Source: an uncultured Acidimicrobiia bacterium (GTDB lineage Bacteria > Acidobacteriota > Terriglobia > Versatilivoradales > Versatilivoraceae). Taken from it: 64,000 bases of DNA. Location: NCBI GenBank assembly GCA_963786955.1, contig CAWBAT010000005.1, forward strand, positions 1,280,001-1,344,000, in the 5' to 3' direction. Position numbers and translations under genes: made by a program. Each line of letters begins with the position of its first letter. Position 1 is the first letter of the stretch. Shown here one piece after another: positions 1 through 64,000 of this stretch. A model generated the notes under the pieces. The model was not told the DNA's origin, made no database searches, and saw only the letters and a list, made by a program, of their open reading frames with translations.

Positions 1-180
1 GACCGTGCGGCTGCACTGAAGACGGTCCACGGCTACCTCGATGATATTGGAATATCCTATTGTGGACGATATGGAGATTGGGGATATATGTGGACGGACG
101 AGAGCTTCAAGAGCGGGGAGTGTGCCGCAGAACGGGCTCTTTCAACCCTGGTGGCTAGACCCCAACAGAGCATATTGTAG
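1..180 (+). CDS. 3' end of FAD-dependent oxidoreductase (protoporphyrinogen oxidase/UDP-galactopyranose mutase-like), truncated by window edge
   Basis: Frame 1 is open to TAG 178-180: DRAAALKTVHGYLDDIGISYCGRYGDWGYMWTDESFKSGECAAERAL; GRYGxWxY...D-S..SG is the typical C-terminal FAD-binding motif. Confidence 0.7.
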   Translation, partial: DRAAALKTVHGYLDDIGISYCGRYGDWGYMWTDESFKSGECAAERALSTLVARPQQSIL

Positions 181-195
181 AAAGGAGTACTTCAC

Positions 196-981
196 ATGAA
201 GGTCGTTCTCTTTTGCGGAGGGCTGGGAATGAGGATAAGGGAAAACAACGAAAGCCTCCCCAAGCCCATGGTTCATCTCGGTTACAGGCCGCTCTTGTGG
301 CATGTGATGAAATATTACGCGCACTTCGGCCATAAGGACTTCATCCTTTGCCTCGGTTATCGATCCGATGTCATAAAGAATTACTTCCTGGGATATAGCG
401 AATGCCTTTCCAATGATTTCCTTCTGTCGAAGGGAGGCAAGGACATTAAGTTATATTCCTCAGACATCAGCGATTGGAAGATAACCTTTGCAGATACTGG
501 CGTCAATTCCAACATTGGCCAGAGACTCAAGGCGATTGAGACTTATTTAAAGGATGAAGAGATATTCCTGGCGAATTACAGTGATAACTTAACGGACCTC
601 CCTCTTCCAAAGCTGTTGGATTACTCTCATGAGCGCGATAAGGTGGCTACACTGCTTTGTGTGAAACCTAATATGAGTGTTCACTCAGTCTCTTTAGATT
701 CATTGGGAAGCATCAAAGAGATATCAGAAATCGATCGAACGAATCTTCGGATAAACGGTGGATACTTCGTTTTCAAAAGAGAAATTTTTAAATATTTAAG
801 GGATGGCGAGGAGTTAGTAAATGAACCTTTTCAGCGTTTGATCGTTGAAAACCAGCTGGTTGGTTATCCTTACGATGGTTTCTGGAAGGCAATGGACACT
901 TTTAAGGACAGGCAGCAATTGGAGGCCTTGCATGCCACGGGAAAAGCCCCTTGGGAAATTTGGAAGAATAATGGCAAGTAA
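196..981 (+). CDS. rfbF: Glucose-1-phosphate cytidylyltransferase-like sugar nucleotidyltransferase
   Basis: VLFCGGLGMRIRE..PKPMV, LCLGY, INGGYFVF, FWKAMDTFKD motifs; AAGGAG RBS. Confidence 0.85.
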   Translation: MKVVLFCGGLGMRIRENNESLPKPMVHLGYRPLLWHVMKYYAHFGHKDFILCLGYRSDVIKNYFLGYSECLSNDFLLSKGGKDIKLYSSDISDWKITFADTGVNSNIGQRLKAIETYLKDEEIFLANYSDNLTDLPLPKLLDYSHERDKVATLLCVKPNMSVHSVSLDSLGSIKEISEIDRTNLRINGGYFVFKREIFKYLRDGEELVNEPFQRLIVENQLVGYPYDGFWKAMDTFKDRQQLEALHATGKAPWEIWKNNGK

Positions 982-1030
982 TTATGGACCTGAACCTTAA
1001 ACCCATGCATTTTGAAAGGTGCCATTATTT

Positions 1031-1681
1031 ATGCTGAAGCTACAGCTCCCTAACAAGCGTTCTAACTACCAGATTCTATGTGTAGGAGCTCATTCCGACG
1101 ACATCGAAATTGGGTGTGGCGGAGCAATTCTAAAGCTGATCAAGGAGTGTAAGAATCTGACGATTCACTGGATCGTATTTAGTGCGGAACCAGAACGGAA
1201 ACGCGAAGCTTTGAGGAGCGCAAGGCTTTTCTTGAAGGGAACAGCAACTGAGAACCTCTCGGTCAAAGAATTCAGAGGCAGCTTCTTTCCCGATCAGTAC
1301 GCTCAAATCAAGGAAGCATTCGAGCTAATCAAAGGGAAGAACTCACCCGACCTGATCTTTACGCACAGCCGCCACGATTTGCATCAAGACCATCGGGTTA
1401 TCAATGAACTTACCTGGAACACGTTCCGCGACCATTTCATTCTGGAGTACGAGATCCCTAAGTACGACGGTGATTTAGGGAATCCCAATTTTTACATCCA
1501 GTTGGACGAATCGCTTTGTGCACGCAAGCTCCAATACGTTCTTCAATCCTTCAAGACGCAACGGACCAAACACTGGTTTACGGAAGACACATTCAGAGCC
1601 CTTCTGAGGTTGCGAGGTATCGAGTCTGGTGCTTCTGCAAAGTATGCAGAAGCCTTCTATGCAAGGAAGATTGCCCTATAA
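1031..1681 (+). CDS. PIG-L family N-acetyl sugar deacetylase
   Basis: GAHSDDIEIGCGG and HQDH motifs; start at ATG 1031 assumed. Confidence 0.85.
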   Translation: MLKLQLPNKRSNYQILCVGAHSDDIEIGCGGAILKLIKECKNLTIHWIVFSAEPERKREALRSARLFLKGTATENLSVKEFRGSFFPDQYAQIKEAFELIKGKNSPDLIFTHSRHDLHQDHRVINELTWNTFRDHFILEYEIPKYDGDLGNPNFYIQLDESLCARKLQYVLQSFKTQRTKHWFTEDTFRALLRLRGIESGASAKYAEAFYARKIAL

Positions 1682-1934
1682 AAAATATGAACTCACGAAG
1701 TAAAGTTACGTTTTGTGTCATCCTCGAATCGTTCCCAGTAATCCAGGGGGTTGGCCAATTTTTGAACATTCCCTGTTGGGGAATGAATATACCAGCAGGA
1801 AGTTATTACAAAACCAAATCCACCTTTAGGAGTGGGGATCTCCTCCCTTTGCTATCGAGGGTAAACCCGTTGAGCGGAGTTCTTCCGAATTGAAACTTGA
1901 AGGATAGGATACTGAAACGACTAACCGGAGTAGG

Positions 1935-3281
1935 TTGCTCCGGATTAATGGGGCCATGGAGATATCGATGATCACAAGAGTCCTCCCAGATCGCTTGGTT
2001 GGCGTTGAATTGAAGAAAGCCTGCTATTCCGCGCACAACAATTTGGGCAGGCTCCTCTTCTTGTTACGAAATTCGAACTACTCATTCACCCGATATATTC
2101 TCAAAGACTTCATCAGATTCCTGACAAACTCGGTTGTACCGGTAGAAGGACAATCGAGAGAAAGAGCTCGCGAAGCGGCAGACTGGCTCATCAGAGCGTG
2201 GTATGCGACGTCTAATTTTGGTGTGTCTTATGGATATTTCCCGTGTGATAACGAGAAAGGCTGGCTCGATTCTTACCCAGAGACGACAGGTTACATCATT
2301 CCCACAATGCTTGAGTTTGCCCGCCGCTACAGATATGACGCCGCCAGGAGCATGGCCCTGAAAATGTCGCGATGGGAAATGGACATTCAAATGGAATCAG
2401 GAGCCGTTCAGGGAGGACGTTTTTCACACTTGCAACCCCAGGCGGCTTCAGTCTTCAACACCGGTATGGTTCTTAAAGGTTGGAGCGCTGCATATCGGGA
2501 ATGTCATGATGAGAGCTTTCTCCTCGCGGCAAAGAAAGCGGCGGCCTTTATGCTCAATGATCTGGATGACGATGGTTACTTCAGAACGCACGGTCCATTT
2601 GTCAAACAAGAGAGGATCAAGACATACAATTGCCTTTGTGCGTGGAGTCTGTTCTGCCACGGAGAAGATGCAGCCGATAGCTCTTGTAAAGAGGCTGCTA
2701 TCAAGGTGACCGAATCAGCGCTTCGCCAGCAGAAACCGAATGGCTGGTTCGCTAACAATTGCCTGACAAATGGGGAGGCACCCTTGCTCCACACCATTGG
2801 CTATACACTCCAAGGAATTCTGGAGATGGGATTTCTGACCGGTCGGAGCGATTACATCGAGGCCGTTCGACTTGGCACCGATCCGCTAATTTCGCGCATT
2901 TCAACGAAAGGTTTTCTGTATGGTCGCTACAAACCGGATTGGGAGCCTGCCAACTCATCGAGTTGCCTTACCGGCTCCGCACAGCTCGCAGTCGTTTGCT
3001 ACAGACTGTACGAATATACCGGAGCTGACCAATATCGACTCGCGGCAGATCGGTTGTTGAACTATTTGAAAGCCTTGCAGGACGTAAAGACCAGCAATCT
3101 GTCCATCAAGGGGGCAATCGCTGGCTCGTTTCCTCTCTTTGGAGAATACATGACCGCAGGGTACCCGAATTGGGCTACCAAATATTACCTCGACGGGTTG
3201 ATATTACAGGATCGGCTTGGCCACGTAGTTGACGCCGGCTCCGCCGAGGCATTGAAGCAAAAAACCGTCGGGATTCATTGA
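1935..3281 (+). CDS. (alpha/alpha)-barrel protein, prenyltransferase/squalene-cyclase-repeat-like, EPS-cluster associated
   Basis: YPETTGYIIPT, repeated Q..xG.W/F motifs, YPNWATKYYLD; start uncertain (1935/1956/1968). Confidence 0.6.
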   Translation: MLRINGAMEISMITRVLPDRLVGVELKKACYSAHNNLGRLLFLLRNSNYSFTRYILKDFIRFLTNSVVPVEGQSRERAREAADWLIRAWYATSNFGVSYGYFPCDNEKGWLDSYPETTGYIIPTMLEFARRYRYDAARSMALKMSRWEMDIQMESGAVQGGRFSHLQPQAASVFNTGMVLKGWSAAYRECHDESFLLAAKKAAAFMLNDLDDDGYFRTHGPFVKQERIKTYNCLCAWSLFCHGEDAADSSCKEAAIKVTESALRQQKPNGWFANNCLTNGEAPLLHTIGYTLQGILEMGFLTGRSDYIEAVRLGTDPLISRISTKGFLYGRYKPDWEPANSSSCLTGSAQLAVVCYRLYEYTGADQYRLAADRLLNYLKALQDVKTSNLSIKGAIAGSFPLFGEYMTAGYPNWATKYYLDGLILQDRLGHVVDAGSAEALKQKTVGIH

Positions 3282-3563
3282 GTGCTTCATTCTTCGAGAA
3301 GCCTCCCCTCCCTCATTTTCTCCTAGAAAGATCATTCAAGCAGTCATCCCATATTAGGATATTGGCCGACTCCTGGTGTTTGAAAATCTCGATGGTCACG
3401 GCGGTCGCAAACTCGACCGCGCCGACCGATTTTTCGTAGTGAATTCCAGCGCGCAGGTGATTACAGAGGGGCCCATCATCCGCAAACTTCTCATGATTTA
3501 CCGCATGTCCACCGGCCTTTGTCGGGTAACGCCCGGCGTTCTCTGTCATTAGCTCTCCCACTC

Positions 3564-5069
3564 ATGTCAAGAAGCGTTCAAAGCAAGATGATGCACGGCG
3601 CCTTTTGGATGGTGCTATTGAAGCTCGCGGACCACGGCCTTGGGTTTACCAGTATGCTTATCCTGGTGCGCCTGCTCTCGCCGGCGGATTTTGGAATCGC
3701 TGCCATGGGAGGTTCTTTTGTCGCATTGGCAGAATTACTCACTGCCTTAGGGTTCGACTACGCACTGATTCAACATCCGAAACCAACCCAGGAACACTAT
3801 CACACGGCGTGGACATGCAACGTGCTTCTCGGATCCGCTGTTACCGCTCTCTCGCTTGCGGTCGCTTGGCCGGTCGCCCAGTTTTACCGCCAACCTAAAG
3901 TGTTCTGGGTGATGTGTGCACTTGCATTCGGTCCTCTTCTGGCGTCCCTGGAGAACATTGGCATCGTCAACTTTCGAAAGGAGTTGCAATTCCGCAAAGA
4001 GTTCACGTTCCGATTGAGCCGCCGGATCTTTACTTTCCTCGTGGCCTTGCCGCTGGCCTTTTGGTGGCGCAGCTACTGGGCGCTGGTTGTCGGAATCTTG
4101 ATAAACAAGCTAGGCGTTTCCGTGTTGAGCTACATGGCGCACGAATTTCGGCCGCGCTTTTGTCTAGAGCACGTAAAGGAACTGTTCGGTGTATCGAAGT
4201 GGCTCTTAATTAGCAACATAATCAGCTCCTTAAGGCAGCGATCCACAGATTTCGTCATCGGGAGATGGCACGGTGCAGCGGCCCTTGGGTTCTATGGCAT
4301 TAGCTATGAAATCGCCAACACGCCGACGGCCGATTTGAGCGCCTCCATCAATCGGGCATTGATGCCGGGTTTCGCAAAGATTGAGACCGGCAATGAACTC
4401 CGTGCTGCTTACGGCAACGCGATGAGCGTCCTCGCAATGATTGCCCTGCCTGCCGGGGCTGGCGTCTATGGGGTAGCGCCATTCCTCGTGCCTGTCGTGC
4501 TTGGAAGTAAATGGTTACAGAGCACGGCGTTGGTGGAGATCCTCGCCTTCAATGGTGTCGTTCTCCTGTTCCATTCCTCTATTTGTGCAGTGCTCTTGGG
4601 GAGAGGTTATCCCGATGTCGTTACAAAGACCAGTGCCCTGTACGTCCCGTTGTTTTTCGGGTTGCTGGCTCTGTTCGGTGCCCATTATGGCGTTGCCGGC
4701 GTCGCATACTCGTCGTTGGCAACGTCGGTCATGATGACTCCCCTCTACCTTTATCACGTAAAACGGCGGATTGGGGTTGCATCTGAAGTATTCCTACGGG
4801 CGATCACCCGACCAGCAATCGCTTCCATTCTAATGGCATGGATCGTGCGCATGGTGCTCCCAGCCTATGAGCTCTCAATGTCGACGCGACACGCAGCCTC
4901 CTTGCTGATTGGTGGCGCAGCTCTGGGCGTTGCGGTCTATGCAGTTGCAATAGGGCTGCTATGGCTCCAAGCTGGACGTCCCGCCAGCGCGGAGCGCCTT
5001 GTGCTTGCGCGTATCCGAAGAGCAACCGCCTCGGTTAGCGTCGGCAGCTCACTGTGGAACGGTAAATGA
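3564..5069 (+). CDS. wzx: Wzx-type oligosaccharide flippase (WzxC-like)
   Basis: LVRLLSPADFGI motif, about 12-14 hydrophobic segments, G.AALGFY. Confidence 0.85.
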   Translation: MSRSVQSKMMHGAFWMVLLKLADHGLGFTSMLILVRLLSPADFGIAAMGGSFVALAELLTALGFDYALIQHPKPTQEHYHTAWTCNVLLGSAVTALSLAVAWPVAQFYRQPKVFWVMCALAFGPLLASLENIGIVNFRKELQFRKEFTFRLSRRIFTFLVALPLAFWWRSYWALVVGILINKLGVSVLSYMAHEFRPRFCLEHVKELFGVSKWLLISNIISSLRQRSTDFVIGRWHGAAALGFYGISYEIANTPTADLSASINRALMPGFAKIETGNELRAAYGNAMSVLAMIALPAGAGVYGVAPFLVPVVLGSKWLQSTALVEILAFNGVVLLFHSSICAVLLGRGYPDVVTKTSALYVPLFFGLLALFGAHYGVAGVAYSSLATSVMMTPLYLYHVKRRIGVASEVFLRAITRPAIASILMAWIVRMVLPAYELSMSTRHAASLLIGGAALGVAVYAVAIGLLWLQAGRPASAERLVLARIRRATASVSVGSSLWNGK

Positions 5070-5153
5070 TTGTTGGCCGAAAAATAGAATTTGGGCCGGA
5101 TTTGTTCAATTCGGTGGACACAGAGCCACCCGTCGCCTTCAGAATTTGTTCTA

Positions 5154-6092
5154 ATGTCGCGTTTTCTGGATGGGAAATTGCGAAACATCTTAACCATTGA
5201 CGTCGAGGATTACTTCCAAGCCAGTGCATTTGACCGGATCATTGGTCGCGGTGAGTGGGATCGCGTCGAAAGCCGGGTGACAGTGAACACTGAAATAATT
5301 CTGGAACTCATGGCCGCCAAAAACGTAATGGCAACATTCTTCATTCTCGGTTGGGTGGCTGAGCGATTTCCTGACTTGGTTGCACGGATCCACTCGCAAG
5401 GGCACGAGGTTGCCTGTCATGGTTACAGTCACAAACTCATCTATCAGCAGACTCGCCAGGAGTTTGCTGAGGAAACACGTCGAGCCAAGTCGGTCCTGGA
5501 AGACATTATTGGCCGCCCCGTGGTTTCCTATCGGGCGGCCAGCTACTCAGTCACCAGGAAGTCTCAATGGGCTCTGCAGATCCTGGCTGAGGAAGGCTTT
5601 CAGTACGATTCCAGCATCTTCCCCATTGTTCACGACCGGTACGGAGTGCCTAGTTCTCCCCGTTACCCATTTCGACTAAAGCTGGAAGACGGAAAGGAAC
5701 TGTTCGAGTTTCCGATTTCCACTCTCCGAGTATTGGGCATTAACTTTCCTATGGCAGGGGGAGGATACTTCAGACTATTGCCCTATGTTGCTACCAGGAA
5801 AGCGGTCTGCAGGCTTAACTCTCGGGATAGGCTGCCGCTGATTTTTTACCTGCATCCATGGGAGTTTGATCCCGAGCAACCGCGACTGCGAGTCGGAAGA
5901 TCCACAAGATTTCGGCATTATTTGAATCTCAAGCGAACCGGTGATCGTTTTCAATGCCTGTTGCGGGACTTTGAGTTCAGTTCGCTGGCAGAGATCGCAT
6001 CCACCATGAATTTTCCCAGCTTGGCTCTTGACGAAGTCATGAACAATTCCCAAGGGAAGTCCGCCAAGATCGATTCGGCGAAAAAGGTTTAG
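5154..6092 (+). CDS. Exosortase-system polysaccharide deacetylase (CE4 + DUF3473-like)
   Basis: TIDVEDYFQ, ATFFILGWVAE, HEVACHGYSH, GGGYFRLLPY, FYLHPWEFDPEQP. Confidence 0.88.
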   Translation: MSRFLDGKLRNILTIDVEDYFQASAFDRIIGRGEWDRVESRVTVNTEIILELMAAKNVMATFFILGWVAERFPDLVARIHSQGHEVACHGYSHKLIYQQTRQEFAEETRRAKSVLEDIIGRPVVSYRAASYSVTRKSQWALQILAEEGFQYDSSIFPIVHDRYGVPSSPRYPFRLKLEDGKELFEFPISTLRVLGINFPMAGGGYFRLLPYVATRKAVCRLNSRDRLPLIFYLHPWEFDPEQPRLRVGRSTRFRHYLNLKRTGDRFQCLLRDFEFSSLAEIASTMNFPSLALDEVMNNSQGKSAKIDSAKKV

Positions 6093-6223
6093 TAGATGCT
6101 CATGGGTAGCTCGGTTTTGCATATTCTAGAGACACTTGGCTTTTATACCTGTCACGAGAATGATCGGTCCTATCATCAGAAAACGCATCAGCTTATGAGT
6201 CGACTTTTTTCAGACATTCAACC

Positions 6224-7537
6224 ATGCGCATAGGGAGAACTCTACCGCCTGCAGCGGCCCCCTTCGGCATCAGGGAAATTTATTCTGGAATTTGCGGGAT
6301 TGTTAACGGTCGGAATGAATTGGCTCGTTTTGAGTCAGAATTAAAGGAACACTTTGGTGTTCAACACTGCTTCCTCGTCTCTTCGGGAAAGGCCGCTCTC
6401 ACCTTGATTCTCCTGGCCCTCAAAGATTTGTCGCCCGATAGAGATGAGGTTCTCATCCCTGCATTCACCTGTTATTCAGTGCCTTCGTCAATCATTCGCG
6501 CAGGTCTCAGCATGCGGTTATGTGACCTGCACCCGGATGGTCTGGATTTTGACTTTGATCATTTGTCGGCAATGCTTTCTAGATCATCCCTCTTAGGCGA
6601 GGCCGATGATTCCCTTTCCGAAGGCGTCACGGATTCACCGGACAAAGCTTCGGATGAGGCAGGTGATTCCAGGGACTCGACCCAGCGGCTTCTGGCCGTT
6701 GTTCCCACCCATCTATTGGGTGTTCCGGCTGATGTCATGAGATTGAGGGGAATAGTTCATGACTCCAGGGTTACATTCGTTGAGGATGCTGCGCAGGCCA
6801 TGGGGGGGGAGTACGAGGGCAGGAAGCTTGGAACCCTTGGCGACGTCGGATTTTTCAGCCTGGGACGCGGGAAGGCATTTTCAACGGTTGAGGGAGGTGT
6901 CATCTTGACGGATCGGGATGATATCGCTGAAAAACTCAAGCGTCACGTGGCAGGCCTCCCTTCTTATAGTCTATTGGAATTGCTGAATCTGTTTATGAAG
7001 GCCGTGTTGCTCAGGCTTTTCCTCCATCCGCTCCTGTTCTGGATTCCCCGGTCTATGCCATTCCTTAAACTCGGGGAGACATTTTTCGAGCCGAATTTTC
7101 CGATTCGGAAAATGTCCTCCTTTCAGGCAGGTCTCGCCAGAAATCGGCCGGCCAGACTCCAGAAACTTCAGGAGGGTCGAAGAAGAAATGTGAAGCGATG
7201 GATTGCAGCCCTCGACGCCCTTGGAATTCACAGGTTACCTTTCAATCATTGCTCAGGGTCTGGCCTCATCCGATTTCCTGTTAGGGTCAAGGGTGTTGAA
7301 AAAAGAGAATCCCTGTTGCGGGAAAGCGCGGTAAGAGGCTTAGGAATTATGCCGATGTACCCAGATACCATCGCGCGTCTTCCGGAGTTAAGAGGAACTA
7401 TGGATGCTCGAGAGTTTCCCGTGGCCGAACGTTGCGCCAAAGAACTCGTCACATTGCCCACCCATGAATATGTTACCCGGAAAGATGTAATGAAGATCAG
7501 CCAACTTCTCGCTCATACACTCACCTCTAAACTCTGA
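6224..7537 (+). CDS. DegT/DnrJ/EryC1/StrS family PLP-dependent sugar aminotransferase
   Basis: SSGKAAL, EDAAQAMG, FFSLGRGK..EGG (catalytic Lys), LVTLPTH. Confidence 0.85.
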   Translation: MRIGRTLPPAAAPFGIREIYSGICGIVNGRNELARFESELKEHFGVQHCFLVSSGKAALTLILLALKDLSPDRDEVLIPAFTCYSVPSSIIRAGLSMRLCDLHPDGLDFDFDHLSAMLSRSSLLGEADDSLSEGVTDSPDKASDEAGDSRDSTQRLLAVVPTHLLGVPADVMRLRGIVHDSRVTFVEDAAQAMGGEYEGRKLGTLGDVGFFSLGRGKAFSTVEGGVILTDRDDIAEKLKRHVAGLPSYSLLELLNLFMKAVLLRLFLHPLLFWIPRSMPFLKLGETFFEPNFPIRKMSSFQAGLARNRPARLQKLQEGRRRNVKRWIAALDALGIHRLPFNHCSGSGLIRFPVRVKGVEKRESLLRESAVRGLGIMPMYPDTIARLPELRGTMDAREFPVAERCAKELVTLPTHEYVTRKDVMKISQLLAHTLTSKL

Positions 7538-7643
7538 AAATCTTCTTGATGATTGAATCGATTGGCGTTAGAAGACCAGTGCTGCAGTTTTTCCAAAGAG
7601 TCCTTGAATGTTCGTAGCACATCAATAAATATTGGCCGAGCCT

Positions 7644-8738
7644 ATGAAGCATGTGTTGCATCTGACAGAAACTTCCGACACCGGCGGTGCGGAAAACATG
7701 TTCATCAGCTTGATTGAGAATCTGGACAAAACCCGTTACAAGTCCATTGCCTGTCTGCTGGGAGATGGATGGCTCAAGACCCAATTACAGAGGCGGGGGA
7801 TCGAAACCATAGTGGTCCCGCAGCGTCATTCTTTCGATTTTCCTTGGCTCTTTCGGCTTACCAGGCTGCTGAGGGACCGTTCGATACACGTGATGCACGC
7901 GCATGAGTTTGCAATGAACGTGTACGGAAGTCTGCTTTCCAAGATGACGGGAATTCCTATCATTACAACAGTACATGGGAAAAACTATTATTGGGAAAAA
8001 TGGCGCCGCCGATTGGCCTACCGATTCGCAGCGCGGCAATCAACCATGGTGGCTGTTTCTGAAGATCTTAAGCAGTTCTTGATGCAACGGGTCGCGATCC
8101 CTGCTGAGAATATCCGGGTTATACATAATGGTATTGATTTTCACGGCTATGGGGAGATGGACCGGAACAATACAATCCGGCGGGAACTGGGCATCGACGC
8201 GAAACAGCCCGTCATTGGTACGGTAGGCAATCTTTTCGCCGTGAAGGGACAAATTTACCTCCTCCGGGCTTGCAAGTCCGTAGCAAAGACTTTCCCGGAC
8301 TTTGTACTGCTGGTAGCTGGTGAGGGTGAGGAGTTGGGTTCCCTTGAAGAAGAAGCCTGCAATCTCGGAATTCGAGGCAACGTCAAGTTCTTGGGGTTTC
8401 GTGAGGATGTTCCCTCTCTCCTTCAGACGATGGATGTCTTTGTCCTGCCCTCCCTTTCCGAAGGGCTGCCGCTTTCCGTCTTGGAAGCATTCGCCTTGCG
8501 GAAACCCGTTGTAGCCACGAGCGTGGGGGGAATTCCTGAAATCGTGCAAGACGAGGCCACCGGTTATCTCGTGCCTCCGAAAAGTCCGGAAGCTCTGGCG
8601 GTGAGGATTATTGGGTTGCTTCGCGATCCTCAGAAAGCTGCAAAAATTGGAAAGGCTGGCCGGGAGAGAGTGGAAGAGGCTTTTGGCTTGGAGCAGATGG
8701 TACAGAAATATCAGTCTCTTTACGACAACGATCAATGA
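7644..8738 (+). CDS. Glycosyltransferase family 4
   Basis: GGAE, HNGID, VFVLPSLSEGLPLSVLEA...VGGIPE. Confidence 0.9.
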   Translation: MKHVLHLTETSDTGGAENMFISLIENLDKTRYKSIACLLGDGWLKTQLQRRGIETIVVPQRHSFDFPWLFRLTRLLRDRSIHVMHAHEFAMNVYGSLLSKMTGIPIITTVHGKNYYWEKWRRRLAYRFAARQSTMVAVSEDLKQFLMQRVAIPAENIRVIHNGIDFHGYGEMDRNNTIRRELGIDAKQPVIGTVGNLFAVKGQIYLLRACKSVAKTFPDFVLLVAGEGEELGSLEEEACNLGIRGNVKFLGFREDVPSLLQTMDVFVLPSLSEGLPLSVLEAFALRKPVVATSVGGIPEIVQDEATGYLVPPKSPEALAVRIIGLLRDPQKAAKIGKAGRERVEEAFGLEQMVQKYQSLYDNDQ

Positions 8739-8830
8739 AGTTCTCGATTGACCGCTTGAATCAGGCGACGACGATCTTGACAGGCACCGCTTCTTCATTA
8801 TTGGCTCTGGTCTTGAACCGCTGATACGAA

Positions 8831-8957
8831 GTAATGCTTTTCATAAATAGAATGATGTTAACGCCGGGTCGGTGACCCGGCCTACAACTTTGTAGGCCGC
8901 GTGCCCCCACGCGGCGCCTGTCCTAATATTCGTCACTCTAATTACGAATCGCAGTAC
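8831..8957. mobile_element. MITE-like element with ~29-bp imperfect terminal inverted repeats enclosing two GTAG-type REP hairpins (copy 1)
   Basis: gtaatgcttttcataaatagaatgatg...cgtcactctaattacgaatcgcagtac; second copy at 30709-30806. Confidence 0.65.
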
Positions 8958-8971
8958 TAAGTTGCTGACGA

Positions 8972-9344
8972 TTGAATACATTAAGTCGAGCTACCCCCCC
9001 CCCAGGAGATGCGAATGGAGACAAGTCCCCTCTCGGGAGGGGAGTGAAGGCTTGATAAGCCTTCACGCGTCATTAGCCCTCAGGGGTGGGTATGATTGGC
9101 ACTGGGAGCGCTGGCATCCTGCCCGCTTTTCGTCACCGATGCCCCCCAAGGTGTGAAATATTGGTTTCGGTGTTGCTCTGAGAGTGTCCCCCTTGGTTAA
9201 GGGGGACTGTAGGGGGGGGGTCCAGCAGCACTAACGACTACCCCCTAGCCCCCTCCTTACCCAAGGAGGGGAACCGATATTGAATTTTTTCACACCTCCC
9301 CACCAGCGGAAGGGAATTCAGACTGTGGCCGTTTGAATGCGACT
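8972..9344. repeat. Composite palindromic repeat element (copy 1)
   Basis: Both ends shared with 18013-18279; inner aggtgtgaaa...tttcacacct inverted pair (9149-9297); several CCCC/GGGG hairpins. Confidence 0.6.
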
Positions 9345-9347
9345 GGG

Positions 9348-9461
9348 TATGTGAGCCAAACTCGGAATATAACCACAGGCAATTTAGAGAATGGTTCTGT
9401 GCCGCCGTTCTGGGATGGAAAGACAGCAGAAGGGATAGTAGCCGATATTGAGGGTTTTTTT
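9348..9461 (+). pseudogene. C-terminal remnant of a UDP-GlcNAc 2-epimerase (wecB-like)
   Basis: GSVPPFWDGKTAEGIVADIEGFF matches the WecB terminus (in-window WecB: EPRYWDGKAGKRIVKIL). Confidence 0.55.
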
Positions 9462-9462
9462 C

Positions 9463-10716
9463 ATGATCAATCGAAAGAAGGTCCTCATGATCTGTTATTA
9501 TTTCCCGCCGCTCATCACCTCAGGGGTGACGCGAAGCCTTGAATTTGCAAAACTCCTGCCGGATTTCGGGTGGGAGCCACTGGTTCTTACCGTGAAACGT
9601 TCCAAGGATCCGTGGGTCAAAGCTAGCCACGGCGGGGATCCGAAAGGGATTCAGATTGAGCGGAGTTTTGAATGGAACCTGGCGGGCCTGGCTGATTTCC
9701 TTCACGGCTGCTGCAGTCGGGTCGGCCGGCTCTTTGGAAAGAATCTCACCCAAAATTTCTTCCGGGAATATCTTTGCATTCCAGATACCCAGATAGCCTG
9801 GTTCTCAACCATCCCGGCACGTAGGTTCGCACGCGAATGTGAGCTCATCTACGTAAGCTGTTCGCCATTCAGTTCATCTGTCAGCGCCGCCATCGTGAAG
9901 CGGCTCACTGAGCGACCCTTGGTCGTCGATTTCCGCGACGCATGGTCCCTCAATCCGCATACTCACCCTAACCGGCTGCACCGCGCGATCATTAGACTCT
10001 TCGAACGTTTCGTTCTCAACGCCTGTGATGCTCTGATAGTGAACACGGATGGAGCAGCGCGGCTGTATGCCGCCGCTTATCCGGAGCACCGTAAGAAGAT
10101 CGTCACCATTCCAAATGGATATGACGTGCTTACCCCCGTTGATCGAAGGACCACAGGGGGTGACTTTCAAATCATGCACGTCGGATCGTTTTACGGGTCG
10201 CGAAGCCCAGACGCGCTCCTGGAGTGTCTGGCCGAGATGAGGAGGGATGACATTGTATTCGTCCAGGTTGGTGGCAGTTTCGACTCATATGAGCAGTTCA
10301 AGGAAAGGGTGCGAATCAAGATTATTCCTCCTCTTCCCAGAGAGGGGGCACTTGAGTTGATGCGCGAGGCATCGCTTCTGTATCTTAAACAAGGATGGGA
10401 ACCCGGCGTGTCAGAATATATTGCAGTGGGAGCGAAAACATACGAGTATCTTGCCACCGGTCTTCCAATTCTTGCCGAAGTACCGCCTGGCGACAACGCC
10501 GAGTTGGTCCAAAAATTTGCGTCAGCCGGATACGTAGTGACTTCCAATAATCGCGCGGACCTTCGTCATGCGGTCGAACAGGCTTACGAAGCCCGTTCGC
10601 GGGAAAGTGTGGCGATCCATCCACAGTTTGCGAAAGAGTTCTCGAGACGCGACCTTACTCAAAAGCTTGCAGCCACGTTTGACCGGCTGGCGGCCTCGCC
10701 CGGTGAAGGGAAATAA
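9463..10716 (+). CDS. Glycosyltransferase (GT4-like)
   Basis: KVLMICYYFPP..SGV.R, DFRDAW, IPNGYD, KTYEYLATGLPIL. Confidence 0.85.
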   Translation: MINRKKVLMICYYFPPLITSGVTRSLEFAKLLPDFGWEPLVLTVKRSKDPWVKASHGGDPKGIQIERSFEWNLAGLADFLHGCCSRVGRLFGKNLTQNFFREYLCIPDTQIAWFSTIPARRFARECELIYVSCSPFSSSVSAAIVKRLTERPLVVDFRDAWSLNPHTHPNRLHRAIIRLFERFVLNACDALIVNTDGAARLYAAAYPEHRKKIVTIPNGYDVLTPVDRRTTGGDFQIMHVGSFYGSRSPDALLECLAEMRRDDIVFVQVGGSFDSYEQFKERVRIKIIPPLPREGALELMREASLLYLKQGWEPGVSEYIAVGAKTYEYLATGLPILAEVPPGDNAELVQKFASAGYVVTSNNRADLRHAVEQAYEARSRESVAIHPQFAKEFSRRDLTQKLAATFDRLAASPGEGK

Positions 10717-10762
10717 CGACAAAAGACTTTTCCCATTTATTGCAAAGCTCCGTTCACGAAAG

Positions 10763-11965
10763 ATGAAAATCTGCAAAATCTGGGATGCTGATTACCCTTG
10801 GGACATTCGGGTGGAAAAGGTATGCGACTCGCTTACTCAAGCAGGACACAGCGTCCATTTGGTATGCCGGAATCAAGAACGACGACAAAGGCTGGAACAG
10901 CAAGGGCAATTGAGCATCCATCGGCTGCCCTCCCTTCCCCATGCATTTGAGTCGGTCCATACACTGTGTAATTCTCCCTTTCCCGTGAACCCAGTATGGG
11001 TCGGGGCAATCGGAAGTGTCATCCGCAAAAATCAGGTTGATCTAATTCTCGTTCGCGATATTCTGCTTGCCCTTCCCAGTGCGGTTCTAGGAAGAGCATT
11101 TGGGATCCCAGTTGTGTTAGATATGGCCGAAAACTACCCTGCCATGTTGCGGGACCGACTCAGGTATACTCCAACGAGTCTTTTGGGTCGGTTGGCTAGA
11201 AATCCCATTCAGGCTCGATTTGTGGAATGGCTTTGCTTACGAATGGTTGACCATACCATCGTCGTGGTCGAAGAATCTCAAGAACGTCTTGTACGGGCAG
11301 GTTTGCCTCCAGATCGGCTCAGCATTGTGAACAATACACCCAGGCTAGATCGATGGGACTCAAGCAGGCAAGGCCGCGCGCAGGGAACCGGGCAAGAGAC
11401 TGTGGCGCTCGTTTACCTCGGAAACTTGGATGGGAGTCGTGGCATTGACGTGACAATTCAAGCCATTCAACAGTTGAAAGATCAAGACTTCCTCGCCACT
11501 CTTACCGTGATCGGAGACGGCCCAAACCTCAACGAATTTCGCGACATGGCAAGGCAGCTAGGTGTCGCGGATCGCATCACGTTTACAGGCCGCTTATCCT
11601 TTTCAAAAGTGCAAGATTTCGTGGCCCGCTCTAACATAGGTCTTATCCCACACTATGCGACCGACGCATGGAATGCAACCATTCCCAACAAGCTCTTCGA
11701 TTACATGTCTTCTGAACTTCCGGTCATTGTCTCAGATGCTAAACCTATGGCTCGGATTGTCCGCGAAGAGGGGTGCGGAGAGGTGTTCAAGGACAGGGAT
11801 CCGTACGACCTTGCTCGCTGTATCAGAGCCCTCATGGATCCCGTTGTGCGAGAGCGTCTAGGGCAACGCGGTCAGGCCGCAATTCGCCGGCGCTATAATT
11901 GGAATTACGATTCCGAAGTTTTATTGAAAACGCTGCTAGCAGTGAGAAAGCGGCATGACTCGTAA
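10763..11965 (+). CDS. Glycosyltransferase family 4
   Basis: DIRVEK, YLGNL..RGID, PNKLFDYMSSELPVIVSD; ATG 10763 chosen. Confidence 0.85.
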   Translation: MKICKIWDADYPWDIRVEKVCDSLTQAGHSVHLVCRNQERRQRLEQQGQLSIHRLPSLPHAFESVHTLCNSPFPVNPVWVGAIGSVIRKNQVDLILVRDILLALPSAVLGRAFGIPVVLDMAENYPAMLRDRLRYTPTSLLGRLARNPIQARFVEWLCLRMVDHTIVVVEESQERLVRAGLPPDRLSIVNNTPRLDRWDSSRQGRAQGTGQETVALVYLGNLDGSRGIDVTIQAIQQLKDQDFLATLTVIGDGPNLNEFRDMARQLGVADRITFTGRLSFSKVQDFVARSNIGLIPHYATDAWNATIPNKLFDYMSSELPVIVSDAKPMARIVREEGCGEVFKDRDPYDLARCIRALMDPVVRERLGQRGQAAIRRRYNWNYDSEVLLKTLLAVRKRHDS

Positions 11966-12128
11966 TAATCCGGTTTGTTTAATCCAAACGTCCCCCGGGT
12001 TGTAAGAGAATTAAATTGGTATTTTCCAACCGGAAAGTTTGGGCCGCGCTGAAGCTGGCGAGGCTAGATATACATGGCACAATCTCGCACCCAATCCTTC
12101 CTGAAAACGCAATAATGGCCTCTCGTTT

Positions 12129-14006
12129 ATGTGTGGCATAGCCGGCATCGTACATGCTGATTTCCAGCGCCCCGTCTCCTTAGGGTCAATTCAAGCGATG
12201 TGCGATAAGCTCGCCCACCGTGGGCCCGATCACTTTGGACATTATGTGCACGAAAACATTGGGCTCGGGATGCGACGCCTTAGCATCATTGACTTGCAGA
12301 CAGGACAACAACCCATTACCAACGAAGATGGATCAGTATGGATCGTTTTTAATGGTGAAATTTATAACTATCGTACCGTTCGAAAAGATCTCGAAGCAAG
12401 GGGCCATCACTTTCGCACGACGAGTGACACGGAAGTTATCGTGCACCTGTATGAAGACATGGGTCAGGAATGTGTCCAACGTCTTCGAGGGATGTTTGCT
12501 TTTGCCATTTGGGACGCGAAACGGCACGCCTTGTTGCTCGCACGAGACCGGCTTGGCATAAAGCCGCTGTACTATGCCGAAACCTCAGAGGGCCTGATCT
12601 TTGGTTCCGAACTGAAGGCCTTGCTCACGCATCCGTCCGTTTCGCGCGACATTAGCCCCAAAGCAATTTTCGAATACTTTACCCACTTTTGCATTCCCGG
12701 GGATCTATCGATCTTCGAGAGCATCCACAAACTTCCCGCTGGACACGTGCTGGTGTATAGCCACAGCCGAGCCGCTCTCACTCATTACTGGCATATTCAA
12801 CCTACCCCCGATTACAGACCAACGGAGGAGGAGTGGACAGAAGAACTTCGCAGCCGGCTCCAAGATGCCGTCGAGAGTCACCTTGTGTCCGACGTGCCGG
12901 TTGGTGCATTTCTCAGTGGCGGGCTTGACTCAGGCGCGATGGTGGCGCTGATGGCCCAAGCTTCACAAGAGCCCATTCGCACTTTCACGGTTGGGTTTGG
13001 AACAGATGTCGGTCGGTTTGATGAACGACTTGCCGCCAGAACTGTCGCTGAGCGGTATGGGACGAACCACCGCGAGTGTCTGCTCGAAACCAATGTGACA
13101 GAACTTCTTCCCAAAATCGTGTCAGCCTTCGACGAACCGTTTGCGGATTCATCAGCGATTCCCAACTGGCTGGTCTGCGAGGAAACGGCACGCCACGTTA
13201 AAGTGGCGCTCTCTGGCCTGGGAGCCGATGAATTGTTTGGTGGCTACGAGCGTTACCTTGGACTTCAGCTAGGTGAAGTGTATCATCGGATTCCTCGCCC
13301 ACTGCGCCTCGCGTTCGCAAAGATTATTGATCTCTTGCCCACCAGCGACCGGATCTCCTATCGCAGCGACCGGCTGACACGTTTCATTGCCGCGGGCGAT
13401 TTGTCCCTTGCATCACGTTATCGGAGCTTCATCGCCGCGTTTGAGGATGCCCGTACAATTATTCACCCCAATGTGTTAGCAGCAATTGAGGGTAAAGATC
13501 ACTATTACGACCAGGTGACTAGAGACCTAAAAATCCGAAAAGCCTTAGATCTTGGCCTATTCACAGACTTGTTTCTCTATTTGCCAGATGACCTACTGCC
13601 TCTTAGTGACCGAGTGAGCATGGCTCATTCTCTAGAGGTACGCGTTCCATTCGTAGATCATGAACTCGTGGAGTTCGCTGCTCGAATTCCGGCTCATCTA
13701 AAAGTACACCGATTGCAGAAGAAATATATCTTTCGAAAAGCGATTTCGCCCTGGCTCCCCCCACAACACATGACACGTCCCAAACAGGGCTTCTCAGTCC
13801 CGATTGGCACATGGTTGAGAGGACCGCTACGCCCAATGCTCCTGGACCTCAAGGAGAGCCAGGGGTTGCGTATGTCGCCTTGGCTCAATCATGCTGCGGT
13901 GCAGCAGTTAATTGATGAACACCTAGCTGGCACGCAGAACCATGAGAGTCGCCTTTGGACAATCCTGTGCTTTTGTGAGTGGGAACGTCAATATAAGGCA
14001 GATTGA
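12129..14006 (+). CDS. asnB: Asparagine synthase (glutamine-hydrolysing)-type amidotransferase of EPS clusters
   Basis: N-terminal MCGIAG, HRGPD, FNGEIYN, RDRLGIKPLYY, FLSGGLDS, EVRVPFVD. Confidence 0.93.
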   Translation: MCGIAGIVHADFQRPVSLGSIQAMCDKLAHRGPDHFGHYVHENIGLGMRRLSIIDLQTGQQPITNEDGSVWIVFNGEIYNYRTVRKDLEARGHHFRTTSDTEVIVHLYEDMGQECVQRLRGMFAFAIWDAKRHALLLARDRLGIKPLYYAETSEGLIFGSELKALLTHPSVSRDISPKAIFEYFTHFCIPGDLSIFESIHKLPAGHVLVYSHSRAALTHYWHIQPTPDYRPTEEEWTEELRSRLQDAVESHLVSDVPVGAFLSGGLDSGAMVALMAQASQEPIRTFTVGFGTDVGRFDERLAARTVAERYGTNHRECLLETNVTELLPKIVSAFDEPFADSSAIPNWLVCEETARHVKVALSGLGADELFGGYERYLGLQLGEVYHRIPRPLRLAFAKIIDLLPTSDRISYRSDRLTRFIAAGDLSLASRYRSFIAAFEDARTIIHPNVLAAIEGKDHYYDQVTRDLKIRKALDLGLFTDLFLYLPDDLLPLSDRVSMAHSLEVRVPFVDHELVEFAARIPAHLKVHRLQKKYIFRKAISPWLPPQHMTRPKQGFSVPIGTWLRGPLRPMLLDLKESQGLRMSPWLNHAAVQQLIDEHLAGTQNHESRLWTILCFCEWERQYKAD

Positions 14007-14160
14007 GTATTTCTAGCAAAAAATGTCAGCAATTTGCAATTACCGCACAATTAACCCTGCCACAATTTGGGAGGCACCCCGTTTATGTTGAACACCCATA
14101 TCTGCAGTGCGGTTAGTGAGTCCAATTCGTCTATAGAGATGGCTCCATGGGCACAGTAAC

Positions 14161-15366
14161 ATGGAAATCCCCACCCATCCCACGCTTAGGTCGAACATGA
14201 GCAACGAGACGAATAATCGTTCACTCCACAGTCCACAAATTTTGTTTATTTTCCCACTTGTCTATCGTCCCCTTAAGGACAATTTTGCTGGGAAGTTCAA
14301 ACATCTCTCAAATTGGTTCGGTGGCCACATCTTTTCCCTTAGCGGTACAAAACAAAGAAACGTAGCCCTTTCGAATTTTCGTTTTCACTCGGAGAAGTCA
14401 GGGACCAGTGCCGCAAGTCGGTTGTTCCTCGGAATTTGGGTTCAAACCGTTGTTCCCCTCCAGTTGTTGTGGGGTAAAACTCAGGTAGATATGGTCGTAG
14501 CTTATGACCCCTATAGATCCGGCCTAGCTGCGCTGATTTTGAAATACATCTTTCGCTGTAAGATGATCGTTGAAGAGAATGGGGAGTATTATGGCGACTA
14601 TGAAAGAAATGAATCGGGTCAATCCTTTGTGAGTAAGGGGCTTATGAGACTCTTGTTTAATCTGAGTCTTCGATGTGCTGATGCCATCAAAGTATTGAAT
14701 ACTGACCAGGAAGCATATTATCGACGGCTTCTCCCACACAAGCGCGTTTACCTGTTTCCGAATTTTGTGGCTACAGAATACTTCCAATCGCTTGCATCTT
14801 ACCAAGGCGAGTATTTGCTGTCCGTAGGCTATCCTTTTTATCGTAAAGGTGTTGATGTATTAATCGAAGCTTTTAAACTGATTGCAGGAAAGCATCAACG
14901 CGTAAGACTAAGGATCATGGGTTATTGCCCGGCTGAAGAGTTTGAAAAATACCGAACCATTGCTGGCGATCACCCCCGAATAGAGTTTATTAAACCCGGA
15001 TGGATGGAGGAAGTTGGTGAGCAGATGAAAGGTTGCTATGCGCTCGTGAATGCCGCCCGATCTGAAGCGATGGGGCGAGTTCACATTGAAGCGATGGCTT
15101 GCGGAAAGCCGATAGTGGCGACACGCAATAATGGCGCACTCCTATGCATTGAGGATGGGCAGACTGGCCTCCTGTGCGAAATTGGGGATATTGAAGATCT
15201 CGCCGCAAAGCTGGATGAATTGCTCTCGGACCCTCATCGCGCGGACCGGATGGGTCAAGCCGGTAAGATGCGGATGCATGAGATGTTTTCCGAGAATGCA
15301 TATGTAACAAATTTTCGTACCATGTTCGATGAGGTTAATGGAACAGGTACTACTCATAATAGCTGA
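14161..15366 (+). CDS. Glycosyltransferase family 4
   Basis: RKGVDVLIEAF, SEAMGRVHIEAMACGKPIVAT. Confidence 0.85.
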   Translation: MEIPTHPTLRSNMSNETNNRSLHSPQILFIFPLVYRPLKDNFAGKFKHLSNWFGGHIFSLSGTKQRNVALSNFRFHSEKSGTSAASRLFLGIWVQTVVPLQLLWGKTQVDMVVAYDPYRSGLAALILKYIFRCKMIVEENGEYYGDYERNESGQSFVSKGLMRLLFNLSLRCADAIKVLNTDQEAYYRRLLPHKRVYLFPNFVATEYFQSLASYQGEYLLSVGYPFYRKGVDVLIEAFKLIAGKHQRVRLRIMGYCPAEEFEKYRTIAGDHPRIEFIKPGWMEEVGEQMKGCYALVNAARSEAMGRVHIEAMACGKPIVATRNNGALLCIEDGQTGLLCEIGDIEDLAAKLDELLSDPHRADRMGQAGKMRMHEMFSENAYVTNFRTMFDEVNGTGTTHNS

Positions 15367-15619
15367 TACAGTCCTACACCCTGATCTGGTCGTTCAATCA
15401 CGGGATCTTCAGCGCCAAGACTACTTGTGAAGGGTTGTGTGTAGGAGCCTCCTTATTGCCTATATCGGCGCTGCCTCACCCGCATTGTGGAATTGTGAAC
15501 CAGTTATTCCTTAAGGTTGGGCATGAATTTTGAGACGCGTGATCTAAGCACTGGCGTAGACCCAATTAGGCATAGTTATCTCGTACATTAATGGGCGAAT
15601 CTTCATCTATAGGTGACAA

Positions 15620-16894
15620 GTGAGATCCAATAACATTAGGGCCCCGCAAGATGTGCGGGAATCGACGTCCACCGGTTTTGGCTTCTTTCTCGTCATCCTT
15701 TTCTTGCTCTTCGAGTACGGCCGTCCACAGGACAAATTCAGTGCAATCGGGGCAATTCATCCAAACTGGATTCTCACATCACTGATGGTAATCGCATGGT
15801 TTCGGAGCGGTAAGTTTCGGATGGTGGCGAGTCCACAAGTTTATCGCATGGTTCTCATCCTTTTTTTGCTTGCCCTCCACGTCCCTTTCGCCCGCAATAA
15901 TTTTTGGGCATTTAATACAACCCTAGGCTTTTTCTTGCTCGTTCCGTTCTGCATTTCTATCGTGCTCTTCGTGGACAGCTTTGAGAGGTTGCGCGTCTTC
16001 ATGAAGTGGTGGATCTTTCTGGCGATCTATATTGCGGTGAACGGAATTCGTGGTTCCGGGGTAGCCGGATCGTCCTTTCTTGAAGACGAGAACGACGTCT
16101 CTCTCCTCATAAACATGATGCTGCCCTTCGCGCTTTGTTTATTCGTGTACGAACAGCAAATGAAGATGAGGCTGGTCTACCTGATCACTTCGCTCCTTTG
16201 TGTGGCAGGCATCGTTTTTTCCAGGTCTCGCGGCGGGTTTCTTGGCCTGATAGCAGTGTTGACAGTGATCTGGCTGGCCAGCCCCAGGAAAGTGCTTTCC
16301 TTGTTTCTGGTTGGTGTCTTGGCCCTCGGCGTCTTCCTTGTTTCGGACCAGAAATACTGGGACCGAATGTCCACAATTGAAAAGACTGATGAAGGCACGG
16401 CGAAAGAGAGAACTGACTCCTGGCACGCGGGATGGGAAATGTTCAAGGACCATCCCTTTGGTGTTGGCCCCGGGAATTTTCCAATCCGGTTCCCGGAATA
16501 TCAACCGGAAACCATGAAAAGATCCATGTGGGGAAGGCAGGCGCATTCTCTGTGGTTCACGCTCTTGCCAGAGTTGGGTGTCCCTGGCCTGCTGCTCTAC
16601 CTATCGCTCCTTTGGCTGAATTTACGGGACCTGAGGTATCTCAGGAGATTGCCAAAGGATGACGATAATTCCCGATTTGTTTACTTCTTGTCGCTGGCGT
16701 ATGTGGCGAGTCTAGTCGGCTATTTTGTCTCAGGCACATTCCTATCCGTCTTGTACTATCCGCACTACTGGTATCTTACCGCTATGATTGTTGCAACTCG
16801 TAAGATCGTTGAAAACGCAGATCCTTCCAAATCAATGGTGCCCGGGCATGGGATAGAATTAGGGAAATCCTCAGCTCAAGAAAATGTGGCGTGA
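15620..16894 (+). CDS. O-antigen ligase/Wzy-type polymerase
   Basis: Multi-TM; SRSRGGFLGL, R..W.AG.EMF.DHPFGVGPGNF, AHS.WF.LL.ELG. Confidence 0.85.
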   Translation: MRSNNIRAPQDVRESTSTGFGFFLVILFLLFEYGRPQDKFSAIGAIHPNWILTSLMVIAWFRSGKFRMVASPQVYRMVLILFLLALHVPFARNNFWAFNTTLGFFLLVPFCISIVLFVDSFERLRVFMKWWIFLAIYIAVNGIRGSGVAGSSFLEDENDVSLLINMMLPFALCLFVYEQQMKMRLVYLITSLLCVAGIVFSRSRGGFLGLIAVLTVIWLASPRKVLSLFLVGVLALGVFLVSDQKYWDRMSTIEKTDEGTAKERTDSWHAGWEMFKDHPFGVGPGNFPIRFPEYQPETMKRSMWGRQAHSLWFTLLPELGVPGLLLYLSLLWLNLRDLRYLRRLPKDDDNSRFVYFLSLAYVASLVGYFVSGTFLSVLYYPHYWYLTAMIVATRKIVENADPSKSMVPGHGIELGKSSAQENVA

Positions 16895-16935
16895 GATAGC
16901 GAAGAATTGTGCCTATCGAAGGGTTTCTTTAATAC

Positions 16936-17967
16936 ATGGAAGCATCCATAAAGGCCAAATCAGTGCTGGCTTCGTTCCTACATTTAGCCGGCGTCAATTC
17001 CTGGAAGCTACGGCGGTCCGCGCGGGGCGATATCGCAGTCTTAATGTACCACAGGGTCGTTCCAATAAAAGAAATGGGGCGTTCTGTGCAAGCAGGGATG
17101 GTTGTTGAACCCGATACCTTGGATCTACATATTAGCTATTTACGAAATCATTTTGAAATCATTCCTCTCTCTGATTTGAATTTGTTTCACCAGAACAATC
17201 CGCAGAATCTCTCCAGAAAGCCCGTTTGTGCCCTCACTTTTGATGATGGTTGGTGCGACTTCTTTGAGTATGCCTACCCGATTCTCAAGAAGCACGAAGC
17301 CCCAGCGACGGTTTTCCTACCAACCGATTTTATCGGGACAGGCCGGTGGTTCTGGACCGATCGCGTGGGAATTCTATTGGACCGAATGGATCAGTACCGG
17401 GATAGTATGAAATGCGCTTCACTCTTTCCGGATCCTCTACTAAGCGAAGCAGTGCGCATGCCGGGAACCCATGAGACAAGACTGGAGAGGATAATTGCTC
17501 TCTTGAAATCTTACAAAATTGAAAAAATTGAGTGGGTCATTTCGGAAGTATCTGCCGCCTTGGGTGAAGATCCGGCCCCAACGGACCGGGCTTTTTTGTC
17601 TTGGGAGGAAGTGCAGGAAATGTCTGGATCTGGCCTCGTGTCCTTTGGGTCACACACCGCCGGGCATCCGCTCCTGACGACTCTGACAGAGGAAGAGGCT
17701 GAGAATGAACTGAGAAAGTCGATGGACGTCTTGATTGCTCATAAAGTTGCCGACGCCAATTTCATCTCTTTCAGTTACCCGAATGGAAGTTTTTCGGAGA
17801 GATTGAGCGAAATGGTTCGGGAAGCGGGCTACCATCTGGCAGTGACCACCCGAAATGGATGGCATCACCAAGGGGCGAACCCTTATACAATCCGAAGGAT
17901 TCCAGTTCATCAAGATATGACCTCTACGGAAGCCATGTACGAATCGCGAATCGTCAACTTATTATGA
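16936..17967 (+). CDS. Polysaccharide deacetylase (CE4)
   Basis: LMYHRV, LTFDDGW, GSHTAGHP, FSYPNG. Confidence 0.88.
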   Translation: MEASIKAKSVLASFLHLAGVNSWKLRRSARGDIAVLMYHRVVPIKEMGRSVQAGMVVEPDTLDLHISYLRNHFEIIPLSDLNLFHQNNPQNLSRKPVCALTFDDGWCDFFEYAYPILKKHEAPATVFLPTDFIGTGRWFWTDRVGILLDRMDQYRDSMKCASLFPDPLLSEAVRMPGTHETRLERIIALLKSYKIEKIEWVISEVSAALGEDPAPTDRAFLSWEEVQEMSGSGLVSFGSHTAGHPLLTTLTEEEAENELRKSMDVLIAHKVADANFISFSYPNGSFSERLSEMVREAGYHLAVTTRNGWHHQGANPYTIRRIPVHQDMTSTEAMYESRIVNLL

Positions 17968-18012
17968 ACACCATTTGAATGGGCGGAATCTCTGATATTG
18001 AATTGCAAACAA

Positions 18013-18279
18013 TTGGATACACTAAGTCGACCTAGCCCCTCCAGGGGATGTGAGTGGAGACAAGCAGTGGTTAAGGTAGGGCGGTCTCGCTGAGACCGCC
18101 GACTCTAGTTTGGGCATGGCGGCGCGCACGGCGTTCGCGCCCTACCAGAGCGACCACCCCAATACCTCTGAAGAAGTGAAGAAATTGTAGCGGCGCTCAT
18201 AGAGCGCCGCTACAGCCAATTCTTTCACACCTTCCCTCCAGCGGAGGGGAATTCACATAGTTGCCCTTTGAATGCGACT
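18013..18279. repeat. Composite palindromic repeat element (copy 2) carrying GTAG REPs
   Basis: Same outer ends as 8972-9344; REP gtagggcggtctcgctgagaccgccg at 18076-18101; palindrome gtagcggcgctc-ata-gagcgccgctac at 18187-18213. Confidence 0.65.
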
Positions 18280-18360
18280 TGTTAAGAGAAAAAGCCTCGC
18301 GGTTTCGGACATTGGGATATGGGATAGCTGGCTCCGGGAGGTGGTGGCGCGAGCGGCAAG

Positions 18361-19497
18361 GTGAACGATGCAACCGCAAGTACGATGACGCTGAAGATTT
18401 GCCATCTAATTTCAGGTGACCTTTGGGCAGGAGCTGAAGCGATGGCCTTTCATCTTCTCAGCGGCCTCAAGATGCAGCCTGGGATCGACCTTTTCGTGAT
18501 CCTCTTGAACAAAGGCAGACTCTCGGATGAGCTTGAAAACTTAAGCATACCCACCTGTGTTCTTGATGAGGGCAAGCGATCATTCCTGGAAATTGTTAGG
18601 TTGGCGACAAAATTGGTAAGGAAAAGATCACCCCATATTCTCCATTCCCATCGTTACAAGGAAAATATTCTTTCCTACCTTGTTTCCATCACTTTGAAAG
18701 AGAAGCCGGCTCTAGTCAGTACGCAGCATGGCATGCCTGAACTTTATGATGCTAGGCCGAGTCTGCTCCACAGGCTGAAGTTACACCTCAACTACAGGTT
18801 GCTTGCATCCAGGTTCGATAAGACCGTGGCCGTTTCTTCGGACATCAAGGAATCATTGATGAAGAACTATGGCTTCCAGGAAGAACAGCTTGAAATTATC
18901 CGTAACGGCATTCTTGTTCCGGAGATGCATTGTGGCTCCAGGGCGAACGAAGGCTTCGTGATTGGTTCTGCGGGTCGATTCTTCCCCGTTAAGAACTACC
19001 CCTTCATGGTCGAAGTGGCCAAAGAAGTGAATACGGAAACTGACAAAATTCGTTTCGAGCTGGCTGGTGAGGGGCCCATGCTGGACGACATTCAAGCCCT
19101 GATCAACCAGTATGGGCTAAAAGAGTTCTTTAAGCTCCGAGGGTTCATTCACGACGTGAGTGCCTTCTATCAGGGGCTTGATGTCTATGTGAATACCTCG
19201 TTGCATGAAGGAATTCCCATGAGCGTGCTCGAAGCCATGGCATACGGGGTTCCACCAATTGTACCCAGAGTCGGAGGATTGGAGGAGATCGTGACAGACG
19301 GGGTGGATGGATATCTTGTGGACTCTGGCAACCCAAGGGCCTTTGCCGAAAAATGCTTATCTCTCTACAATAACGAGACCCTGCGGCGGAATATGGCTTG
19401 TGCAGCACGAGAAAAAATAGTCAGGCAGTTTTCTGTTGAAAGAATGGTCAAGGATTACCTGGACATGTATACGAGCACGGTCAAGGAATCAGGTTGA
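18361..19497 (+). CDS. Glycosyltransferase family 4
   Basis: SGDLWAGAE, IRNGI, TSLHEGIPMSVLEAMA. Confidence 0.9.
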   Translation: MNDATASTMTLKICHLISGDLWAGAEAMAFHLLSGLKMQPGIDLFVILLNKGRLSDELENLSIPTCVLDEGKRSFLEIVRLATKLVRKRSPHILHSHRYKENILSYLVSITLKEKPALVSTQHGMPELYDARPSLLHRLKLHLNYRLLASRFDKTVAVSSDIKESLMKNYGFQEEQLEIIRNGILVPEMHCGSRANEGFVIGSAGRFFPVKNYPFMVEVAKEVNTETDKIRFELAGEGPMLDDIQALINQYGLKEFFKLRGFIHDVSAFYQGLDVYVNTSLHEGIPMSVLEAMAYGVPPIVPRVGGLEEIVTDGVDGYLVDSGNPRAFAEKCLSLYNNETLRRNMACAAREKIVRQFSVERMVKDYLDMYTSTVKESG

Positions 19498-19738
19498 GGT
19501 TAACTGGCACCGGTCCACGGATTCCCGTAGCTGCACGTTGACGATGGATTATCAATAATTAGAGGCAGCGTGGTCTCAAGAACACTTCTAAGATCATTAA
19601 GCCGCCGATGAACGAAGATAGGGTGAAGATCAACCTGCTGAATTGCTTCTGTTTCCATACCGGCGTTGATCAGCGTTTATCTGCGGCAATTGGCCGTTTT
19701 CGATTCTTAAGATAAGTTCTAGAGGGTGCGCGCACTAA

Positions 19739-20872
19739 ATGGCAGAAATCCTCCTTATTAGTTCGATCTTTCTCATCTTCTTCACCTATTTCGGTTATCC
19801 CGTGTCGCTGCTTCTGGTGGGCTGGATCCGGGGCCGGGACGTCAAGAGCGCTACGGTTCTGCCGTCTGTCACCTTCATTGTGACGGTTCATAATGAGGAA
19901 ACAAGGATCAAGACCAAGTTGGAGAACACGTTCAGTCTCGACTATCCGAAATCCAGACTCCAGATACTAGTGGCTTCAGATGGATCGAGCGACCGCACTA
20001 ATGAGATCGTTCGAGACTATTTTAGCCAGGGGGCCGTGCTTCTTGAAATGCCGGACCGGAGAGGAAAAGAGAATGCCCAAAAAGAGGCCATCGAGCGCGC
20101 GACCGGCGAAATTATTGTATTCAGCGATGTGGCGACCAGCATGGAGATAGGGGGGCTTCGGCAATTGGTTTCCAATTTCGCCGACCCCATGGTGGGCTGC
20201 GTCAGCAGTGAAGACCGCTTGCTGGGAAGGGATGGAAAGCCAAGTGGGGAGGGTTTGTATGTGCAGTATGAGATGTGGTTAAGAGCTCTCGAATCCAGGG
20301 CCAACTCACTAGTCGGACTCAGTGGGTCGCTGTTTGCTGCCAGAAAAGAGGTCTGTAAGGATTTTTCAGGCGAGATGCAGAGTGATTTCAGGACTGTATT
20401 GAATAGTGTGAAGATGGGACTTCGAGGTGTCAGCGATCCCCTTGCGGTTGGTTTATATCAGGACACCGTAGATCAGAAGCGAGAATGGGAGCGCAAGATT
20501 CGGACGGTGGTGCGAGGGCTCACTGTTTTTTTTCGCCACGTGGAACTTTTGAATGTGTTTCAGTATGGCCTTTTTTCATATCAGTTGTTTTGTCACAAGC
20601 TCCTTCGCTGGTTGGTGCCTTTCTTCCTGATTGGGGCTTTTGTTTCCAATCTCGCACTGATACAAAGCTCTTTCATCTATGGGGTTCTACTACTGCTTCA
20701 GCTCTTGCTTTATGGCTTTGGCACCCTTGGTTTACTGAGGCCAAAGATACAAAACAAAAGCTTGGTAAAGATCCCTGTGTACTTCCTCGCTGTAAATTCA
20801 TCAATCTTGCTTGCATGGTGGCGCTACTTGAGCGGCCAGCGCATCATCACATGGACGCCGACGAGAAGGTAA
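19739..20872 (+). CDS. Glycosyltransferase family 2
   Basis: VHNEE, SDGSSDRT, RGKENA, RKIR motif; N- and C-terminal TM helices. Confidence 0.88.
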   Translation: MAEILLISSIFLIFFTYFGYPVSLLLVGWIRGRDVKSATVLPSVTFIVTVHNEETRIKTKLENTFSLDYPKSRLQILVASDGSSDRTNEIVRDYFSQGAVLLEMPDRRGKENAQKEAIERATGEIIVFSDVATSMEIGGLRQLVSNFADPMVGCVSSEDRLLGRDGKPSGEGLYVQYEMWLRALESRANSLVGLSGSLFAARKEVCKDFSGEMQSDFRTVLNSVKMGLRGVSDPLAVGLYQDTVDQKREWERKIRTVVRGLTVFFRHVELLNVFQYGLFSYQLFCHKLLRWLVPFFLIGAFVSNLALIQSSFIYGVLLLLQLLLYGFGTLGLLRPKIQNKSLVKIPVYFLAVNSSILLAWWRYLSGQRIITWTPTRR

Positions 20873-20909
20873 GAAGCTTTCTGCATGTAGTGGTTTTGAA
20901 TTCGGTGCC

Positions 20910-21926
20910 ATGCTGCATAAACTACCTTCCGCCACCCACGTCCAGGAAACTGAAATCGTCCCTCGGAAAACTCTGATCGATCCGCGCGTGCGGATTCCGA
21001 TCGCGCTCGCCGCCGTGACAATGTGCGTAGCAGTCGCCGTGCTCGGGCCGGACCCGAACCCGTATCTTCGTTCCGCGGAACGCTTTCACGACTTCCTGCA
21101 CGTGCCAGGATTCGGGCTCGTGGCTGCTTTTCTGCTCTTTGGCTTCCCATATCGCCCCGGCGCGACGCTCGGGAGGCGGACTTGGCATGTGGCAGTGCTC
21201 TTCATGGTCTCCGTCGCCATCGGCACCCTGGTCGAATTACTCCAGGGGATGCTAGGCAGCGATCCGGACCCGTGGGACGTCGTGCACGATGGGGCAGGCG
21301 CAGCGGCGATGTTGCTGGGTGCCGCCTCGTTCTGGCCCGCCGTGCGAACGTCCGGTCGCTGGGGACTACGTCTGGCGGCGCTGATTGCGGCGATCGGCTT
21401 TGCGGGGCCGACGATCTACGCGATTACCGACGAGGCCCGCGCACGGCGCGAATTCCCTGTCCTTGCCAGTTTCAACCGAGCCGAAGAGATCGACCGCTTC
21501 GAGTGGTCGGCTCTCGCGTCCGCGTCGCTCGTGCGCTTGGACAGGGGCGGCGCGGGCCAACGACGAGCGGTTCAGGTGACGTTTTCTCCCGGCGAGTACC
21601 CGGGGTTCACTTTGAAGTATTTCCCGCGAGACTGGCGCGGTTTCCAGCAGTTCGTCCTCTCTTGTACCAACGTTTCGGACGTCCCGTTCGACGTGACCAT
21701 CCGGCTCGATGACATGCAACACAACGAGGATTATTTTGATCGCTTCAACCGGAGCTACGTGCTCGCGCCGGGCCGCAACGAGATAGTCATTCCCTTGGCC
21801 GCCGTCGAGGCTGCACCGCTTGGGCGGAAGTTCGACCTCGGTCGCGTCCGGAGCGTCATGATTTTCGCCTATCGGTTGAAAGCGTCGCGGGAGATCCTGG
21901 TCGAAAGCCTGCGCCTCGATCGCTGA
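20910..21926 (+). CDS. VanZ-like membrane protein fused to a C-terminal carbohydrate-binding-like domain
   Basis: H..F, ELLQ....DPWDV..D.AG VanZ-type motifs; C-terminal PRDWRGFQQF..IRLDD..FNRSYVLAPGRNEIVIPL. Confidence 0.65.
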   Translation: MLHKLPSATHVQETEIVPRKTLIDPRVRIPIALAAVTMCVAVAVLGPDPNPYLRSAERFHDFLHVPGFGLVAAFLLFGFPYRPGATLGRRTWHVAVLFMVSVAIGTLVELLQGMLGSDPDPWDVVHDGAGAAAMLLGAASFWPAVRTSGRWGLRLAALIAAIGFAGPTIYAITDEARARREFPVLASFNRAEEIDRFEWSALASASLVRLDRGGAGQRRAVQVTFSPGEYPGFTLKYFPRDWRGFQQFVLSCTNVSDVPFDVTIRLDDMQHNEDYFDRFNRSYVLAPGRNEIVIPLAAVEAAPLGRKFDLGRVRSVMIFAYRLKASREILVESLRLDR

Positions 21927-22033
21927 GCGCAGCTAGGACACTCAACGCGGTGGGGTATCATACCATCTTGGAAAGGCCAAGCTAGTATCGGTATTGCGTC
22001 ATCTCGCACCACCCCTGCGGCACTGCGCGCCAT

Positions 22034-22060
22034 ATCCCCTCCTCAGCAGAGGAGGGGAGC
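22034..22060. repeat. Palindromic hairpin repeat between convergent genes
   Basis: cccctcctc-agca-gaggagggg; same CCCCTCC family as 9250-9272. Confidence 0.5.
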
Positions 22061-22139
22061 TTTCATGCAACCATGCAGTTTCGCGAAAGCAACTAGGTAA
22101 CGGGAATACGCGAGGAAGCTCGCACCAACGGAAGCGGAT

Positions 22140-23069
22140 TTAGTTTATTTTCCTTAAGTTTTGAGGGGGGAGGGGAGCTGAAGCGTCCGTTGAGCATCCA
22201 ATTCGCTGGGTGGAAACAACTAAGTTATCCCAATAACGTGACTGCACCTGTGAGGCGCCGTTATTAATGTAATTTTCAAAAAATACTGCATTGATGCCAT
22301 AGGTGCTATAGCTACCGATAAAATTTAGGTTGGTTTTGCTTGCCTCAAGATGACCGTCAATCCAGAATTCTTGTATGCCATTCGACTGTCCCGCATCGTT
22401 CAACTTCACGTGCGCTTCAACGCAGTTCCACGTTCCGGCATTTGGAGAAGTGAAGATTGGGGTAGTACCACTCGCGCCCCCCAGGTAAACGATATGGGAA
22501 CTATCGTTATAGCCAACGCAATTTACCGTACTTCCTGTTACACAACTTGCAGGATCAATGAGTAAGTAATTATTGTTCCCCCCTGTATCATTTGACCATA
22601 GGTGAGCAATCATCGCCTCCGACCAATTCGAGGCAACAAAAGAAATCGCCCGTGTGAACTTGCTGTTGTGTCCACTTCCCTGACCAACCCAGTTGGCTTG
22701 AGACTTCAAATAGACCCGGTAATACACTTCTCGAAATTTCGTTGTACTATCCACTCCTGCAGGAGGAGGCATACCTGCACCTGGAGGTGTCATCCCTAGC
22801 GCTAATTTAAGTGATCCTGCATCCACTTGTCCGGAAGTCCAACTTGCCCGCATCCCATACGAATTGTTGAAGCCAATTCCAGACACTCTCGCAAAGCCGC
22901 CCTGGCCAGACGAATCAAAGTAGTTGGATATCTTGTCCGTTTCGAAATCATCGCACCATAACCAGGCCGGATGCAGTGTTTTCCAGTTGGACGGGCATTC
23001 GTCCGCAAATGAATTCAACGAAAACGTGGTGTACAGACAGAGCATGGCAAAGGGAATTGCATATTTCAC
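22140..23069 (-). CDS. Secreted beta-jelly-roll, polysaccharide-lyase-like protein with C-terminal PLPPQNLRKIN tail (E1)
   Basis: GTG start after GGAG; signal peptide ..SLNSFA; WCDDFE, EVYYRVYLK, W.CVE.HVKLN, FWIDG, YWDNLVVST. Confidence 0.6.
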   Translation of the reverse strand: MKYAIPFAMLCLYTTFSLNSFADECPSNWKTLHPAWLWCDDFETDKISNYFDSSGQGGFARVSGIGFNNSYGMRASWTSGQVDAGSLKLALGMTPPGAGMPPPAGVDSTTKFREVYYRVYLKSQANWVGQGSGHNSKFTRAISFVASNWSEAMIAHLWSNDTGGNNNYLLIDPASCVTGSTVNCVGYNDSSHIVYLGGASGTTPIFTSPNAGTWNCVEAHVKLNDAGQSNGIQEFWIDGHLEASKTNLNFIGSYSTYGINAVFFENYINNGASQVQSRYWDNLVVSTQRIGCSTDASAPLPPQNLRKIN

Positions 23070-23138
23070 TGATGTCTCCAAACAAATGATTTGATCTACT
23101 AGGGCCCAGTTCTCTGCAGGAAGCGGCAGAGAATTTAC

Positions 23139-23960
23139 TTATTGAATCCGCAGGTTAGTCGGTGGATTGGGAGGATTAACGGGACTTCCTGAAATATTCG
23201 AATTCCATGTATCATCTGTCGAGTAATCATCTGTCCATATATTTCCACCAGACCCGCAGGAACTTCCACCATTGCAATTCTGATGGTAGAAGACCTGGCA
23301 CATCGCATTGCCCCAGGTCGCCCCAGAAAAATCCCCACTCGCAGAATTGTAGAGATTGTGAACGAAGCTACCTACACTTGTTCCATTGACAAACAGTTCT
23401 ACCTTTCCACTGCCACCAGAAGTCGTTTGAAGAGTCAATGCGATAATGTACTCTTGATAATTCTTAGCCGCCGCTCCATTGAAGTTGTAATTCACGCTCC
23501 CGCAGACCCCACCACTACAACCGCTTCCATTGGTCGACTCCACGTTGATATTCGTCGTGTCGAGGTAAAACGTGAGCAGGTCACTGCCTCCGCCCTGCGT
23601 CAGCCGAATGATCTTATTGTGGCCCCTATTCCCAAAGCTAAACGTGCTGCCAAACTTCATCCACCAACGAAAGTAAAACGTCTTCCCACTAAACCACGTC
23701 CCAGCCCCGTAACTCCCGCTCTGCAAGTCATTACACCCACTCTGCCCATCACTTCCATCAGGAATCGTGTACTTCATCGCTCCGCTGCCATCATGCCCCC
23801 CCGTTGCATCAATCACCGCATTCGCAAAATTACACGTCCCTTTACTCGTCGTCGCACTGTCCGCATTCCAAGTAAAGTAGTTAGTTGCCATGGCGTCCTG
23901 ACCGGCCACGAACAGACAGAGAAACCAGATTATAGCCGCCAGACAAGACGACTTTTTCAT
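23139..23960 (-). CDS. Secreted beta-jelly-roll, polysaccharide-lyase-like protein with C-terminal PNPPTNLRIQ tail (E2)
   Basis: ATG 23960, signal peptide MKKSSCLAAIIWFLCLFVAGQDAMA; FYFRWWMKF, NKIIR, GKVELFVNG, IWTDD. Confidence 0.55.
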   Translation of the reverse strand: MKKSSCLAAIIWFLCLFVAGQDAMATNYFTWNADSATTSKGTCNFANAVIDATGGHDGSGAMKYTIPDGSDGQSGCNDLQSGSYGAGTWFSGKTFYFRWWMKFGSTFSFGNRGHNKIIRLTQGGGSDLLTFYLDTTNINVESTNGSGCSGGVCGSVNYNFNGAAAKNYQEYIIALTLQTTSGGSGKVELFVNGTSVGSFVHNLYNSASGDFSGATWGNAMCQVFYHQNCNGGSSCGSGGNIWTDDYSTDDTWNSNISGSPVNPPNPPTNLRIQ

Positions 23961-24885
23961 TCTGGCTAAATAGAGCTTCCTGCTGCTGGGGAGACGCCAA
24001 AATGAAGAGGTGATTGTCATAGCAAAACTTCTCCTTGATTTGAACCGTTTCGTCAAGAGCGAACCTACATTGCCCGATAGGCTGAGTTTTCCGTCCCGCA
24101 ATGATCTTTCAACGTTCATTGGCTCACCGAATTCAAACCTATCCGAACTGCGCGCCAATGCCAGCGTCTTCTTTGCGGACCTCAATTGATTCTCTTGCGT
24201 CCCGGGGACCGTATATTGAAATCTTTCAGGCGCCATTTGGATTTCGTAGAACGACTGTCGAGCCCGGAAACATTACGGCATGAGAATCGCCAAAATCGCT
24301 CAGGCGTCAAGAACCAGATTAGCAGCTTTCTGGCCGCAGTTCACGCTTTCTTGGGGGCAGCTCAGAAATATGAAATTCCTAGCCAAGTTTGAGTATACAA
24401 CTTTCTTTTAAGTTGGATAGTTATGCTAACGAATCATCCAGTCCAAGCGGTGGAAAAGTCAAATCAATACCTGAACTTAGCCGATCTAATCCAGCCTGGA
24501 CCAGGTCTCCGGGATCATTACGACCTCTGAAGGAAGCTTCTTAACGAAACAGACTGAGCGGAGGCTTAAGAGGTTTTTGCCTGCACCCCTCGACTGCGTT
24601 CCGTCATTGAGTTCGAGGAAGGCCATAACTAATTCTGTAATGTCGAGAACAATATTGCAACCGCTGATCAAATCGTGTTGAAAAGTGACGTCCGAGCAGA
24701 GCGCCCCAGCCATACTTTGCTTATTGATGGAACAGGCACATGGACTTACCTTATACTTTGCCGACAGGCGCGCGTCACAGCGATGACAGTGATGGGACGG
24801 GCCATACTGAAGAAAGAGATCCATTCCCACCAGTACTAAAGGTAACAGGGGGTTGTGGCGATATAGATTTGGCCTTCTAAATACC

Positions 24886-25956
24886 ATGCCTATTAGTCCT
24901 CCAAATATCGCCCCAAAGGAAACCACAGTTACTGAAATATCGAATCGTCTTGACTCTGTTACATCCTACAACGCGTATCGCGAAAGACACCGGCACAATA
25001 GCTTCTACCACGATCCCGCCTGGGTAGACGTTATCCGTTCCTGCTTTGGTCACGAGACTCATTGGATTACGGTAAAGCAAAATGACAGGCTGACCGGAGC
25101 TCTTCCGCTGGTTTTCCTAAAGAGCCGGCTATTCGGAAAGGCGCTGGTCTCCATGCCCTATTTCAACTATGGCGGGATTCTGGCAGATGATAGCAGCGTC
25201 ACACAAATTCTCGTAAAGGGAGCTCTTGACCTTAAAGCAAGATTGCGGGCAGATTACATCGAGCTTCGTCAGACAGAAAAACTGGACTCCAACTGGCCCT
25301 TCCGGTCAAACAAGGTAAATATGCTGCTGTCGCTTCCTGGGCACGCCGAAACGCTCATGAAAGGCTTCAAGTCGAAGCTGCGCAATCAAATCCGACGTCC
25401 GGAAAAAGAGGGCTGTACCTTCCACTGGGGACAGGTCGAGCTTCTGCCTGAGTTTTACTCGGTTTTTGCAGAAAATATGAGAGATTTGGGTACACCTGTT
25501 TACCCGCAACGCTTTTTCAATACTATTCTTGAAAAATTCTCCGGTCAGTCCAATATTGCGGTGGTTCGGCTACGACAGAAGCCGGTTGCAGCCGCCTTCC
25601 TCGTTCATTATCAAAACAAGATGGAGATCCCCTGGGCAAGCTCCTTGAGGTCTTTTAATCCGGTCTCTCCAAATATGATGTTGTATTGGGGGGCTCTCGA
25701 GCGTGCTATTGCAATGGAAATGATCCAATTTGATTTCGGACGCTCATCTGTGGGCAGTGGAACATACCAATTCAAAGAACAGTGGGGTGCTTTGCCGCAT
25801 CCGACTTTTTGGATTTATCCAGGGAGCGCGGCCTCTCAACTTCCTGAACACAGCCCCCAAAGTAGCAAGTTTTTCTGGGCTACTCAGATTTGGAGGCGTC
25901 TGCCCCTGTTTCTGACAAACACAGCCGGACCCTGGATCGTTAAGAATATTCCGTAA
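24886..25956 (+). CDS. FemAB-like (GNAT-fold) exosortase-system-associated protein
   Basis: SMPYFNYGG, KLRNQIRR, NMRDLGTPV, SPNMMLYW, FDFGRS, FKEQWG. Confidence 0.88.
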   Translation: MPISPPNIAPKETTVTEISNRLDSVTSYNAYRERHRHNSFYHDPAWVDVIRSCFGHETHWITVKQNDRLTGALPLVFLKSRLFGKALVSMPYFNYGGILADDSSVTQILVKGALDLKARLRADYIELRQTEKLDSNWPFRSNKVNMLLSLPGHAETLMKGFKSKLRNQIRRPEKEGCTFHWGQVELLPEFYSVFAENMRDLGTPVYPQRFFNTILEKFSGQSNIAVVRLRQKPVAAAFLVHYQNKMEIPWASSLRSFNPVSPNMMLYWGALERAIAMEMIQFDFGRSSVGSGTYQFKEQWGALPHPTFWIYPGSAASQLPEHSPQSSKFFWATQIWRRLPLFLTNTAGPWIVKNIP

Positions 25957-25984
25957 CGCCAAGTTCCGCAAATTCAGGGTAATT

Positions 25985-26572
25985 GTTGTAGCTGGGATCG
26001 CTGATCCTGGCCTGGGAGATTGGACATTTTTCGATAAAGTGCAGCGGCAGAATGCCGCTGCTTCCCCTGAGTGCCCTGTAAATTAGGCGATAGAATTCTA
26101 GCCCAGGGCCAGCGAGGAGCAAGAGCTCCTCACGCCGCCCTGGGTCAGCATTTCAACCAATATTATCTCCTCTCCCCCCGAATTGCTAGCCTTTCGGCGA
26201 TTCGGGGGGAGAGGGCGGGAGTGGGGGGTATTCGTTGCCAAATCCTGAATCATGCGTTTCGTTGTTGTTGCAGTGTTTGTCGGAACGAAGCGTGAGTTTT
26301 CGACGTCGACACCTTCTGCCCCCCCCTCACCTTCGCCCTCTCCCCCAACACGGAAAAGGTGTTGGGGGAGAGGGTAGGAATTCGTGGGAACGCTGACCCA
26401 GGGCAGCCGCAGCGGCTACTGCCGCTGGCGGCGCCCTGGGCTAGAATCCAACGCCCCGATGGGGCTCTCGAAGGAGGAAGCGGCCTCATGCCGCTTCATA
26501 AATGTCCAAACTCCAGAGCTGGGATCGCTGATCCTGGCCTGGGGGCCGGCCTCACCGCGGCCAGCTACAGCT
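25985..26572. repeat. Mosaic of palindromic repeats
   Basis: gctgggatcgctgatcctggcctggg at ~25991 and ~26518; ctctcccc/ggggagag hairpins at ~26170-26212 and ~26336-26373; ccctgggctagaat inverted pair. Confidence 0.55.
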
Positions 26573-27037
26573 TGCACAAGTTAATTTCAAGTCTATCGCT
26601 TCATTTCTCGACCCACCCATTTGATTCCGCGAAGTCTCACTTCTTTTAGCATCCAATCCACGATGGCTATTACTGGTCCCAACTTGTAGTAGCTCCGCTT
26701 CAGATCCTTCGGTAACGGCGGCATTGCGTTACCCACGGCCTCCCGCAACGTCCTCCCTAACTACTCTGCTTTACGAGTTCCTTCCCGAATTCCCCCACCC
26801 CCAACTCACATCTACTCGAGTCCTCTTTGGATAATTCCACTGTAGCTCTCCAGCTCAAGGGCCCCGACCTTCTCAAAATTTCTCTCGGTTCAAATTGCAG
26901 CTCTTAGATTTCCGAGTGATGGCAAACATATGGTTCAGAAAGGGACTAATTCATAGATCCGAAATCAACTAGCGCTAAACCTTCAAAAATTTGGCGATGC
27001 AGGATGTGCGGAGCAAGATTCGCTCCCCGGTAACAGA

Positions 27038-27057
27038 ATTGTTCACAGTGGAACAAT
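27038..27057. promoter_or_regulatory. Palindrome (TGT-N10-ACA), candidate enhancer-binding-protein site
   Basis: attgttc-acagtg-gaacaat, about 50 bp upstream of the sigma-54 motif. Confidence 0.4.
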
Positions 27058-27106
27058 CTCAGATGATTAAACATTAGACGTTGCAAGATTAGAGGTCAAA
27101 AACGAA

Positions 27107-27122
27107 TGGCATGCAAGTTGCT
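27107..27122 (+). promoter_or_regulatory. Sigma-54 (-24/-12) promoter
   Basis: TGGCATG-CAAG-TTGCT, near-perfect match to TGGCACG-N4-TTGCW with exact spacing. Confidence 0.7.
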
Positions 27123-27173
27123 GTACTTCAAGATGGAAAGAGGGCTTTTCTTGATTGGAGGAATCATAACATC

Positions 27174-27680
27174 ATGAAGTATAAAGCAGATAAACTTATT
27201 ACGATCACTATACTTCTTATTGTTGGAATGGTTCTTTTGCCTTCCTGTTTAATGGCAGCAGATGTTCAACTTGCCTGGAATGCCAATACAGAGTCCAACT
27301 TGGGTGGATACAGGATCTACTACGGGACGAGTTCGGGTAACCTGAGCAGTTCAGTCAACGCCGGGAACGTGACAGCCTATACCCTGACCGGACTTTCGCT
27401 TGGAACAACTTACTATTTTGCGGCGACTGCCTATAACACATCTGGGAGCGAAAGTGGTTTTTCAAACATCGTTTCTGCGACGGCTGGTTCTTCTTCTTCG
27501 CCTAGCTGTGATGTGAATGGGGATGGTTCTGTGAACGCACTCGATCTACAAGGATTGAGCAATGGCATATTGGCTGGATCCACGTCCAGTGTTTACGACA
27601 TTAATCGGGATACCGCAGTGAACGCTTTGGACTTGCAACGGCTTGCAAATATTATTCTCGGCACCGCTGTTTGCCAGTAG
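27174..27680 (+). CDS. Secreted Fn3 (A strand absent) + C-terminal dockerin-like protein (P1)
   Basis: GGAGG RBS; signal peptide then ADVQLAW..GYRIYYG..TYYFAATAY; duplicated Ca-binding loop-helix CDVNGDGSVNALDLQ / YDINRDTAVNALDLQ. Confidence 0.8.
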   Translation: MKYKADKLITITILLIVGMVLLPSCLMAADVQLAWNANTESNLGGYRIYYGTSSGNLSSSVNAGNVTAYTLTGLSLGTTYYFAATAYNTSGSESGFSNIVSATAGSSSSPSCDVNGDGSVNALDLQGLSNGILAGSTSSVYDINRDTAVNALDLQRLANIILGTAVCQ

Positions 27681-27726
27681 CTGCGAGAATGGGAATCATC
27701 AGACTAACTAAGGTGAAGGATTGGTC

Positions 27727-29406
27727 ATGCATATAGACAAGCGCTTTGCATTTCTTTTGATGGCTTTGATGATAATCTTGGGGGCATTCGTCTTATCGAC
27801 AGAGACCGCATTTGCCCAGGCCCCGGTTGTGAGCGTTGGAACGGCCAGCGGAAACGCTGGAACAGCTGTGGACTTGACCGTGTCTTTCACGGCTGGCGCC
27901 ACTGGAGTAAGCACCCTCCAATTTGACCTGACGTTCCCCTCGTCTCTAGCCTATGTTTCGACGACAACAGGTGCGGCGGCAACCGCGGCTGGGAAATCGG
28001 CAAGTGGCAGCGCTATCTCCGGAGGTGCTCGAGTGTTGGTCTTCGCACTTAACACAACCTCGATTGGTTCGGGTGCAGTCGCCATAGTTCGACTCAACAT
28101 CGCCAGTGTCACCAGCCCGGCATCCATACCTGTGGGCATCACGGGAATTGTCGCATCAGATTCTGTCAGCAACGCGGTTACTGCTAACGGTTCTGGCGGC
28201 TCGGTCACAGTCACAACCCCTGGCGACACGACCGCACCGGTGATTTCGGCAGTGACGGCCTCAGGCATGACGGCGACGGGAGCAACCATTAGCTGGACGA
28301 CCAACGAAGCGTCTGATACGCAGGTGGAGTATGGGAAGACGACGGCTTATGGAAGTCTGACGACGTTAAATGGCAGCATGGTGACGTCGCACTCACAGGG
28401 TTTGAGTGGACTCACGGCCAGCACGACTTATAACTACCGGGTGCGGTCGAAGGATGCGGCTGGAAACCAGGCGGTATCGGGGAACGCAACGTTTGCGACG
28501 ACAGCGGCGGCGGACACAACGGCACCGGTGATTTCGGCAGTGACGGCCTCAGGCATGACGGCGACGGGAGCAACCATTAGCTGGACGACCAACGAAGCGT
28601 CTGATACGCAGGTGGAGTATGGGAAGACGACGGCTTATGGAAGTCTGACGACGTTAAATGGCAGCATGGTGACGTCGCACTCACAGGGTTTGAGTGGACT
28701 CACGGCCAGCACGACTTATAACTACCGGGTGCGGTCGAAGGATGCGGCAGGAAACCAGGCGGTATCGGGGAACGCAACGTTTGCGACGACAGCGGCGGCG
28801 GACACGACGGCACCGGTGATTTCGGCAGTGACGTCGTCAGGGATGTCGGCGACGGGAGCGACTATTAGCTGGACGACCAATGAAGCGTCGGATACACAGG
28901 TGGAGTATGGGACGACGACGGCTTATGGGAGTCTGACGACGTTAAATGGCAGCATGGTGACGTCGCACTCGCAGGGTTTGAGTGGACTCACGGCCAGCAC
29001 GACTTATAACTACCGGGTGCGGTCGAAGGATGCGGCTGGAAACCAGGCGGTATCGGGGAACGCAACGTTTGCGACGACAACGGCGCCGGACACGACGGCA
29101 CCGGTGATTTCGGCAGTGACGTCGTCAGGGATGACGACGACGGGAGCGACCATTAGCTGGACGACCAATGAAGCGTCGGATACACAGGTGGAGTATGGAA
29201 CGACGACGGCTTATGGGAGCACCACAACCCTCAACACTTCCCAGCTCACCAGTCATCTCCAATCGGTGAGTGGTTTGTCTGCGAGGACGCTTTACCACTA
29301 TCGAGTCAAATCCAAAGATGCGGCAGGTAATCTGGCTACTTCAGCTGACTTGACTTTTACCACTTCCTCAGTCTTACCCCCTCCAACCAATGTTACGGTC
29401 AAGTAG
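27727..29406 (+). CDS. Secreted cohesin-like + four Fn3-like repeats + C-terminal LPPPTNVTVK tail (P2)
   Basis: Signal peptide ..AFA; VSVGTASGNAGTAVDLTVSF..GVSTLQFDLTF..G.VAIVRLNI cohesin pattern; 4 x 96-aa DTTAPVIS..ATISWTTNE repeats. Confidence 0.78.
   Translation: MHIDKRFAFLLMALMIILGAFVLSTETAFAQAPVVSVGTASGNAGTAVDLTVSFTAGATGVSTLQFDLTFPSSLAYVSTTTGAAATAAGKSASGSAISGGARVLVFALNTTSIGSGAVAIVRLNIASVTSPASIPVGITGIVASDSVSNAVTANGSGGSVTVTTPGDTTAPVISAVTASGMTATGATISWTTNEASDTQVEYGKTTAYGSLTTLNGSMVTSHSQGLSGLTASTTYNYRVRSKDAAGNQAVSGNATFATTAAADTTAPVISAVTASGMTATGATISWTTNEASDTQVEYGKTTAYGSLTTLNGSMVTSHSQGLSGLTASTTYNYRVRSKDAAGNQAVSGNATFATTAAADTTAPVISAVTSSGMSATGATISWTTNEASDTQVEYGTTTAYGSLTTLNGSMVTSHSQGLSGLTASTTYNYRVRSKDAAGNQAVSGNATFATTTAPDTTAPVISAVTSSGMTTTGATISWTTNEASDTQVEYGTTTAYGSTTTLNTSQLTSHLQSVSGLSARTLYHYRVKSKDAAGNLATSADLTFTTSSVLPPPTNVTVK
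28225..29370 (+). repeat. Intragenic tandem repeat, 288-bp unit x4
   Basis: Units start at 28225, 28513, 28801, 29089; first three nearly identical in DNA, fourth diverges after ~29220. Confidence 0.92.
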
Positions 29407-29771
29407 CATCGACAGAGCTTTGGTGTGTTAATTCCGCCTCCTATTATTCAGTCCTCCCGTTTCGCGAGACTGTTGCTGCGATCGTTTCTCGAAAGATCGT
29501 AGTATTCGAGTTTCCCGTCATCAACTCTTAAAACAACATATTCAGTCACTTAGGTTGTTTGATTCGTCATATATCATTCAAACTTTCTTCGTCTTCCTGT
29601 CGTGTATGCCTGTGTGCACGCCTCACTGTTTAAGCTCTATTTGTATTTATTTCCGTAGCAAAGATGGGCCGATTGATTCAGGCAATACCTCTTGTATTCA
29701 GGTGATGATCTCCGTTAGGATTCAAATAGGAAACTATTACTCATCTTTTATCGGAAAGGGAGCAGATATCG

Positions 29772-30701
29772 ATGCGGATACTTGTGACAGGTGGTGCTGG
29801 ATTCCTGGGGTCACATCTTTGTGAGGTTTTACTAGAGGAGAAGAATGAAGTGATTTGCCTCGACAACTTCTTCACTGGGTCGAAACGGAACGTTTATCAT
29901 TTGATGGATTTCAGGTACTTTGAGATCTTGCGGCACGATGTCATCAATCCGATCGATATCGAAGTGGATCAGATCTACAACCTGGCTTGTCCAGCCTCTC
30001 CAGTATTCTATCAATTCAATCCCGTTCGCACGATCCAGGCCAATGTTTTAGGTGTTACGAACATGTTAGAGCTTGCGAAAAGGACAAAAGCTAGAATTCT
30101 GCAGGCTTCGACTTCTGAGGTCTACGGCGATCCTGCCGTTCACCCCCAACGAGAAGACTATTGGGGGAATGTGAATCCGGTTGGAATCCGCAGTTGCTAT
30201 GATGAGGGCAAGCGAGTCGCAGAAGCCTTAATGATGGATTATTACCGCCAATACGCAATAGACATTAAGATTGTGAGAATCTTCAACACTTACGGACCGA
30301 GGATGGCAGTCAATGATGGAAGAGTTGTCAGCAATTTCATTGTTCAAGCACTCAAGGGAGGAGACATCACGGTATATGGTGATGGCCAGCATACACGCTC
30401 CTTCTGTTTTGTTTCAGATCTCGTGGCGGGGTTGAATGCGATGATGACCAGTGCGGATTTCACTGGCCCGGTTAACCTGGGGAACCCGGCTGAATTCACC
30501 ATTCTTAGCCTGGCAAGCAAGGTCATCGAACTAGTGGGCTCCCGTTCGAAGATTGTGTTCAACCCCTTACCATCAGATGACCCTTCTCGTCGTCGTCCAG
30601 ACATCAGTTTAGCTAAAGAGAAACTAAACTGGTCTCCGATTGTCCCGATCGATGAGGGTTTGGTGAAAACGGTCGAATACTTCAGGAAAGCATTGGCTTA
30701 A
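29772..30701 (+). CDS. UDP-glucuronic acid decarboxylase (UDP-xylose synthase family SDR)
   Basis: [43 protein letters not shown]. Confidence 0.92.
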
Positions 30702-30708
30702 TTACTTA

Positions 30709-30806
30709 GTACTGCTTTTCATAAATACGGTGACGTTAACGCCGGGTCGGTGACCCCACGCGGCGCCTATCCTAAGATACGTCACCGTAATTACGAATAG
30801 CAGTAC
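30709..30806. mobile_element. MITE-like element (copy 2, internally shorter)
   Basis: TIRs gtactgcttttcataaatacggtgacgt / acgtcaccgtaattacgaatagcagtac; TTA (within CTTAG) on both flanks. Confidence 0.7.
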
Positions 30807-30816
30807 TTAGTACGCA

Positions 30817-31194
30817 TTGACTGCATACAATTCCTCAGAAAATGAAAGTGGCTTCTCCAATGAAATTTCGACGACGATAGCCGCTTCGACTGATACGACA
30901 CCAACGGTGATTTGGGCAGTGACGGCTTCAGTCGTGACGGCAATGGGAGCGACCATCTGCTGGACGACCAACGAGTCGTCTGATACGCAGGTGGGGTATG
31001 GGACGACAACGGCCTTTGGAAACAACCCTGCCATCGACTCACCAAAAGTAACAAGTCATTCTCAAGCCTGGGCTGGTCTCGCTTCAAGTACGCTCTATCA
31101 TTATCCCGCCAAGTCACGCGACGCTGCTCGCTATTTGTCATTGTCCGGTGATTTTGGTTTCACCACAGTGGCTACATTTGATCTCCATCCCTGA
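30817..31194 (+). pseudogene. 5'-truncated, decayed Fn3 repeat gene
   Basis: Begins mid-domain (TAYNSSENESGFSNEIS) then a degenerate P2-type repeat (DTTPTVIWAVTAS..ATICWTTNESSDTQV); no signal peptide. Confidence 0.7.
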
Positions 31195-31653
31195 GCATAT
31201 AAGTCTTCAAAGTTTGGATTAGCTCGAGTCTTGGGATCATAGCCAATTCAGCAATCTATGACCCAAAAATAGAACCGCAGCTAATGCATTAGTTATAGGG
31301 GAAGTTCCTGGTAAGGCGTGCTCGCCGAGTGCGCCATGGACGCTCCGGTGATCAGTCCTTCGCAAATCTTTGGCCCTGTGGGCTATCGTGCAGGGCAAAT
31401 TGCAAAGCAATCATCAGTTCTATGCCAGAAACGGCAGCCTTAACTATTTTATGTGATAAGCCGATGAGAATTCTAGCTATGTGCGGCACAGGGATTGTTG
31501 ACCCTCACTGAGGCGAGCGCCTTTTTCGGAAGGTCATGAAGTTGTATGCCTGGACCACTATTTTCGTGATTCGAAAAAGAACATACACAATCTCTTGAAT
31601 TACAAAAATTTTGAGTTATGAACGATTGAGTATTACAGGGGTTCGCAAAGCAA

Positions 31654-32529
31654 ATGAACTCGACCTCCCAATTTCTCAAAACACGTCCATTTGTTGAAGA
31701 AGCTTCCCCGTACCTCAGAGCCCTTGTGGTCGGGTCTTTGCTAACTTATCTTTATTTCCCCGTCTTAAATGGGATCGTTGCTGAGTGGTGGAATAACGCC
31801 AACTACTCCTATGGCTTCCTGATCCCGATCGTATCTTTTGTCATACTTTGGAATCGAAGAAAAGAATTTCAGGGAATCCAGGTCTCTCCTGAATTCCGAG
31901 GGGCATGGATATTCTCTTTTGGTCTTTTCTTGTATCTTACTGGAATCGCGGGCAAGGAAGAATTCATTCAACGGTTTTCGTTCCCGCTCACACTTTTAGG
32001 ATTGGTTTACTTTCTTTGCGGTAAATCGGCGGCCCTATCTGCGCTTTTTCCCATCGGTTATTCCTATTTCATGATCCCTCTTCCTTCTATCGTTTTCAGT
32101 AACATTGCTTTACGCCTGCAACTGCTTGACGCCAAAGTGGTTGCTGTGGTTGCTTCCCTTCTAGGTGTGCCAGTCTTCCGAGAGGACTTCATCCTCCATC
32201 TCCCTGAGATTTCACTCAAAGTGGCCGAGGCGTGCGGCGGTGCTTTTTCCGTTATAGCATTCCTCGCCCTTGGGGTTTTTTACACTCATGAATTGAAATT
32301 GAAGCGGCCCGCCAAGATCTTCCTCTGGCTGCTGTTGATACCGCTGGCTGTTTTTTCCAACATCATTAGGATCTTGGTGATTGTGCTCGTGTCGTACTAC
32401 TCTGGTAGTTGGGTTCTACGTTCGAGTATTCATCTCCTCTCGGGTGTTTTCAGCTTCTTGGTTGATTTCGGAGCTTTGGTATTCATAAGTAAACTCTTGG
32501 AAAAATCACCGAAACAAGATCATTCGTAA
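31654..32529 (+). CDS. Exosortase (EpsH family transpeptidase)
   Basis: W...YSYGFLIP, FMIPLP, VAEACGG (Cys), NIIRI (Arg), IHLLSG (His); multi-TM. Confidence 0.88.
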   Translation: MNSTSQFLKTRPFVEEASPYLRALVVGSLLTYLYFPVLNGIVAEWWNNANYSYGFLIPIVSFVILWNRRKEFQGIQVSPEFRGAWIFSFGLFLYLTGIAGKEEFIQRFSFPLTLLGLVYFLCGKSAALSALFPIGYSYFMIPLPSIVFSNIALRLQLLDAKVVAVVASLLGVPVFREDFILHLPEISLKVAEACGGAFSVIAFLALGVFYTHELKLKRPAKIFLWLLLIPLAVFSNIIRILVIVLVSYYSGSWVLRSSIHLLSGVFSFLVDFGALVFISKLLEKSPKQDHS

Positions 32530-32532
32530 GAA

Positions 32533-33183
32533 ATGAGTCCAAAAGCACATTTGCAATGGTGGATGGCGGTAATTATGTTGGTTGCCGCCAATCTTTATGT
32601 TCACACGGGAGACGATAACACGTCGAATACCCGTCCCCCAGATGTTCAGTTATTCCCCGCAAGACTTGGCGCTTGGAACTGTGTTTCCTCCGAGGGGACG
32701 AAATCGGAACACGAAGACCAAAATGTTGATAAGTTCTGGAAAGCAAAATGCCAGAAGGGAGCCAGCCAACCCCTAGACGTATTCATCGGCTATTCTTTTC
32801 ACGCTGGTAAGAAAGGGAGGCTCCCGCCCCCGTTAGTGTACTTCGGGCAGCAAGAATGGGATTTCCCTACAAACCAGTCTGTCTCTATTGACGATGAGAA
32901 CCAAAAAGGAAGAAAACTCAACCTAATGCAATGCCTGCTCAGGAACCCCCAAGGATCTAAAGTCGCATTGAGCTATTGGTACCAGTTATCGGGGAATTCC
33001 TATGCGAGCGACTACGGTTATCGATGGGCCTTGATTCTCCGTCGATTGATTCGTCAACCTGTTCGTGGCCAGATCGTACGGATAACTTTGCCTGTAGAGG
33101 GATTGGCCCAGCAGGAAGCCTTTGAGCTTGAAAAGGAGTTGGGATTGGAACTTTGGACTTTGGTTCAAGCCGAACTCCGTTGA
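32533..33183 (+). CDS. EpsI family exosortase-associated protein
   Basis: N-terminal anchor, FP.RLG.W, DVFIGY, LSYWYQ, G.IVRIT; directly follows exosortase. Confidence 0.75.
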   Translation: MSPKAHLQWWMAVIMLVAANLYVHTGDDNTSNTRPPDVQLFPARLGAWNCVSSEGTKSEHEDQNVDKFWKAKCQKGASQPLDVFIGYSFHAGKKGRLPPPLVYFGQQEWDFPTNQSVSIDDENQKGRKLNLMQCLLRNPQGSKVALSYWYQLSGNSYASDYGYRWALILRRLIRQPVRGQIVRITLPVEGLAQQEAFELEKELGLELWTLVQAELR

Positions 33184-33541
33184 GGACCTGTATGGCAACA
33201 AATTCATGGAACATTTGGAGGCAGAATGGAGCTGACCTCGATTTCTTGCCGGGAATTGTTTAGGTCTGTTTTTCCCCGCATTGCTTTTGCTAGACCAAAG
33301 ATCCTCTTCTCCGAGAAAGTCCATAATCGTTGCCCGGTTGATCTCATTTGCCGAAAATTCAGCGCAGGATCCGACCAAATACAGTTCAAGGGAATTAAAT
33401 TACACTCTTGTTACTAGGTTATCCACCTGCAATCTTTCCCGCCGCAGAGATTTTCACATTAAAAATAAGAATAAGACCTAACGTATTCTTAATAATTAAA
33501 TTAGATCTGAAGTCGTGCCCCGATATGAAAGTGCAGGCAAT

Positions 33542-33557
33542 TGGTCAGACAGTTGCA
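33542..33557 (+). promoter_or_regulatory. Candidate sigma-54 promoter
   Basis: TGGTCAG-ACAG-TTGCA, exact GG-N10-GC spacing, same distance to ATG as in P1. Confidence 0.45.
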
Positions 33558-33608
33558 TTCCCAGTTCCTGCTGGCATCAGCCACAAATCTAAATTAGGGC
33601 AAGTCTTC

Positions 33609-34793
33609 ATGCTAAGTAGAAATACCAGCCCAATCATTAGAATCGCGGCCCTTTTGGTTCTCATATTTGTATTCAAAGGGGCCGGAAATGGTTTTGCAGG
33701 CTCCTTGTCAATTTCCTGGACTCCGATCCAAGACAGTCTCTTAGCAGGATACAAGATCAAATTTGGCACGACCTCGGGAATTTATTCGCAATCGGTGAAT
33801 GTCGGAAACGTCACCAGCTATGTCGTGCCGAATCTCACCGATGGAACGACGTATTATCTCATCGTCGTTGGATACGACACCAGCCAAGTTGAGGGCCAGG
33901 CCTCAACCGAAGTATCAGGAGCTGTCCTCGCATCCACTGCGGTTGCCGCATCTTCCATCACAGCCAATGGGGCGGTCATTATCTGGACAACAAATAAACC
34001 AGGTGACAGCCAGACCGATTATGGAACCACGACAACCTATGACGCGAGCACATCTCTGGATCCCACTCTAGTGACAAGCCATTCCCAATCGCTGGCGAAC
34101 CTGAATGCAGGTACGACTTATAATTACCGGATCCGCTCCAAGGATGCCGGCGGTTCCGTGACCGTTTCTTCAAACTTCTCGTTCACGACGCAACAAGGGC
34201 CGGACACCACGCCTCCCGGAGATGCGACCAACTTCACGGCGGTGCCTGGCAACACCATAATTAACCTTAATTGGACAAATCCCACAGACCCCGATTATAA
34301 AGGGGTCATGATTCGCTACCGAACAGACGGCGTGTACCCGACCAGTAATGCTGATGGAATGCTTGCGATGGATCGCGTCGAAGTTGCCGGATCAAATGAT
34401 TATTTCGTCCACTCGGGATTGTCGAACGGGACCACTTATAGTTATTCAGCATTCACTTATGACACCACAGGTAATTACTCGCACACCGCGCATATTCAGG
34501 CCACGCCAGCCAATCTGTCAATTACATCAATTTCCCCGATTAAAGGGCTGACAGGAACCACAGTTGTAATCTCGGGCACTGGTTTCGGAACTGCTCAGGG
34601 GAGTAGTAAAGTGACTTTCAATGGACTGACTGCCACCGCGAGTGCTTGGAGCGACACTTCAATCACGGTTACTGTTCCCCAAAATGCCAAGAGTGGCAAT
34701 GTCGTTGTAACGGTTAACGGGGTGCAGACCAATGGGGTCTATTTCAAAGTTGGCAACGGCGTTGGAAAACCCCCGAAAGTGAGAGTCTTTTAA
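33609..34793 (+). CDS. Secreted Fn3 (A strand absent) + 2 Fn3 + IPT/TIG + C-terminal GKPPKVRVF tail (P3)
   Basis: Signal peptide ..GNGFA then GSLSISW; IPT motif ITSISP..G.TGTTVVISGTGFG..WSDTSITVTVP; ATG 33609 chosen. Confidence 0.8.
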   Translation: MLSRNTSPIIRIAALLVLIFVFKGAGNGFAGSLSISWTPIQDSLLAGYKIKFGTTSGIYSQSVNVGNVTSYVVPNLTDGTTYYLIVVGYDTSQVEGQASTEVSGAVLASTAVAASSITANGAVIIWTTNKPGDSQTDYGTTTTYDASTSLDPTLVTSHSQSLANLNAGTTYNYRIRSKDAGGSVTVSSNFSFTTQQGPDTTPPGDATNFTAVPGNTIINLNWTNPTDPDYKGVMIRYRTDGVYPTSNADGMLAMDRVEVAGSNDYFVHSGLSNGTTYSYSAFTYDTTGNYSHTAHIQATPANLSITSISPIKGLTGTTVVISGTGFGTAQGSSKVTFNGLTATASAWSDTSITVTVPQNAKSGNVVVTVNGVQTNGVYFKVGNGVGKPPKVRVF

Positions 34794-34833
34794 GCTAGAA
34801 AGCTAGCACAAACTTCCCGCCCCCAAGCCCACC

Positions 34834-34874
34834 AAACGGCAGCCAGCAGAAACCACTGGTTGCCGTTTTTTTTT
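34834..34874 (+). terminator. Rho-independent terminator
   Basis: aaacggcagccag-loop-ctggttgccgttt followed by T run. Confidence 0.8.
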
Positions 34875-34890
34875 CCTATTCAATCTGTTT

Positions 34891-35020
34891 GGTAGGGCGC
34901 GCTCGCTGAGCGCGCCGAAGCTTGAGGGCGGTCTCAGCGAGACGCCCTACCGACCCCCTTAAGTCCCCCTTAACCAAGGGGGACAATTCCCACGGTGGTC
35001 TAAGCGAGACCGCCTTATCA
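34891..35020. repeat. GTAG-family REP mosaic (BIME-like)
   Basis: gtagggcgcgctcgctgagcgcgccg, inverted ggcggtctcagcgagacgccctac, ccccttaagtcccccttaaccaagggggac. Confidence 0.8.
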
Positions 35021-35329
35021 ATCCGACCTAATAAATACTAATTATGTAGTTTTATTACTAAAGCCAAATTTACGACCAAAGATTCCATCGGTACGCAATT
35101 AGTTGTATTCCAAATCCTCCAAAGTGATTACTAGCCACTACCCAATGGGTATTAGAACATGGTTGACCGCGCAATCACAAAATTGTCATGAAACATCTTT
35201 ACTTAATATATATTATGGCAATTTTACCATCACGAATTTGATGTTTAATTGATTATAAGTGTTTGTATATCAATAGCTTTGATAAAATATGAGAAATAAT
35301 TTCATATAGGAAAACTTTACCCTCATTAA

Positions 35330-35345
35330 TGGAGTGATGGATGCT
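35330..35345 (+). promoter_or_regulatory. Weak candidate sigma-54 promoter after AT-rich region
   Basis: TGGAGTG-ATGG-ATGCT, GG-N10-GC spacing; AT-rich 35030-35330. Confidence 0.3.
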
Positions 35346-35385
35346 CTTCATGGGCTGGGATATTCCAAAACGAGGGTTAGGGATC

Positions 35386-37635
35386 ATGCGTAATTACCTA
35401 AAATCCATCATACTTTTTTCAGGCATTTTACTAAGTTTGTCGTCGGCTGCATTTGGACAAACCGGCAACGTCACGGTTTCTTGGGATCCTATAAAAGACC
35501 CAGACTTGGGTGGATACACGGTTCTCTGGGGGACAGCTTCAAAGAGTTATACAGGCTCCCAAAACACGGGGATGACGACTACTCAATCTAACGTATCTCT
35601 CCCTGGCGGGAAGACCTATTATTTTGCTGTCCGGGGGTTCGATCAAGCTGGTGTGCCGGGGGAATTGTCTGATGAGGTTTCTGCGATTGTTAAAGGCAGC
35701 GACACCACACCTCCGGTTATTTCCGGCGTTTCAGCCAGCAACATCACCTCTTCAGGCGCCACCATTTCATTCAGCACCGACGAAGAGGCTTATGTCCAAG
35801 TTGCGTACGGAACAAGTTCCGCACTGGGGGTGTATACAGGCCTCACAAATGTTTCCTCGAAATCGCACCAAGTTGTTTTGAGCAGCCTATCCGGTTCTAC
35901 AACGTATTTCTTTCAAGCAGTCGCCAAAGATCTTTCTGCAAACCAAGCTCTTTCCCAAGTCTTATCGTTCAAAACGCTAGCGGGTCCTGACAAACCTCCG
36001 GACCCTGACAATCCTCCGGACCCGAATGCCGCGATCAAATTTATTCAGATCACTCTGACAAACGTAAGCAGTAATTCAGTATCGATCAATTGGACAACTG
36101 ACAAGTGGACCACGGGGTTTGTTCAGTACGGCTTGGATACCAATTTGGGGATGAGCGTCTCCGATCCAAACTCTCTTTCGAATCACCTCACGGAACTGTC
36201 TTCCCTGACTCCATCCACTCTTTACCGGTATCGAATTACGGCGATGGACACAGAAGGTCACCAGGCCGTTTCAGGGGTTCTGATGTTTAAGACTGCGGAC
36301 CGCGTCAGCCAGCCAGCGCGGCCTTCATCACAAGCAATCTTTATTCCGTCGATTGTTGAAAACAGCCGATTCAGAACGAATCTTGGCATCAACAATGAAA
36401 CCGACACGATAGCCAATGTCAGTCTGACGCTCGTGGACAAGGAGGGGATTGTCCTTGGCGGAACCACCTTGACCGTGGAACCCATGGGGCTGAGACAAGT
36501 CAACAGTGTTGCTCGGGTCCTGTATCCAAACGGCTTTGGGAATGACATAGAAGGCAACCTCTATCTTGAAAGCGACCAGAATATTAAGGCTTGGGCGTCT
36601 CAGATCAACAATGCGACCAATGACCCCAGTCTCTTACTGAGTAAGCAGTCAGGCTCAACGAAACTGCTCATTCCTTCTTCAGCCAACATTGGAAAATTTA
36701 CGTCCTCGCTCGTATTGATGAATATTGGATTATCCACCGCTCAGGTAACCATGAAATCTTACGGGACCTCGGGGCAAGTTCTTGGGCAGACCCGGGAACC
36801 ACTCTCCATTCCGCCCAATGGAATCCTTAGTTTTGACAATGTGCTGGATACTCTTGGCGTAAAGGATAACTACGGCCCGATTGAAATTATCTCCATCAAC
36901 GATGTGCCCATCATTGTTAGTTCGCGCGTCTCCAATGCAAACGGAGCAGGTGGGTTTTTTGAGGGCTTGGATTATGTGAATGCTTCCACTCTTCAATACA
37001 TTCCTTACGTCCTTGATACCAGTGCGACTCGCACTAACCTGGGGATTAATAACGTAACCGAATCTGCCGCAACGGTAAAGATTCGATTGTTTGATCAGCA
37101 TGGAAGTCTCGTGGCCTCGAAGCAAGTTTCGGTAGCACCGAGAGGTCTGACGCAGATCAATAACATTGTTCGCTTTATGATCAACGCGACTGACGTCACG
37201 AACCGGGAAGGGTATTTACAGCTGGATTCTGATCAGCAGATATTTGGCTGGGCGTCTCAGATTGACAACACCAGCAACGATCCCGGGTTTGCCGTGAGCA
37301 AGGGGACCGGTTCGACCCATCTCCTGGTGGACTCCACGGCCAATGTGGGGAGCTTCAAGTCCAGTCTGGTAATTGTCAATGTCGGGGATTCGGATGCGCT
37401 TGTAGACATCGTGTCTCGCAATATCGAAGGAGATATACAAGGCGAAGCCCGCGGGGTACTGATATCGAAGGGTGGCTTCTATAGTACGACCAATATCCTT
37501 GAAACCTTAGGGGTTCACTCCAGCTATGGGCCGGTCGAAATCCTTTCGACAAATGGCAAGCCTCTTTTAGTGACCTCTCGGGTCTATAGCGATTCTGGTA
37601 CGAGCGGGTTTTTTGAAGGACAGTCGATAGATTAA
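35386..37635 (+). CDS. Secreted Fn3 (A strand absent) + 2 Fn3 + two copies of a ~215-aa beta-rich C-terminal module (P4)
   Basis: Signal peptide ..AAFG then QTGNVTVSW; repeated RTNLGINN..WASQI.N..NDP..AN.G.F.SSLV..YGP.EI.S..GFFEG. Confidence 0.78.
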   Translation: MRNYLKSIILFSGILLSLSSAAFGQTGNVTVSWDPIKDPDLGGYTVLWGTASKSYTGSQNTGMTTTQSNVSLPGGKTYYFAVRGFDQAGVPGELSDEVSAIVKGSDTTPPVISGVSASNITSSGATISFSTDEEAYVQVAYGTSSALGVYTGLTNVSSKSHQVVLSSLSGSTTYFFQAVAKDLSANQALSQVLSFKTLAGPDKPPDPDNPPDPNAAIKFIQITLTNVSSNSVSINWTTDKWTTGFVQYGLDTNLGMSVSDPNSLSNHLTELSSLTPSTLYRYRITAMDTEGHQAVSGVLMFKTADRVSQPARPSSQAIFIPSIVENSRFRTNLGINNETDTIANVSLTLVDKEGIVLGGTTLTVEPMGLRQVNSVARVLYPNGFGNDIEGNLYLESDQNIKAWASQINNATNDPSLLLSKQSGSTKLLIPSSANIGKFTSSLVLMNIGLSTAQVTMKSYGTSGQVLGQTREPLSIPPNGILSFDNVLDTLGVKDNYGPIEIISINDVPIIVSSRVSNANGAGGFFEGLDYVNASTLQYIPYVLDTSATRTNLGINNVTESAATVKIRLFDQHGSLVASKQVSVAPRGLTQINNIVRFMINATDVTNREGYLQLDSDQQIFGWASQIDNTSNDPGFAVSKGTGSTHLLVDSTANVGSFKSSLVIVNVGDSDALVDIVSRNIEGDIQGEARGVLISKGGFYSTTNILETLGVHSSYGPVEILSTNGKPLLVTSRVYSDSGTSGFFEGQSID

Positions 37636-37640
37636 CTTCA

Positions 37641-37833
37641 GGTACGGCGGTTTCGCTGAAGCCAACGTCTTAAATTAGTGCTGCCAAATAACTCGGCGGT
37701 CTCAGCGAGACCGCCCTACCTTGTGATGCATATTCCCCGAACGTTATTCATCGACGTTGTTGGTAGGGCGCGCACACCGTGCACGCCGCAAAGCTAGAAT
37801 CAGGAACAGCGGTCTCAGCGAGACCGCCCTACC
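37641..37833. repeat. GTAG-family REP mosaic (BIME-like)
   Basis: gcggtctcagcgagaccgccctacc x2 alternating with gtagggcgcgcac..gccg; linkers shared with 40504-40798. Confidence 0.82.
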
Positions 37834-39086
37834 TTTTTGACCAACTCCCGGATTAGGATCTTGACAATCCGCTTCCCAGCTTTTCCATCCCAATAGCGTG
37901 GTTCGCGCGATCTTCTTTTCTTTTTGATCTGTGACAAAGCGCAATGAACAATATCTTTCTTTTTCGTCCCCGCCAGCACGTTTGTCCCTTCGGAAATGGT
38001 TACAGGCCTCTCCGTATTCTCTCGGAGTGTTAGACATGGGACGCCCAAGACCGTCGTCTCTTCTTGAATGCCTCCGGAGTCAGTCAATACCAAACGAGCG
38101 TTGGACATAAGACAGAGGAAATCCAAGTAACCCAGTGGGTCAATGCAACGTACGCCTGATTTTCCGGTTGGAGTCGATGGCCCTTCCAGACCGAGCTGGA
38201 AATAGCTCTCCAATTGGAATTCCTTGATACGATTCAAAGTTCGAGGATGGACTGGAAACAGTATTGGAATCTTGGTGGCGATCTTGGACAAAGCCTGGGC
38301 AATTTCCTGGAAGGCCTCCCGATCATCGACATTGCTGGGACGATGCAATGTCACTAGCGCGTAGTCAATACAGCTTTTACTGTTAGACTCATGGTTGGAA
38401 TGACTCTCTTCATTGTTTGCCAGTCCTATAGGGGTTGGCTGTTTTAAGAGACCCAATTGAACGAGGATTTCAGATTTTTCTGCTCTGGACCGATGCTTCA
38501 GCAGCGTATCTACCATGGTATTCCCGACCCAAAAGACCTTTTTGGAGGTAACGCCTTCCCGCGTCAAATTCTTGGTCGCTCCTTTTTCAGTTACGAAATG
38601 CAAGTCGGAAATGGCATCCGTGAGCAACCGGTTGATTTCTTCCGGCATGGATCGGTCGAAACTTCTTAGCCCAGCCTCAACATGAGCGATAAGCGGACGA
38701 ACCCGGCTGGAGAGGCTAGCTGGGTAAATGATCTTAGCAGCGACCAGGGAACAGGCAATGGTTGAATTCACATCGCCGACTACCAGCACAACATCAGGAA
38801 GATGAGACATCAAGACCGACTCAAATCGCTTCATGATCTCAGCGGTCTGCTGAGCATGAGAACCCGAACCGACCCCTAGATCTACATCCGGCTTTGGAAT
38901 TCCCAAGTCCTGGAAAAAGGTGGTCGACATCATTGCATCATAGTGCTGACCCGTATGCACGATCAGCTGGTGGATCTTAGGTTTATGCTCAGAGTTGTTA
39001 TAGGCGGTCACAGCATCAGAGATCGACGCAATTTTCATGAAATTGGGGCGTGCCCCAGCTACAAGCATCAGTTTTAGCGTATTCAA
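37815..39086 (-). CDS. wecB: UDP-N-acetylglucosamine 2-epimerase (non-hydrolysing)
   Basis: GARPNFMK, HTGQHYD, HVEAGLRS, MPEEINR, TDSGGIQEE, WDGKA. Confidence 0.93.
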   Translation of the reverse strand: MNTLKLMLVAGARPNFMKIASISDAVTAYNNSEHKPKIHQLIVHTGQHYDAMMSTTFFQDLGIPKPDVDLGVGSGSHAQQTAEIMKRFESVLMSHLPDVVLVVGDVNSTIACSLVAAKIIYPASLSSRVRPLIAHVEAGLRSFDRSMPEEINRLLTDAISDLHFVTEKGATKNLTREGVTSKKVFWVGNTMVDTLLKHRSRAEKSEILVQLGLLKQPTPIGLANNEESHSNHESNSKSCIDYALVTLHRPSNVDDREAFQEIAQALSKIATKIPILFPVHPRTLNRIKEFQLESYFQLGLEGPSTPTGKSGVRCIDPLGYLDFLCLMSNARLVLTDSGGIQEETTVLGVPCLTLRENTERPVTISEGTNVLAGTKKKDIVHCALSQIKKKRRSREPRYWDGKAGKRIVKILIRELVKKVGRSR

Positions 39087-39133
39087 ATTCCCGGATCCTC
39101 CGATTTCAAAATTGTAGTTCGACTACGATGGGA

Positions 39134-39217
39134 AGAGACCGCCCTACCGACACCCCTTAAGTCCCCCTTAACCGAGGGGGACGCTTCCCACGGCGGTCTC
39201 AGCGAAACAGACCTACC
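39134..39217. repeat. REP mosaic
   Basis: gagaccgccctacc, ccccttaagtcccccttaaccgagggggac, cggcggtctcagcga. Confidence 0.75.
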
Positions 39218-40486
39218 TTACTGTGTCACACGCTCTATATCGGCTCCTAGCTCTTTGAGCTTTTGCTCGATTTTCTCGTATCCTCGGTCGAGATGGTAGA
39301 CACGGTCAATGACTGTTTCGCCTTCTGCTACCAGACCCGCCAGGACCAGTGATGCACTTGCTCGGAGATCAGAAGCGATCACTTTCGCCCCCGTCAATTG
39401 AGTTTTGCCAATAACGATAGCCCGATTTCCTTCCACCTTGATGTTCGCCCCCATTCGGATCATCTCGCTGGCATGCATGAACCGGTTCTCGAAAATGGTT
39501 TCGGTGACAATGGAAGTCCCTTCGCTTTGAGTCATCAGTGCCATGTACTGTGCTTGCATGTCTGTAGCAAATCCCGGGTATTCGGCAGTAATGACATCTT
39601 GTGACTGTATCCCGTTTGGAGTGCTCACCTTGAGCTCCGATGAAGAGATTCTCTCTACTTGCACCCCTACCTCTTCAAGTTTCTCAATCACCGCCGAGAG
39701 GTGATCGGCCCGACAGGATTGAATCGTAATCTCGCCCTGACTGAGGGCGCCAACTACCAAGAAGGTCCCAGTCTCAATCCTGTCTGGGACGATGGAATGT
39801 TGAGCACCATGAAGTTTGGCGACACCTTGGATTCGAATGGCACTCGTCCCATCTCCCGTGATTTTGGCTCCCATGGCCCGCAACAAATCTGCCAAATCAC
39901 TGATTTCAGGCTCGCAAGCCGCATTATGGAGCACGGTATCTCCATCAGCTAGTATGGCTGCCATGATCAGATTCTCGGTTCCTGTCACCGTAATTCGGTC
40001 GAAAAAAATCTCAGCGCCTTTTAGTCGGGTTACTTTTGCCTCAACATACCCATGTTCAATCGTAATGTTGGCTCCTAATTTCTCAAGCGCCTTAATGTGC
40101 AAGTCAATGGGTCTGGCTCCAATGGCACATCCTCCAGGGAGTGACACTCGAGCGCTTCCAAAGCGAGCTAACAGAGGGCCGAGGACCAGCACCGAAGCCC
40201 GCATAGTTTTCACCAGTTCGTAAGGGGCTTCCCAAGAGTTCAGTTGACGCGAACTGAGGGTGCAAATATTTGAGTCCGATACCTTTTCCAAGTCGACTTC
40301 ACACCCGAGTTCCTTCAGTAGTTGCCCGGTTGTTTGAATATCCCTTACACAGGGAACATTCAATAGGGATAATGGGTCTTCGGTCAGCAGCGAAGCGACC
40401 ATGCAGGGCAGGGCGGCGTTTTTTGCTCCACTGATGCGAACCGTTCCATGGAGCGGTCGTCCACCTCTGATGATGATTTTATCCAT
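39218..40486 (-). CDS. murA: UDP-N-acetylglucosamine 1-carboxyvinyltransferase
   Basis: SGAKNAALP, MRAS, LPGGCAIGARP, PGFATDMQ, DLRA, HLDRGYE. Confidence 0.97.
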   Translation of the reverse strand: MDKIIIRGGRPLHGTVRISGAKNAALPCMVASLLTEDPLSLLNVPCVRDIQTTGQLLKELGCEVDLEKVSDSNICTLSSRQLNSWEAPYELVKTMRASVLVLGPLLARFGSARVSLPGGCAIGARPIDLHIKALEKLGANITIEHGYVEAKVTRLKGAEIFFDRITVTGTENLIMAAILADGDTVLHNAACEPEISDLADLLRAMGAKITGDGTSAIRIQGVAKLHGAQHSIVPDRIETGTFLVVGALSQGEITIQSCRADHLSAVIEKLEEVGVQVERISSSELKVSTPNGIQSQDVITAEYPGFATDMQAQYMALMTQSEGTSIVTETIFENRFMHASEMIRMGANIKVEGNRAIVIGKTQLTGAKVIASDLRASASLVLAGLVAEGETVIDRVYHLDRGYEKIEQKLKELGADIERVTQ

Positions 40487-40503
40487 TTATTTTGTTTTTC
40501 CTG

Positions 40504-40798
40504 GGTAGGGCGCACACGCTGTGTGCGCCGGAAAACAAAGAACTGAGGACGGGGGTCTCAGCGAGACCACCATCCCTTGCGATGCTAATTCCTCAAACGC
40601 TATTCATTGACGGTGTTGGTAGGGCGCGCTCGCTGAGCGCGCCGCAAAGCTAGATTCAGGAACGGCGGTCTCAGCGAGACCGCCCTACCTTGTGAAGCAT
40701 ATTCCCCGAACGTCATTCATTGACGGCGTTGGTAGGGCGCGCACGGCGTGCGCGCCGCAAAAAAAGAATTCAGAATAGCGTCTCGGCGAGATCACCGC
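40504..40798. repeat. Tandem REP array (~118-bp unit, BIME-like)
   Basis: Alternating gtagggcgcgc.. and ..ctcagcgagaccgccctacc hairpins with conserved linkers. Confidence 0.82.
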
Positions 40799-40811
40799 AC
40801 CAACAAGCACT

Positions 40812-41993
40812 TTACCCGCGTCGAAACATGAGCCGTCCTTCGCAAAAAGTCATTTGCACATTCAACTCATCGTCCAACAAGACTAAATCTGCATCGAGGC
40901 CAGGTTCGATACTTCCTTTTAGGTTGGCAATGCCTATGGACTGAGCCGGATTCCGGCTGGTCATAAAGGAGGTTTCGGCCAAGCTCGCCTTTGTCCACCG
41001 CATCATGTTTTGAAGAGCACGATCTTGAGTGAGGGTACTCCCAGCCAGTCGTCCTTCGAGGTTGCGGCAAACTCCTTGGGTAACCGTAACTCGTAGTGGT
41101 CCAACCTGATACTCTCCATCGGGTTGGCCGCAAGCGCTGATGGCATCGGTGACGAGCAGAATCTTTTGAGGCCCTTTGCATCTGAGTAGAATCTCAACAA
41201 CCATAGGATCAACGTGTACCCCATCGGCGATCAATTCTGCCCAGATACGATCGTCTGACAAAACGGCTCCCAAGATTCCCGGATCGCGGTGATTGAATTC
41301 TCGCATGGCGTTAAATACATGGGTGGCATTGGTGATACCCGCTTCAATGGATTCTTTTGCCTCATTAAAAGTTGCATTGGAATGCCCCATAGATACCAGG
41401 ATTCCCATGGACCGTGCATGGCGAATGAATTCCAATCCGCCGGGGACTTCCGGAGCCATTGTGATCACCTTAATCTGATTGTTCGACCACTTGACGAATT
41501 CATCGAGAGTGGGAATAGATGGATTGCGAATATATTCAGCCGGGTGCACCCCCCTTTTCATTTCACTAATGAAGGGGCCTTCTAGGTGTAGTCCCATGAT
41601 TCTCGCGCCGCCTGTTTCCTCTGGGATCAGCCTCCCCAAGCTTTCGACGGCCTGCAAGGTGGCAAAGGGTGAAGCGGTAACCGTGGTCGCAAGATAAGCA
41701 GTTGTTCCATGGCTGGCAAGAAATCGAGAAATCACTTCAACGGCTTCCCGGGTTCCCTCCATGACATCCCGGCCATCACTGCCATGAACATGAACGTCTA
41801 TGAAACCCGGAAGCAGAGTCAAGTTTTCGCAGTGATAAATCTCAAACTCGCGCTCATCAAAGTGAACCGTAAAGCGTTTATTGACTTCGAGTATCTTTTT
41901 GCCTTCAATGAGGACAACCCCTTGCGGAATTACTCTTTCAGGTGTTATGACTTTTTTTGTAAATATTGCCAGTTTGTTCATAAGTAGTCTCAC
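40812..41993 (-). CDS. nagA: N-acetylglucosamine-6-phosphate deacetylase
   Basis: PGFIDVHVHG, HLEGPF, GHSNA, THVFNAM, VTDA, LAGS. Confidence 0.95.
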   Translation of the reverse strand: MRLLMNKLAIFTKKVITPERVIPQGVVLIEGKKILEVNKRFTVHFDEREFEIYHCENLTLLPGFIDVHVHGSDGRDVMEGTREAVEVISRFLASHGTTAYLATTVTASPFATLQAVESLGRLIPEETGGARIMGLHLEGPFISEMKRGVHPAEYIRNPSIPTLDEFVKWSNNQIKVITMAPEVPGGLEFIRHARSMGILVSMGHSNATFNEAKESIEAGITNATHVFNAMREFNHRDPGILGAVLSDDRIWAELIADGVHVDPMVVEILLRCKGPQKILLVTDAISACGQPDGEYQVGPLRVTVTQGVCRNLEGRLAGSTLTQDRALQNMMRWTKASLAETSFMTSRNPAQSIGIANLKGSIEPGLDADLVLLDDELNVQMTFCEGRLMFRRG

Positions 41994-42123
41994 GCCTCAC
42001 AAATCTAAATTGTCAAGGCTAGACGCCAATGGATTGAACAGCCGTCTCGGCCAGCAACCCCGGTCCCAGAAATCATAGCTATCTGAATCGGAGAGGCATT
42101 TCAGCGCCCGCCGGGCGATGGCC

Positions 42124-43047
42124 TTAGCGTTTTGACCGGGATCTTGATTTCGATGACGTCTTATCCAATCGCTCCCCTAAAGCAGCACGCAAGTCATGAT
42201 GGGCCTCTTTTAACCTTCTCAGAGCTTCGACACGGCCTAACCCGCATTTCGACATAACCACTGCCAGTTTAAGATTTCCTCTTGCTTCAGCCAAGGTTTT
42301 GCTCGCCCTTTCATAATTCATACCCGTTGCCGCCATGATGATTCTGCATCCGCGCTCCCGTAACTTCTCGTTCTGCATTTGAACATTAATCATCAGGTTA
42401 CTGTATACATATCCCATTCGGATCATTGCGGACGTAGAAATCATATTGAGAACGAGCTTCTCCGCTGTTCCGGCTTTCATACGAGTTGATCCTGTGAGAA
42501 TCTCCGGTCCAACGACCGGAGCGATAGATACGTCAGCAATTTTCGCCATCCTTGAACTTGGGTTACAGCTAATACTGATCACTTGGGCGCGAATGGATTG
42601 AGCATACTTCATTGCCCCCATCGTGAAAGGTGTGTTTCCGCTGGCAGCAATACCTGCGACCACGTCATTTGAACACAATTTTCTGCGTTTCATGGCAGTC
42701 GCACCTGCTTTTTCATTATCTTCGACTGCCTCTACAGATTGAAAAAGGGCTCTTACGCCTCCTGCAATAACTCCTTGCACTCGCATTGGGCTGACGTCAA
42801 ATGTCGGCGGGCATTCACTTGCATCAAGCACGCCCAGGCGTCCGCTCGTTCCGGCTCCAACGTAGATCAACCGTCCGCCCTTTTTGAAGGCCGCTACGAG
42901 CAAATCAACTGCTCTGACAATTTGAGGGATCTCACGGGCCACAGTCGAAGCAACAATCTGATCTTCGCGATTAATCATTCGCAAGATTTCTTCTGTAGAT
43001 TTGAGGTCGATCTCAAGGGAATTCGGGTTTCGATCTTCAGTTAGCAA
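42124..43047 (-). CDS. murQ: N-acetylmuramic acid 6-phosphate etherase
   Basis: TE.RNP, GAGTSGRLGVLDASECPPTF, GPEILTGSTRMKAGTA; TTG 43047 assumed because the longer ORF start lies in a REP. Confidence 0.93.
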   Translation of the reverse strand: MLTEDRNPNSLEIDLKSTEEILRMINREDQIVASTVAREIPQIVRAVDLLVAAFKKGGRLIYVGAGTSGRLGVLDASECPPTFDVSPMRVQGVIAGGVRALFQSVEAVEDNEKAGATAMKRRKLCSNDVVAGIAASGNTPFTMGAMKYAQSIRAQVISISCNPSSRMAKIADVSIAPVVGPEILTGSTRMKAGTAEKLVLNMISTSAMIRMGYVYSNLMINVQMQNEKLRERGCRIIMAATGMNYERASKTLAEARGNLKLAVVMSKCGLGRVEALRRLKEAHHDLRAALGERLDKTSSKSRSRSKR

Positions 43048-43106
43048 GTTATCGGGCCTTTGTTTAGAATATAGCTGGATCCTTATACAGTGCTTAGGGA
43101 ATGGTC

Positions 43107-43180
43107 GGGTAGGGAGTGCTCGTTGAGCCCGCCACAAAACCAAGAATTGGCAAGGTGTCTTAGCGAGACCGCCTTACCAA
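43107..43180. repeat. Degenerate REP pair
   Basis: ggtagggagtgctcgttgagcccgcc ... tcttagcgagaccgccttacc. Confidence 0.6.
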
Positions 43181-43230
43181 CAACTGTCCTACCAACAATC
43201 ACCTTACCGACGAACCGCCCGCCTATGGCA

Positions 43231-44274
43231 TTAGAGTGTCTTTGTAACTTTTTGTAATGATCGGGGTCGGTCTGGGCTCAGTCCTTTAACCTCTGATAGA
43301 AATGCCGCAAAAAGTTGTCCCGGAACAATGTAAGGGATTGGCGAAAGAAATTCATTGATCTTTTGAGGCACCCGAATTTCACGGGTAGCCAGTTTCAAAA
43401 TAGACGGTTCACTCGAAATGATGAGGGTCTCTGCTCTAAGCCGCCGGAGTTGTTGAGAGAGTGTGAGCATATTACTGTAGGTCTTCCCGGGAGGCGCGAA
43501 GACAAAGACAGGAAAACCCTTCTCAATCATGGCTACGGGCCCGTGCTGAAAGTCGGCAGAAGAGAACCGTTCTGAAATCACGTAACAGGTTTCCATTAGC
43601 TTGATGGCCAATTCATACACATTCGCATAGTTCAGCCCTCTACCCACGACAATGCAATGGTCCATGAAACGATAGCGTTCGACGATCGACTCAATCTGAG
43701 GGGACAATTTTAGAACTTCGGATGTCATCTCAGGAATGCGCTGCAAACGATCCACGCCTTTACCATTCTGCAGTGCCGAAGCTAAAAGATAAAAAATAAG
43801 AAGCTGCGCCGTGTAAGTCTTGGTAGCCGCCACGCTAAGCTCCCTTCCGGCCCGAATCAGAAAGAACTCATGCACAATCTCACAAATCGGTGAATCGGCT
43901 TCGTTGGTAATCCCCAGCGTCATTGCACCGGAATTTCGGGCACTCTCCAAGACATAGTTGACATCGGTTCCTTCCCCTGATTGGGAGATTCCCACGACGA
44001 GCGCGTCTTTCATTCTTAACTTTGAATGGTAAAGAGTGTGAACCGACGGGGCGGCCAGAGAGACTGGAATTTTCAAAGCAATCTCAAGCAAGTATCTCCC
44101 AAACAACGCGGCATTGTCTGAAGAACCGCGCGCGACCAGGACAATCAAACGGATATCACGAGACGAGAGGAATTTTCCGAACTGGAGCACTTTTCTGGTT
44201 TCCAATTGCAAAGTTCGAGCGAGTGCCTCCGGCTGCTCCGCAATTTCTTTCAACATGAGAGACGATATCTTCAT
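43231..44274 (-). CDS. Double-SIS domain protein (GlmS C-terminal-like; probable glucosamine-6-phosphate deaminase/isomerase)
   Basis: MLKEIAEQP, ARGSSDNA, SQSGE, SVAATKTYT, ELAIKLMET, HGP, LQKVT. Confidence 0.82.
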   Translation of the reverse strand: MKISSLMLKEIAEQPEALARTLQLETRKVLQFGKFLSSRDIRLIVLVARGSSDNAALFGRYLLEIALKIPVSLAAPSVHTLYHSKLRMKDALVVGISQSGEGTDVNYVLESARNSGAMTLGITNEADSPICEIVHEFFLIRAGRELSVAATKTYTAQLLIFYLLASALQNGKGVDRLQRIPEMTSEVLKLSPQIESIVERYRFMDHCIVVGRGLNYANVYELAIKLMETCYVISERFSSADFQHGPVAMIEKGFPVFVFAPPGKTYSNMLTLSQQLRRLRAETLIISSEPSILKLATREIRVPQKINEFLSPIPYIVPGQLFAAFLSEVKGLSPDRPRSLQKVTKTL

Positions 44275-44291
44275 TTAATAAAAGTCCTGTT

Positions 44292-44407
44292 GGTAGGGCG
44301 CGCTCGCCGAGCGCCCGGCAGTCTCAGCGAGACCGACCTACCAACCCCCCTTAAGTCCCCCCTTGGCGAAGGGGGACACTTTCCACGGTGGTTTCAGCGA
44401 GATCGCT
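44292..44407. repeat. REP mosaic
   Basis: gtagggcgcgctcgccgagcgccc, gtctcagcgagacc, ccccttaagtcccccttggcgaagggggac. Confidence 0.75.
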
Positions 44408-47239
44408 TCACCTGTGCTTCTTTGAGCTAGCCTCAATTACTTTGACGACTGCATCGGAAAAATGCCGACGAAATTCTCGAATGGCGTTGTTTTTTCGAGA
44501 TGGATAGATTCGATTCGTGAGGAGAACCATGAAAAGTTCCCGAGAAGGGTCAATCCAAATCGAAGTCCCCGTGAACCCCGTGTGGCCGAATGCATTTGAA
44601 GAAAGTAGGTTCCCTGCAGAGCTCCCTTCCGAAGGGGTATCCCATCCCAGAGCGCGACTGCTGTTGGCCGGTTCCCTCTGCCGAGCCGTGAATTTCTCGA
44701 GCGTGCTTTGGAAAACCACCCGATGGTGATCGTAAACTCCCCCGTTCAGTATCATCTGGCAAAAAATGGCCAGGTCTCCGGAGGTTCCGAACAATCCGGC
44801 ATGGCCAGCAACTCCTTCCATAGCAAAAGTGTTCTCGTCGTGAACTTCACCTTGAAGCAAACGTTTTCTCCACGGGTCGAGCTCAGTGGGCGCTATTTTG
44901 GATTTCAAGTTAGCGGGAGGGTTAAACAGAGTATGGCACATTCCTAGCGGCTGAAAGATTCGCTCGAAGGAAAGGGTGTCCAGCGTCATCCCGGTTAATT
45001 TTTCGATGATATCACCCAGCAGGATTATTCCGAGATCACTGTATACTGCTTTGCAGCCTATCTTAAACTCTAAAGGGAGATTGAGAATCTTTTTAACCAT
45101 TTCCTGTTTTCCGCAAACGCGGCGATATAAAGGCCGGTGTGCAGGCAATCCCGACGTGTGCGTCAGCAGGTGAAACAAAGTAACCTTTTCTCTTCCACCT
45201 CCTGTGAATGATGGGTAAAAGCGGATGAGCGGATCGTCCAACTTCAATTGTCCTTGTTCGAAGAGTTGCATTGCGAGAGTCGTTGTAGAAACGACTTTTG
45301 TCAGCGAAGCCAGATCATAGAGGGTGCCCGCTGTCACAGCAGGGCTTTTCGCGGAGTAGGAAAACTTGCCATAGCCGTGGTGAAAAACGAGGCTGTTGCG
45401 GTATCCAATAGCCACCGAGCCCCCCGGAAAGGATCTTTTTTCGATTTCCTGTTGGAAAAGATTACCCAGTGTCTCCTGAAGGGCTGAGCGCCATGCTAAT
45501 AACTCTTTCGAAGTACCTTGACTCTTTGCTGATGATAAACCTGTCAAACGCATTTCGATCCTGTTGCGAAGGATTCCTGTGCCTAGTTCCGCGATCTTGG
45601 GGATCGAAATTGGCAGCCTTCCACCCGTGTCAATCTCACCCAAAAGGGCTTTGACCGCCGAACGCTGGGAGACATCTGCGTTGCTGAATGTGCACAGGTA
45701 TAAAGGAATTTGGGGGAATCCCTCAATAATGTAAGGGTTTCCAAATGCAATGGTGGCGACGGGTTGATTCAGTGACGAAAGTCTTTGAATCCAATTCGCC
45801 AGATTCTCTGGCAGTCCGACCGTGCCGGTCGCCGTGACCACCCTCGCAAACGCGGCACAAATGATGAAGTCTGCTTGAGCGGCAGATTGGTAAGCTGCCT
45901 CCATTTCAGACCGTGTTGATGATGAGGAAATTCGTGAAAAGGAAATTCGCTCGAGCCGACTTTTCAATTCTGTTTCGAAAACACCGGTCTCCTCTTGTGC
46001 TCCTCTCCCCAAGACAAGACTGACATGCACCAACCGTAGACGGCGAACGTCCACCGGAACAATCTTGCATTGGTCGCGGACCAGCGTCACGGAGGCATCC
46101 GAAAACTCTTGCACTTTTTCCTGCAATCTCGGGTTATTGATCACCCGGCTGACCTGTCGCAAGGTGAAGCGAGGTCTTTTGGTCAACCCTAACCAGGCTT
46201 TGGCGTTCAAGATTTTGTTGACAGAATGGTCAATTCGATACGGATCAATTTCCTTCCTGCGCACCGCACTGAGCAGCGCTTCGTAGACAACGCCTGGAGT
46301 CGGGGGGTCAAGCAAAACATCTACCCCGGCATTTACAGCTCGAACCGCTGCATCTCCCACCCAATAGTTTTCGGCAAGTCCAGACATGGTCAAGGAGTCC
46401 GTCACGATAATATTTGAAAAGCCCAATTCCTTTTGGAGGATATCCGTCAGTACTCGTTTTGAAAGCGTTGCAGGAAGTCCCGGAGTTGGCTCTATGGATG
46501 GGACACTGACATGCGCCGACATGACTGACCAAACACCAGCCCGTATTGCTTCCCTGAATGGAGTCCACTCGACCGATTCAAGTCTTTTTCGCCCGGCATG
46601 AATGACAGGCAGTGACAAATGGGAATCAACACTGGTATCACCATGCCCGGGAAAATGCTTGGCGGTTGCCAGGATGCCGGTTTCCTGTACCCCTCGAATG
46701 AATGCGACGCCCAAACGGGCCACTAATTCAGGATTGCCACCGTAAGATCGAATGTTGATCACCGGGTTGGCGGGGTTGTTGTTGACGTCCAGCACCGGTG
46801 CAAAAATCCAATTCACCCCTAGGGCCCGAGCTTCTTGCCCGGTGAATTTGCCCTGAAGATAGGTCCACTCTTCCGAACCGGTTGCCCCAATGGCCATGTT
46901 CCAGGGAAGTGAAAGGGTATTGCGGATTCGGAAACTGGCTCCCCTTTCAAAATCAGAGGAAATAAAGAGAGGTATTCCAGCAACTGTCTGGAGCCGGTCG
47001 ATCAATACAGCGGATTCATAAACGTCACCGGCATACAAAATGAATCCACCGACATGGTAATGCGTGATTTGACGTTTGAGTTCAAGGAACTCTGGACTTG
47101 ACGAACTCAGGTAGATCCCTCGGAAGGCTGGCATGATCATCTGCCCGACCTTCTCTTCAAGCGATAGCTTTCGAAAAGTCTTTTTGACCCAAGCCAAGTC
47201 TAGGGACTTCCTGGAGTTAATTTTCTTGTTAGGAACCAT
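44408..47239 (-). CDS. GH3 beta-N-acetylglucosaminidase (NagZ-type) fused to a beta-lactamase-family serine hydrolase
   Basis: KHFPGHGDTSVDSH NagZ motif, IVTDSL; C-terminal ASLTK (SxxK), LLTHTSG, YSD, GHTGFTG. Confidence 0.9.
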   Translation of the reverse strand: MVPNKKINSRKSLDLAWVKKTFRKLSLEEKVGQMIMPAFRGIYLSSSSPEFLELKRQITHYHVGGFILYAGDVYESAVLIDRLQTVAGIPLFISSDFERGASFRIRNTLSLPWNMAIGATGSEEWTYLQGKFTGQEARALGVNWIFAPVLDVNNNPANPVINIRSYGGNPELVARLGVAFIRGVQETGILATAKHFPGHGDTSVDSHLSLPVIHAGRKRLESVEWTPFREAIRAGVWSVMSAHVSVPSIEPTPGLPATLSKRVLTDILQKELGFSNIIVTDSLTMSGLAENYWVGDAAVRAVNAGVDVLLDPPTPGVVYEALLSAVRRKEIDPYRIDHSVNKILNAKAWLGLTKRPRFTLRQVSRVINNPRLQEKVQEFSDASVTLVRDQCKIVPVDVRRLRLVHVSLVLGRGAQEETGVFETELKSRLERISFSRISSSSTRSEMEAAYQSAAQADFIICAAFARVVTATGTVGLPENLANWIQRLSSLNQPVATIAFGNPYIIEGFPQIPLYLCTFSNADVSQRSAVKALLGEIDTGGRLPISIPKIAELGTGILRNRIEMRLTGLSSAKSQGTSKELLAWRSALQETLGNLFQQEIEKRSFPGGSVAIGYRNSLVFHHGYGKFSYSAKSPAVTAGTLYDLASLTKVVSTTTLAMQLFEQGQLKLDDPLIRFYPSFTGGGREKVTLFHLLTHTSGLPAHRPLYRRVCGKQEMVKKILNLPLEFKIGCKAVYSDLGIILLGDIIEKLTGMTLDTLSFERIFQPLGMCHTLFNPPANLKSKIAPTELDPWRKRLLQGEVHDENTFAMEGVAGHAGLFGTSGDLAIFCQMILNGGVYDHHRVVFQSTLEKFTARQREPANSSRALGWDTPSEGSSAGNLLSSNAFGHTGFTGTSIWIDPSRELFMVLLTNRIYPSRKNNAIREFRRHFSDAVVKVIEASSKKHR

Positions 47240-47301
47240 CAGAACGTCAGGACTACTACAGACAAAATAAGAATCCCAATAAGGCTGACTCGCCTATCCA
47301 T

Positions 47302-48276
47302 TTATCGAAATCGAGGTAAATGGACCACATCTTCAGTTGGGACCAACTCGAGTGGTTTTCCAGAGCGCTGCCAAGCCGTGAATCCCCCTTCGATGGCATA
47401 GGCATTGTATCCATTCTCCCGGAGAATATACGCCACACGGGCGCTGGTTGCTTCGCGCAGTCAGGTGCAATACAAGTAGATTTCTTTATCTTTCGACAGC
47501 TGGTGCATTTCATGCGGGAGACTGTTTGGCTCAAGGCGAATCGAACCGGGGATCCTCATGGCTCCAACATCATAGTACCCGTGGCTTCGCGTATCCGCGA
47601 CAATGACTTTTTCCTTGCTCTCTTGCGAGTTCAACTTCTCTGCCAATTCCTTTACTTGAATTCTAGGTACGTCTCTAAATCGTCGACTTTTCCTGTAGTT
47701 GCGGAGTCGTTGGATGAGATAGAGCGTCAGGCAAAACAACAGTATCCATTCGACTACCTGCGTGTACGACGTAAAGCCAAGAAGGATTTCAGTCAGTAAA
47801 TGGCTGAAGAAGAATCCGAGGCCGAAGAAAGGGAGAACATAGAGGCAAGATGCCAGGATGTCCCAGCCAAGGAACTCCAGCACCCTCATGTTCATACTTC
47901 CCGCCATCGGAGGAGCCATGGTATTCACTGCCGGGATAAACTTGGAAAACAACAAGGTCAACCGGCCATGTTTGTAGAAAGACTCGGCAGATCTTAAGAT
48001 ACAATCTTCGGGGTTGTCAAAAAAGCGACAAAGAAAACCCAGGATAGCCCAGCCTGTATAGCGGCCTGCCAGAAAAAGAAGGAAATCTCCCAATAACATG
48101 GACACGATAGCGAGTGGAATTACCTTGGAAAATGCGAGTGTTCCAAATGCACAAGCCGCTCCACCGGCCACGAGTATCGGCACAGCAGGCAATGGGAGTC
48201 CAATGGCTTCAAGAAATACGTTGAAGAATATGATCCAGTATCCGTAGTGCTTGAGGAGATTGCCGACCTCTAGCAT
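47302..48276 (-). CDS. DedA (VTT) membrane domain + rhodanese domain, probable selenoprotein (UGA at 47461-47463 read as Sec)
   Basis: DedA motifs EAIGLPLPA, LLGD, SKFIP; frame continues past TGA as LREATSARVAYILRENGYNAYAIEGGFTAW..PLE to TAA 47302-47304. Confidence 0.8.
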
Positions 48277-48492
48277 ATCCTGTCATCCTTAACTATTGGC
48301 TGATCTGCCCTGCTTCCGAATGAAAGTAGAAAGGAAAACTATTTCATTGTAACTGAAAACCTTGACAGATGAGGGGAAGAATTCATGAGCCTTAGAGAGG
48401 CGTTTCGGGGCACTCTTTGAGTTTAAAGGTCTTTTGGTGTGATGGGAAGCGGGTCAAGCTATTCGCTCCTTGCCAGGGGCAATCCCACGGAG

Positions 48493-48930
48493 TTAGTAAC
48501 TCCCCCCGGCAATGTAAGATTCCAGTTGCTCAATCATAAACTCCTGATCAGAGATGATCGCTTTTACAACATCGCCGATTGAGATAAGCCCGATGACACG
48601 CCCTCCCTCTAGGACGGGAAGATGCCGGATATGTTTGTCAGTCATTCGCGCCATGCAATCTCTCACGGAATGGGAAGGACTGACACAATCGACTTTCTCA
48701 GTCATGATCTCGCAAACAGGCGTGTCTTTGGAGGATTTTCCATGGAGGATGACTTTTCGGGCATAGTCCCTTTCTGAAAAGATACCCCTTAGTTCTGCAC
48801 GTTCAAGCACAACCAAAGCCCCTACATTCTTTTCCGCCATGACTTGTAGAGCTTCAAAGACACTTGATTCCGGGGTAACCGACCAAACAGCAGATCCTTT
48901 AATTTTCAGAAGTTGATGGACAGTCATCAC
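48493..48930 (-). CDS. CBS domain pair protein
   Basis: NVGALVV..GIFSERDYARK, IRHLPV..GLISIGDVVK; GGAGG RBS. Confidence 0.9.
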   Translation of the reverse strand: MMTVHQLLKIKGSAVWSVTPESSVFEALQVMAEKNVGALVVLERAELRGIFSERDYARKVILHGKSSKDTPVCEIMTEKVDCVSPSHSVRDCMARMTDKHIRHLPVLEGGRVIGLISIGDVVKAIISDQEFMIEQLESYIAGGSY

Positions 48931-49168
48931 GGGTACCTCCCCTAAAGATAAAATTGAGTCCGTACAATCTCAGGCCCGCCGACGGCTGTATGCCGTTTGT
49001 CATCTCGTCTACTGGAGTCCTGTCGTGAGACAATTCAGTTGAATCTGTGATTGGTTCTTAGGATAACCCTTTGGGCGAAAAGAAGCAATACGGATTTGAC
49101 AAGTTAGGGGAAGGGATTTCTCCGCCCCGGAGTAACTCGCATCAGTAACGTAAATTCACTGAATCGAC

Positions 49169-49996
49169 TTATTTCTCCCCATAAATCGACCCCTCAGCTT
49201 TCGGCTGGGCGCTCACTCCTCCGCGTACCTTATTCAGCAAGTCGCTGGCCGCACTCTTCATCATGCCCAGCTCCGTGTTGGCTTGAAAAAACCGGAACCC
49301 CTCTGAGACTAATTGTTTGATTTCTTCAGGGTTCCCGCTTGGATAACCGACAGGGACACCATATTTCTTACCGGCAGCCAACACCTTCGAGACGGCTTCC
49401 TTTACTAGAGGATGATGGCGCTGACCGCCAACGCCTAATGAGTAAGACAAATCGCTTGCTCCGATGAAGAGCACATCGATACCCGGGACGGAGGCAATCT
49501 GTTCAATATTCTCCACAGCTTGCTTTTGTTCGATGATCGTGATTACCAGAACATTCTCATTGGCAAATTGCGTATACTCCTGCCCCACATAGTCCCAACG
49601 AGGGATCGCTAAACTGGGCCCAAATCCTCGGATCCCCAAGGGCGGATATTTGCAGGATTGGACGGCCTGTTCTGCCAGCTCCCGTGTGCTTGTAAAAGGG
49701 AAGCAGACGCCGAGGCTTCCGATATCCAGAACACGCTTTGCCATCCAAGGCTCATTTACCGGGACCCGTGTCATCGGAACGGCCTGCATCCCACGGGTTG
49801 CCAGGATCATGGAGCGCACCGTTTCAAGAGTTACTGGACTGTGTTCCATCTCGATCCATAGAAAATCAAACCCGCTGCTTGCCAATGTGGCGGCGACATC
49901 CGGGCTAGCTATCGTAATCGTGGCGCCGATCACCGGTTTGCCCTGCTTGAGTGCCAACTTCATAGGGTTTTGGAAAATCATGTTTGCATCAGTCAT
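49169..49996 (-). CDS. HpcH/HpaI family aldolase
   Basis: GFDFLWIEMEH, KRVLDIG, KYPPLGIRG, GIDVLFIG..DLS. Confidence 0.88.
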   Translation of the reverse strand: MTDANMIFQNPMKLALKQGKPVIGATITIASPDVAATLASSGFDFLWIEMEHSPVTLETVRSMILATRGMQAVPMTRVPVNEPWMAKRVLDIGSLGVCFPFTSTRELAEQAVQSCKYPPLGIRGFGPSLAIPRWDYVGQEYTQFANENVLVITIIEQKQAVENIEQIASVPGIDVLFIGASDLSYSLGVGGQRHHPLVKEAVSKVLAAGKKYGVPVGYPSGNPEEIKQLVSEGFRFFQANTELGMMKSAASDLLNKVRGGVSAQPKAEGSIYGEK

Positions 49997-50195
49997 TGTC
50001 TTTGTCAGTAACCTTTCAATATTGAGGTGATCTGGAACAAATGAATTTGATAAGATTCTCTCAGCTTTCGACTATCTTAACAGAGGCCCCTTCTTAGCTC
50101 ACCTCTAATCTTTTTTTCGTTTGGGACATCCGAGGGAATGCTTTCCATCATTCGTATTGGAATGTGGATTATCGCGGCTCCTGAGTGAACTTTCG

Positions 50196-51227
50196 TCATT
50201 GCGTTCGAATGTTATAGACGTAGGTAAGCTGCACAGTAATGAGTTCCCCTTTGAAAGCAGCTGGGAAACCTGGGAATGGCTCGGAGAGTTTCACCGAAGA
50301 AATCGCCGCCCGATCATAAGGAGAAAGGCCGGAACTCCTCAGCACCTCGAGGTTATCAATTCGACCGTTGTTGCGAACATCGAAAATAAGAACCACCCTG
50401 CCTTTAGTCCGAGTCCGGATCAATTCAGGAATGACCGAAAACCAATTGTCTCGAACTCGGTAATAGATCAGATGCAGCCAGGGAGAGAAATCAACACCCT
50501 GAGTATCGCTAACGATCGCTGGTTGTTCAACTGAAAAGTCCGGGTTGCGATGATCAAAGTTATGGGTGGAAATACCTCCTGCCCCACCCTGGCCGTAATT
50601 CCCGCTCTGCCGAGCCTTTTCTATGGCGCTTTGAATTGAAAAACCTGGAGATTCCAGGCTCTCATTGATTTCACGCAGACTCCGTGGAGTGGGTCTTGCA
50701 GACGCACCAGAAGGCTGAGTTGATTGTAACGCTGAGTCCTGCTTCACCTCAGTTTCGTCGGACCGGCTTGACGGTTGTCCTCCGGTAACATTCGGGGTCA
50801 ACGGAGAGGGCGACACCGCAGGGGGTGTCGGCTCAAATTTCGAAAGGCCTGGAGAAGGTGATCGTTCCGGTCCCGGGGTATTTTTCTCAGGATAAGGAGC
50901 GTGCAGCTTTTTGACTTCTAACCCTGGTGACTTAGCCTTAATGGTGTGGTCTTGATCAGGGAGGGGAGGGGTCTTTGATTTTTGCACATATTTCTGGTAA
51001 TCCTGGCTCAAAGCCAGCAGCCCAAGAGGTTTTGAGTCTTCCAGGCCGGCGGGAGTACTCCGAACCAAGCGCTTCTCATCGGTGCGGGTCAGAATTTTGG
51101 GACTCACCAGGATGAAAATAATGAGGAGCAAATGCAGAACCAAAGAAGCCAGATAAGCTTCTCGCCTTCTGTGGGAGGCTTTATCATCTTCAAAGCGGAA
51201 GGTTAATAACTGAAGATCATCACTCAT
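50196..51227 (-). CDS. TonB/TolA-like energy transducer protein
   Basis: N-terminal TM S..LH, Pro-rich linker, C-terminal SSG...DRAA..V....PFP.FP. Confidence 0.82.
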   Translation of the reverse strand: MSDDLQLLTFRFEDDKASHRRREAYLASLVLHLLLIIFILVSPKILTRTDEKRLVRSTPAGLEDSKPLGLLALSQDYQKYVQKSKTPPLPDQDHTIKAKSPGLEVKKLHAPYPEKNTPGPERSPSPGLSKFEPTPPAVSPSPLTPNVTGGQPSSRSDETEVKQDSALQSTQPSGASARPTPRSLREINESLESPGFSIQSAIEKARQSGNYGQGGAGGISTHNFDHRNPDFSVEQPAIVSDTQGVDFSPWLHLIYYRVRDNWFSVIPELIRTRTKGRVVLIFDVRNNGRIDNLEVLRSSGLSPYDRAAISSVKLSEPFPGFPAAFKGELITVQLTYVYNIRTQ

Positions 51228-51268
51228 GAGGCTGGGCCACTGACATGGTAGGGGAAAAGCATTATTCA

Positions 51269-51480
51269 GGAGGGAAGGGAATTACCTTGGTGTCCCTTAG
51301 TGAACGCCAATCCTAATTTCGGTGATTTCTTCCCACCCTCTGGGGAATCATGTCGAGAGACTCATGGGGTTTGGCTTCCATCCTCCCAACCGCTCCGTAG
51401 AGGAGAAGGGGCGAAATCCGAGTTTCGTTTGCAGGCATCCAGCCAACTTGAACAGATGGCTCTGGTTATTCCTTCCTCCC
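51269..51480. ncRNA. Structured ncRNA candidate (~210 nt rod-like, possibly 6S RNA)
   Basis: Complementary ends ggagggaagggaattacc / ggttattccttcctcc and nested inner stems. Confidence 0.4.
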
Positions 51481-52443
51481 GACCGAAAGAGGCCAAGGCA
51501 AATGCTGCGAATGTTCACGGATCTTGTGTACAACCCAATGAGCCAACTGCAAAGCTTCTCGACTGCTTTCCGGTGACACTTCTGGGCGACTTCTAGATCG
51601 AACAGACCTCAGGAAGGATTCGATTTCTGCCCGAAGTGGTTCTACTCTGTGGGTCTCCACTCGTCTCGGAGTGATGATGGGTACACGGTCGCCCTCCCCG
51701 GGTTGCACAGCGAGAACGACAACATCCTGACGGGAGTAATCCACCGAGATGTATTCATTGGGCTGGAAAAATCTCATTTTCCGCACTTTTTCTGTGCTGA
51801 CCCGGCTGGCCGTCAAATTGGCCACGCATCCGTTTTCAAATTCGATTCTGGCGTTGGCGATATCAATTTTGTTGCTCAAGATCGGGAGCCCGACAGCGCT
51901 CACCGTCTTGACCGGTGATTTCACGAAATCTAGAACGATATCGAGATCATGGATCATGAGATCCAAGACAACATCGATATCTAGACTGCGGGAAGTGAAG
52001 ATTCCCAGGCGATGAATTTCAAAAAACATCGGTTGATGAGCGATTCTTCGAGCAGCGCAAATGGCCGGGTTAAATCTTTCGAGATGCCCGACCTGCAAGA
52101 CCCGCTCATGCTTTGTGGCTGTGTCGATCATGATTTCCGCTTCAGCCACTGAAGACGCCATCGGTTTTTCGACCAGCACATCAATCCCACGGCTTAGCAA
52201 CTGGCAGCAAACAGCGGCGTGATCTGTTGTCGGAACAGCTAGACTGACTGCGTTTGCTTTGTCTAGGAGCGGGGAGAAATCAGGATAAGCATGGGTGTTA
52301 AATTCATTGGCAACGGACTCTGCTGTAGCAAGATTCTTATCCACGACTCCCAGCAGTTCCACCGATTCGTTTTCGGAATAAATCCGCACATGCTGTCGCC
52401 CGAGATATCCTACGCCAATAACGGCAACCTTTATCTTGTCCAT
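51466..52443 (-). CDS. Gfo/Idh/MocA family oxidoreductase (lpx-cluster associated, GnnA-like)
   Basis: IGVGYLG, LVEKPM, VGHLERFNP, DVVLDLMIHDLD. Confidence 0.88.
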   Translation of the reverse strand: MDKIKVAVIGVGYLGRQHVRIYSENESVELLGVVDKNLATAESVANEFNTHAYPDFSPLLDKANAVSLAVPTTDHAAVCCQLLSRGIDVLVEKPMASSVAEAEIMIDTATKHERVLQVGHLERFNPAICAARRIAHQPMFFEIHRLGIFTSRSLDIDVVLDLMIHDLDIVLDFVKSPVKTVSAVGLPILSNKIDIANARIEFENGCVANLTASRVSTEKVRKMRFFQPNEYISVDYSRQDVVVLAVQPGEGDRVPIITPRRVETHRVEPLRAEIESFLRSVRSRSRPEVSPESSREALQLAHWVVHKIREHSQHLPWPLSVGRKE

Positions 52444-52548
52444 AGGTTTTTGACTCGCGGCCGAAAATCAGTGCCAAAGCATGAGACCCCGTTGCTTAAC
52501 GATCAACACTAGCTACAATACCGAAACCAGGAATCAATGCCTTTGTGG

Positions 52549-53397
52549 CTATTCAAGTTTGTTCTCCACCTGCGTCTCCATTTCAGTCTCCGGTCTATAG
52601 GCAGATATGCTAATTCCATGCTCATTGGCGAAGTGGAGAAGTTTTTCCTGGTCGAGAACTAACGTCTTGTAGGCATCGATCGCAAGGGCTGAGGCATTCA
52701 CCGTGGCCATCAATTCAACAGTCGGTAAACCGATCACTGGCACGTCAAAACGCATATCTTGTTTGGGCTTGCTGACCTTGACCACCGTGATTCGTTGATT
52801 CCCAGTCACTTCGGCAGCGCGCCGGATCACGGCATCCGTTCCTTCCATTGCTTCCACAGCTACACAAGCTTGCTCTCGCACGACGACAGATTGGCCAATA
52901 TCTAATCGAGCAATTTCTCTGGCGATCCGCCGTCCATATTGAATATCCTTACTCTCTTCTTCATTGGGTGAGCGAAACGTCAGTACCCCCGGCTGAGGCA
53001 AAAGCGGCCCGAGAAAGGTCGTAGAGTCGATCAGGGTAATGCCTTCCTCTTCCAAAATCCTGGCAACCGCACCGATCAGCGCATCCGTATTTCTCGACTT
53101 CAGGCTTGCCAGGAGTTTCAACATCTTCAGATCAGGCAGGATGGTACTGAAGATCTGTGAGTGTTTCACCTGGCCTGCCATGATGGCTTGTGTAACCCCC
53201 TCTTGCTGGAAGATTTTAATGAGTTTTCCCAATTGTCCGAGGCTGATCCAATGGACCGTAGTTGCACAGGCTTCAATTTCCTTGAATGTCTCTTCCAAGA
53301 TGGCTACAACAACCATCTCTATTCCACGACTTCGGGCTGCTTCCAGGATTAGGAAAGGAAACTTTCCATTTCCAGCGATTAAACCATAACGAGTCAT
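52549..53397 (-). CDS. lpxI: UDP-2,3-diacylglucosamine pyrophosphatase LpxI
   Basis: GLIAGNGKFP, DIGQSVVV, AVEAMEGTD, QDMRFDVPVIG. Confidence 0.9.
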   Translation of the reverse strand: MTRYGLIAGNGKFPFLILEAARSRGIEMVVVAILEETFKEIEACATTVHWISLGQLGKLIKIFQQEGVTQAIMAGQVKHSQIFSTILPDLKMLKLLASLKSRNTDALIGAVARILEEEGITLIDSTTFLGPLLPQPGVLTFRSPNEEESKDIQYGRRIAREIARLDIGQSVVVREQACVAVEAMEGTDAVIRRAAEVTGNQRITVVKVSKPKQDMRFDVPVIGLPTVELMATVNASALAIDAYKTLVLDQEKLLHFANEHGISISAYRPETEMETQVENKLE

Positions 53398-53492
53398 CGA
53401 TTTAATTTACCATTTTCGCAGCCAGGCGTTTGAGCGTCATAAAAGGCGTTTTTGTCAATCTGCCAACTACTGAAGAAAGGTCAGACGGTTAT

Positions 53493-54269
53493 TTACTTAA
53501 TGATGCCCCTCTCGCTTTGCTCGATAAAATCTACCAGCGGCTGAATGTCCAAGTGATTCGGAAATCTCTCTTTCAGGACGCTCAGAGCCTGAGAAGTATT
53601 TAATTTGGACTGCAAAATAATGCGAAACGCTGCCCGGAGGTCATGGAGAGATTTCTGTGAAAATCCTCTACGTTCCAGCCCAATGGTGTTTATCCCGTAA
53701 TTTCCTGTGTCCCTCGCGCTAACAGTCTTGGAGTAAGGAAGAACATCCTTGGTTATTACGGAATATCCTCCCACAAACCCATGGACCCCCACTCTACAAA
53801 ATTGATGGACACCAGAAAAGGCTCCGATTGTTGCGTAATCGGAAATGGTCACATGGCCAGCCAGCGTAGCCGCATTGGCCAAGATGACATGGTCGCCTAC
53901 AATACAGTCGTGAGCGATATGGGCATAGGCCATAACCAGAGTGTGATTGCCAATAACCGTGCGGCCTCCCCCGGCCGGAGTTCCGCGATGAACGGTGACG
54001 TACTCACGGAAGATATTGGAGTCGCCGACGATAAGCTCGGTCAATTCCCCTTTGTATTTTAGGTCTTGAGGAGGCAAGCCGATGGATCCAAAAGGAAAGA
54101 AATGACAACTCCTTCCAACTCGGGTCGGCCCTTGGATGACCACATGCGAGTCCAAAATACAACCATCCCCAAGAACTACCGAGTCGCCGATCACTGAATA
54201 TGGCCCGACGACGACGTCGGCTCCCAAAAGTGCCGAAGGACTGATAACGGCGGTTGGGTGAATCTGCAT
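53493..54269 (-). CDS. lpxA: UDP-N-acetylglucosamine acyltransferase
   Basis: IHPTA, hexapeptide repeats, PQDLKY, HIAHDC, LAGHV, VHQF. Confidence 0.95.
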   Translation of the reverse strand: MQIHPTAVISPSALLGADVVVGPYSVIGDSVVLGDGCILDSHVVIQGPTRVGRSCHFFPFGSIGLPPQDLKYKGELTELIVGDSNIFREYVTVHRGTPAGGGRTVIGNHTLVMAYAHIAHDCIVGDHVILANAATLAGHVTISDYATIGAFSGVHQFCRVGVHGFVGGYSVITKDVLPYSKTVSARDTGNYGINTIGLERRGFSQKSLHDLRAAFRIILQSKLNTSQALSVLKERFPNHLDIQPLVDFIEQSERGIIK

Positions 54270-54710
54270 TTACGCGCTCCGATCCACAATGGTAGAGAAG
54301 ATTTCTGCTTCGGCCACCAATTTCTCTTTCACGTATGCCTCCGCCTTCAATTTACCATGGCGGGGTCGCATTTTGATGACCTCTACCACGATCCGGATTT
54401 GGTCCCCGGGGACTACCGGTTGGCGAAATCTTGCCCTGTCAATTCCGCTAAAGTACACGAGCTTATTTTCCCGATCTGCAATTTCCTTTAGTACCATCAC
54501 CGCCGCGACTTGGGCCATGGCTTCCACAATGAGAACACCAGGCATGACTGGGGCTCCCGGGAAATGGCCCTGAAAGAAGGGTTCATTGATACTGACATTC
54601 TTAATCCCGACGATTTTACGCGCCGGATCTAGTTCCAGGATAGAATCTACCAGAAGAAACGGGTAGCGATGGGGGATAATTCGCTGTATTTCATTCACAT
54701 CCATTAGCAT
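54270..54710 (-). CDS. fabZ: 3-hydroxyacyl-ACP dehydratase
   Basis: PHRYPFLLVD, FFQGHFP..PVMPGVLIVEAMAQ. Confidence 0.96.
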   Translation of the reverse strand: MLMDVNEIQRIIPHRYPFLLVDSILELDPARKIVGIKNVSINEPFFQGHFPGAPVMPGVLIVEAMAQVAAVMVLKEIADRENKLVYFSGIDRARFRQPVVPGDQIRIVVEVIKMRPRHGKLKAEAYVKEKLVAEAEIFSTIVDRSA

Positions 54711-54724
54711 AAGGTCATCCTTAA

Positions 54725-54771
54725 AGTGAAAAGGGAAGGTTGGCTCCAGATCGAAAAAGCAACCTTCCCTT
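54725..54771 (-). terminator. Hairpin (terminator-like) between skp and fabZ
   Basis: 12-bp inverted repeat aagggaaggttg / caaccttccctt, T-rich tail on - strand. Confidence 0.5.
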
Positions 54772-54803
54772 GTTGATCAAAGAATACAGGAATCCGGGCT
54801 ACT

Positions 54804-55478
54804 CTAATTCTTCTGGGGAGGTGTGACTGGGGCCTTCCCGGCAGTGCCTGGCATTTTATTGGGTTGGGCTGTGGTCGCGCTCTTCTGGCTCTGGGCAGCG
54901 GGCTGCTTTGGAGTCGCCGGGGCGGCGCCTTTTTGGGAGACCTGCAAGCCATCGTAGCGTTTAATGATACTATCAGTGACGTCAAGGGCCGGATCGACGT
55001 AAAAGAGTTGACCGGTTTGGCTGGAATAATCCAGGAGCAAAGTAAAGTTCTTCTCTTTGGCATATTGATGCACGATAGGTGTCATCTTGGTTCCGATCCG
55101 ACTGAAGATTTCATTTCGTAGATTCGTAAATTCTTTTTCAGCATCATCCTGAGAACGCTGGAAGGCCGTTGTCTTTTGGTCGATAGTTCGAGCTAGAGCA
55201 GCTCTTGCCTCCTCTGACATTGTGGTTCCCTGGGTAGTGAGCTGCTGTTGCAGATCCTGCAATTCTTTCTGCATTTTCGCCAATTCGTCCCGTTTTGCAT
55301 CATATTTCTTTTGAAAATCAGCATTGGCCTTCTGGCCTTCGGCACACTCGGCAATGGCCCGCAATACATTGATGATGGCTATCTTCTGGTCTACGGCTTG
55401 AGCGGGCAATGGCCTGGGCACGGCAAGAAGTGAAACCAGCAGGAAAGACGAAATTAATCTCATCATGTTGTTAGACAC
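54804..55478 (-). CDS. skp: OmpH/Skp periplasmic chaperone
   Basis: Signal peptide, KIAIIN, coiled coil, YAKEKNFTLLLD, DVTDSIIKRYD. Confidence 0.88.
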   Translation of the reverse strand: MSNNMMRLISSFLLVSLLAVPRPLPAQAVDQKIAIINVLRAIAECAEGQKANADFQKKYDAKRDELAKMQKELQDLQQQLTTQGTTMSEEARAALARTIDQKTTAFQRSQDDAEKEFTNLRNEIFSRIGTKMTPIVHQYAKEKNFTLLLDYSSQTGQLFYVDPALDVTDSIIKRYDGLQVSQKGAAPATPKQPAAQSQKSATTAQPNKMPGTAGKAPVTPPQKN

Positions 55479-55484
55479 TCCTTT

Positions 55485-57161
55485 CTACTGAAGGCCGACG
55501 GCCTCCAGAAACCCTCCTGTATTACTTGTGCTTTCCACAAGAGAGACAACCACTAACTGCTGCAGATTTGGAGATGTAATCGCCAGTGGGCCAAACTTCC
55601 CAGTCAGGCCCATATCGGCCAGGATGTTGTTGCTCAGGTAAAAGCCGCCCACGGGCACAAAAATATCAGTCTTGGTAGCCAGCACTTCACCGGTAACAGG
55701 ATCATATGCCGTCAGAGAAGTGGCCCCAATCGCGTTCCCCAAGTTGAGGATGCACAATTTCGAGCTGAAACTACCCACGTTCGTTGCTGCATCCAATACA
55801 AGGCTCGTATAACCCGCTGAACGGCCTACTTGTATGGCGGGATCATTGGTTACATTATTGATTACCGAGATGAAACTTGAGAAAGGCTGATCAGAGGTTA
55901 CTCGCACAGATCCAATAGTATTGGTGGCTTGGGAAGATCCGAGAATATATCGGTTGACGTTGTTAACCTGCAGAAAACCGTGGGCAGCAACCTTGGCCGT
56001 ACTTTTTCCCAAAGACTTTCCATCTTTGTCAAATAGCTCAAGCTGGAAATTTCCTCCTACTGTACTGATGTTGGTTATCCCCACATTCGACCTGTAAGTA
56101 TTGTCGTCTATAGCCAAAGGCAAATAGTTAATAAACCCCAAACTATTAACGTATAGGATGTCATTCGTCGGGCTTACAACCAATGCGGTATTATTGGAAC
56201 CATTGACAGCCACGCCATTGGGAGTATCCCCCACATTCGTGTTAATGACAGTCGGAATGACCGTATTGTCAGCTAGATTGATCAAAGGCATTGAGCTGGT
56301 GTCACTGGATGTGACCGCGCCGACATTGGTATTCGGGTCGACGCTAACACCAGAAGGGGGTACCCCCAAGTTGATGGATGCCGTCACAGGGCTTCCCGTA
56401 ACCGGCAAAAGTTGTGTCAGGTCAATCACCGAAACACTTCTCGATCCTGAATTTACCACATAGGCCTTGTTCGTTGCTAAGTTCAGCGAAATATCTACCG
56501 GGTTGATTCCCACGGCGAAGGCTCGAATCAAGACCCGATTCGGAATGTTGATCACGGTGACATCATTGCTATTGTAGTTTACAACCAGGGCGACATTTTG
56601 GGCAGGATAGTAGGCCACACTTATCGGGCTGGTTCCTGCTCGAAGTTGGTCCGGCAAAATTGAGGTGTTCGTGTTCAAATCAATGATGGAGATTCCCCCG
56701 CCATTCAGGTTAGCCACAATTGCTAAATTGTCGGCTGTGTCGATGGCCACTGCCCGCGGACTATAGTGAAAGTTCGGGTCCGTCGTGCTTTTGGCGCCAA
56801 CCAATACCGTGGCCACGACGGACTGTGACCCCAGATCGATGATCGAAACCGTATCGTCTCCGAAATTCGTGACGACCGCGCGGTTGGTTACGGGATTAAT
56901 CGCGACACTCGTCGGTGCGAGTCCGACAGCTATGGTCGTCTTCACAGTACCTGTGCTTAGGTCGACAATCGATACCGAATTCGAATTTCGATTGGCGGTC
57001 ACCGCAATACTGGTTTCAGGAATCACGGCGACATCAAAGGGACCGCTGCCTGACGGCAATGGGATCTGTTGTGCCGGCAACTTGACCACACCCAACAATA
57101 TGAAAGCTGCCAAAAACCAAAACCTACGTTTCATCCATCCGTCCATTCGTAATGAGTCCAT
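55485..57161 (-). CDS. Secreted YVTN/YncE-type beta-propeller + one ~215-aa C-terminal module homologous to P4
   Basis: Repeats like VG..P..VA.NP.TN.A.V.N..S.SVS.ID; C-terminal RSNVGITN..NDP..NVGSFSS..FGP..GGFLE. Confidence 0.75.
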   Translation of the reverse strand: MDSLRMDGWMKRRFWFLAAFILLGVVKLPAQQIPLPSGSGPFDVAVIPETSIAVTANRNSNSVSIVDLSTGTVKTTIAVGLAPTSVAINPVTNRAVVTNFGDDTVSIIDLGSQSVVATVLVGAKSTTDPNFHYSPRAVAIDTADNLAIVANLNGGGISIIDLNTNTSILPDQLRAGTSPISVAYYPAQNVALVVNYNSNDVTVINIPNRVLIRAFAVGINPVDISLNLATNKAYVVNSGSRSVSVIDLTQLLPVTGSPVTASINLGVPPSGVSVDPNTNVGAVTSSDTSSMPLINLADNTVIPTVINTNVGDTPNGVAVNGSNNTALVVSPTNDILYVNSLGFINYLPLAIDDNTYRSNVGITNISTVGGNFQLELFDKDGKSLGKSTAKVAAHGFLQVNNVNRYILGSSQATNTIGSVRVTSDQPFSSFISVINNVTNDPAIQVGRSAGYTSLVLDAATNVGSFSSKLCILNLGNAIGATSLTAYDPVTGEVLATKTDIFVPVGGFYLSNNILADMGLTGKFGPLAITSPNLQQLVVVSLVESTSNTGGFLEAVGLQ

Positions 57162-57182
57162 GTCTCTGATTCCGCCTGTCCT

Positions 57183-59918
57183 TTAGAAAGTTCGCCCTAC
57201 AGTGAATTTAAACCCCCTGGTCTTCTGGGTGGGATCGTTTGAATAATAATTGTCGCGAAGCGGATAAGGCAGTCCGCCTTCAGGTCGAATAAAGAAACTA
57301 TTCAGGATGAGTGGGTCCCAAAAGTAAATCAAGCGAAAGGGTGCATTGACCACGGGAAGGATCACTTGGAATTCCAAACCCGTGCTGGCCCGCCACATGG
57401 TCGTGACCGGAATGATTGGAAGAGGCTCTCCCGCAGTGTAGGGAACGAAAGCGCCGTTTTCGAACTTATAGAAATTTCCAGCCGATTCAGGTGCCAGTTT
57501 CAGTGAGGATTGCCGCGCGACCCAGGATTTCCCAATATCTAAGAATGGGGCCATCGTGACAGGTCCCATAATGGGGATTCGGTATTCGATGTTAAATACG
57601 ACTTGGGAGTCTCCGCCCACTAGATAGGGGAACGTAGTGTAGAACGGCACACTTTGCACGGTGGCTCCACCGGTCTGTGGATCAATCACCGGATTTCCAT
57701 AGGGATCCTTGACAATACCGTTAACAAAGGTTTTGGTGGTCACTTGTGCTCGGGGACTGATCGTCCTGAAATCAAACCCGCGTATGCTGTCTTCCCCACC
57801 GGTATAGAAACGGCTATAGATGGGGGGTTGTAACCCGCCATAACCGGTGATGAATGAGTAAAGACCGCGGATGCCAAGAGTGTTTCTGCGCTTATTCATC
57901 GGTCTGAAATACTTTGCCTCTACAAAGGGCTCGATGAATCTAACGTCTCCCCCAATTCCCGCCATTCGCAGGAGGAAGGTGACATTCTTCCCGGATCTCG
58001 GCGAATAGGGGTTATCGACGGTGCTGTAGGTTAGGGTTGGAGAGATAATACTCTGCAAAACCCCTTGATAAGTCCCGATACCGGTAAATGTATCGGTGAA
58101 CTGAAAGGCGGTATAAAAAGCCTGATTTTGCGCCGAGGGGAAAACAGTATAAGTTCTTTCCATCGTATAACTCAGCCCGAAGCGTGTGAACGGTCTGACT
58201 GGTTTACTCCCAAAAAGGGTGAATCCCCTGCTGTTTTGGGAAAATAATTCATTCCCGATGGGTTGGTAACCATAATATCCCTGAAATTGGTCGCCTTCGC
58301 GGTAGCTGTATTTACGATAATAAACACTGAAGCCCGTTGTCAGCGGACGATTCCTAAAATAAGGCTCGGTAAAACTAAGTACGTAGGCCGAGTAGCGCGT
58401 TCCTCCCTGGAGCTGGACATCCAGGGTTTCACCGTACCCCATGAGATTATTTGTAGAGTAGTTGACCCCCAGGAAGCTGCCGCCAATGCCGCTGACACCG
58501 CCCGACAATCCTATCGAGTTCTTGCCTTTTTCCTTCACCTTCAGGGTCACATCGACATAGTACTTGCCATCGGATGGATCCGGTTTGGGTTCTGGCTTAA
58601 CCTCCGCATCTTCCTGTTTCAGGACATCAAAATAACCCAGTTGATTGAGGCGGAGCAGGCTGATATCAAATAATTGCGTATTGTAAATTTCGCCTTCAGT
58701 GAGGAGCATTTCTCTGCGAATCACTTTGTCGCGTGTTGTGGTGTTCCCGACAAATTCCAGGCGGCGAAGGTAGTATTGATTCCCTTCTTCGAAGTCAAAA
58801 ACAATGTTAACCGTATGATTCTCTTCATCATAATCCTGACGAGGAATGGGAGTCCAGTTGATATAACCCCTGGACCCGTAGATCTTCTTCAGATTCTCAA
58901 ACCCCTTCCGGATCAGTTCGCCATTGAATACTTCACCCTGCTGCATTCCAAACACACGGACCAATTGGTCTTTGGTGAAGAGATTATTTCCCGTGAAATT
59001 GATTTCACCGACGCGATACTGTTTCCCTTCTTCAAGGGGGATGTCAATGAAGACCCGTTTCCCTTTGGTAGACTTGAATGGAATCGGGAAGAAAGACATG
59101 CTGTTCACGTCTCTGACGTCTACTTTGGGGTCCTCAATGAGGAGTTTAATATACCCTTTTTCGTTGTACTTCGCCCTTACTCCCATCTCGAGTGAGGCTT
59201 CAAGCTTGTTTCGGTCGAAAGTAGATTTTCCGCTAAACATGGAGATTAAGCTCGTTTGTTTGATGTACTTCATGGATTTGCGGAGTTCTTTGGATGAATA
59301 GACCGTATTCCCGTGGAAATTAATTTTCTCAACCTTTACCTTGGGACCTTCGTTAATCAGAAAAGTGACGGCTTTGGAGTTTGGGGGGATATCAGTGGCT
59401 TCGTATTTGATCTCGGCATATTGCCGGCCTTTTTCGGCCAGCAGATCTGACAAAACGGTGATCGCACGGGAAATCTTATTCGGATCGAAAGGGGTTTCAA
59501 TTCCCAGGTTAACTTTCTTATCCTTGTATTTATCGAGAACTTCGGTATTGGTGGCCGACTTAAGCCCTTTGTAAGTAATGCTTCGAATGAGAGGTTTCTC
59601 TTTAACCCAGAAAATCACAATCTTGCCTGTTTTGCCTTGCTCCAAGGTGATCGACAAGTCATCAAAAAACCCCTGTGCCCAGACAGTCTTAAAATCCCGG
59701 CGAAGGATGGCGGGGTCAAATCGCCCGTTCTTCTGGGAAATGATGTGAAATCGGACAGTGTCCTGAGGGACACGGCGTGTCCCTCTAATCTCGATATTCT
59801 CAATCAATTCATCACCCTCAGCCAGAGAAGGCGAAGTGTAAAGAGAGTATGTGAAAATAGACAGGACAGAAATGACAAGGGTAAGAATACCCTTTCTCAG
59901 CATCAAAAGAGCCTCCAC
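57183..59918 (-). CDS. bamA: Outer membrane protein assembly factor BamA
   Basis: POTRA repeats (GNTTTRDKVIRRE, LNQLGYF), IRGF motif, C-terminal FTVGRTF. Confidence 0.93.
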   Translation of the reverse strand: MEALLMLRKGILTLVISVLSIFTYSLYTSPSLAEGDELIENIEIRGTRRVPQDTVRFHIISQKNGRFDPAILRRDFKTVWAQGFFDDLSITLEQGKTGKIVIFWVKEKPLIRSITYKGLKSATNTEVLDKYKDKKVNLGIETPFDPNKISRAITVLSDLLAEKGRQYAEIKYEATDIPPNSKAVTFLINEGPKVKVEKINFHGNTVYSSKELRKSMKYIKQTSLISMFSGKSTFDRNKLEASLEMGVRAKYNEKGYIKLLIEDPKVDVRDVNSMSFFPIPFKSTKGKRVFIDIPLEEGKQYRVGEINFTGNNLFTKDQLVRVFGMQQGEVFNGELIRKGFENLKKIYGSRGYINWTPIPRQDYDEENHTVNIVFDFEEGNQYYLRRLEFVGNTTTRDKVIRREMLLTEGEIYNTQLFDISLLRLNQLGYFDVLKQEDAEVKPEPKPDPSDGKYYVDVTLKVKEKGKNSIGLSGGVSGIGGSFLGVNYSTNNLMGYGETLDVQLQGGTRYSAYVLSFTEPYFRNRPLTTGFSVYYRKYSYREGDQFQGYYGYQPIGNELFSQNSRGFTLFGSKPVRPFTRFGLSYTMERTYTVFPSAQNQAFYTAFQFTDTFTGIGTYQGVLQSIISPTLTYSTVDNPYSPRSGKNVTFLLRMAGIGGDVRFIEPFVEAKYFRPMNKRRNTLGIRGLYSFITGYGGLQPPIYSRFYTGGEDSIRGFDFRTISPRAQVTTKTFVNGIVKDPYGNPVIDPQTGGATVQSVPFYTTFPYLVGGDSQVVFNIEYRIPIMGPVTMAPFLDIGKSWVARQSSLKLAPESAGNFYKFENGAFVPYTAGEPLPIIPVTTMWRASTGLEFQVILPVVNAPFRLIYFWDPLILNSFFIRPEGGLPYPLRDNYYSNDPTQKTRGFKFTVGRTF

Positions 59919-59997
59919 AAATACATTTCACGATGGCGAGTAGGCACAAATCTCTCCGTAGTTTCTGGACTATCTCTTTGATGCAAGAAATGGGGAA

Positions 59998-62436
59998 CTA
60001 TTTGTATAAGAGAGAGGTTTCAATAATTGATTTCTTCAGATCACGATAATAGAGTCCTTTATCCACTTCGTAGATCTCCAGTTCCGAGCCAGGCGCGACA
60101 TCGCCCTGGATCAGAGCTTCGGATAAAGGGTCCTCCACGTATCGCTGCAGAGCCCTACGCAATGGCCGAGCACCATAAGATCTATCTTGGCAGGTCTTGT
60201 CTAGGATCCAGCGCTTGGCATCGGGTGTGAGGGTAATTTTAACGTTCTTTGAAACCATACTTTCGTTGATTTGAATGACCAGCAGATCGACTATTTTCTC
60301 CAAATCCTCATCAGTTAACGAATTGAAGACAATGATCTCATCCAAACGATTGATGAATTCCGGGTTGAACGCCTTCTTAACTTCAGCGGTTACCAGCTCT
60401 TCCATTTTCTGCTGAGTGGATTCTTCGCTCGACCCGTGAAACCCTAGCTGGTGACGCTTTTCAAGAAAACGGGCCCCGAGGTTGGAAGTCATGATGACGA
60501 TCGTATTCTTGAAGTCGATCGTGTTGCCGAGACCATCAGTCAACTGGCCGTCTTCAAAGACCTGCAGCAAGATGTTAAAAACATCGGGGTGAGATTTTTC
60601 AATCTCATCCAGCAGAACAACCGAATAAGGATTTCTTTTGACTCTTTCGGTTAACTGCCCCCCCTCTTCATAACCAACGTATCCCGGGGGAGAGCCGATA
60701 AATTTGGATACGGAGTGCTTTTCCATATATTCCGACATATCAAACCGGATCAGCGCCTTTTCCGTGCCGAATAAGAAATGGGCCAGCATGCGGGCGACCT
60801 CAGTTTTGCCGACCCCCGTCGGTCCCAGGAAGAGAAAGGATCCAACCGGTCGGTTGGGATTCTTTAAACCCGCCCGTGATCGACGAATAGCCCGTGCCAA
60901 TGCGCTAATCGCTTTATCCTGGCTGATAATCCGCCGATGCAGATGCTCTTCAATCCGCATCAACTTGAGCATTTCTTCTTCTTTGATTGAGGTCACCGGA
61001 ATGCCCGTCCACTTGGCGACGACGTTTTCAATATCCTCTTTCGTGACCATGCCAATGGAATTATCTGTCAGGTTAAATTTCTCTTTGACCGACCGAAGTG
61101 TTTCTAACGCCAGCCGTTCTTCATTCTTATAAATTTCAGCTTTTTCAAACTCATGATTGGAGATGGCCGATTCCATGTGAGAAACAATCACTTTGATTTT
61201 CTTCTGAATCTCGGTCATTTCCTTTGGGAGCCTATCCTGACGAAGTTTCACCCGTGCCCCAGCTTCGTCGATTAAATCGATTGCCTTGTCGGGCAGAAAA
61301 CGGTCAGGAATGTAGCGACTCGAATGATGTACGGAGGTTTCAATCGCTTCGTTTGTATACGACACCAAGTGAAACTTCTCATAACGTTCCTTCACCCCGT
61401 TCAGAATCCGAATCGATTCAGATTCGTTGGGAGGAGGAACCTTGACGGCTTGGAACCGCCGCTCCAAAGAGCGGTCTTTCTCGATCGACTTGCGATACTC
61501 CGCCGGGGTCGTCGCGCCGATACATTGAACTTCACCACGGCTCAAAGCGGGTTTCAAGATGTTGGCTGCATCGAGGGATCCTTCCGCGGACCCCGCACCC
61601 ACCAGAGTATGCAATTCGTCAATGAATACAATGGCATTGGGGTTCTCAATGAGTTCCTTCATGATCGTCTTCAAGCGTTCTTCAAACTGTCCACGATACT
61701 TAGTCCCAGCCACGATCAATGACAGATCCAAAGCAAGAATTCGCTTGTCGGCCAAATAGCTTGGCACATCGCCATCCACGATCTTTTGAGCCAGTCCTTC
61801 CACGATGGCTGTTTTGCCGACGCCTGGTTCTCCAATCAGAACCGGGTTGTTCTTTGTTCTTCGGCACAGGATTTGAATGCAACGTTCAAGCTCATTTTCT
61901 CTTCCAACCAGCGGGTCCAATGAATTTTCGGCCGCCAATTGAGTGAGATCACGGCTGAATTCAGCCAACAATGGGGTGTCCTTCGATCGAGCGGCCGCCG
62001 GTTTTTCCGACTGCGTTCGCATGAGTTCCTCCCGGACTGTATTTAACCGTAACCCGCGCTCATGCAAGATCTCGGCTGCCAGGCACTTGTCCTCGCGTAG
62101 GATTCCAAGCAGAAGATGTTCTGTCCCAATGTGGCGGTGACGCAACCGTTCTGCTTCATCTGCCGAAAAAGCCAGGATTCGTTTGCACTCTGCACTTAGA
62201 GGTAAGTCTATGGAAGTAGATACTTTCTCCCTAATAATCGTTCGCCCTTCGATCTCCTTTTTGATGGATTCAATAGAGGAATGCGAGCGAAGGAACCGGT
62301 TCGTCAGGCTCTTGTCCTCTCGCATCAAGCCCAAAAGTAAGTGCTCGGTTTCGATTGAAGGACTCCCATACTGGCTTGCCTCGTACCGGGCAAAGAAAAT
62401 AACTCGGCGTGCCTTTTCAGTATAGCGTTCAAACAT
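59998..62436 (-). CDS. clpC: ATP-dependent Clp protease ATP-binding subunit (ClpC-like)
   Basis: MFERYTEKARR, GEPGVGKT, UVR-like middle segment, GPTGVGKT, GARPLRR. Confidence 0.92.
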   Translation of the reverse strand: MFERYTEKARRVIFFARYEASQYGSPSIETEHLLLGLMREDKSLTNRFLRSHSSIESIKKEIEGRTIIREKVSTSIDLPLSAECKRILAFSADEAERLRHRHIGTEHLLLGILREDKCLAAEILHERGLRLNTVREELMRTQSEKPAAARSKDTPLLAEFSRDLTQLAAENSLDPLVGRENELERCIQILCRRTKNNPVLIGEPGVGKTAIVEGLAQKIVDGDVPSYLADKRILALDLSLIVAGTKYRGQFEERLKTIMKELIENPNAIVFIDELHTLVGAGSAEGSLDAANILKPALSRGEVQCIGATTPAEYRKSIEKDRSLERRFQAVKVPPPNESESIRILNGVKERYEKFHLVSYTNEAIETSVHHSSRYIPDRFLPDKAIDLIDEAGARVKLRQDRLPKEMTEIQKKIKVIVSHMESAISNHEFEKAEIYKNEERLALETLRSVKEKFNLTDNSIGMVTKEDIENVVAKWTGIPVTSIKEEEMLKLMRIEEHLHRRIISQDKAISALARAIRRSRAGLKNPNRPVGSFLFLGPTGVGKTEVARMLAHFLFGTEKALIRFDMSEYMEKHSVSKFIGSPPGYVGYEEGGQLTERVKRNPYSVVLLDEIEKSHPDVFNILLQVFEDGQLTDGLGNTIDFKNTIVIMTSNLGARFLEKRHQLGFHGSSEESTQQKMEELVTAEVKKAFNPEFINRLDEIIVFNSLTDEDLEKIVDLLVIQINESMVSKNVKITLTPDAKRWILDKTCQDRSYGARPLRRALQRYVEDPLSEALIQGDVAPGSELEIYEVDKGLYYRDLKKSIIETSLLYK

Positions 62437-63145
62437 TGGTTTGATTGACGACGTGCAAAAATCCGTTTTCTAACCGAAGAATTCTGTTACATCTCAAAGC
62501 TATATTAGCATTGTGTGTTGCCAGGATGGAAGTAAGATTTTTCTCTTGCTGGATTTTACGAAATAGCTCGAATACCCTCAGCCCTGTTTGGGTGTCGAGA
62601 CTTCCAGTGGGTTCATCTGCCAGGATTAGCGCTGGATTATTGACCAAAGACCGGGCAATCGCAACCCGTTGTTGCTCCCCTCCGGATAACTCACCGGGAC
62701 GATGTCTCAACCGGTCGCCTAAGCCTACCAGGGTGAGCAATTCTATTCCCAAAGCCTCGTCTGCCGGATCACCGGCAATAATCCGCGGCATGAGCACGTT
62801 TTCCAGTGCCGTAAATTCCGGCAGGAGGTTGTGAAACTGAAAAATAAACCCAATAGAATGTCGTCGAAACTCAGCAAGGGCCTCCGAGTCCAGGCAATAA
62901 ATGTCGGTTTCCCCAAAATAAACAGACCCGTTGCTAGGACGATCCAAAGCACCAAGAATGTGCAACAAAGTACTCTTTCCGGAGCCAGATTCTCCTACGA
63001 TTGCGATCATCTCGCCTCGATGAGCCGTCAGATCAATCCCTTTCAGGATTTCTAATGGCTCCCCAGTGTTCCGGAACGTCTTCCTTATATCCGTGGCTCT
63101 TACAACATCGGCTATTCGAGAGGGATGATTGTGCTGTTCTGACAT
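62429..63145 (-). CDS. lolD: Lipoprotein-releasing ABC transporter ATP-binding protein
   Basis: GESGSGKST, FQFHNLLPEFTALENV, LSGGEQQRVAIAR. Confidence 0.88.
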   Translation of the reverse strand: MSEQHNHPSRIADVVRATDIRKTFRNTGEPLEILKGIDLTAHRGEMIAIVGESGSGKSTLLHILGALDRPSNGSVYFGETDIYCLDSEALAEFRRHSIGFIFQFHNLLPEFTALENVLMPRIIAGDPADEALGIELLTLVGLGDRLRHRPGELSGGEQQRVAIARSLVNNPALILADEPTGSLDTQTGLRVFELFRKIQQEKNLTSILATHNANIALRCNRILRLENGFLHVVNQTNV

Positions 63146-63147
63146 AC

Positions 63148-64000
63148 CTACTCATACCTCAAGGCCTCGACCGGATCGAGGGTTGCCGCTTTCTTGGAAG
63201 GATAAATTGTGGCCAAAAGGCTAATCACAATAGCAGCCATTGCCACCCAAAGCCCGTCCCAAGGGTTTGTCTTAAATGGGACATGTGAAATTGAGTAGAC
63301 GTCGGTCTCCAATCTTATTAACTCATACTTATCGCAAACCCAACAGGTTAAGTTCCCCAGAATCGATCCCAACACCGATCCCAATAGCCCAATGACCAAG
63401 CCTTGAAAAACAAAGATCTTACGAATTTGATTTTGCGTTGCCCCCATTGAGATCAAGACCGCGATATCCCGGCTCTTCTCCATCACCATCATGATCAACA
63501 CCGTAATGATATTTAAGGCGGCCACGAACACAATCAGCCCGATCGTGATAATCATGACCAATTTCTCCATCTTGAGAGCATGAAAAATGGATTGGTACTG
63601 CTCAATCCAGTCTTTGGTCACGAAATCTGAACCGACGACCTTCAGAATTTTCTCGGAAATACTCTTGACCTGATAAATATCGGACACTTTGCATTCGATC
63701 AGAGAGACTAGTTCTCCCGTTCCGAATAGTCGTTGGGCCGAAGCCAAAGATGTAAACCCCCAGGAAGAGTCGAAGTCATATAATCCCGAGGAAAAGATGG
63801 CGACGACCTTCAGACGCTTTCTCACCGGAAGAGTTCCGATGGGTGACAACTCCCCTTCGTCGCTGATGACGGACACGTAATCGCCGACAAAAGTGCCTAT
63901 TTTCTTGGCCAGTTCATCTCCTAAAGCAATGCGATCTTTGACGGGATCATCTTTTGTGGCCACCAGGTCCTTGAGATTTCCTGATTTGATTTCAAAAAAA
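63148..64000 (-). CDS. Lipoprotein-releasing ABC transporter permease LolC/E (5' end outside window)
   Basis: LIVFVAALNI..L.M.V.EK..DIA.L..MGA, ATIYPS..A..LDPVEALRYE. Confidence 0.88.
   Translation of the reverse strand, partial: FFEIKSGNLKDLVATKDDPVKDRIALGDELAKKIGTFVGDYVSVISDEGELSPIGTLPVRKRLKVVAIFSSGLYDFDSSWGFTSLASAQRLFGTGELVSLIECKVSDIYQVKSISEKILKVVGSDFVTKDWIEQYQSIFHALKMEKLVMIITIGLIVFVAALNIITVLIMMVMEKSRDIAVLISMGATQNQIRKIFVFQGLVIGLLGSVLGSILGNLTCWVCDKYELIRLETDVYSISHVPFKTNPWDGLWVAMAAIVISLLATIYPSKKAATLDPVEALRYE

Follow-up and report, generated by a model that had tools for sequence, protein, structure and literature searches.

The feature analysed here occupies positions 22140-37635 of a 64,000-nucleotide stretch of DNA from an uncultured Acidimicrobiia bacterium (GCA_963786955.1 CAWBAT010000005.1:1280001-1344000), which we refer to as the window (Table 1). 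Comparison of window ORFs with NCBIfam profiles identifies the surroundings as an XrtA/PEP-CTERM EPS locus: the exosortase (TIGR02602, 131.2 bits against a cut-off of 105.55), a FemAB-family XrtA-associated protein (TIGR03019, 356.6 against 260.35) and a deacetylase (TIGR03006, 391.5 against 276.2) all exceed their cut-offs, and a match to EpsI_fam lies under its own (41.7 against 42.8). Decay is visible at this locus in the form of a gene remnant at 30811-31194; upstream of E2 in the window, neither a socket gene (as defined below) nor a remnant of one was found.

Table 1. Features of the locus, in window coordinates except for T0; a slash marks the signal-peptide junction.
Feature	Position	Strand	Basis or remark
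E1, secreted polysaccharide-lyase-14-like jelly-roll protein, putative donor only	22140..23081	-	Pfam PL14 25.4 bits, below cut-off 27
E1 tail PLPPQNLRKIN, free C-terminus	22143..22175	-	ORF end, no continuation after stop
E2, secreted, polysaccharide-lyase-like by language-model features, putative donor only	23139..23960	-	No Pfam family
E2 tail PNPPTNLRIQ	23142..23171	-	5/5 full-length homologues
P1 gene	27174-27680	+	ORF
P1 signal peptide	27174..27257	+	By eye
P1 socket, Fn3 from strand B	27258..27503	+	Pfam fn3 profile 15-82 of 84; socket HMM 125.9 bits
P1 type I dockerin	27507..27677	+	Pfam Dockerin_1 46.9 vs cut-off 22.9; PDB dockerins match
P2 cohesin	27826..28212	+	Pfam Cohesin 34.4 vs cut-off 24.1
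P2 four Fn3/Pur_ac_phosph_N repeats, each with own A strand	28225..29373	+	DNA tandem array, period 288, 3.4 copies, 96% matches
P2 tail LPPPTNVTVK	29374..29403	+	ORF end, no continuation after stop
Socket-type Fn3 gene remnant, F-G strands and second domain, no start	30811..31194	+	Socket HMM positions 53-78, 25.7 bits
Exosortase (XrtA-like) and EpsI genes, locus context	31654..33183	+	TIGR02602, EpsI_fam
P3 gene	33609-34793	+	ORF
P3 N-terminal socket, Fn3 from strand B	33699..33932	+	Pfam fn3 from profile position 15; junction ...GNGFA/GSLSISW
P3 tail GKPPKVRVF	34764..34790	+	Conserved in orthologues
P4 gene	35386-37635	+	ORF
P4 N-terminal socket, putative acceptor only	35458..35700	+	Socket HMM 56.1 bits from HMM position 2; ...AAFG/QTGNVTVSW
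T0, lectin-like, ends ...SPPENLRILP and stop	G000:C5:1276546-1277289		2.7 kb upstream of window

Three of the secreted proteins, P1, P3 and P4, begin at strand B of an Fn3 domain directly after the signal peptide, as a sequence-only reading of this DNA had proposed. We refer to these domains as sockets; their cleavage sites were judged by eye. Matches to Pfam fn3 (PF00041, cut-off 25) reach 35.8 bits in P1 and 50.9 bits in P3, both starting at profile position 15, and the N-terminal domain of P4, in which Pfam reports no stretch, was recognised by an HMM built from the P1 family. At the P1 junction (...SCLMA/ADVQLAW) the hydrophobic signal segment runs straight into strand B, and A28, the residue right before that strand, is invariant in an alignment of 16 P1-family members. 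Solved Fn3 domains in the PDB align with the P1-family profile only from their residue ~12-23 onward. The P1 and P3 sockets are Fn3 domains by profile but do not have the full seven strands, strand A (profile position 1 to ~10) being missing. Among relatives, the PF00041 match starts at position 16 in L079 and at position 11 in the lipoproteins of L083 and L087; these two lipoproteins and that of L095 score 27.6-29.6 bits, and the Fn3 domain of L095, which matches from position 5, may be complete. The remainder of P4 carries DUF5719-like repeats.

P1 and P2 are a predicted dockerin-cohesin pair, with both domains above their Pfam cut-offs, and the two genes are syntenic in L001-L008 and L010. 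This joint had been missed in the sequence-only reading. On the opposite strand, E1 belongs to a family with 1369 matches. E2 lies closest to the Atlas cluster 'Polysaccharide lyase 14 domain-containing' (score 0.97), which we take as a lead only, and an E2-like protein of L083 scores 26.7 bits against the Pfam PL14 cut-off of 27; a search by sequence for a solved relative of E1 or E2 found none. Out of 146 representatives of the E1 family, 59 end at the domain, 26 carry a short extension (~20 of them tail-like by eye) and 61 continue into other domains, among which dockerin-like repeats, anchor-like ends and Fn3 were recognised by eye. Judged from these architectures, the E1-family tail appears to occupy the place where relatives carry attachment modules.

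The free, Pro-rich C-terminal tails that had been described for E1, E2, P2 and P3 are borne out by the ORFs, and T0 adds a fifth, so that the original observation is both real and stronger than first described. The tails share a PPxN[LV]x[IV]-type pattern followed by a stop, and no Fn3-like continuation was found in the frames after the stops of the tail genes. This 5.65-Mb genome contains 14105 stop-to-stop ORFs with a length of 100 aa or more, and in these the motif PP.N[LV].[IVK] occurs 9 times; four of the occurrences are separated from a stop by 1-2 residues, and every one of the four falls within C5:1.276-1.309 Mb. We also considered the tail proteins as PEP-CTERM/exosortase substrates and rejected this, as each tail comprises 8-11 residues and is followed directly by the stop, with no hydrophobic helix.

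Homology identifies the tails as Fn3 A strands. Over residues 610-825 of a 1093-aa LamG-Fn3x3 paralogue, T0 shows 70% identity, and the T0 tail, PSPPENL, aligns with PPATPTNL at the point where a full Fn3 domain begins in that protein; in P0214, a relative of E1, the tail position is occupied by PDTPENLDTTAV...IDLAW. In terms of Pfam fn3, the tails resemble positions ~2-9 and the sockets cover 11/15-82. The internal Fn3 segment cited earlier as an example of a complete domain, PPGDATNFTAV..INLNW, is present in P3. The tails are also conserved. That of E2 is kept to the C-terminus in all five full-length homologues at 43-88% identity, and the P3 tail type is kept in 31/31 orthologues (P0086-P0116) by eye and in 27/31 with strict regexes, P358 being invariant and R362 conserved in at least 90%. 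The tail is kept right up to the stop in 8/8 E1 relatives (L081-L088), and the syntenic P2-like gene of L003 ends in LPAPTNVIVR before its stop. Six of nine Acidobacteriota P2-like proteins end in ...SAIP[PAG]Q plus 2-5 residues, some of these ends being too short or unlike a strand.

This conservation bears on whether any docking takes place at all. One may postulate that A-less Fn3 domains are simply a stable six-stranded subfamily and that the tails are stubs of lost downstream Fn3 domains that persist as harmless linker ends; T0 does resemble a truncated copy of its paralogue, and the remnant noted above attests to decay of the locus. Five or more unrelated families, however, end 1-3 residues past a shared phi-x-phi motif, which random truncation would not produce; nor would it account for a motif kept at 43% identity and in every P3 orthologue while the preceding linkers vary. 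We therefore give this scenario little credence, and the gene neighbourhoods described below also count against it.

We examined the neighbourhoods of E1 relatives in 80 metagenome loci; the tail is present in 16 and absent from 61, and the remaining 3 are cut, which leaves 77 classifiable. A socket-type Fn3 gene, called at 30 bits or more, is present in 6/16 tail loci versus 0/61 non-tail loci (Fisher p = 3.4e-5, a value that overstates the association because the six positive loci include four that are closely related), the DNA compared amounting to 134 kb and 519 kb, respectively. All 16 tail-type E1 relatives have a stop after the tail. Four loci (L082, L083, L084 and L087) share a gene order in which a lipoprotein with one A-less Fn3 domain is followed by a tailed E2-like and then a tailed E1-like gene; in L085 the socket gene is present as a remnant only. 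The available DNA of 10/16 tail loci, many of them on short contigs, contains no socket. In other lineages a socket gene adjoins a tail gene in L003, L004, L009, L010, L025 and L077. Tail genes cluster with one another (19 regex matches in 178 ORFs of tail loci versus 3/1076 ORFs in control loci) and with sockets, both of which count against truncation stubs. Proteins that start with a socket and finish with a tail recur in unrelated architectures (the P3 family, P0125, the Big_5 family P0158-P0181, P0167, P0183, P0185, L038, L040, L042, L046, L066 and L079).

A-less Fn3 domains form a large family, far commoner than tails and mostly without one nearby: the tail is absent in 113/137 fetched socket-bearing proteins, and in 80 socket-centred loci the strict tail regex matched 7/1665 ORFs (~5 credible) against the control rate given above. 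In favour of docking, many tail-less sockets lie at the distal end of anchored proteins (e.g., choice-of-anchor U with a transmembrane segment, or CFI-box-CTERM). The co-occurrence of tails and sockets that the sequence-only reading proposed to test is found around E1 relatives; most sockets elsewhere lack a neighbouring tail. This majority of tail-less sockets would be compatible with the tail being instead a C-terminal address or anchoring tag read by something else, candidate readers being a polysaccharide, some other domain, or an enzyme from the exosortase locus that processes or ligates the tail, with A-less Fn3 domains being independent matrix-binding modules that share the locus. The FemAB-family protein and exosortase encoded here, and the dockerin-like repeats and anchor-like ends seen by eye at the tail position in the E1 family, point in the same direction. 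We nevertheless consider such a tag unlikely: the tail is by homology precisely the piece missing from the sockets, the link in E1 loci is specific to A-less Fn3 genes, and both-end proteins recur. To our knowledge, moreover, every exosortase- or sortase-type signal has a transmembrane segment or a basic cluster, and the tails have neither.

Structure predictions gave thin support for insertion of tails into sockets. A complex prediction for the P1 socket and the last Fn3 domain of P2 with its tail gave an ipSAE of 0.36 against 0.01 for the best of 3 controls, a score obtained without contact positions; the runs showed at least 92% contact agreement and a partner pLDDT of at least 79. The mark applied was reached by 58/80 solved complexes and 2/110 mismatched pairs, counts that hold only roughly for P1-P2 because a custom alignment was used, and at ipSAE values of up to 0.60 it was reached by only 7/80 solved complexes and by both passing mismatches. 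In that band a pass is more likely to be false than true, barring a prior reason to expect the pairing, and we regard this one as weak support; a weak binding prediction is also compatible with the tail being an address tag. In AF2 models of P3 the socket forms six strands with pLDDT 91-96 and the tail is disordered (pLDDT 35). It seems that the socket can fold unaided, which, like the abundance of sockets with no tail nearby, counts against an obligatory mechanism and would suit six-stranded domains that need no partner. A few internal copies of the socket subfamily (P0079, P0083 and P0056) are also A-less, and a six-stranded Fn3 may therefore be self-sufficient.

A further scenario is that in both-end proteins the tail folds back into its own socket, giving circular closure or a circularly permuted Fn3 domain and no polymer. 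L079, in which one A-less Fn3 domain is followed by a 12-residue linker and the tail, is a case in point, and its AF2 monomer makes the tail residues RNVR a strand (block pLDDT 75 and 65), an observation that also counts in favour of docking. In P3, however, the two ends are separated by four domains and AF2 leaves the tail free, most tails follow a linker no longer than those that usually connect Fn3 domains (e.g., TFTTSSVLPPP in P2), and donor-only and acceptor-only proteins would be left unexplained. We judge self-closure very improbable.

The explanation that we favour for these observations is a split-Fn3 strand-complementation docking system, apparently undescribed, which we consider plausible at a probability of about 50%. 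In such a system the sockets would be P1, P3 and P4 after signal-peptide removal, together with, in relatives, small lipoproteins and proteins anchored at their C-terminus; a socket begins at strand B, and the A-B-E sheet edge would therefore be left open. The plugs would be the 8-11-residue tails, each comprising a Pro-rich linker, an x-N/G-phi-x-phi motif and a free carboxyl end, and outside the cell a tail would lie antiparallel to strand B of another molecule's socket and complete its fold. The data above show how the parts are built, that the tails are A strands, that they are conserved and that they are linked to sockets by gene neighbourhood; physical insertion, pairings and stoichiometry are inferred. 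The proposal that tails complete sockets in trans has gained from the A-strand homology, the conservation and the E1-locus link, whereas insertion itself is met by a low ipSAE and a disordered P3 tail. Scaffold or surface proteins would be the tethering points for E1 and E2 (polysaccharide-lyase-like) and T0 (lectin-like); P1 (socket-dockerin) and P2 (cohesin-4xFn3-tail) could be joined by two different joints; and P3, with both ends, could form a head-to-tail chain. The fibre or matrix scaffold originally envisaged is one option, and the neighbourhoods agree better with polysaccharide-lyase-like enzymes being tethered to sockets that are lipoproteins or are anchored.

Strand complementation has well-known precedents. 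Chaperone-usher subunits lack their C-terminal strand, and in type V pili, which have a C-terminal donor strand and lipoprotein precursors, an N-terminal strand is removed by proteolysis; pilus assembly requires a chaperone and an usher in the former and a protease in the latter. In the engineered SpyTag/SpyCatcher pair, an Ig-like domain is divided into a short peptide, which supplies one strand, and a body that receives it, and the two are locked by an isopeptide bond. Nothing in the tail/socket system points to a covalent bond, and it is not man-made. Unlike a chaperone-usher subunit, which lacks the C-terminal G strand and donates an N-terminal extension, the proteins described here lack the N-terminal A strand and have a C-terminal candidate donor, and neither chaperone or usher genes nor such a protease gene were found among the 27 window ORFs scanned; moreover, the socket here appears to fold unaided. 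The C-terminal candidate donor and the lipoprotein sockets of relatives L082-L087 resemble type V pili; the scanned proteins gave no FimA/Mfa-type family match, and no removable N-terminal strand was seen in them. What is shared with chaperone-usher pili (e.g., CupE, PMC10104325) and type V pili (Mfa4, PMC4789730) is an Ig-like fold that is incomplete and receives a short strand in trans from a neighbour.

Usher-free assembly outside the cell is also known. TasA biofilm fibres of Bacillus subtilis are built by donor-strand exchange (PMC9674648; TapA, PMC10151520), an extracellular matrix assembly in which a subunit donates a beta strand to the next, as is proposed here; TasA is a homopolymer of jelly-roll-like fold, whereas here the fold is Fn3, the first strand (A) is missing, the candidate donor is a C-terminal tail and many of the proposed donors are not fibre subunits but enzymes. 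Archaeal cannulae likewise polymerise extracellularly by strand complementation without a chaperone (10.1101/2024.12.30.630787), although they are a homotypic fibre of different fold and involve no cargo enzymes. Cohesin-dockerin scaffolds, including non-cellulosomal pairs in sulfate reducers (PMC10553843), offer the parallel of secreted enzymes and adaptors plugged modularly onto scaffolds, and the P1-P2 pair is itself of this kind; there two complete domains meet, whereas here a single domain would be divided between a body of 70-80 residues and a strand of 8-11. If the docking reading is correct, it would amount to snap-together extracellular tethering of enzymes and scaffold parts in a slime-making cluster.

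Profile searches bear out the anatomy proposed in the sequence-only reading. E1, E2 and P1–P4, the secreted proteins concerned, each have an N-terminal hydrophobic signal-like segment and a small-x-small site, as judged by eye. P1 and P3 had been said to begin at strand B of an Fn3 domain, without an A strand (here called a socket), and their Pfam fn3 matches do start at profile position 15 of 84; the remaining 14 fn3 matches in the genome (5.65 Mb, 9 contigs) start at positions 1–9. The N-terminal domain of P4, likewise taken for a socket, matches an HMM of P1-family sockets at 56.1 bits, and the P1-family profile covers solved Fn3 domains only from residue ~12–23 onwards. Socket-type domains in the genome are those of P1, P3 and P4, a P4-like paralogue, a weak 97-aa ORF and a gene remnant. 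The free Pro-rich C-termini of E1, E2, P2 and P3 (tails) read exactly as first written, and a fifth tail protein, the lectin-like T0 (ending SPPENLRILP before its stop), lies 2.7 kb upstream of the window. The pattern PP.N[LV].[IVK] occurs nine times in 14105 genome ORFs; four of these occurrences sit 1–2 residues before a stop, and all four are confined to 33 kb.

Features of the locus and of related sequences. Plain coordinates are window positions, C5 is contig CAWBAT010000005.1, L085 is a fetched metagenome locus; lengths of E1, E2 and P1–P4 are from the probable true start.
Feature	Position	Length	Description
EPS locus	1–39 kb		Exosortase type
ORF	20910–21926	338 aa	No family match; between a glycosyltransferase and E1
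E1		312 aa	Lyase-like, tail
E2		273 aa	Lyase-like, tail
P1 and P2	27174–29406	168 aa; ~560 aa	Fn3–dockerin (socket); cohesin–4xFn3 (tail)
P2 Fn3 repeats	28225–29216		DNA tandem array, period 288 nt, 3.4 copies, 96% matches
Remnant	30811–31194 (+)		Final strands of a socket-type Fn3, second Fn3-like domain; no start; ends TVATFDLHP, stop
P3		394 aa	Socket, tail
P4	35386–37635	749 aa	Socket; two DUF5719-like domains (function unknown) after Fn3 domains, 36.8 bits, cut-off 26.2
Weak socket-type ORF	C5:731928	97 aa	
T0 paralogue	C5:1237171–1240452	1093 aa	Secreted; Fn3, Kelch-like region, T0-like lectin domain, three complete Fn3
P4-like paralogue	C5:1564484–1566319	611 aa	N-terminal A-less Fn3, two DUF5719-like repeats
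L085 genes	1–710		Lipoprotein socket gene upstream of two tail genes cut to the last ~25 residues (...VAVTAFDTSNHENAFSNEVSKAIP, stop)

The remnant has the look of a P3 or P4 paralogue that has decayed. Near the P4-like paralogue, which is 250 kb from the locus, regex searches found no tail gene.

Homology indicates that the tail is an Fn3 A strand, ending where the A–B loop would begin, because full Fn3 domains occupy the same place in two relatives. T0 is 70% identical to residues 610–825 of its full-length paralogue; the alignment reaches into the tail, where TAPSPPENL of T0 is matched with PPATPTNL, the opening of the first of three complete Fn3 domains. The E1-family representative P0214 has a full Fn3 at the tail position (...PDTPENLDTTAVTESKIDLAW). 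Read-through or frameshifting past the tails was rejected, as no Fn3 continuation was found in three frames over the 300 nt after each stop, and so was a PEP-CTERM-type anchor, as neither a helix nor a basic cluster follows the tails. Although the E2 family comprises only 7 proteins in a collection of 5.8 billion, all five full-length homologues (43–88% identity) end in PPxNLx[VI][QR] or NPPTLLPVQ at the stop. All 31 P3 orthologues (P0086–P0116) start, by eye, with G[ST][LI]xxxW behind the signal segment and finish in K/L-x-x-P-x-x-x-R/Q-phi-x(1-3), strict regexes catching 27 of the 31; P358 never varies in this family, and at least 90% of its members keep R362. Set beside this conservation, the view that the tails are functionless stubs, to which a homology with a longer domain might lead, seems rather improbable. 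A second tail type, PPxxVxN[LVA]RRxD[KT]x before the stop, occurs on two unrelated families, E1-family proteins (P0298, P0333, P0338) and a Big_5 family (P0158–P0181) in which it is always paired with an N-terminal socket.

The socket subfamily, to judge from its profile matches, is large, widespread and almost always N-terminal and A-less. Nearly all of 78 P1 homologues begin with a signal segment followed by x-V-x-L-x-W, and of 250 socket-HMM matches (at least 40 bits) in ORFs from the fetched loci and proteins, 233 lie directly after a hydrophobic segment. Internal copies are few, two with their own A strand (L060, L070) and some without (P0079, P0083, P0056). Many tail-less socket proteins end in anchoring signals, which would place the socket at the end of the protein away from its anchor: choice-of-anchor U with a transmembrane end (92.8 and 95.5 bits, cut-off 32), CFI-box-CTERM (102.6 bits, cut-off 40) or a GCGMI...TM...basic end. 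The last, in the form G-G-C-G-M-I...P-G...TM...basic, is frequent (L009, L020, L032, L050; P0120, P0147, P0148, P0156, P0182) and has no match in NCBIfam.

Co-occurrence of tails with A-less Fn3 proteins, which the sequence-only reading had proposed as a check, was found around relatives of E1. The E1 domain has 1369 matches; among the best 150 representatives, 146 have the domain end covered (ends as listed, stops not marked), and of these 59 terminate at ...RIGC, 26 have a short extension (~20 A-strand-like by eye) and 61 continue into further modules, among them Fn3, anchor-like ends and dockerin-like repeats as judged by eye. Because such representative entries leave true stops unmarked, 80 metagenome loci around E1 relatives were taken and their stops checked, giving a tail in 16, no tail in 61 and a cut end in 3. 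A socket-type gene is present in 6 of the 16 tail loci (134 kb, many of the contigs short) and in none of the 61 tail-less loci (519 kb; Fisher p = 3.4e-5), a contrast in which L082, L083, L084 and L087 are close kin and the Fn3 of L095, matched by Pfam from position 5, may be complete. In the four related loci a lipoprotein carrying an L-x-A-C lipobox, a linker rich in Ser and Gly and a single A-less Fn3 (Pfam match from position 11) precedes a tailed E2-like/PL14-like protein and then a tailed E1-like protein, all within an EPS locus syntenic with the window; no socket gene or remnant was found upstream of E2 in the window itself.

Socket and tail genes are also adjacent in L009 (Manganitrophaceae), L077 (Acidobacteria) and L025 (Desulfobacterales), and as P1-like plus cohesin proteins in L003, L004 and L010, where the cohesin proteins end at LPAPTNVIVR, LSPPGKVKVEINP and SSPANVVAETVK, respectively, before the stop. 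Tail genes group together (19 regex matches in 178 ORFs of tail loci versus 3 in 1076). Viewed from the sockets, with regexes that overlook many tail variants and pick up chance ends, the association is weak: a loose pattern gave 11 matches in 4695 ORFs, 3–4 of them credible, and a strict one matched 2/68 socket ORFs versus 3/1597 others, and 7/1665 ORFs of socket-centred loci versus 3/1076 in control loci. The fetched proteins P0008–P0205, a set biased by the mode of fetching, containing many fragments and set aside for these reasons, show no clear association (24 have both a socket and a tail, 113 a socket alone, 8 a tail alone and 53 neither). The tail could be a tag read by a partner other than an A-less Fn3, a reading that these socket-centred counts leave room for and the E1-relative loci do not favour; we consider it unlikely. 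Proteins with both a socket and a tail recur across unrelated architectures: TIG-containing (the P3 family), Big_5 (P0158–P0181, ending PPxxVxNLRRxDK), PKD (L038, L040), others (L042, L046, L066, P0125, P0167, P0183, P0185) and a minimal form, L079, with one A-less Fn3, a 12-residue linker and the tail. In the AF2 model of L079, the tail residues RNVR form a strand (block pLDDT 75 and 65; partner strand unread).

We predicted one socket–tail complex, combining P1 socket residues 29–110 (own 16-row alignment) with the last Fn3 of P2 and its tail. The ipSAE of 0.36 weakly favours pairing, as had been proposed; the output shows no contacts and does not speak to placement of the tail as strand A. 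Individual runs gave 0.37, 0.36 and 0.36 (best of three controls, 0.01), shared at least 92% of contacts and had a partner pLDDT of at least 79. Of 80 solved complexes 58 reach the pass mark, as do 2 of 110 mismatched pairs; at an ipSAE of 0.60 or less only 7 of the 80 solved complexes reach it, together with both passing mismatches. These counts apply only roughly here, the alignment being our own. In the AF2 model of mature P3 (31-row alignment; mean pLDDT 90, pTM 0.54) the first domain is six-stranded at pLDDT 91–96, with no sign that the socket needs a strand in trans. Sockets probably fold on their own, and docking would then be strand addition to an open sheet edge, unlike the obligatory, chaperone-dependent complementation of pilins. 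The P3 model also bears on whether both-ended proteins close in cis, tail into own socket: the P3 tail is disordered (pLDDT 35), and cis docking was rejected for P3. We consider such closure in both-ended proteins very improbable.

P1 and P2 offer a second joint. The type I dockerin of P1 (46.9 bits) and the N-terminal cohesin of P2 (34.4 bits, cut-off 24.1) make the two a non-cellulosomal dockerin–cohesin pair inside an exosortase EPS locus, and the gene pair is syntenic in the Acidobacteriota loci L001–L008 and in L010. With a socket on P1 and a tail on P2, the two could join at both ends, as a closed pair or an alternating chain. In L001, L002 and L005–L008, large cohesin- and socket-bearing proteins end in F[AG][LV]FG[TS]x[ND]L[SKT]x[LF]SAIP[PAG]Q, 2–5 residues and the stop; this end of the P2-like proteins in six Acidobacteriota loci is only doubtfully a strand and could represent another end motif or a degenerate one. 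The P2 repeats could differ in copy number, or the assembly could have collapsed them.

The surrounding EPS locus encodes a flippase, an XrtA-system polysaccharide deacetylase (TIGR03006, 391.5 bits, cut-off 276.2), several XrtA-type glycosyltransferases with an amidotransferase, a FemAB-family XrtA-associated protein (356.6 bits, cut-off 260.35), an exosortase (TIGR02602, 131.2 bits, cut-off 105.55) and EpsI. The stretch with the 338-aa ORF is G+C-rich (0.567 versus ~0.50) and holds several long overlapping ORFs on both strands. Among named records, P1 and P3 have their closest homologues in Terriglobia/Acidobacteriota MAGs; 300 other genomes sampled from the same phylum gave no E1 match at E <= 1e-20. 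The lyase-like name rests on weak leads to PL14 (E1, 25.4 bits, and the E2-like protein of L083, 26.7 bits, both with a cut-off of 27; nearest Atlas cluster of E2 PL14-named, 0.97), and sequence searches of solved structures gave nothing useful for the E1 family or E2.

Since anatomy, homology, conservation and neighbourhood agree, we think, with a probability of about 0.5, that A-less Fn3 domains receive the tails in trans. Most likely this would serve as a tether for the EPS-trimming lyase-like E1 and E2 and the lectin-like T0, and a second role would be the joining of scaffold parts. More tentatively, and at somewhat less than even odds, we propose a widespread, chaperone-free split-Fn3 code in environmental bacteria: a C-terminal A-strand tag of 8–11 residues would address secreted enzymes and scaffold parts to A-less sockets on lipoproteins, anchored stalks and dockerin adaptors, and both-ended proteins would polymerise head to tail as nicked Fn3 chains, which with cohesin–dockerin joints would make up the protein component of exosortase-type EPS matrices. 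Named records with the candidate code come from Acidobacteriota, Thermodesulfobacteriota, Nitrospirota and Scalinduaceae.

In the parts of the literature consulted, the nearest known counterparts are TasA, chaperone-usher and type V pili, archaeal cannulae, cohesin–dockerin and engineered split-domain tags. A full-text search of a limited collection turned up no account of strand complementation by Fn3, nor of a version that tethers cargo; the sections seen of one paper (PMC10553843) treat cohesin–dockerin and Fn3 adhesins in sulfate reducers without the strand-complementation idea. Peptides and single domains would allow a direct test of the split-Fn3 idea. If true, it would be a natural peptide-tag/binder system made by splitting one of the commonest protein folds, possibly a source of small orthogonal non-covalent docking pairs for protein engineering, and would extend the known strand-complementation assemblies (pili, TasA, archaeal fibres) by a heterotypic form that carries cargo. 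The "fibronectin type III domain" proteins that start oddly at strand B, a very large family, would also gain a function, and the idea would explain how many uncultured soil and sediment bacteria retain polysaccharide-trimming enzymes at the cell or matrix.

Follow-up and report, generated by a model that had tools for sequence, protein, structure and literature searches.

The window analysed here (64,000 nucleotides) holds a PEP-CTERM-type slime-polysaccharide gene cluster of an uncultured acidobacterium. The cluster is marked by an exosortase of the EpsH family with EpsI, and an XrtA-type FemAB and a deacetylase are also among its genes. Within it lie P1 (27174-27680, + strand), encoding 168 aa, and P2 (27727-29406, + strand), encoding 559 aa; the two genes are 46 bp apart, use different frames and are each preceded by a purine-rich stretch resembling a ribosome-binding site. 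The promoter region, the parts of the two proteins and the exosortase genes are as follows.

27040..27055, + strand: TGT-N10-ACA palindrome, which may serve as an activator (enhancer) site and lies 52 bp before the sigma-54-like site
27107..27122, + strand: perfect -24/-12 sigma-54 consensus, beginning 67 bp before the P1 start codon
27174..27257, + strand: P1 signal peptide (residues 1-28), recognised from sequence, with predicted cleavage after L-M-A
27258..27488, + strand: P1 FN3 domain without strand A ('socket', class 1 by tree), matching Pfam fn3 positions 15-82 of 84
27507..27677, + strand: P1 type I dockerin, two symmetric Ca-loop/helix repeats between Cys112 and Cys167
27727..27816, + strand: P2 signal peptide (residues 1-30), recognised from sequence, with predicted cleavage after A-F-A
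27817..28221, + strand: P2 cohesin domain, from profile, sequence and structure matches
28225..29370, + strand: P2 stalk of four complete FN3 repeats with a 96-residue period (288 nt)
29374..29406, + strand: strand-A peptide at the C-terminus of P2 (LPPPTNVTVK, then the stop; 'tail', class 1); an alignment of 6 tails shows its conservation
31654..33183, + strand: exosortase (EpsH family) and EpsI, from domain searches

The first-pass annotation of this DNA described P1 as an FN3 socket with a Cys-bracketed dockerin-like duplicate, and P2 as a cohesin-like domain with four FN3 spacers and a donor-like tail. The family searches it proposed bear out the dockerin and the cohesin. P1 matches Dockerin_1 (PF00404) at 47.2 bits against a cut-off of 22.9, as do 13 of 13 aligned relatives. 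Cys112 and Cys167 are invariant in 17 of 17 aligned homologues, in which the signal peptide also keeps its position. Both repeats carry D or N at loop positions 1, 3, 5 and 9 and D at 12, followed by a helix. These are the positions that we take to be the calcium ligands, and the double pattern is intact in all 13 dockerins aligned. The missing strand A of the FN3 domain and the matching terminal peptide are observed, while 'socket' and 'donor' are interpretive labels. Set against solved FN3 chains, the socket profile begins at their residue 19-23, and a homologue is modelled with six strands, its alignment beginning at fibronectin residue 1431.

In the genome profile search, the N-terminal domain of P2 matches Cohesin (PF00963) at 34.9 bits, over a cut-off of 24.1 and across profile positions 2-139 of 139; it is unreported by hmmscan with its filters, and relatives of this cohesin score 36-50 bits. 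Its model (pLDDT 96; Foldseek E 4e-10) has the nine-stranded jelly-roll fold of cohesins, aligning 134 residues of the Clostridium acetobutylicum CohA2-Doc0917 structure (6kgc) at Z 18.3 and rmsd 2.0. Structure matches ranked 1-20 are all cohesins or cohesin-containing, and the first non-cohesin has Z 11.6, which speaks against a different fold, one of the cases named in the annotation as fatal to its proposal. Domain searches agree with it that neither protein has a catalytic domain; matches to Pur_ac_phosph_N and CbhB are to the FN3 repeats only.

The sigma-54 site is the sole exact match in the window and one of 13 in the whole genome. It was found in front of 0 of 27 related P1-type genes and is thus not conserved in relatives. 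The palindrome may be an activator (enhancer) site, as its position suggests, its spacing being within the 32-92 nt range given for PEP-CTERM promoters in the available text of PMC1569441. To the extent of that text, the genomic setting, sigma-54 site and palindrome spacing are those of the PEP-CTERM/exosortase exopolysaccharide system. Unlike the substrates of that system, P1 and P2 lack the PEP-CTERM tail (C-terminal PEP motif, transmembrane helix and basic tail) and therefore are not exosortase substrates; one candidate substrate is found elsewhere in the genome.

Pairing of the P1 dockerin with the P2 cohesin, as proposed in the first-pass annotation, has strong support from the folds, from an adjacency that is conserved and from an exposed cohesin face that appears to be so. 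It is very probable that the two domains bind in a Ca2+-dependent manner. Searched separately, they find as best PDB sequence matches the two chains of one complex, the Clostridium cellulolyticum CipC cohesin and Cel5A dockerin (2vn5/2vn6; same fold, Z 17.0). Among the 401 class genomes, 8 have cohesin matches above 150 bits, and 11 of 11 such matches lie 123-144 bp downstream of a dockerin match in the same orientation. A cohesin follows within 2.2 kb for 26 of 27 distinct socket-plus-dockerin proteins (21 of these cohesins score at least 55 bits, five are weak mini-cohesins), the exception being at a contig end; the related genomes are kin rather than independent, so these counts overstate. 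Dockerin proteins without a socket have a downstream cohesin in 2 of 11 cases. Exposed residues of cohesin strands 3, 5 and 6 are 73-95% conserved among 37 non-redundant cohesins; the dockerin-binding face is presumably formed by strands 8-3-6-5. The front face is more conserved than the back at p = 0.023, on a crude assignment in which the inside and outside of strands 4 and 8 are unreliable. Nine longer matches, a weak test, include no fusion of the P1 dockerin subfamily with a P2-type cohesin. The pair is patchy, being present in 5 of 31 family genomes and absent from the other 97%-complete genome of one of the two same-genus relatives. That the domains are vestigial, plain spacers or sugar-binding modules and that P1 and P2 do not bind is very improbable: cohesin-like domains without a cognate dockerin do exist, and a secretin of this genome bears one of another subfamily (C2:40226-42559), but the adjacency, the intact Ca ligands and the apparently conserved cohesin face argue against it. 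The secretin-borne cohesin was rejected as an anchor, giving no match to the P2 cohesin profile at 20 bits.

The second coupling would join the P2 tail to a P1-type socket, and it is likely that the tail completes the socket in trans. The tail equals the strand A that FN3 domains of the socket subfamily carry when they are internal; a strict motif recovers it in 92 of 187 internal copies, and 17 of 25 N-terminal copies, judged by eye, begin at strand B directly after the signal peptide. Scored with a matrix trained on 12 foreign tails, four genes of the P1/P2 locus take ranks 1, 2, 3 and 5 among 5272 ORFs, although rank 1 is partly circular, five training tails being from relatives of P2. Sockets at 95 bits or more occur in 7 of the 31 family genomes, four of which have the split pair while three have a single chain carrying socket and tail without a cohesin. 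The single chain of one genome (G194) consists, in 212 aa, of a socket, one P2-type FN3 and a tail identical to that of P2; it is 56% identical to the P1 socket and 62% identical over 107 aa to the end of P2. P1 and P2 together therefore resemble one socket-stalk-tail unit jointed by calcium, and at the sequence level the idea of an alternating chain gains real support from this division between split and single-chain genomes. Socket class and tail type agree in single chains of class 1 (3 of 3) and class 2 (6 of 6), the latter being orthologues whose match is one event, not six.

A plainer reading, which we consider unlikely, is that the dockerin-cohesin coupling is the only real one. The P1 FN3 would then be a natural six-stranded cap, P2 a stalk and its terminal peptide a remnant or a secretion/recognition tag, giving an ordinary non-cellulosomal heterodimer. 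Strand-A-less FN3 domains right after signal peptides are indeed very common in many phyla and make up 113 of 117 socket-family domains in related loci, a set picked for likeness to P1. Five genomes (G401, G402, G404, G405 and G019), all carrying P1-type genes and sockets, have no canonical tail on a secreted protein by narrow DNA patterns, with one weak candidate in G019, so the domain may stand alone; counted by hand, these patterns recover 3 of 5 tails of the present genome and about 4-5 of 12 foreign tails. Among complete full-size cohesin partners in related loci, 11 of 14 also lack a tail; it is found on 3 of 14 (4 of 15 counting the window), all from the window's own family. Against the sole coupling, a stop codon follows strand A by 1-4 residues in unrelated proteins (stalks, lyase-like and beta-helix proteins) clustered with socket genes, and single chains hold socket and tail at opposite ends despite differing middles (FN3, F5/8 or unknown). 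In P0057, P0062 and P0065, moreover, the socket is fused solely to a sorting-signal-like tail. Family-wide DNA pattern counts for tails are not above reversed controls, so only ORF-checked tails, three distinct among the 59 loci returned, were used. A model of the mature part of a natural socket-to-tail protein (P0045) has a confident six-stranded socket, a poor middle and an undocked tail (pLDDT 40-44), the middle and tail being modelled without alignment depth. Mini-cohesins in L006, L147, L149, L152 and L157 were not counted as tailed because their last strand is more likely cohesin strand 9, and the end of L230 was dropped likewise. The SAIP[PA]Q motif at the C-terminus of DUF5719-like domains was rejected as an alternative donor, the length after the motif being variable.

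Further candidate parts of the system lie on either side of P1 and P2.

22140..23081, - strand: secreted PL14-like protein with a strand-A-like tail (rank 5 of 5272 ORFs), candidate socket-capping cargo
23139..24236, - strand: secreted polysaccharide-lyase-like protein ending PPNPPTNLRIQ (tail rank 2 of 5272), candidate cargo
30817..31194, + strand: decayed remnant, a socket-type FN3 end (socket profile 58-77) then a P2-type FN3 repeat (48 bits)
33408..34793, + strand: secreted class-2 socket, FN3, FN3, IPT/TIG and class-2 tail, from domain, tail and tree evidence
35341..37635, + strand: secreted class-3 socket, two FN3 and a DUF5719-like domain, without a tail, from domain and tree evidence

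The protein at 22140 scores 25.5 bits against PF21294, under the cut-off of 27. Its neighbour at 23139, whose true start is probably at about 24017, reaches Atlas 0.97 to a PL14-containing cluster. Neither the 22140 protein nor the DUF5719-like domain has a PDB sequence match, and the remnant at 30817..31194 has no signal peptide. The protein at 33408, a second, single-chain socket-and-tail unit by its sequence, has a body 54% identical to that of the cohesin-headed relative P0091. The protein at 35341 is a candidate terminal unit or anchor; over residues 120-764 (645 aa) it shares 54% identity with cohesin-headed P0089, and its body is also shared by cohesin-headed P0084, P0090, P0093 and P0095. 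Cohesin and socket are thus interchangeable heads on the same bodies. Counting the genome as a whole, three or more enzyme-like proteins offer a tail, three or four sockets exist besides that of P1, and there is another dockerin protein (C6:146796); all of these would cap any P1-P2 chain. Beyond the window, one tail lies at C5:1276549 and one socket at C5:1564484. Within the genome, no socket, tail or cognate cohesin with a membrane anchor was seen.

These shared bodies give some ground for a finite one-pass tether, in which enzyme tails would enter the P1 socket, P1 would bind P2, and the P2 tail, misfitting P1, would be specific for the socket of the protein at 35341-37635 (or that at 33408-34793). 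The outcome would match the cohesin-stalk-DUF5719-like protein that is one chain in other genomes. Orthologues of the protein at 35341 in the same locus of G063 are in its favour as well. The P2 tail is, however, identical to the one on a socket protein of class 1 and differs from class-2 tails, and the socket at 35341 forms a separate, well supported clade (98/95), 32% identical to that of P1. We regard the tether as distinctly improbable.

The first-pass annotation had the P2 tail fill the next P1 socket to give a (P1-P2)n chain or a closed ring. The use of a P1-type socket by this tail is supported by the single-chain relatives, which join both ends, but a strict chain or ring is not the conserved feature, and the proposal overlooked the cappers of this genome. 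A long alternating fibre or closed rings, chaperone-free and dissolved by Ca removal, could be the main product, given the two-gene unit's own promoter-like sigma-54 site, from which P1 and P2 could be made 1:1 and exceed the cappers. Neither protein carries cargo, the tail type fits the socket class, and the G194 single-chain equivalent, being only socket, one FN3 and tail, is an ideal head-to-tail monomer. Two-component step-growth chains require near-exact stoichiometry and few one-handed partners, whereas each of the three free ends has its cappers encoded in this genome. The pair also lacks a tail in most lineages, and in G087 the tailed cohesin protein comes after a dockerin protein without a socket, making a repeat impossible there. 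A long fibre as main product is therefore quite unlikely, and long (P1-P2)n fibres, though possible, are less likely than a capped extension unit.

With a dockerin, a cohesin and the two halves of a split FN3 between them, P1 and P2 probably form a two-ended connector that could link enzymes to a surface scaffold and may chain with itself; tentatively, at somewhat under an even chance, we place it as an extension unit in a capped modular scaffold. The proteins would be co-expressed, exported and clipped together by the Ca2+-dependent dockerin-cohesin pair into a heterodimer whose P1 end is one open FN3 socket and whose P2 end, some four FN3 domains further on, is one free strand-A peptide, in effect a split form of the single-chain socket-stalk-tail unit of related genomes. 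The tail would fill a socket in trans and rebuild a seven-stranded FN3, and as its type goes with P1-type sockets, units could add to each other. One-handed competitors for every free end are encoded in the genome, lyase-like tails for sockets, the second dockerin for the cohesin and tail-less sockets for the P2 tail. The expected product would be short capped chains, cargo-[P1-P2]n-terminal unit with small n, acting as a variable-length spacer that places polysaccharide-active proteins in the exopolysaccharide layer. The cohesin joint could be a second entry point for cargo, and the DUF5719-like domain is a candidate for the cell anchor. A wider scheme, somewhat doubtful as a whole, is an extracellular scaffold in this acidobacterial family with two orthogonal, swappable couplings, whose N-terminal acceptors would be a strand-A-less FN3 or a cohesin and whose C-terminal donors a strand-A peptide or a dockerin; P1-P2 would interconvert them to give a chaperone-free (P1-P2)n of capped length and Ca dependence, and G194-type chains would be FN3 homopolymers.

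Compared with clostridial type I pairs, P1 and P2 have one cohesin per protein, no scaffoldin and no CBM, and the dockerin is Cys-bracketed and sits on a non-catalytic adaptor in an exopolysaccharide locus of a Gram-negative host. The symmetric dockerin repeats may allow a dual binding mode as in those pairs, and the Cys bracket could do with a disulfide what the terminal clasp described in PMC3821032 does. A cellulosome would have a scaffoldin with several cohesins and a set of dockerin-bearing glycoside hydrolases; this 93%-complete genome has two cohesins, each single, and its two dockerin proteins both lack a Pfam catalytic domain. GH44-dockerin proteins occur in relatives, and dockerin cargo in other genomes also includes beta-helix and reprolysin proteins. 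The closest functional analogue is ScaH of Ruminococcus flavefaciens, an adaptor scaffoldin that the available portions of PMC12484212 and PMC12270676 describe as a variable-length spacer, hence a repeatable two-ended unit between anchor and cargo; there, cohesin and dockerin are on one chain with one coupling type, whereas P1/P2 has two chains and the FN3 strand coupling. Cohesins and dockerins also occur as real modules outside cellulolysis in archaea and diverse bacteria; the Archaeoglobus fulgidus cohesin 2xdh (Z 17.5 against that of P2) is one of them, and ANME non-cellulosomal cohesin and dockerin proteins are described in excerpts of PMC9012536. According to the accessible text of PMC13487519, non-cellulosomal parent proteins are mostly non-catalytic, with largely unknown roles.

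In donor-strand complementation, as in chaperone-usher pili, an incomplete beta-sandwich is completed by a neighbour's strand, and terminators or tip subunits have one half. Similar exchanges are given for CPR Pam pili (in part of PMC13278184) and, as donor-strand-type matrix fibres, for TasA and archaeal threads (PMC9674648 and PMC9715654). P1/P2 differs from the pili in having an FN3 fold, in missing strand A rather than pilin strand G, in a C-terminal rather than N-terminal donor and in donor tags on unrelated enzymes; no chaperone or usher gene is among the 46 window proteins scanned. In the literature searched, we found no report of such a cohesin-dockerin pair in Acidobacteria or with a split FN3, and no paper with split-FN3 tags and a non-cellulosomal cohesin-dockerin on one pair.

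Non-cellulosomal cohesins and dockerins have long been listed and few have been assigned roles. P1-P2 is such a pair with a defined genomic partner, a testable job as the joint in a spacer and a defined setting, an exopolysaccharide and floc-type locus in Acidobacteria from soil and sediment. The fusions and swaps also open the natural split-FN3 coupling to direct tests on very small proteins: a domain of 80 residues, a peptide of 12 and a candidate monomer of 212. If the reading is true, it would represent a new mode of matrix-protein assembly in Gram-negative bacteria and a pair of orthogonal tags ready for protein engineering. Among sequencing reads, no contig spans the P1-P2 junction by 31 letters on each side; pieces of both genes from close relatives occur in three RNA libraries, and exact short pieces occur in one DNA run.

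Two neighbouring genes, P1 and P2, are separated by 46 bp within a large exopolysaccharide cluster that encodes glycosyltransferases, a flippase, a Wzy-like ligase, an XrtA-type FemAB protein and deacetylase, an exosortase and EpsI. Among named relatives, Terriglobia MAGs come closest.

27174-27680: P1, 168 aa; signal peptide, FN3 domain and dockerin
27727-29406: P2, 559 aa; N-terminal cohesin, four FN3 domains (288-nt period) and LPPPTNVTVK directly before the stop

The first-pass annotation described P1 as an Fn3 domain plus a dockerin duplicate between two cysteines, and this description holds. The dockerin scores 47.2 bits against Dockerin_1 in Pfam (cut-off 22.9), the calcium ligands are intact in both repeats, as in 13/13 aligned relatives, and 17/17 aligned homologues keep both flanking cysteines. 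By analogy with the terminal clasp of dockerins described in PMC3821032, Cys112 and Cys167 may form a disulfide acting as a clasp. The parts attributed to P2, a cohesin-like N-domain, four Fn3 domains and a C-terminal peptide, are all present. Its N-domain gave no match with hmmscan and scored 34.9 bits against PF00963 (cut-off 24.1) in the genome profile search. The predicted model (pLDDT 96) has a Foldseek E value of 4e-10 and a structural match with Z 18.3 (rmsd 2.0, 134 aligned), and ranks 1-20 of 48,161 chains in the structure comparison are all cohesin entries. By profile, model, Foldseek and Z score the N-domain is a cohesin, the fold on which the proposed pairing depended. Domain scans show no catalytic domain in either protein, as annotated.

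Class-wide profile searches of 401 genomes gave 34 cohesin and 32 dockerin matches. All 11 cohesin matches above 150 bits (8 genomes) sit 123-144 bp behind a same-strand dockerin match, and 12 of 19 dockerin matches of at least 75 bits have a same-strand cohesin match at that distance. Among loci L001-L010 and L140-L236 (L011-L139, which lacked dockerins or repeated genome hits, were excluded), a cohesin follows within 2.2 kb in 26 of 27 distinct proteins joining a dockerin to an FN3 without strand A, here called a socket (21 strong, 5 weak mini-cohesins; the exception borders the end of its contig). Where the dockerin protein has no socket, this holds for 2 of 11. Searches with the P1 dockerin and the P2 cohesin, run separately, led to the partner chains of a single solved complex (2vn5/2vn6), and the exposed cohesin residues T33, Q35, D37, S61, S63, R72, L74 and F76 are 73-95% conserved (37 cohesins below 85% identity). 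Calcium-dependent binding of the P1 dockerin to the P2 cohesin is very probable, and a complete absence of P1-P2 binding highly improbable.

The P1 FN3 starts at strand B, its Pfam fn3 match beginning at position 15 of 84. Aligned to solved single FN3 chains, a 78-sequence profile begins at their residue 19-23. The predicted structure of a homologue has six strands, and its alignment to fibronectin starts at residue 1431, the tenth repeat's residue 16. Where the socket subfamily forms tandem arrays, internal copies lead with a P-x-x-P-x-N/G-L strand (92/187 by strict motif, more by eye), and 17 of 25 N-terminal copies, as well as that of L074, begin at strand B right after the signal peptide. 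With a matrix derived from 12 tails found in other genomes, P2, 23139, C5:1276549 and 22140 ranked 1, 2, 3 and 5 of 5272 ORFs, P2's rank being partly circular. All four genes lie in one locus, and 23139 and 22140 encode polysaccharide-lyase-like proteins. The window's locus has three sockets and one remnant, with one or two more sockets elsewhere in the genome. The C-terminal tail probably completes the socket FN3 as its strand A. Six short proteins (P0057, P0060, P0062, P0065, P0052, P0063) consist of little besides a socket FN3 and a GG-C-F sorting-signal-like or transmembrane tail, and are candidate anchored sockets.

Sockets of at least 95 bits occur in 7 of the 31 family genomes. Four (G000, the genome of the window, G063, G095 and G152) encode dockerin and cohesin as a split pair in which the cohesin protein bears a tail; the other three have a single-chain socket and tail protein instead.

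L384:8882-9520: G194, 212 residues
L385:6014-6985: G200
L387:17312-18106: G122

The G194 protein, at a cluster end in a genome without a cohesin, comprises a signal peptide, a socket (56% to P1's), one P2-type FN3 and a tail identical to P2's (62% over P2's last 107 residues). This fusion is the strongest new evidence that P2's tail goes with P1, and the protein is the simplest candidate self-polymerising FN3 fibre subunit. The window also carries a decayed socket + P2-type FN3 gene of similar layout (30817-31194). A tree of 30 sockets resolves into three groups. Single chains whose socket is P1-type have an LP[PA]PTNV-x-V tail (3/3); where the socket is of the 33408 type, the tail is of the PPG[RK] type (6/6, but these are orthologues). 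Fusion, genome distribution and socket-tail match together suggest that P1+P2 is a socket-stalk-tail unit divided by a cohesin-dockerin joint. An FN3 domain has its termini at opposite poles. Socket and tail would thus face apart along the FN3 row, and completion should occur in trans.

The tail is a family trait, found on 5/5 of the best family cohesin proteins. Across all related loci it occurs on 3 of 14 complete full-size cohesin partners (4/15 counting the window), the others ending in a DUF5719-like domain, FN3 or other domains. Five genomes of other lineages with P1-type genes gave no canonical tail on a secreted protein with narrow patterns that catch about half of known tails, which speaks against completion of the socket by a tail. 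Both counts favour a system in which only the dockerin-cohesin pair is a real coupling, a reading we consider unlikely. Over 645 residues the body of 35341 shares 54% identity with cohesin-headed P0089, and 33408's body likewise shares 54% with cohesin-headed P0091; by these alignments cohesin and socket are interchangeable heads, and the system is a kit with acceptors at N-termini and donors at C-termini, P1 and P2 serving as converters.

One-handed partners in G000 include at least three cargo proteins with tails, another dockerin protein of P1's type (C6:146796) and the tail-less sockets 35341 and C5:1564484, the latter in P1's socket class. Relatives also carry P1-type dockerins on GH44, beta-helix, LamG and metalloprotease proteins. 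Such partners would terminate step-growth chains, which should by default stay short. The (P1-P2)n chain first proposed gains from the G194 fusion and the socket-tail class match, and loses from the family-limited tail and the cappers for every free end; a self-chaining copolymer is doubtful. Long alternating fibres or rings as the main product are quite unlikely: the fusion does join a P1-type socket to P2's tail, but every free end has a one-handed partner, and in G087 the dockerin protein preceding a tailed cohesin protein has no socket. A one-pass tether to 35341 is distinctly improbable. The most likely reading, tentatively held, is a repeatable spacer with capped ends (cargo-[P1-P2]n-terminal unit): P1 and P2, once exported, would clip together with calcium, the unit could be repeated, and the spacer would keep polysaccharide-active proteins in the slime layer.

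The P1 dockerin and P2 cohesin are members of the dockerin and cohesin families, and the system as a whole qualifies neither as a cellulosome nor as a chaperone-usher system. Non-cellulosomal pairs are already known in kind (PDB 2xdh; PMC9012536, PMC13487519). The proposed P1-P2 spacer would work much as the variable-length adaptor ScaH of Ruminococcus flavefaciens does (PMC12484212, PMC12270676), though with two couplings. Neither natural split-FN3 coupling nor such a pair in Acidobacteria was found in the largely open-access literature searched.

A perfect sigma-54 consensus, one of 13 genome-wide, begins 67 bp upstream of P1. Another 52 bp upstream lies a TGT-N10-ACA palindrome, at the spacing given for PEP-CTERM promoters in PMC1569441. 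The site is not conserved in the 27 related loci checked. Seven of 27 P1-type genes (L002, L003, L004, L007, L151, L154, L159) have a TGTGA-N6-(T/G/A)CACA palindrome, resembling a CRP-family site, 144-215 nt before the socket. By simple pattern, the only PEP-CTERM-like protein in G000 is an 1835-codon ORF (C6:212568-218075).

The dockerin protein at C6:146796-147902 belongs to a conserved 368-residue secreted type (also L140, L142, L226, L228) whose N-terminal dockerin is P1-type and whose other domain, of 280 residues, matches nothing in Pfam; G146 has it and no cohesin match. The DUF5719-like repeated domain (window 36340-37635) ends most cohesin- or socket-headed stalks in many related loci of these Acidobacteria. 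It had no PDB sequence match and unnamed Atlas neighbours, and is a candidate anchor or lattice domain. A three-gene mini-cassette, all couplers and no cargo, encodes a socket+dockerin protein, a 90-residue FN3-like protein that begins at strand B and is extended at its C-terminus, and a reduced cohesin of 107 residues.

L149:6701-7800: mini-cassette
L157:6692-7806: mini-cassette
L152:4742-5865: mini-cassette
L147:1459-2558: mini-cassette
L006:about 7950-9028: mini-cassette

Its neighbours in L157, L147 and L152 are phage-like (SLT-like and metallophosphoesterase matches, small membrane proteins). In another family, reverse-order adaptors, dockerin then FN3 without strand A, lie beside cohesin genes (L235:7385-8623, L236:5671-6273), and this adaptor type appears to have evolved with its socket and dockerin in either order. 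Large secreted proteins of another family (L166, L232, L233, L234) end in tandem cohesin+dockerin, and the genes behind them encode N-terminal cohesins; the class thus has another non-cellulosomal kit. G000 also encodes a TPR + secretin-like protein (C2:40226-42559, minus strand) whose C-terminal cohesin belongs to another subfamily.
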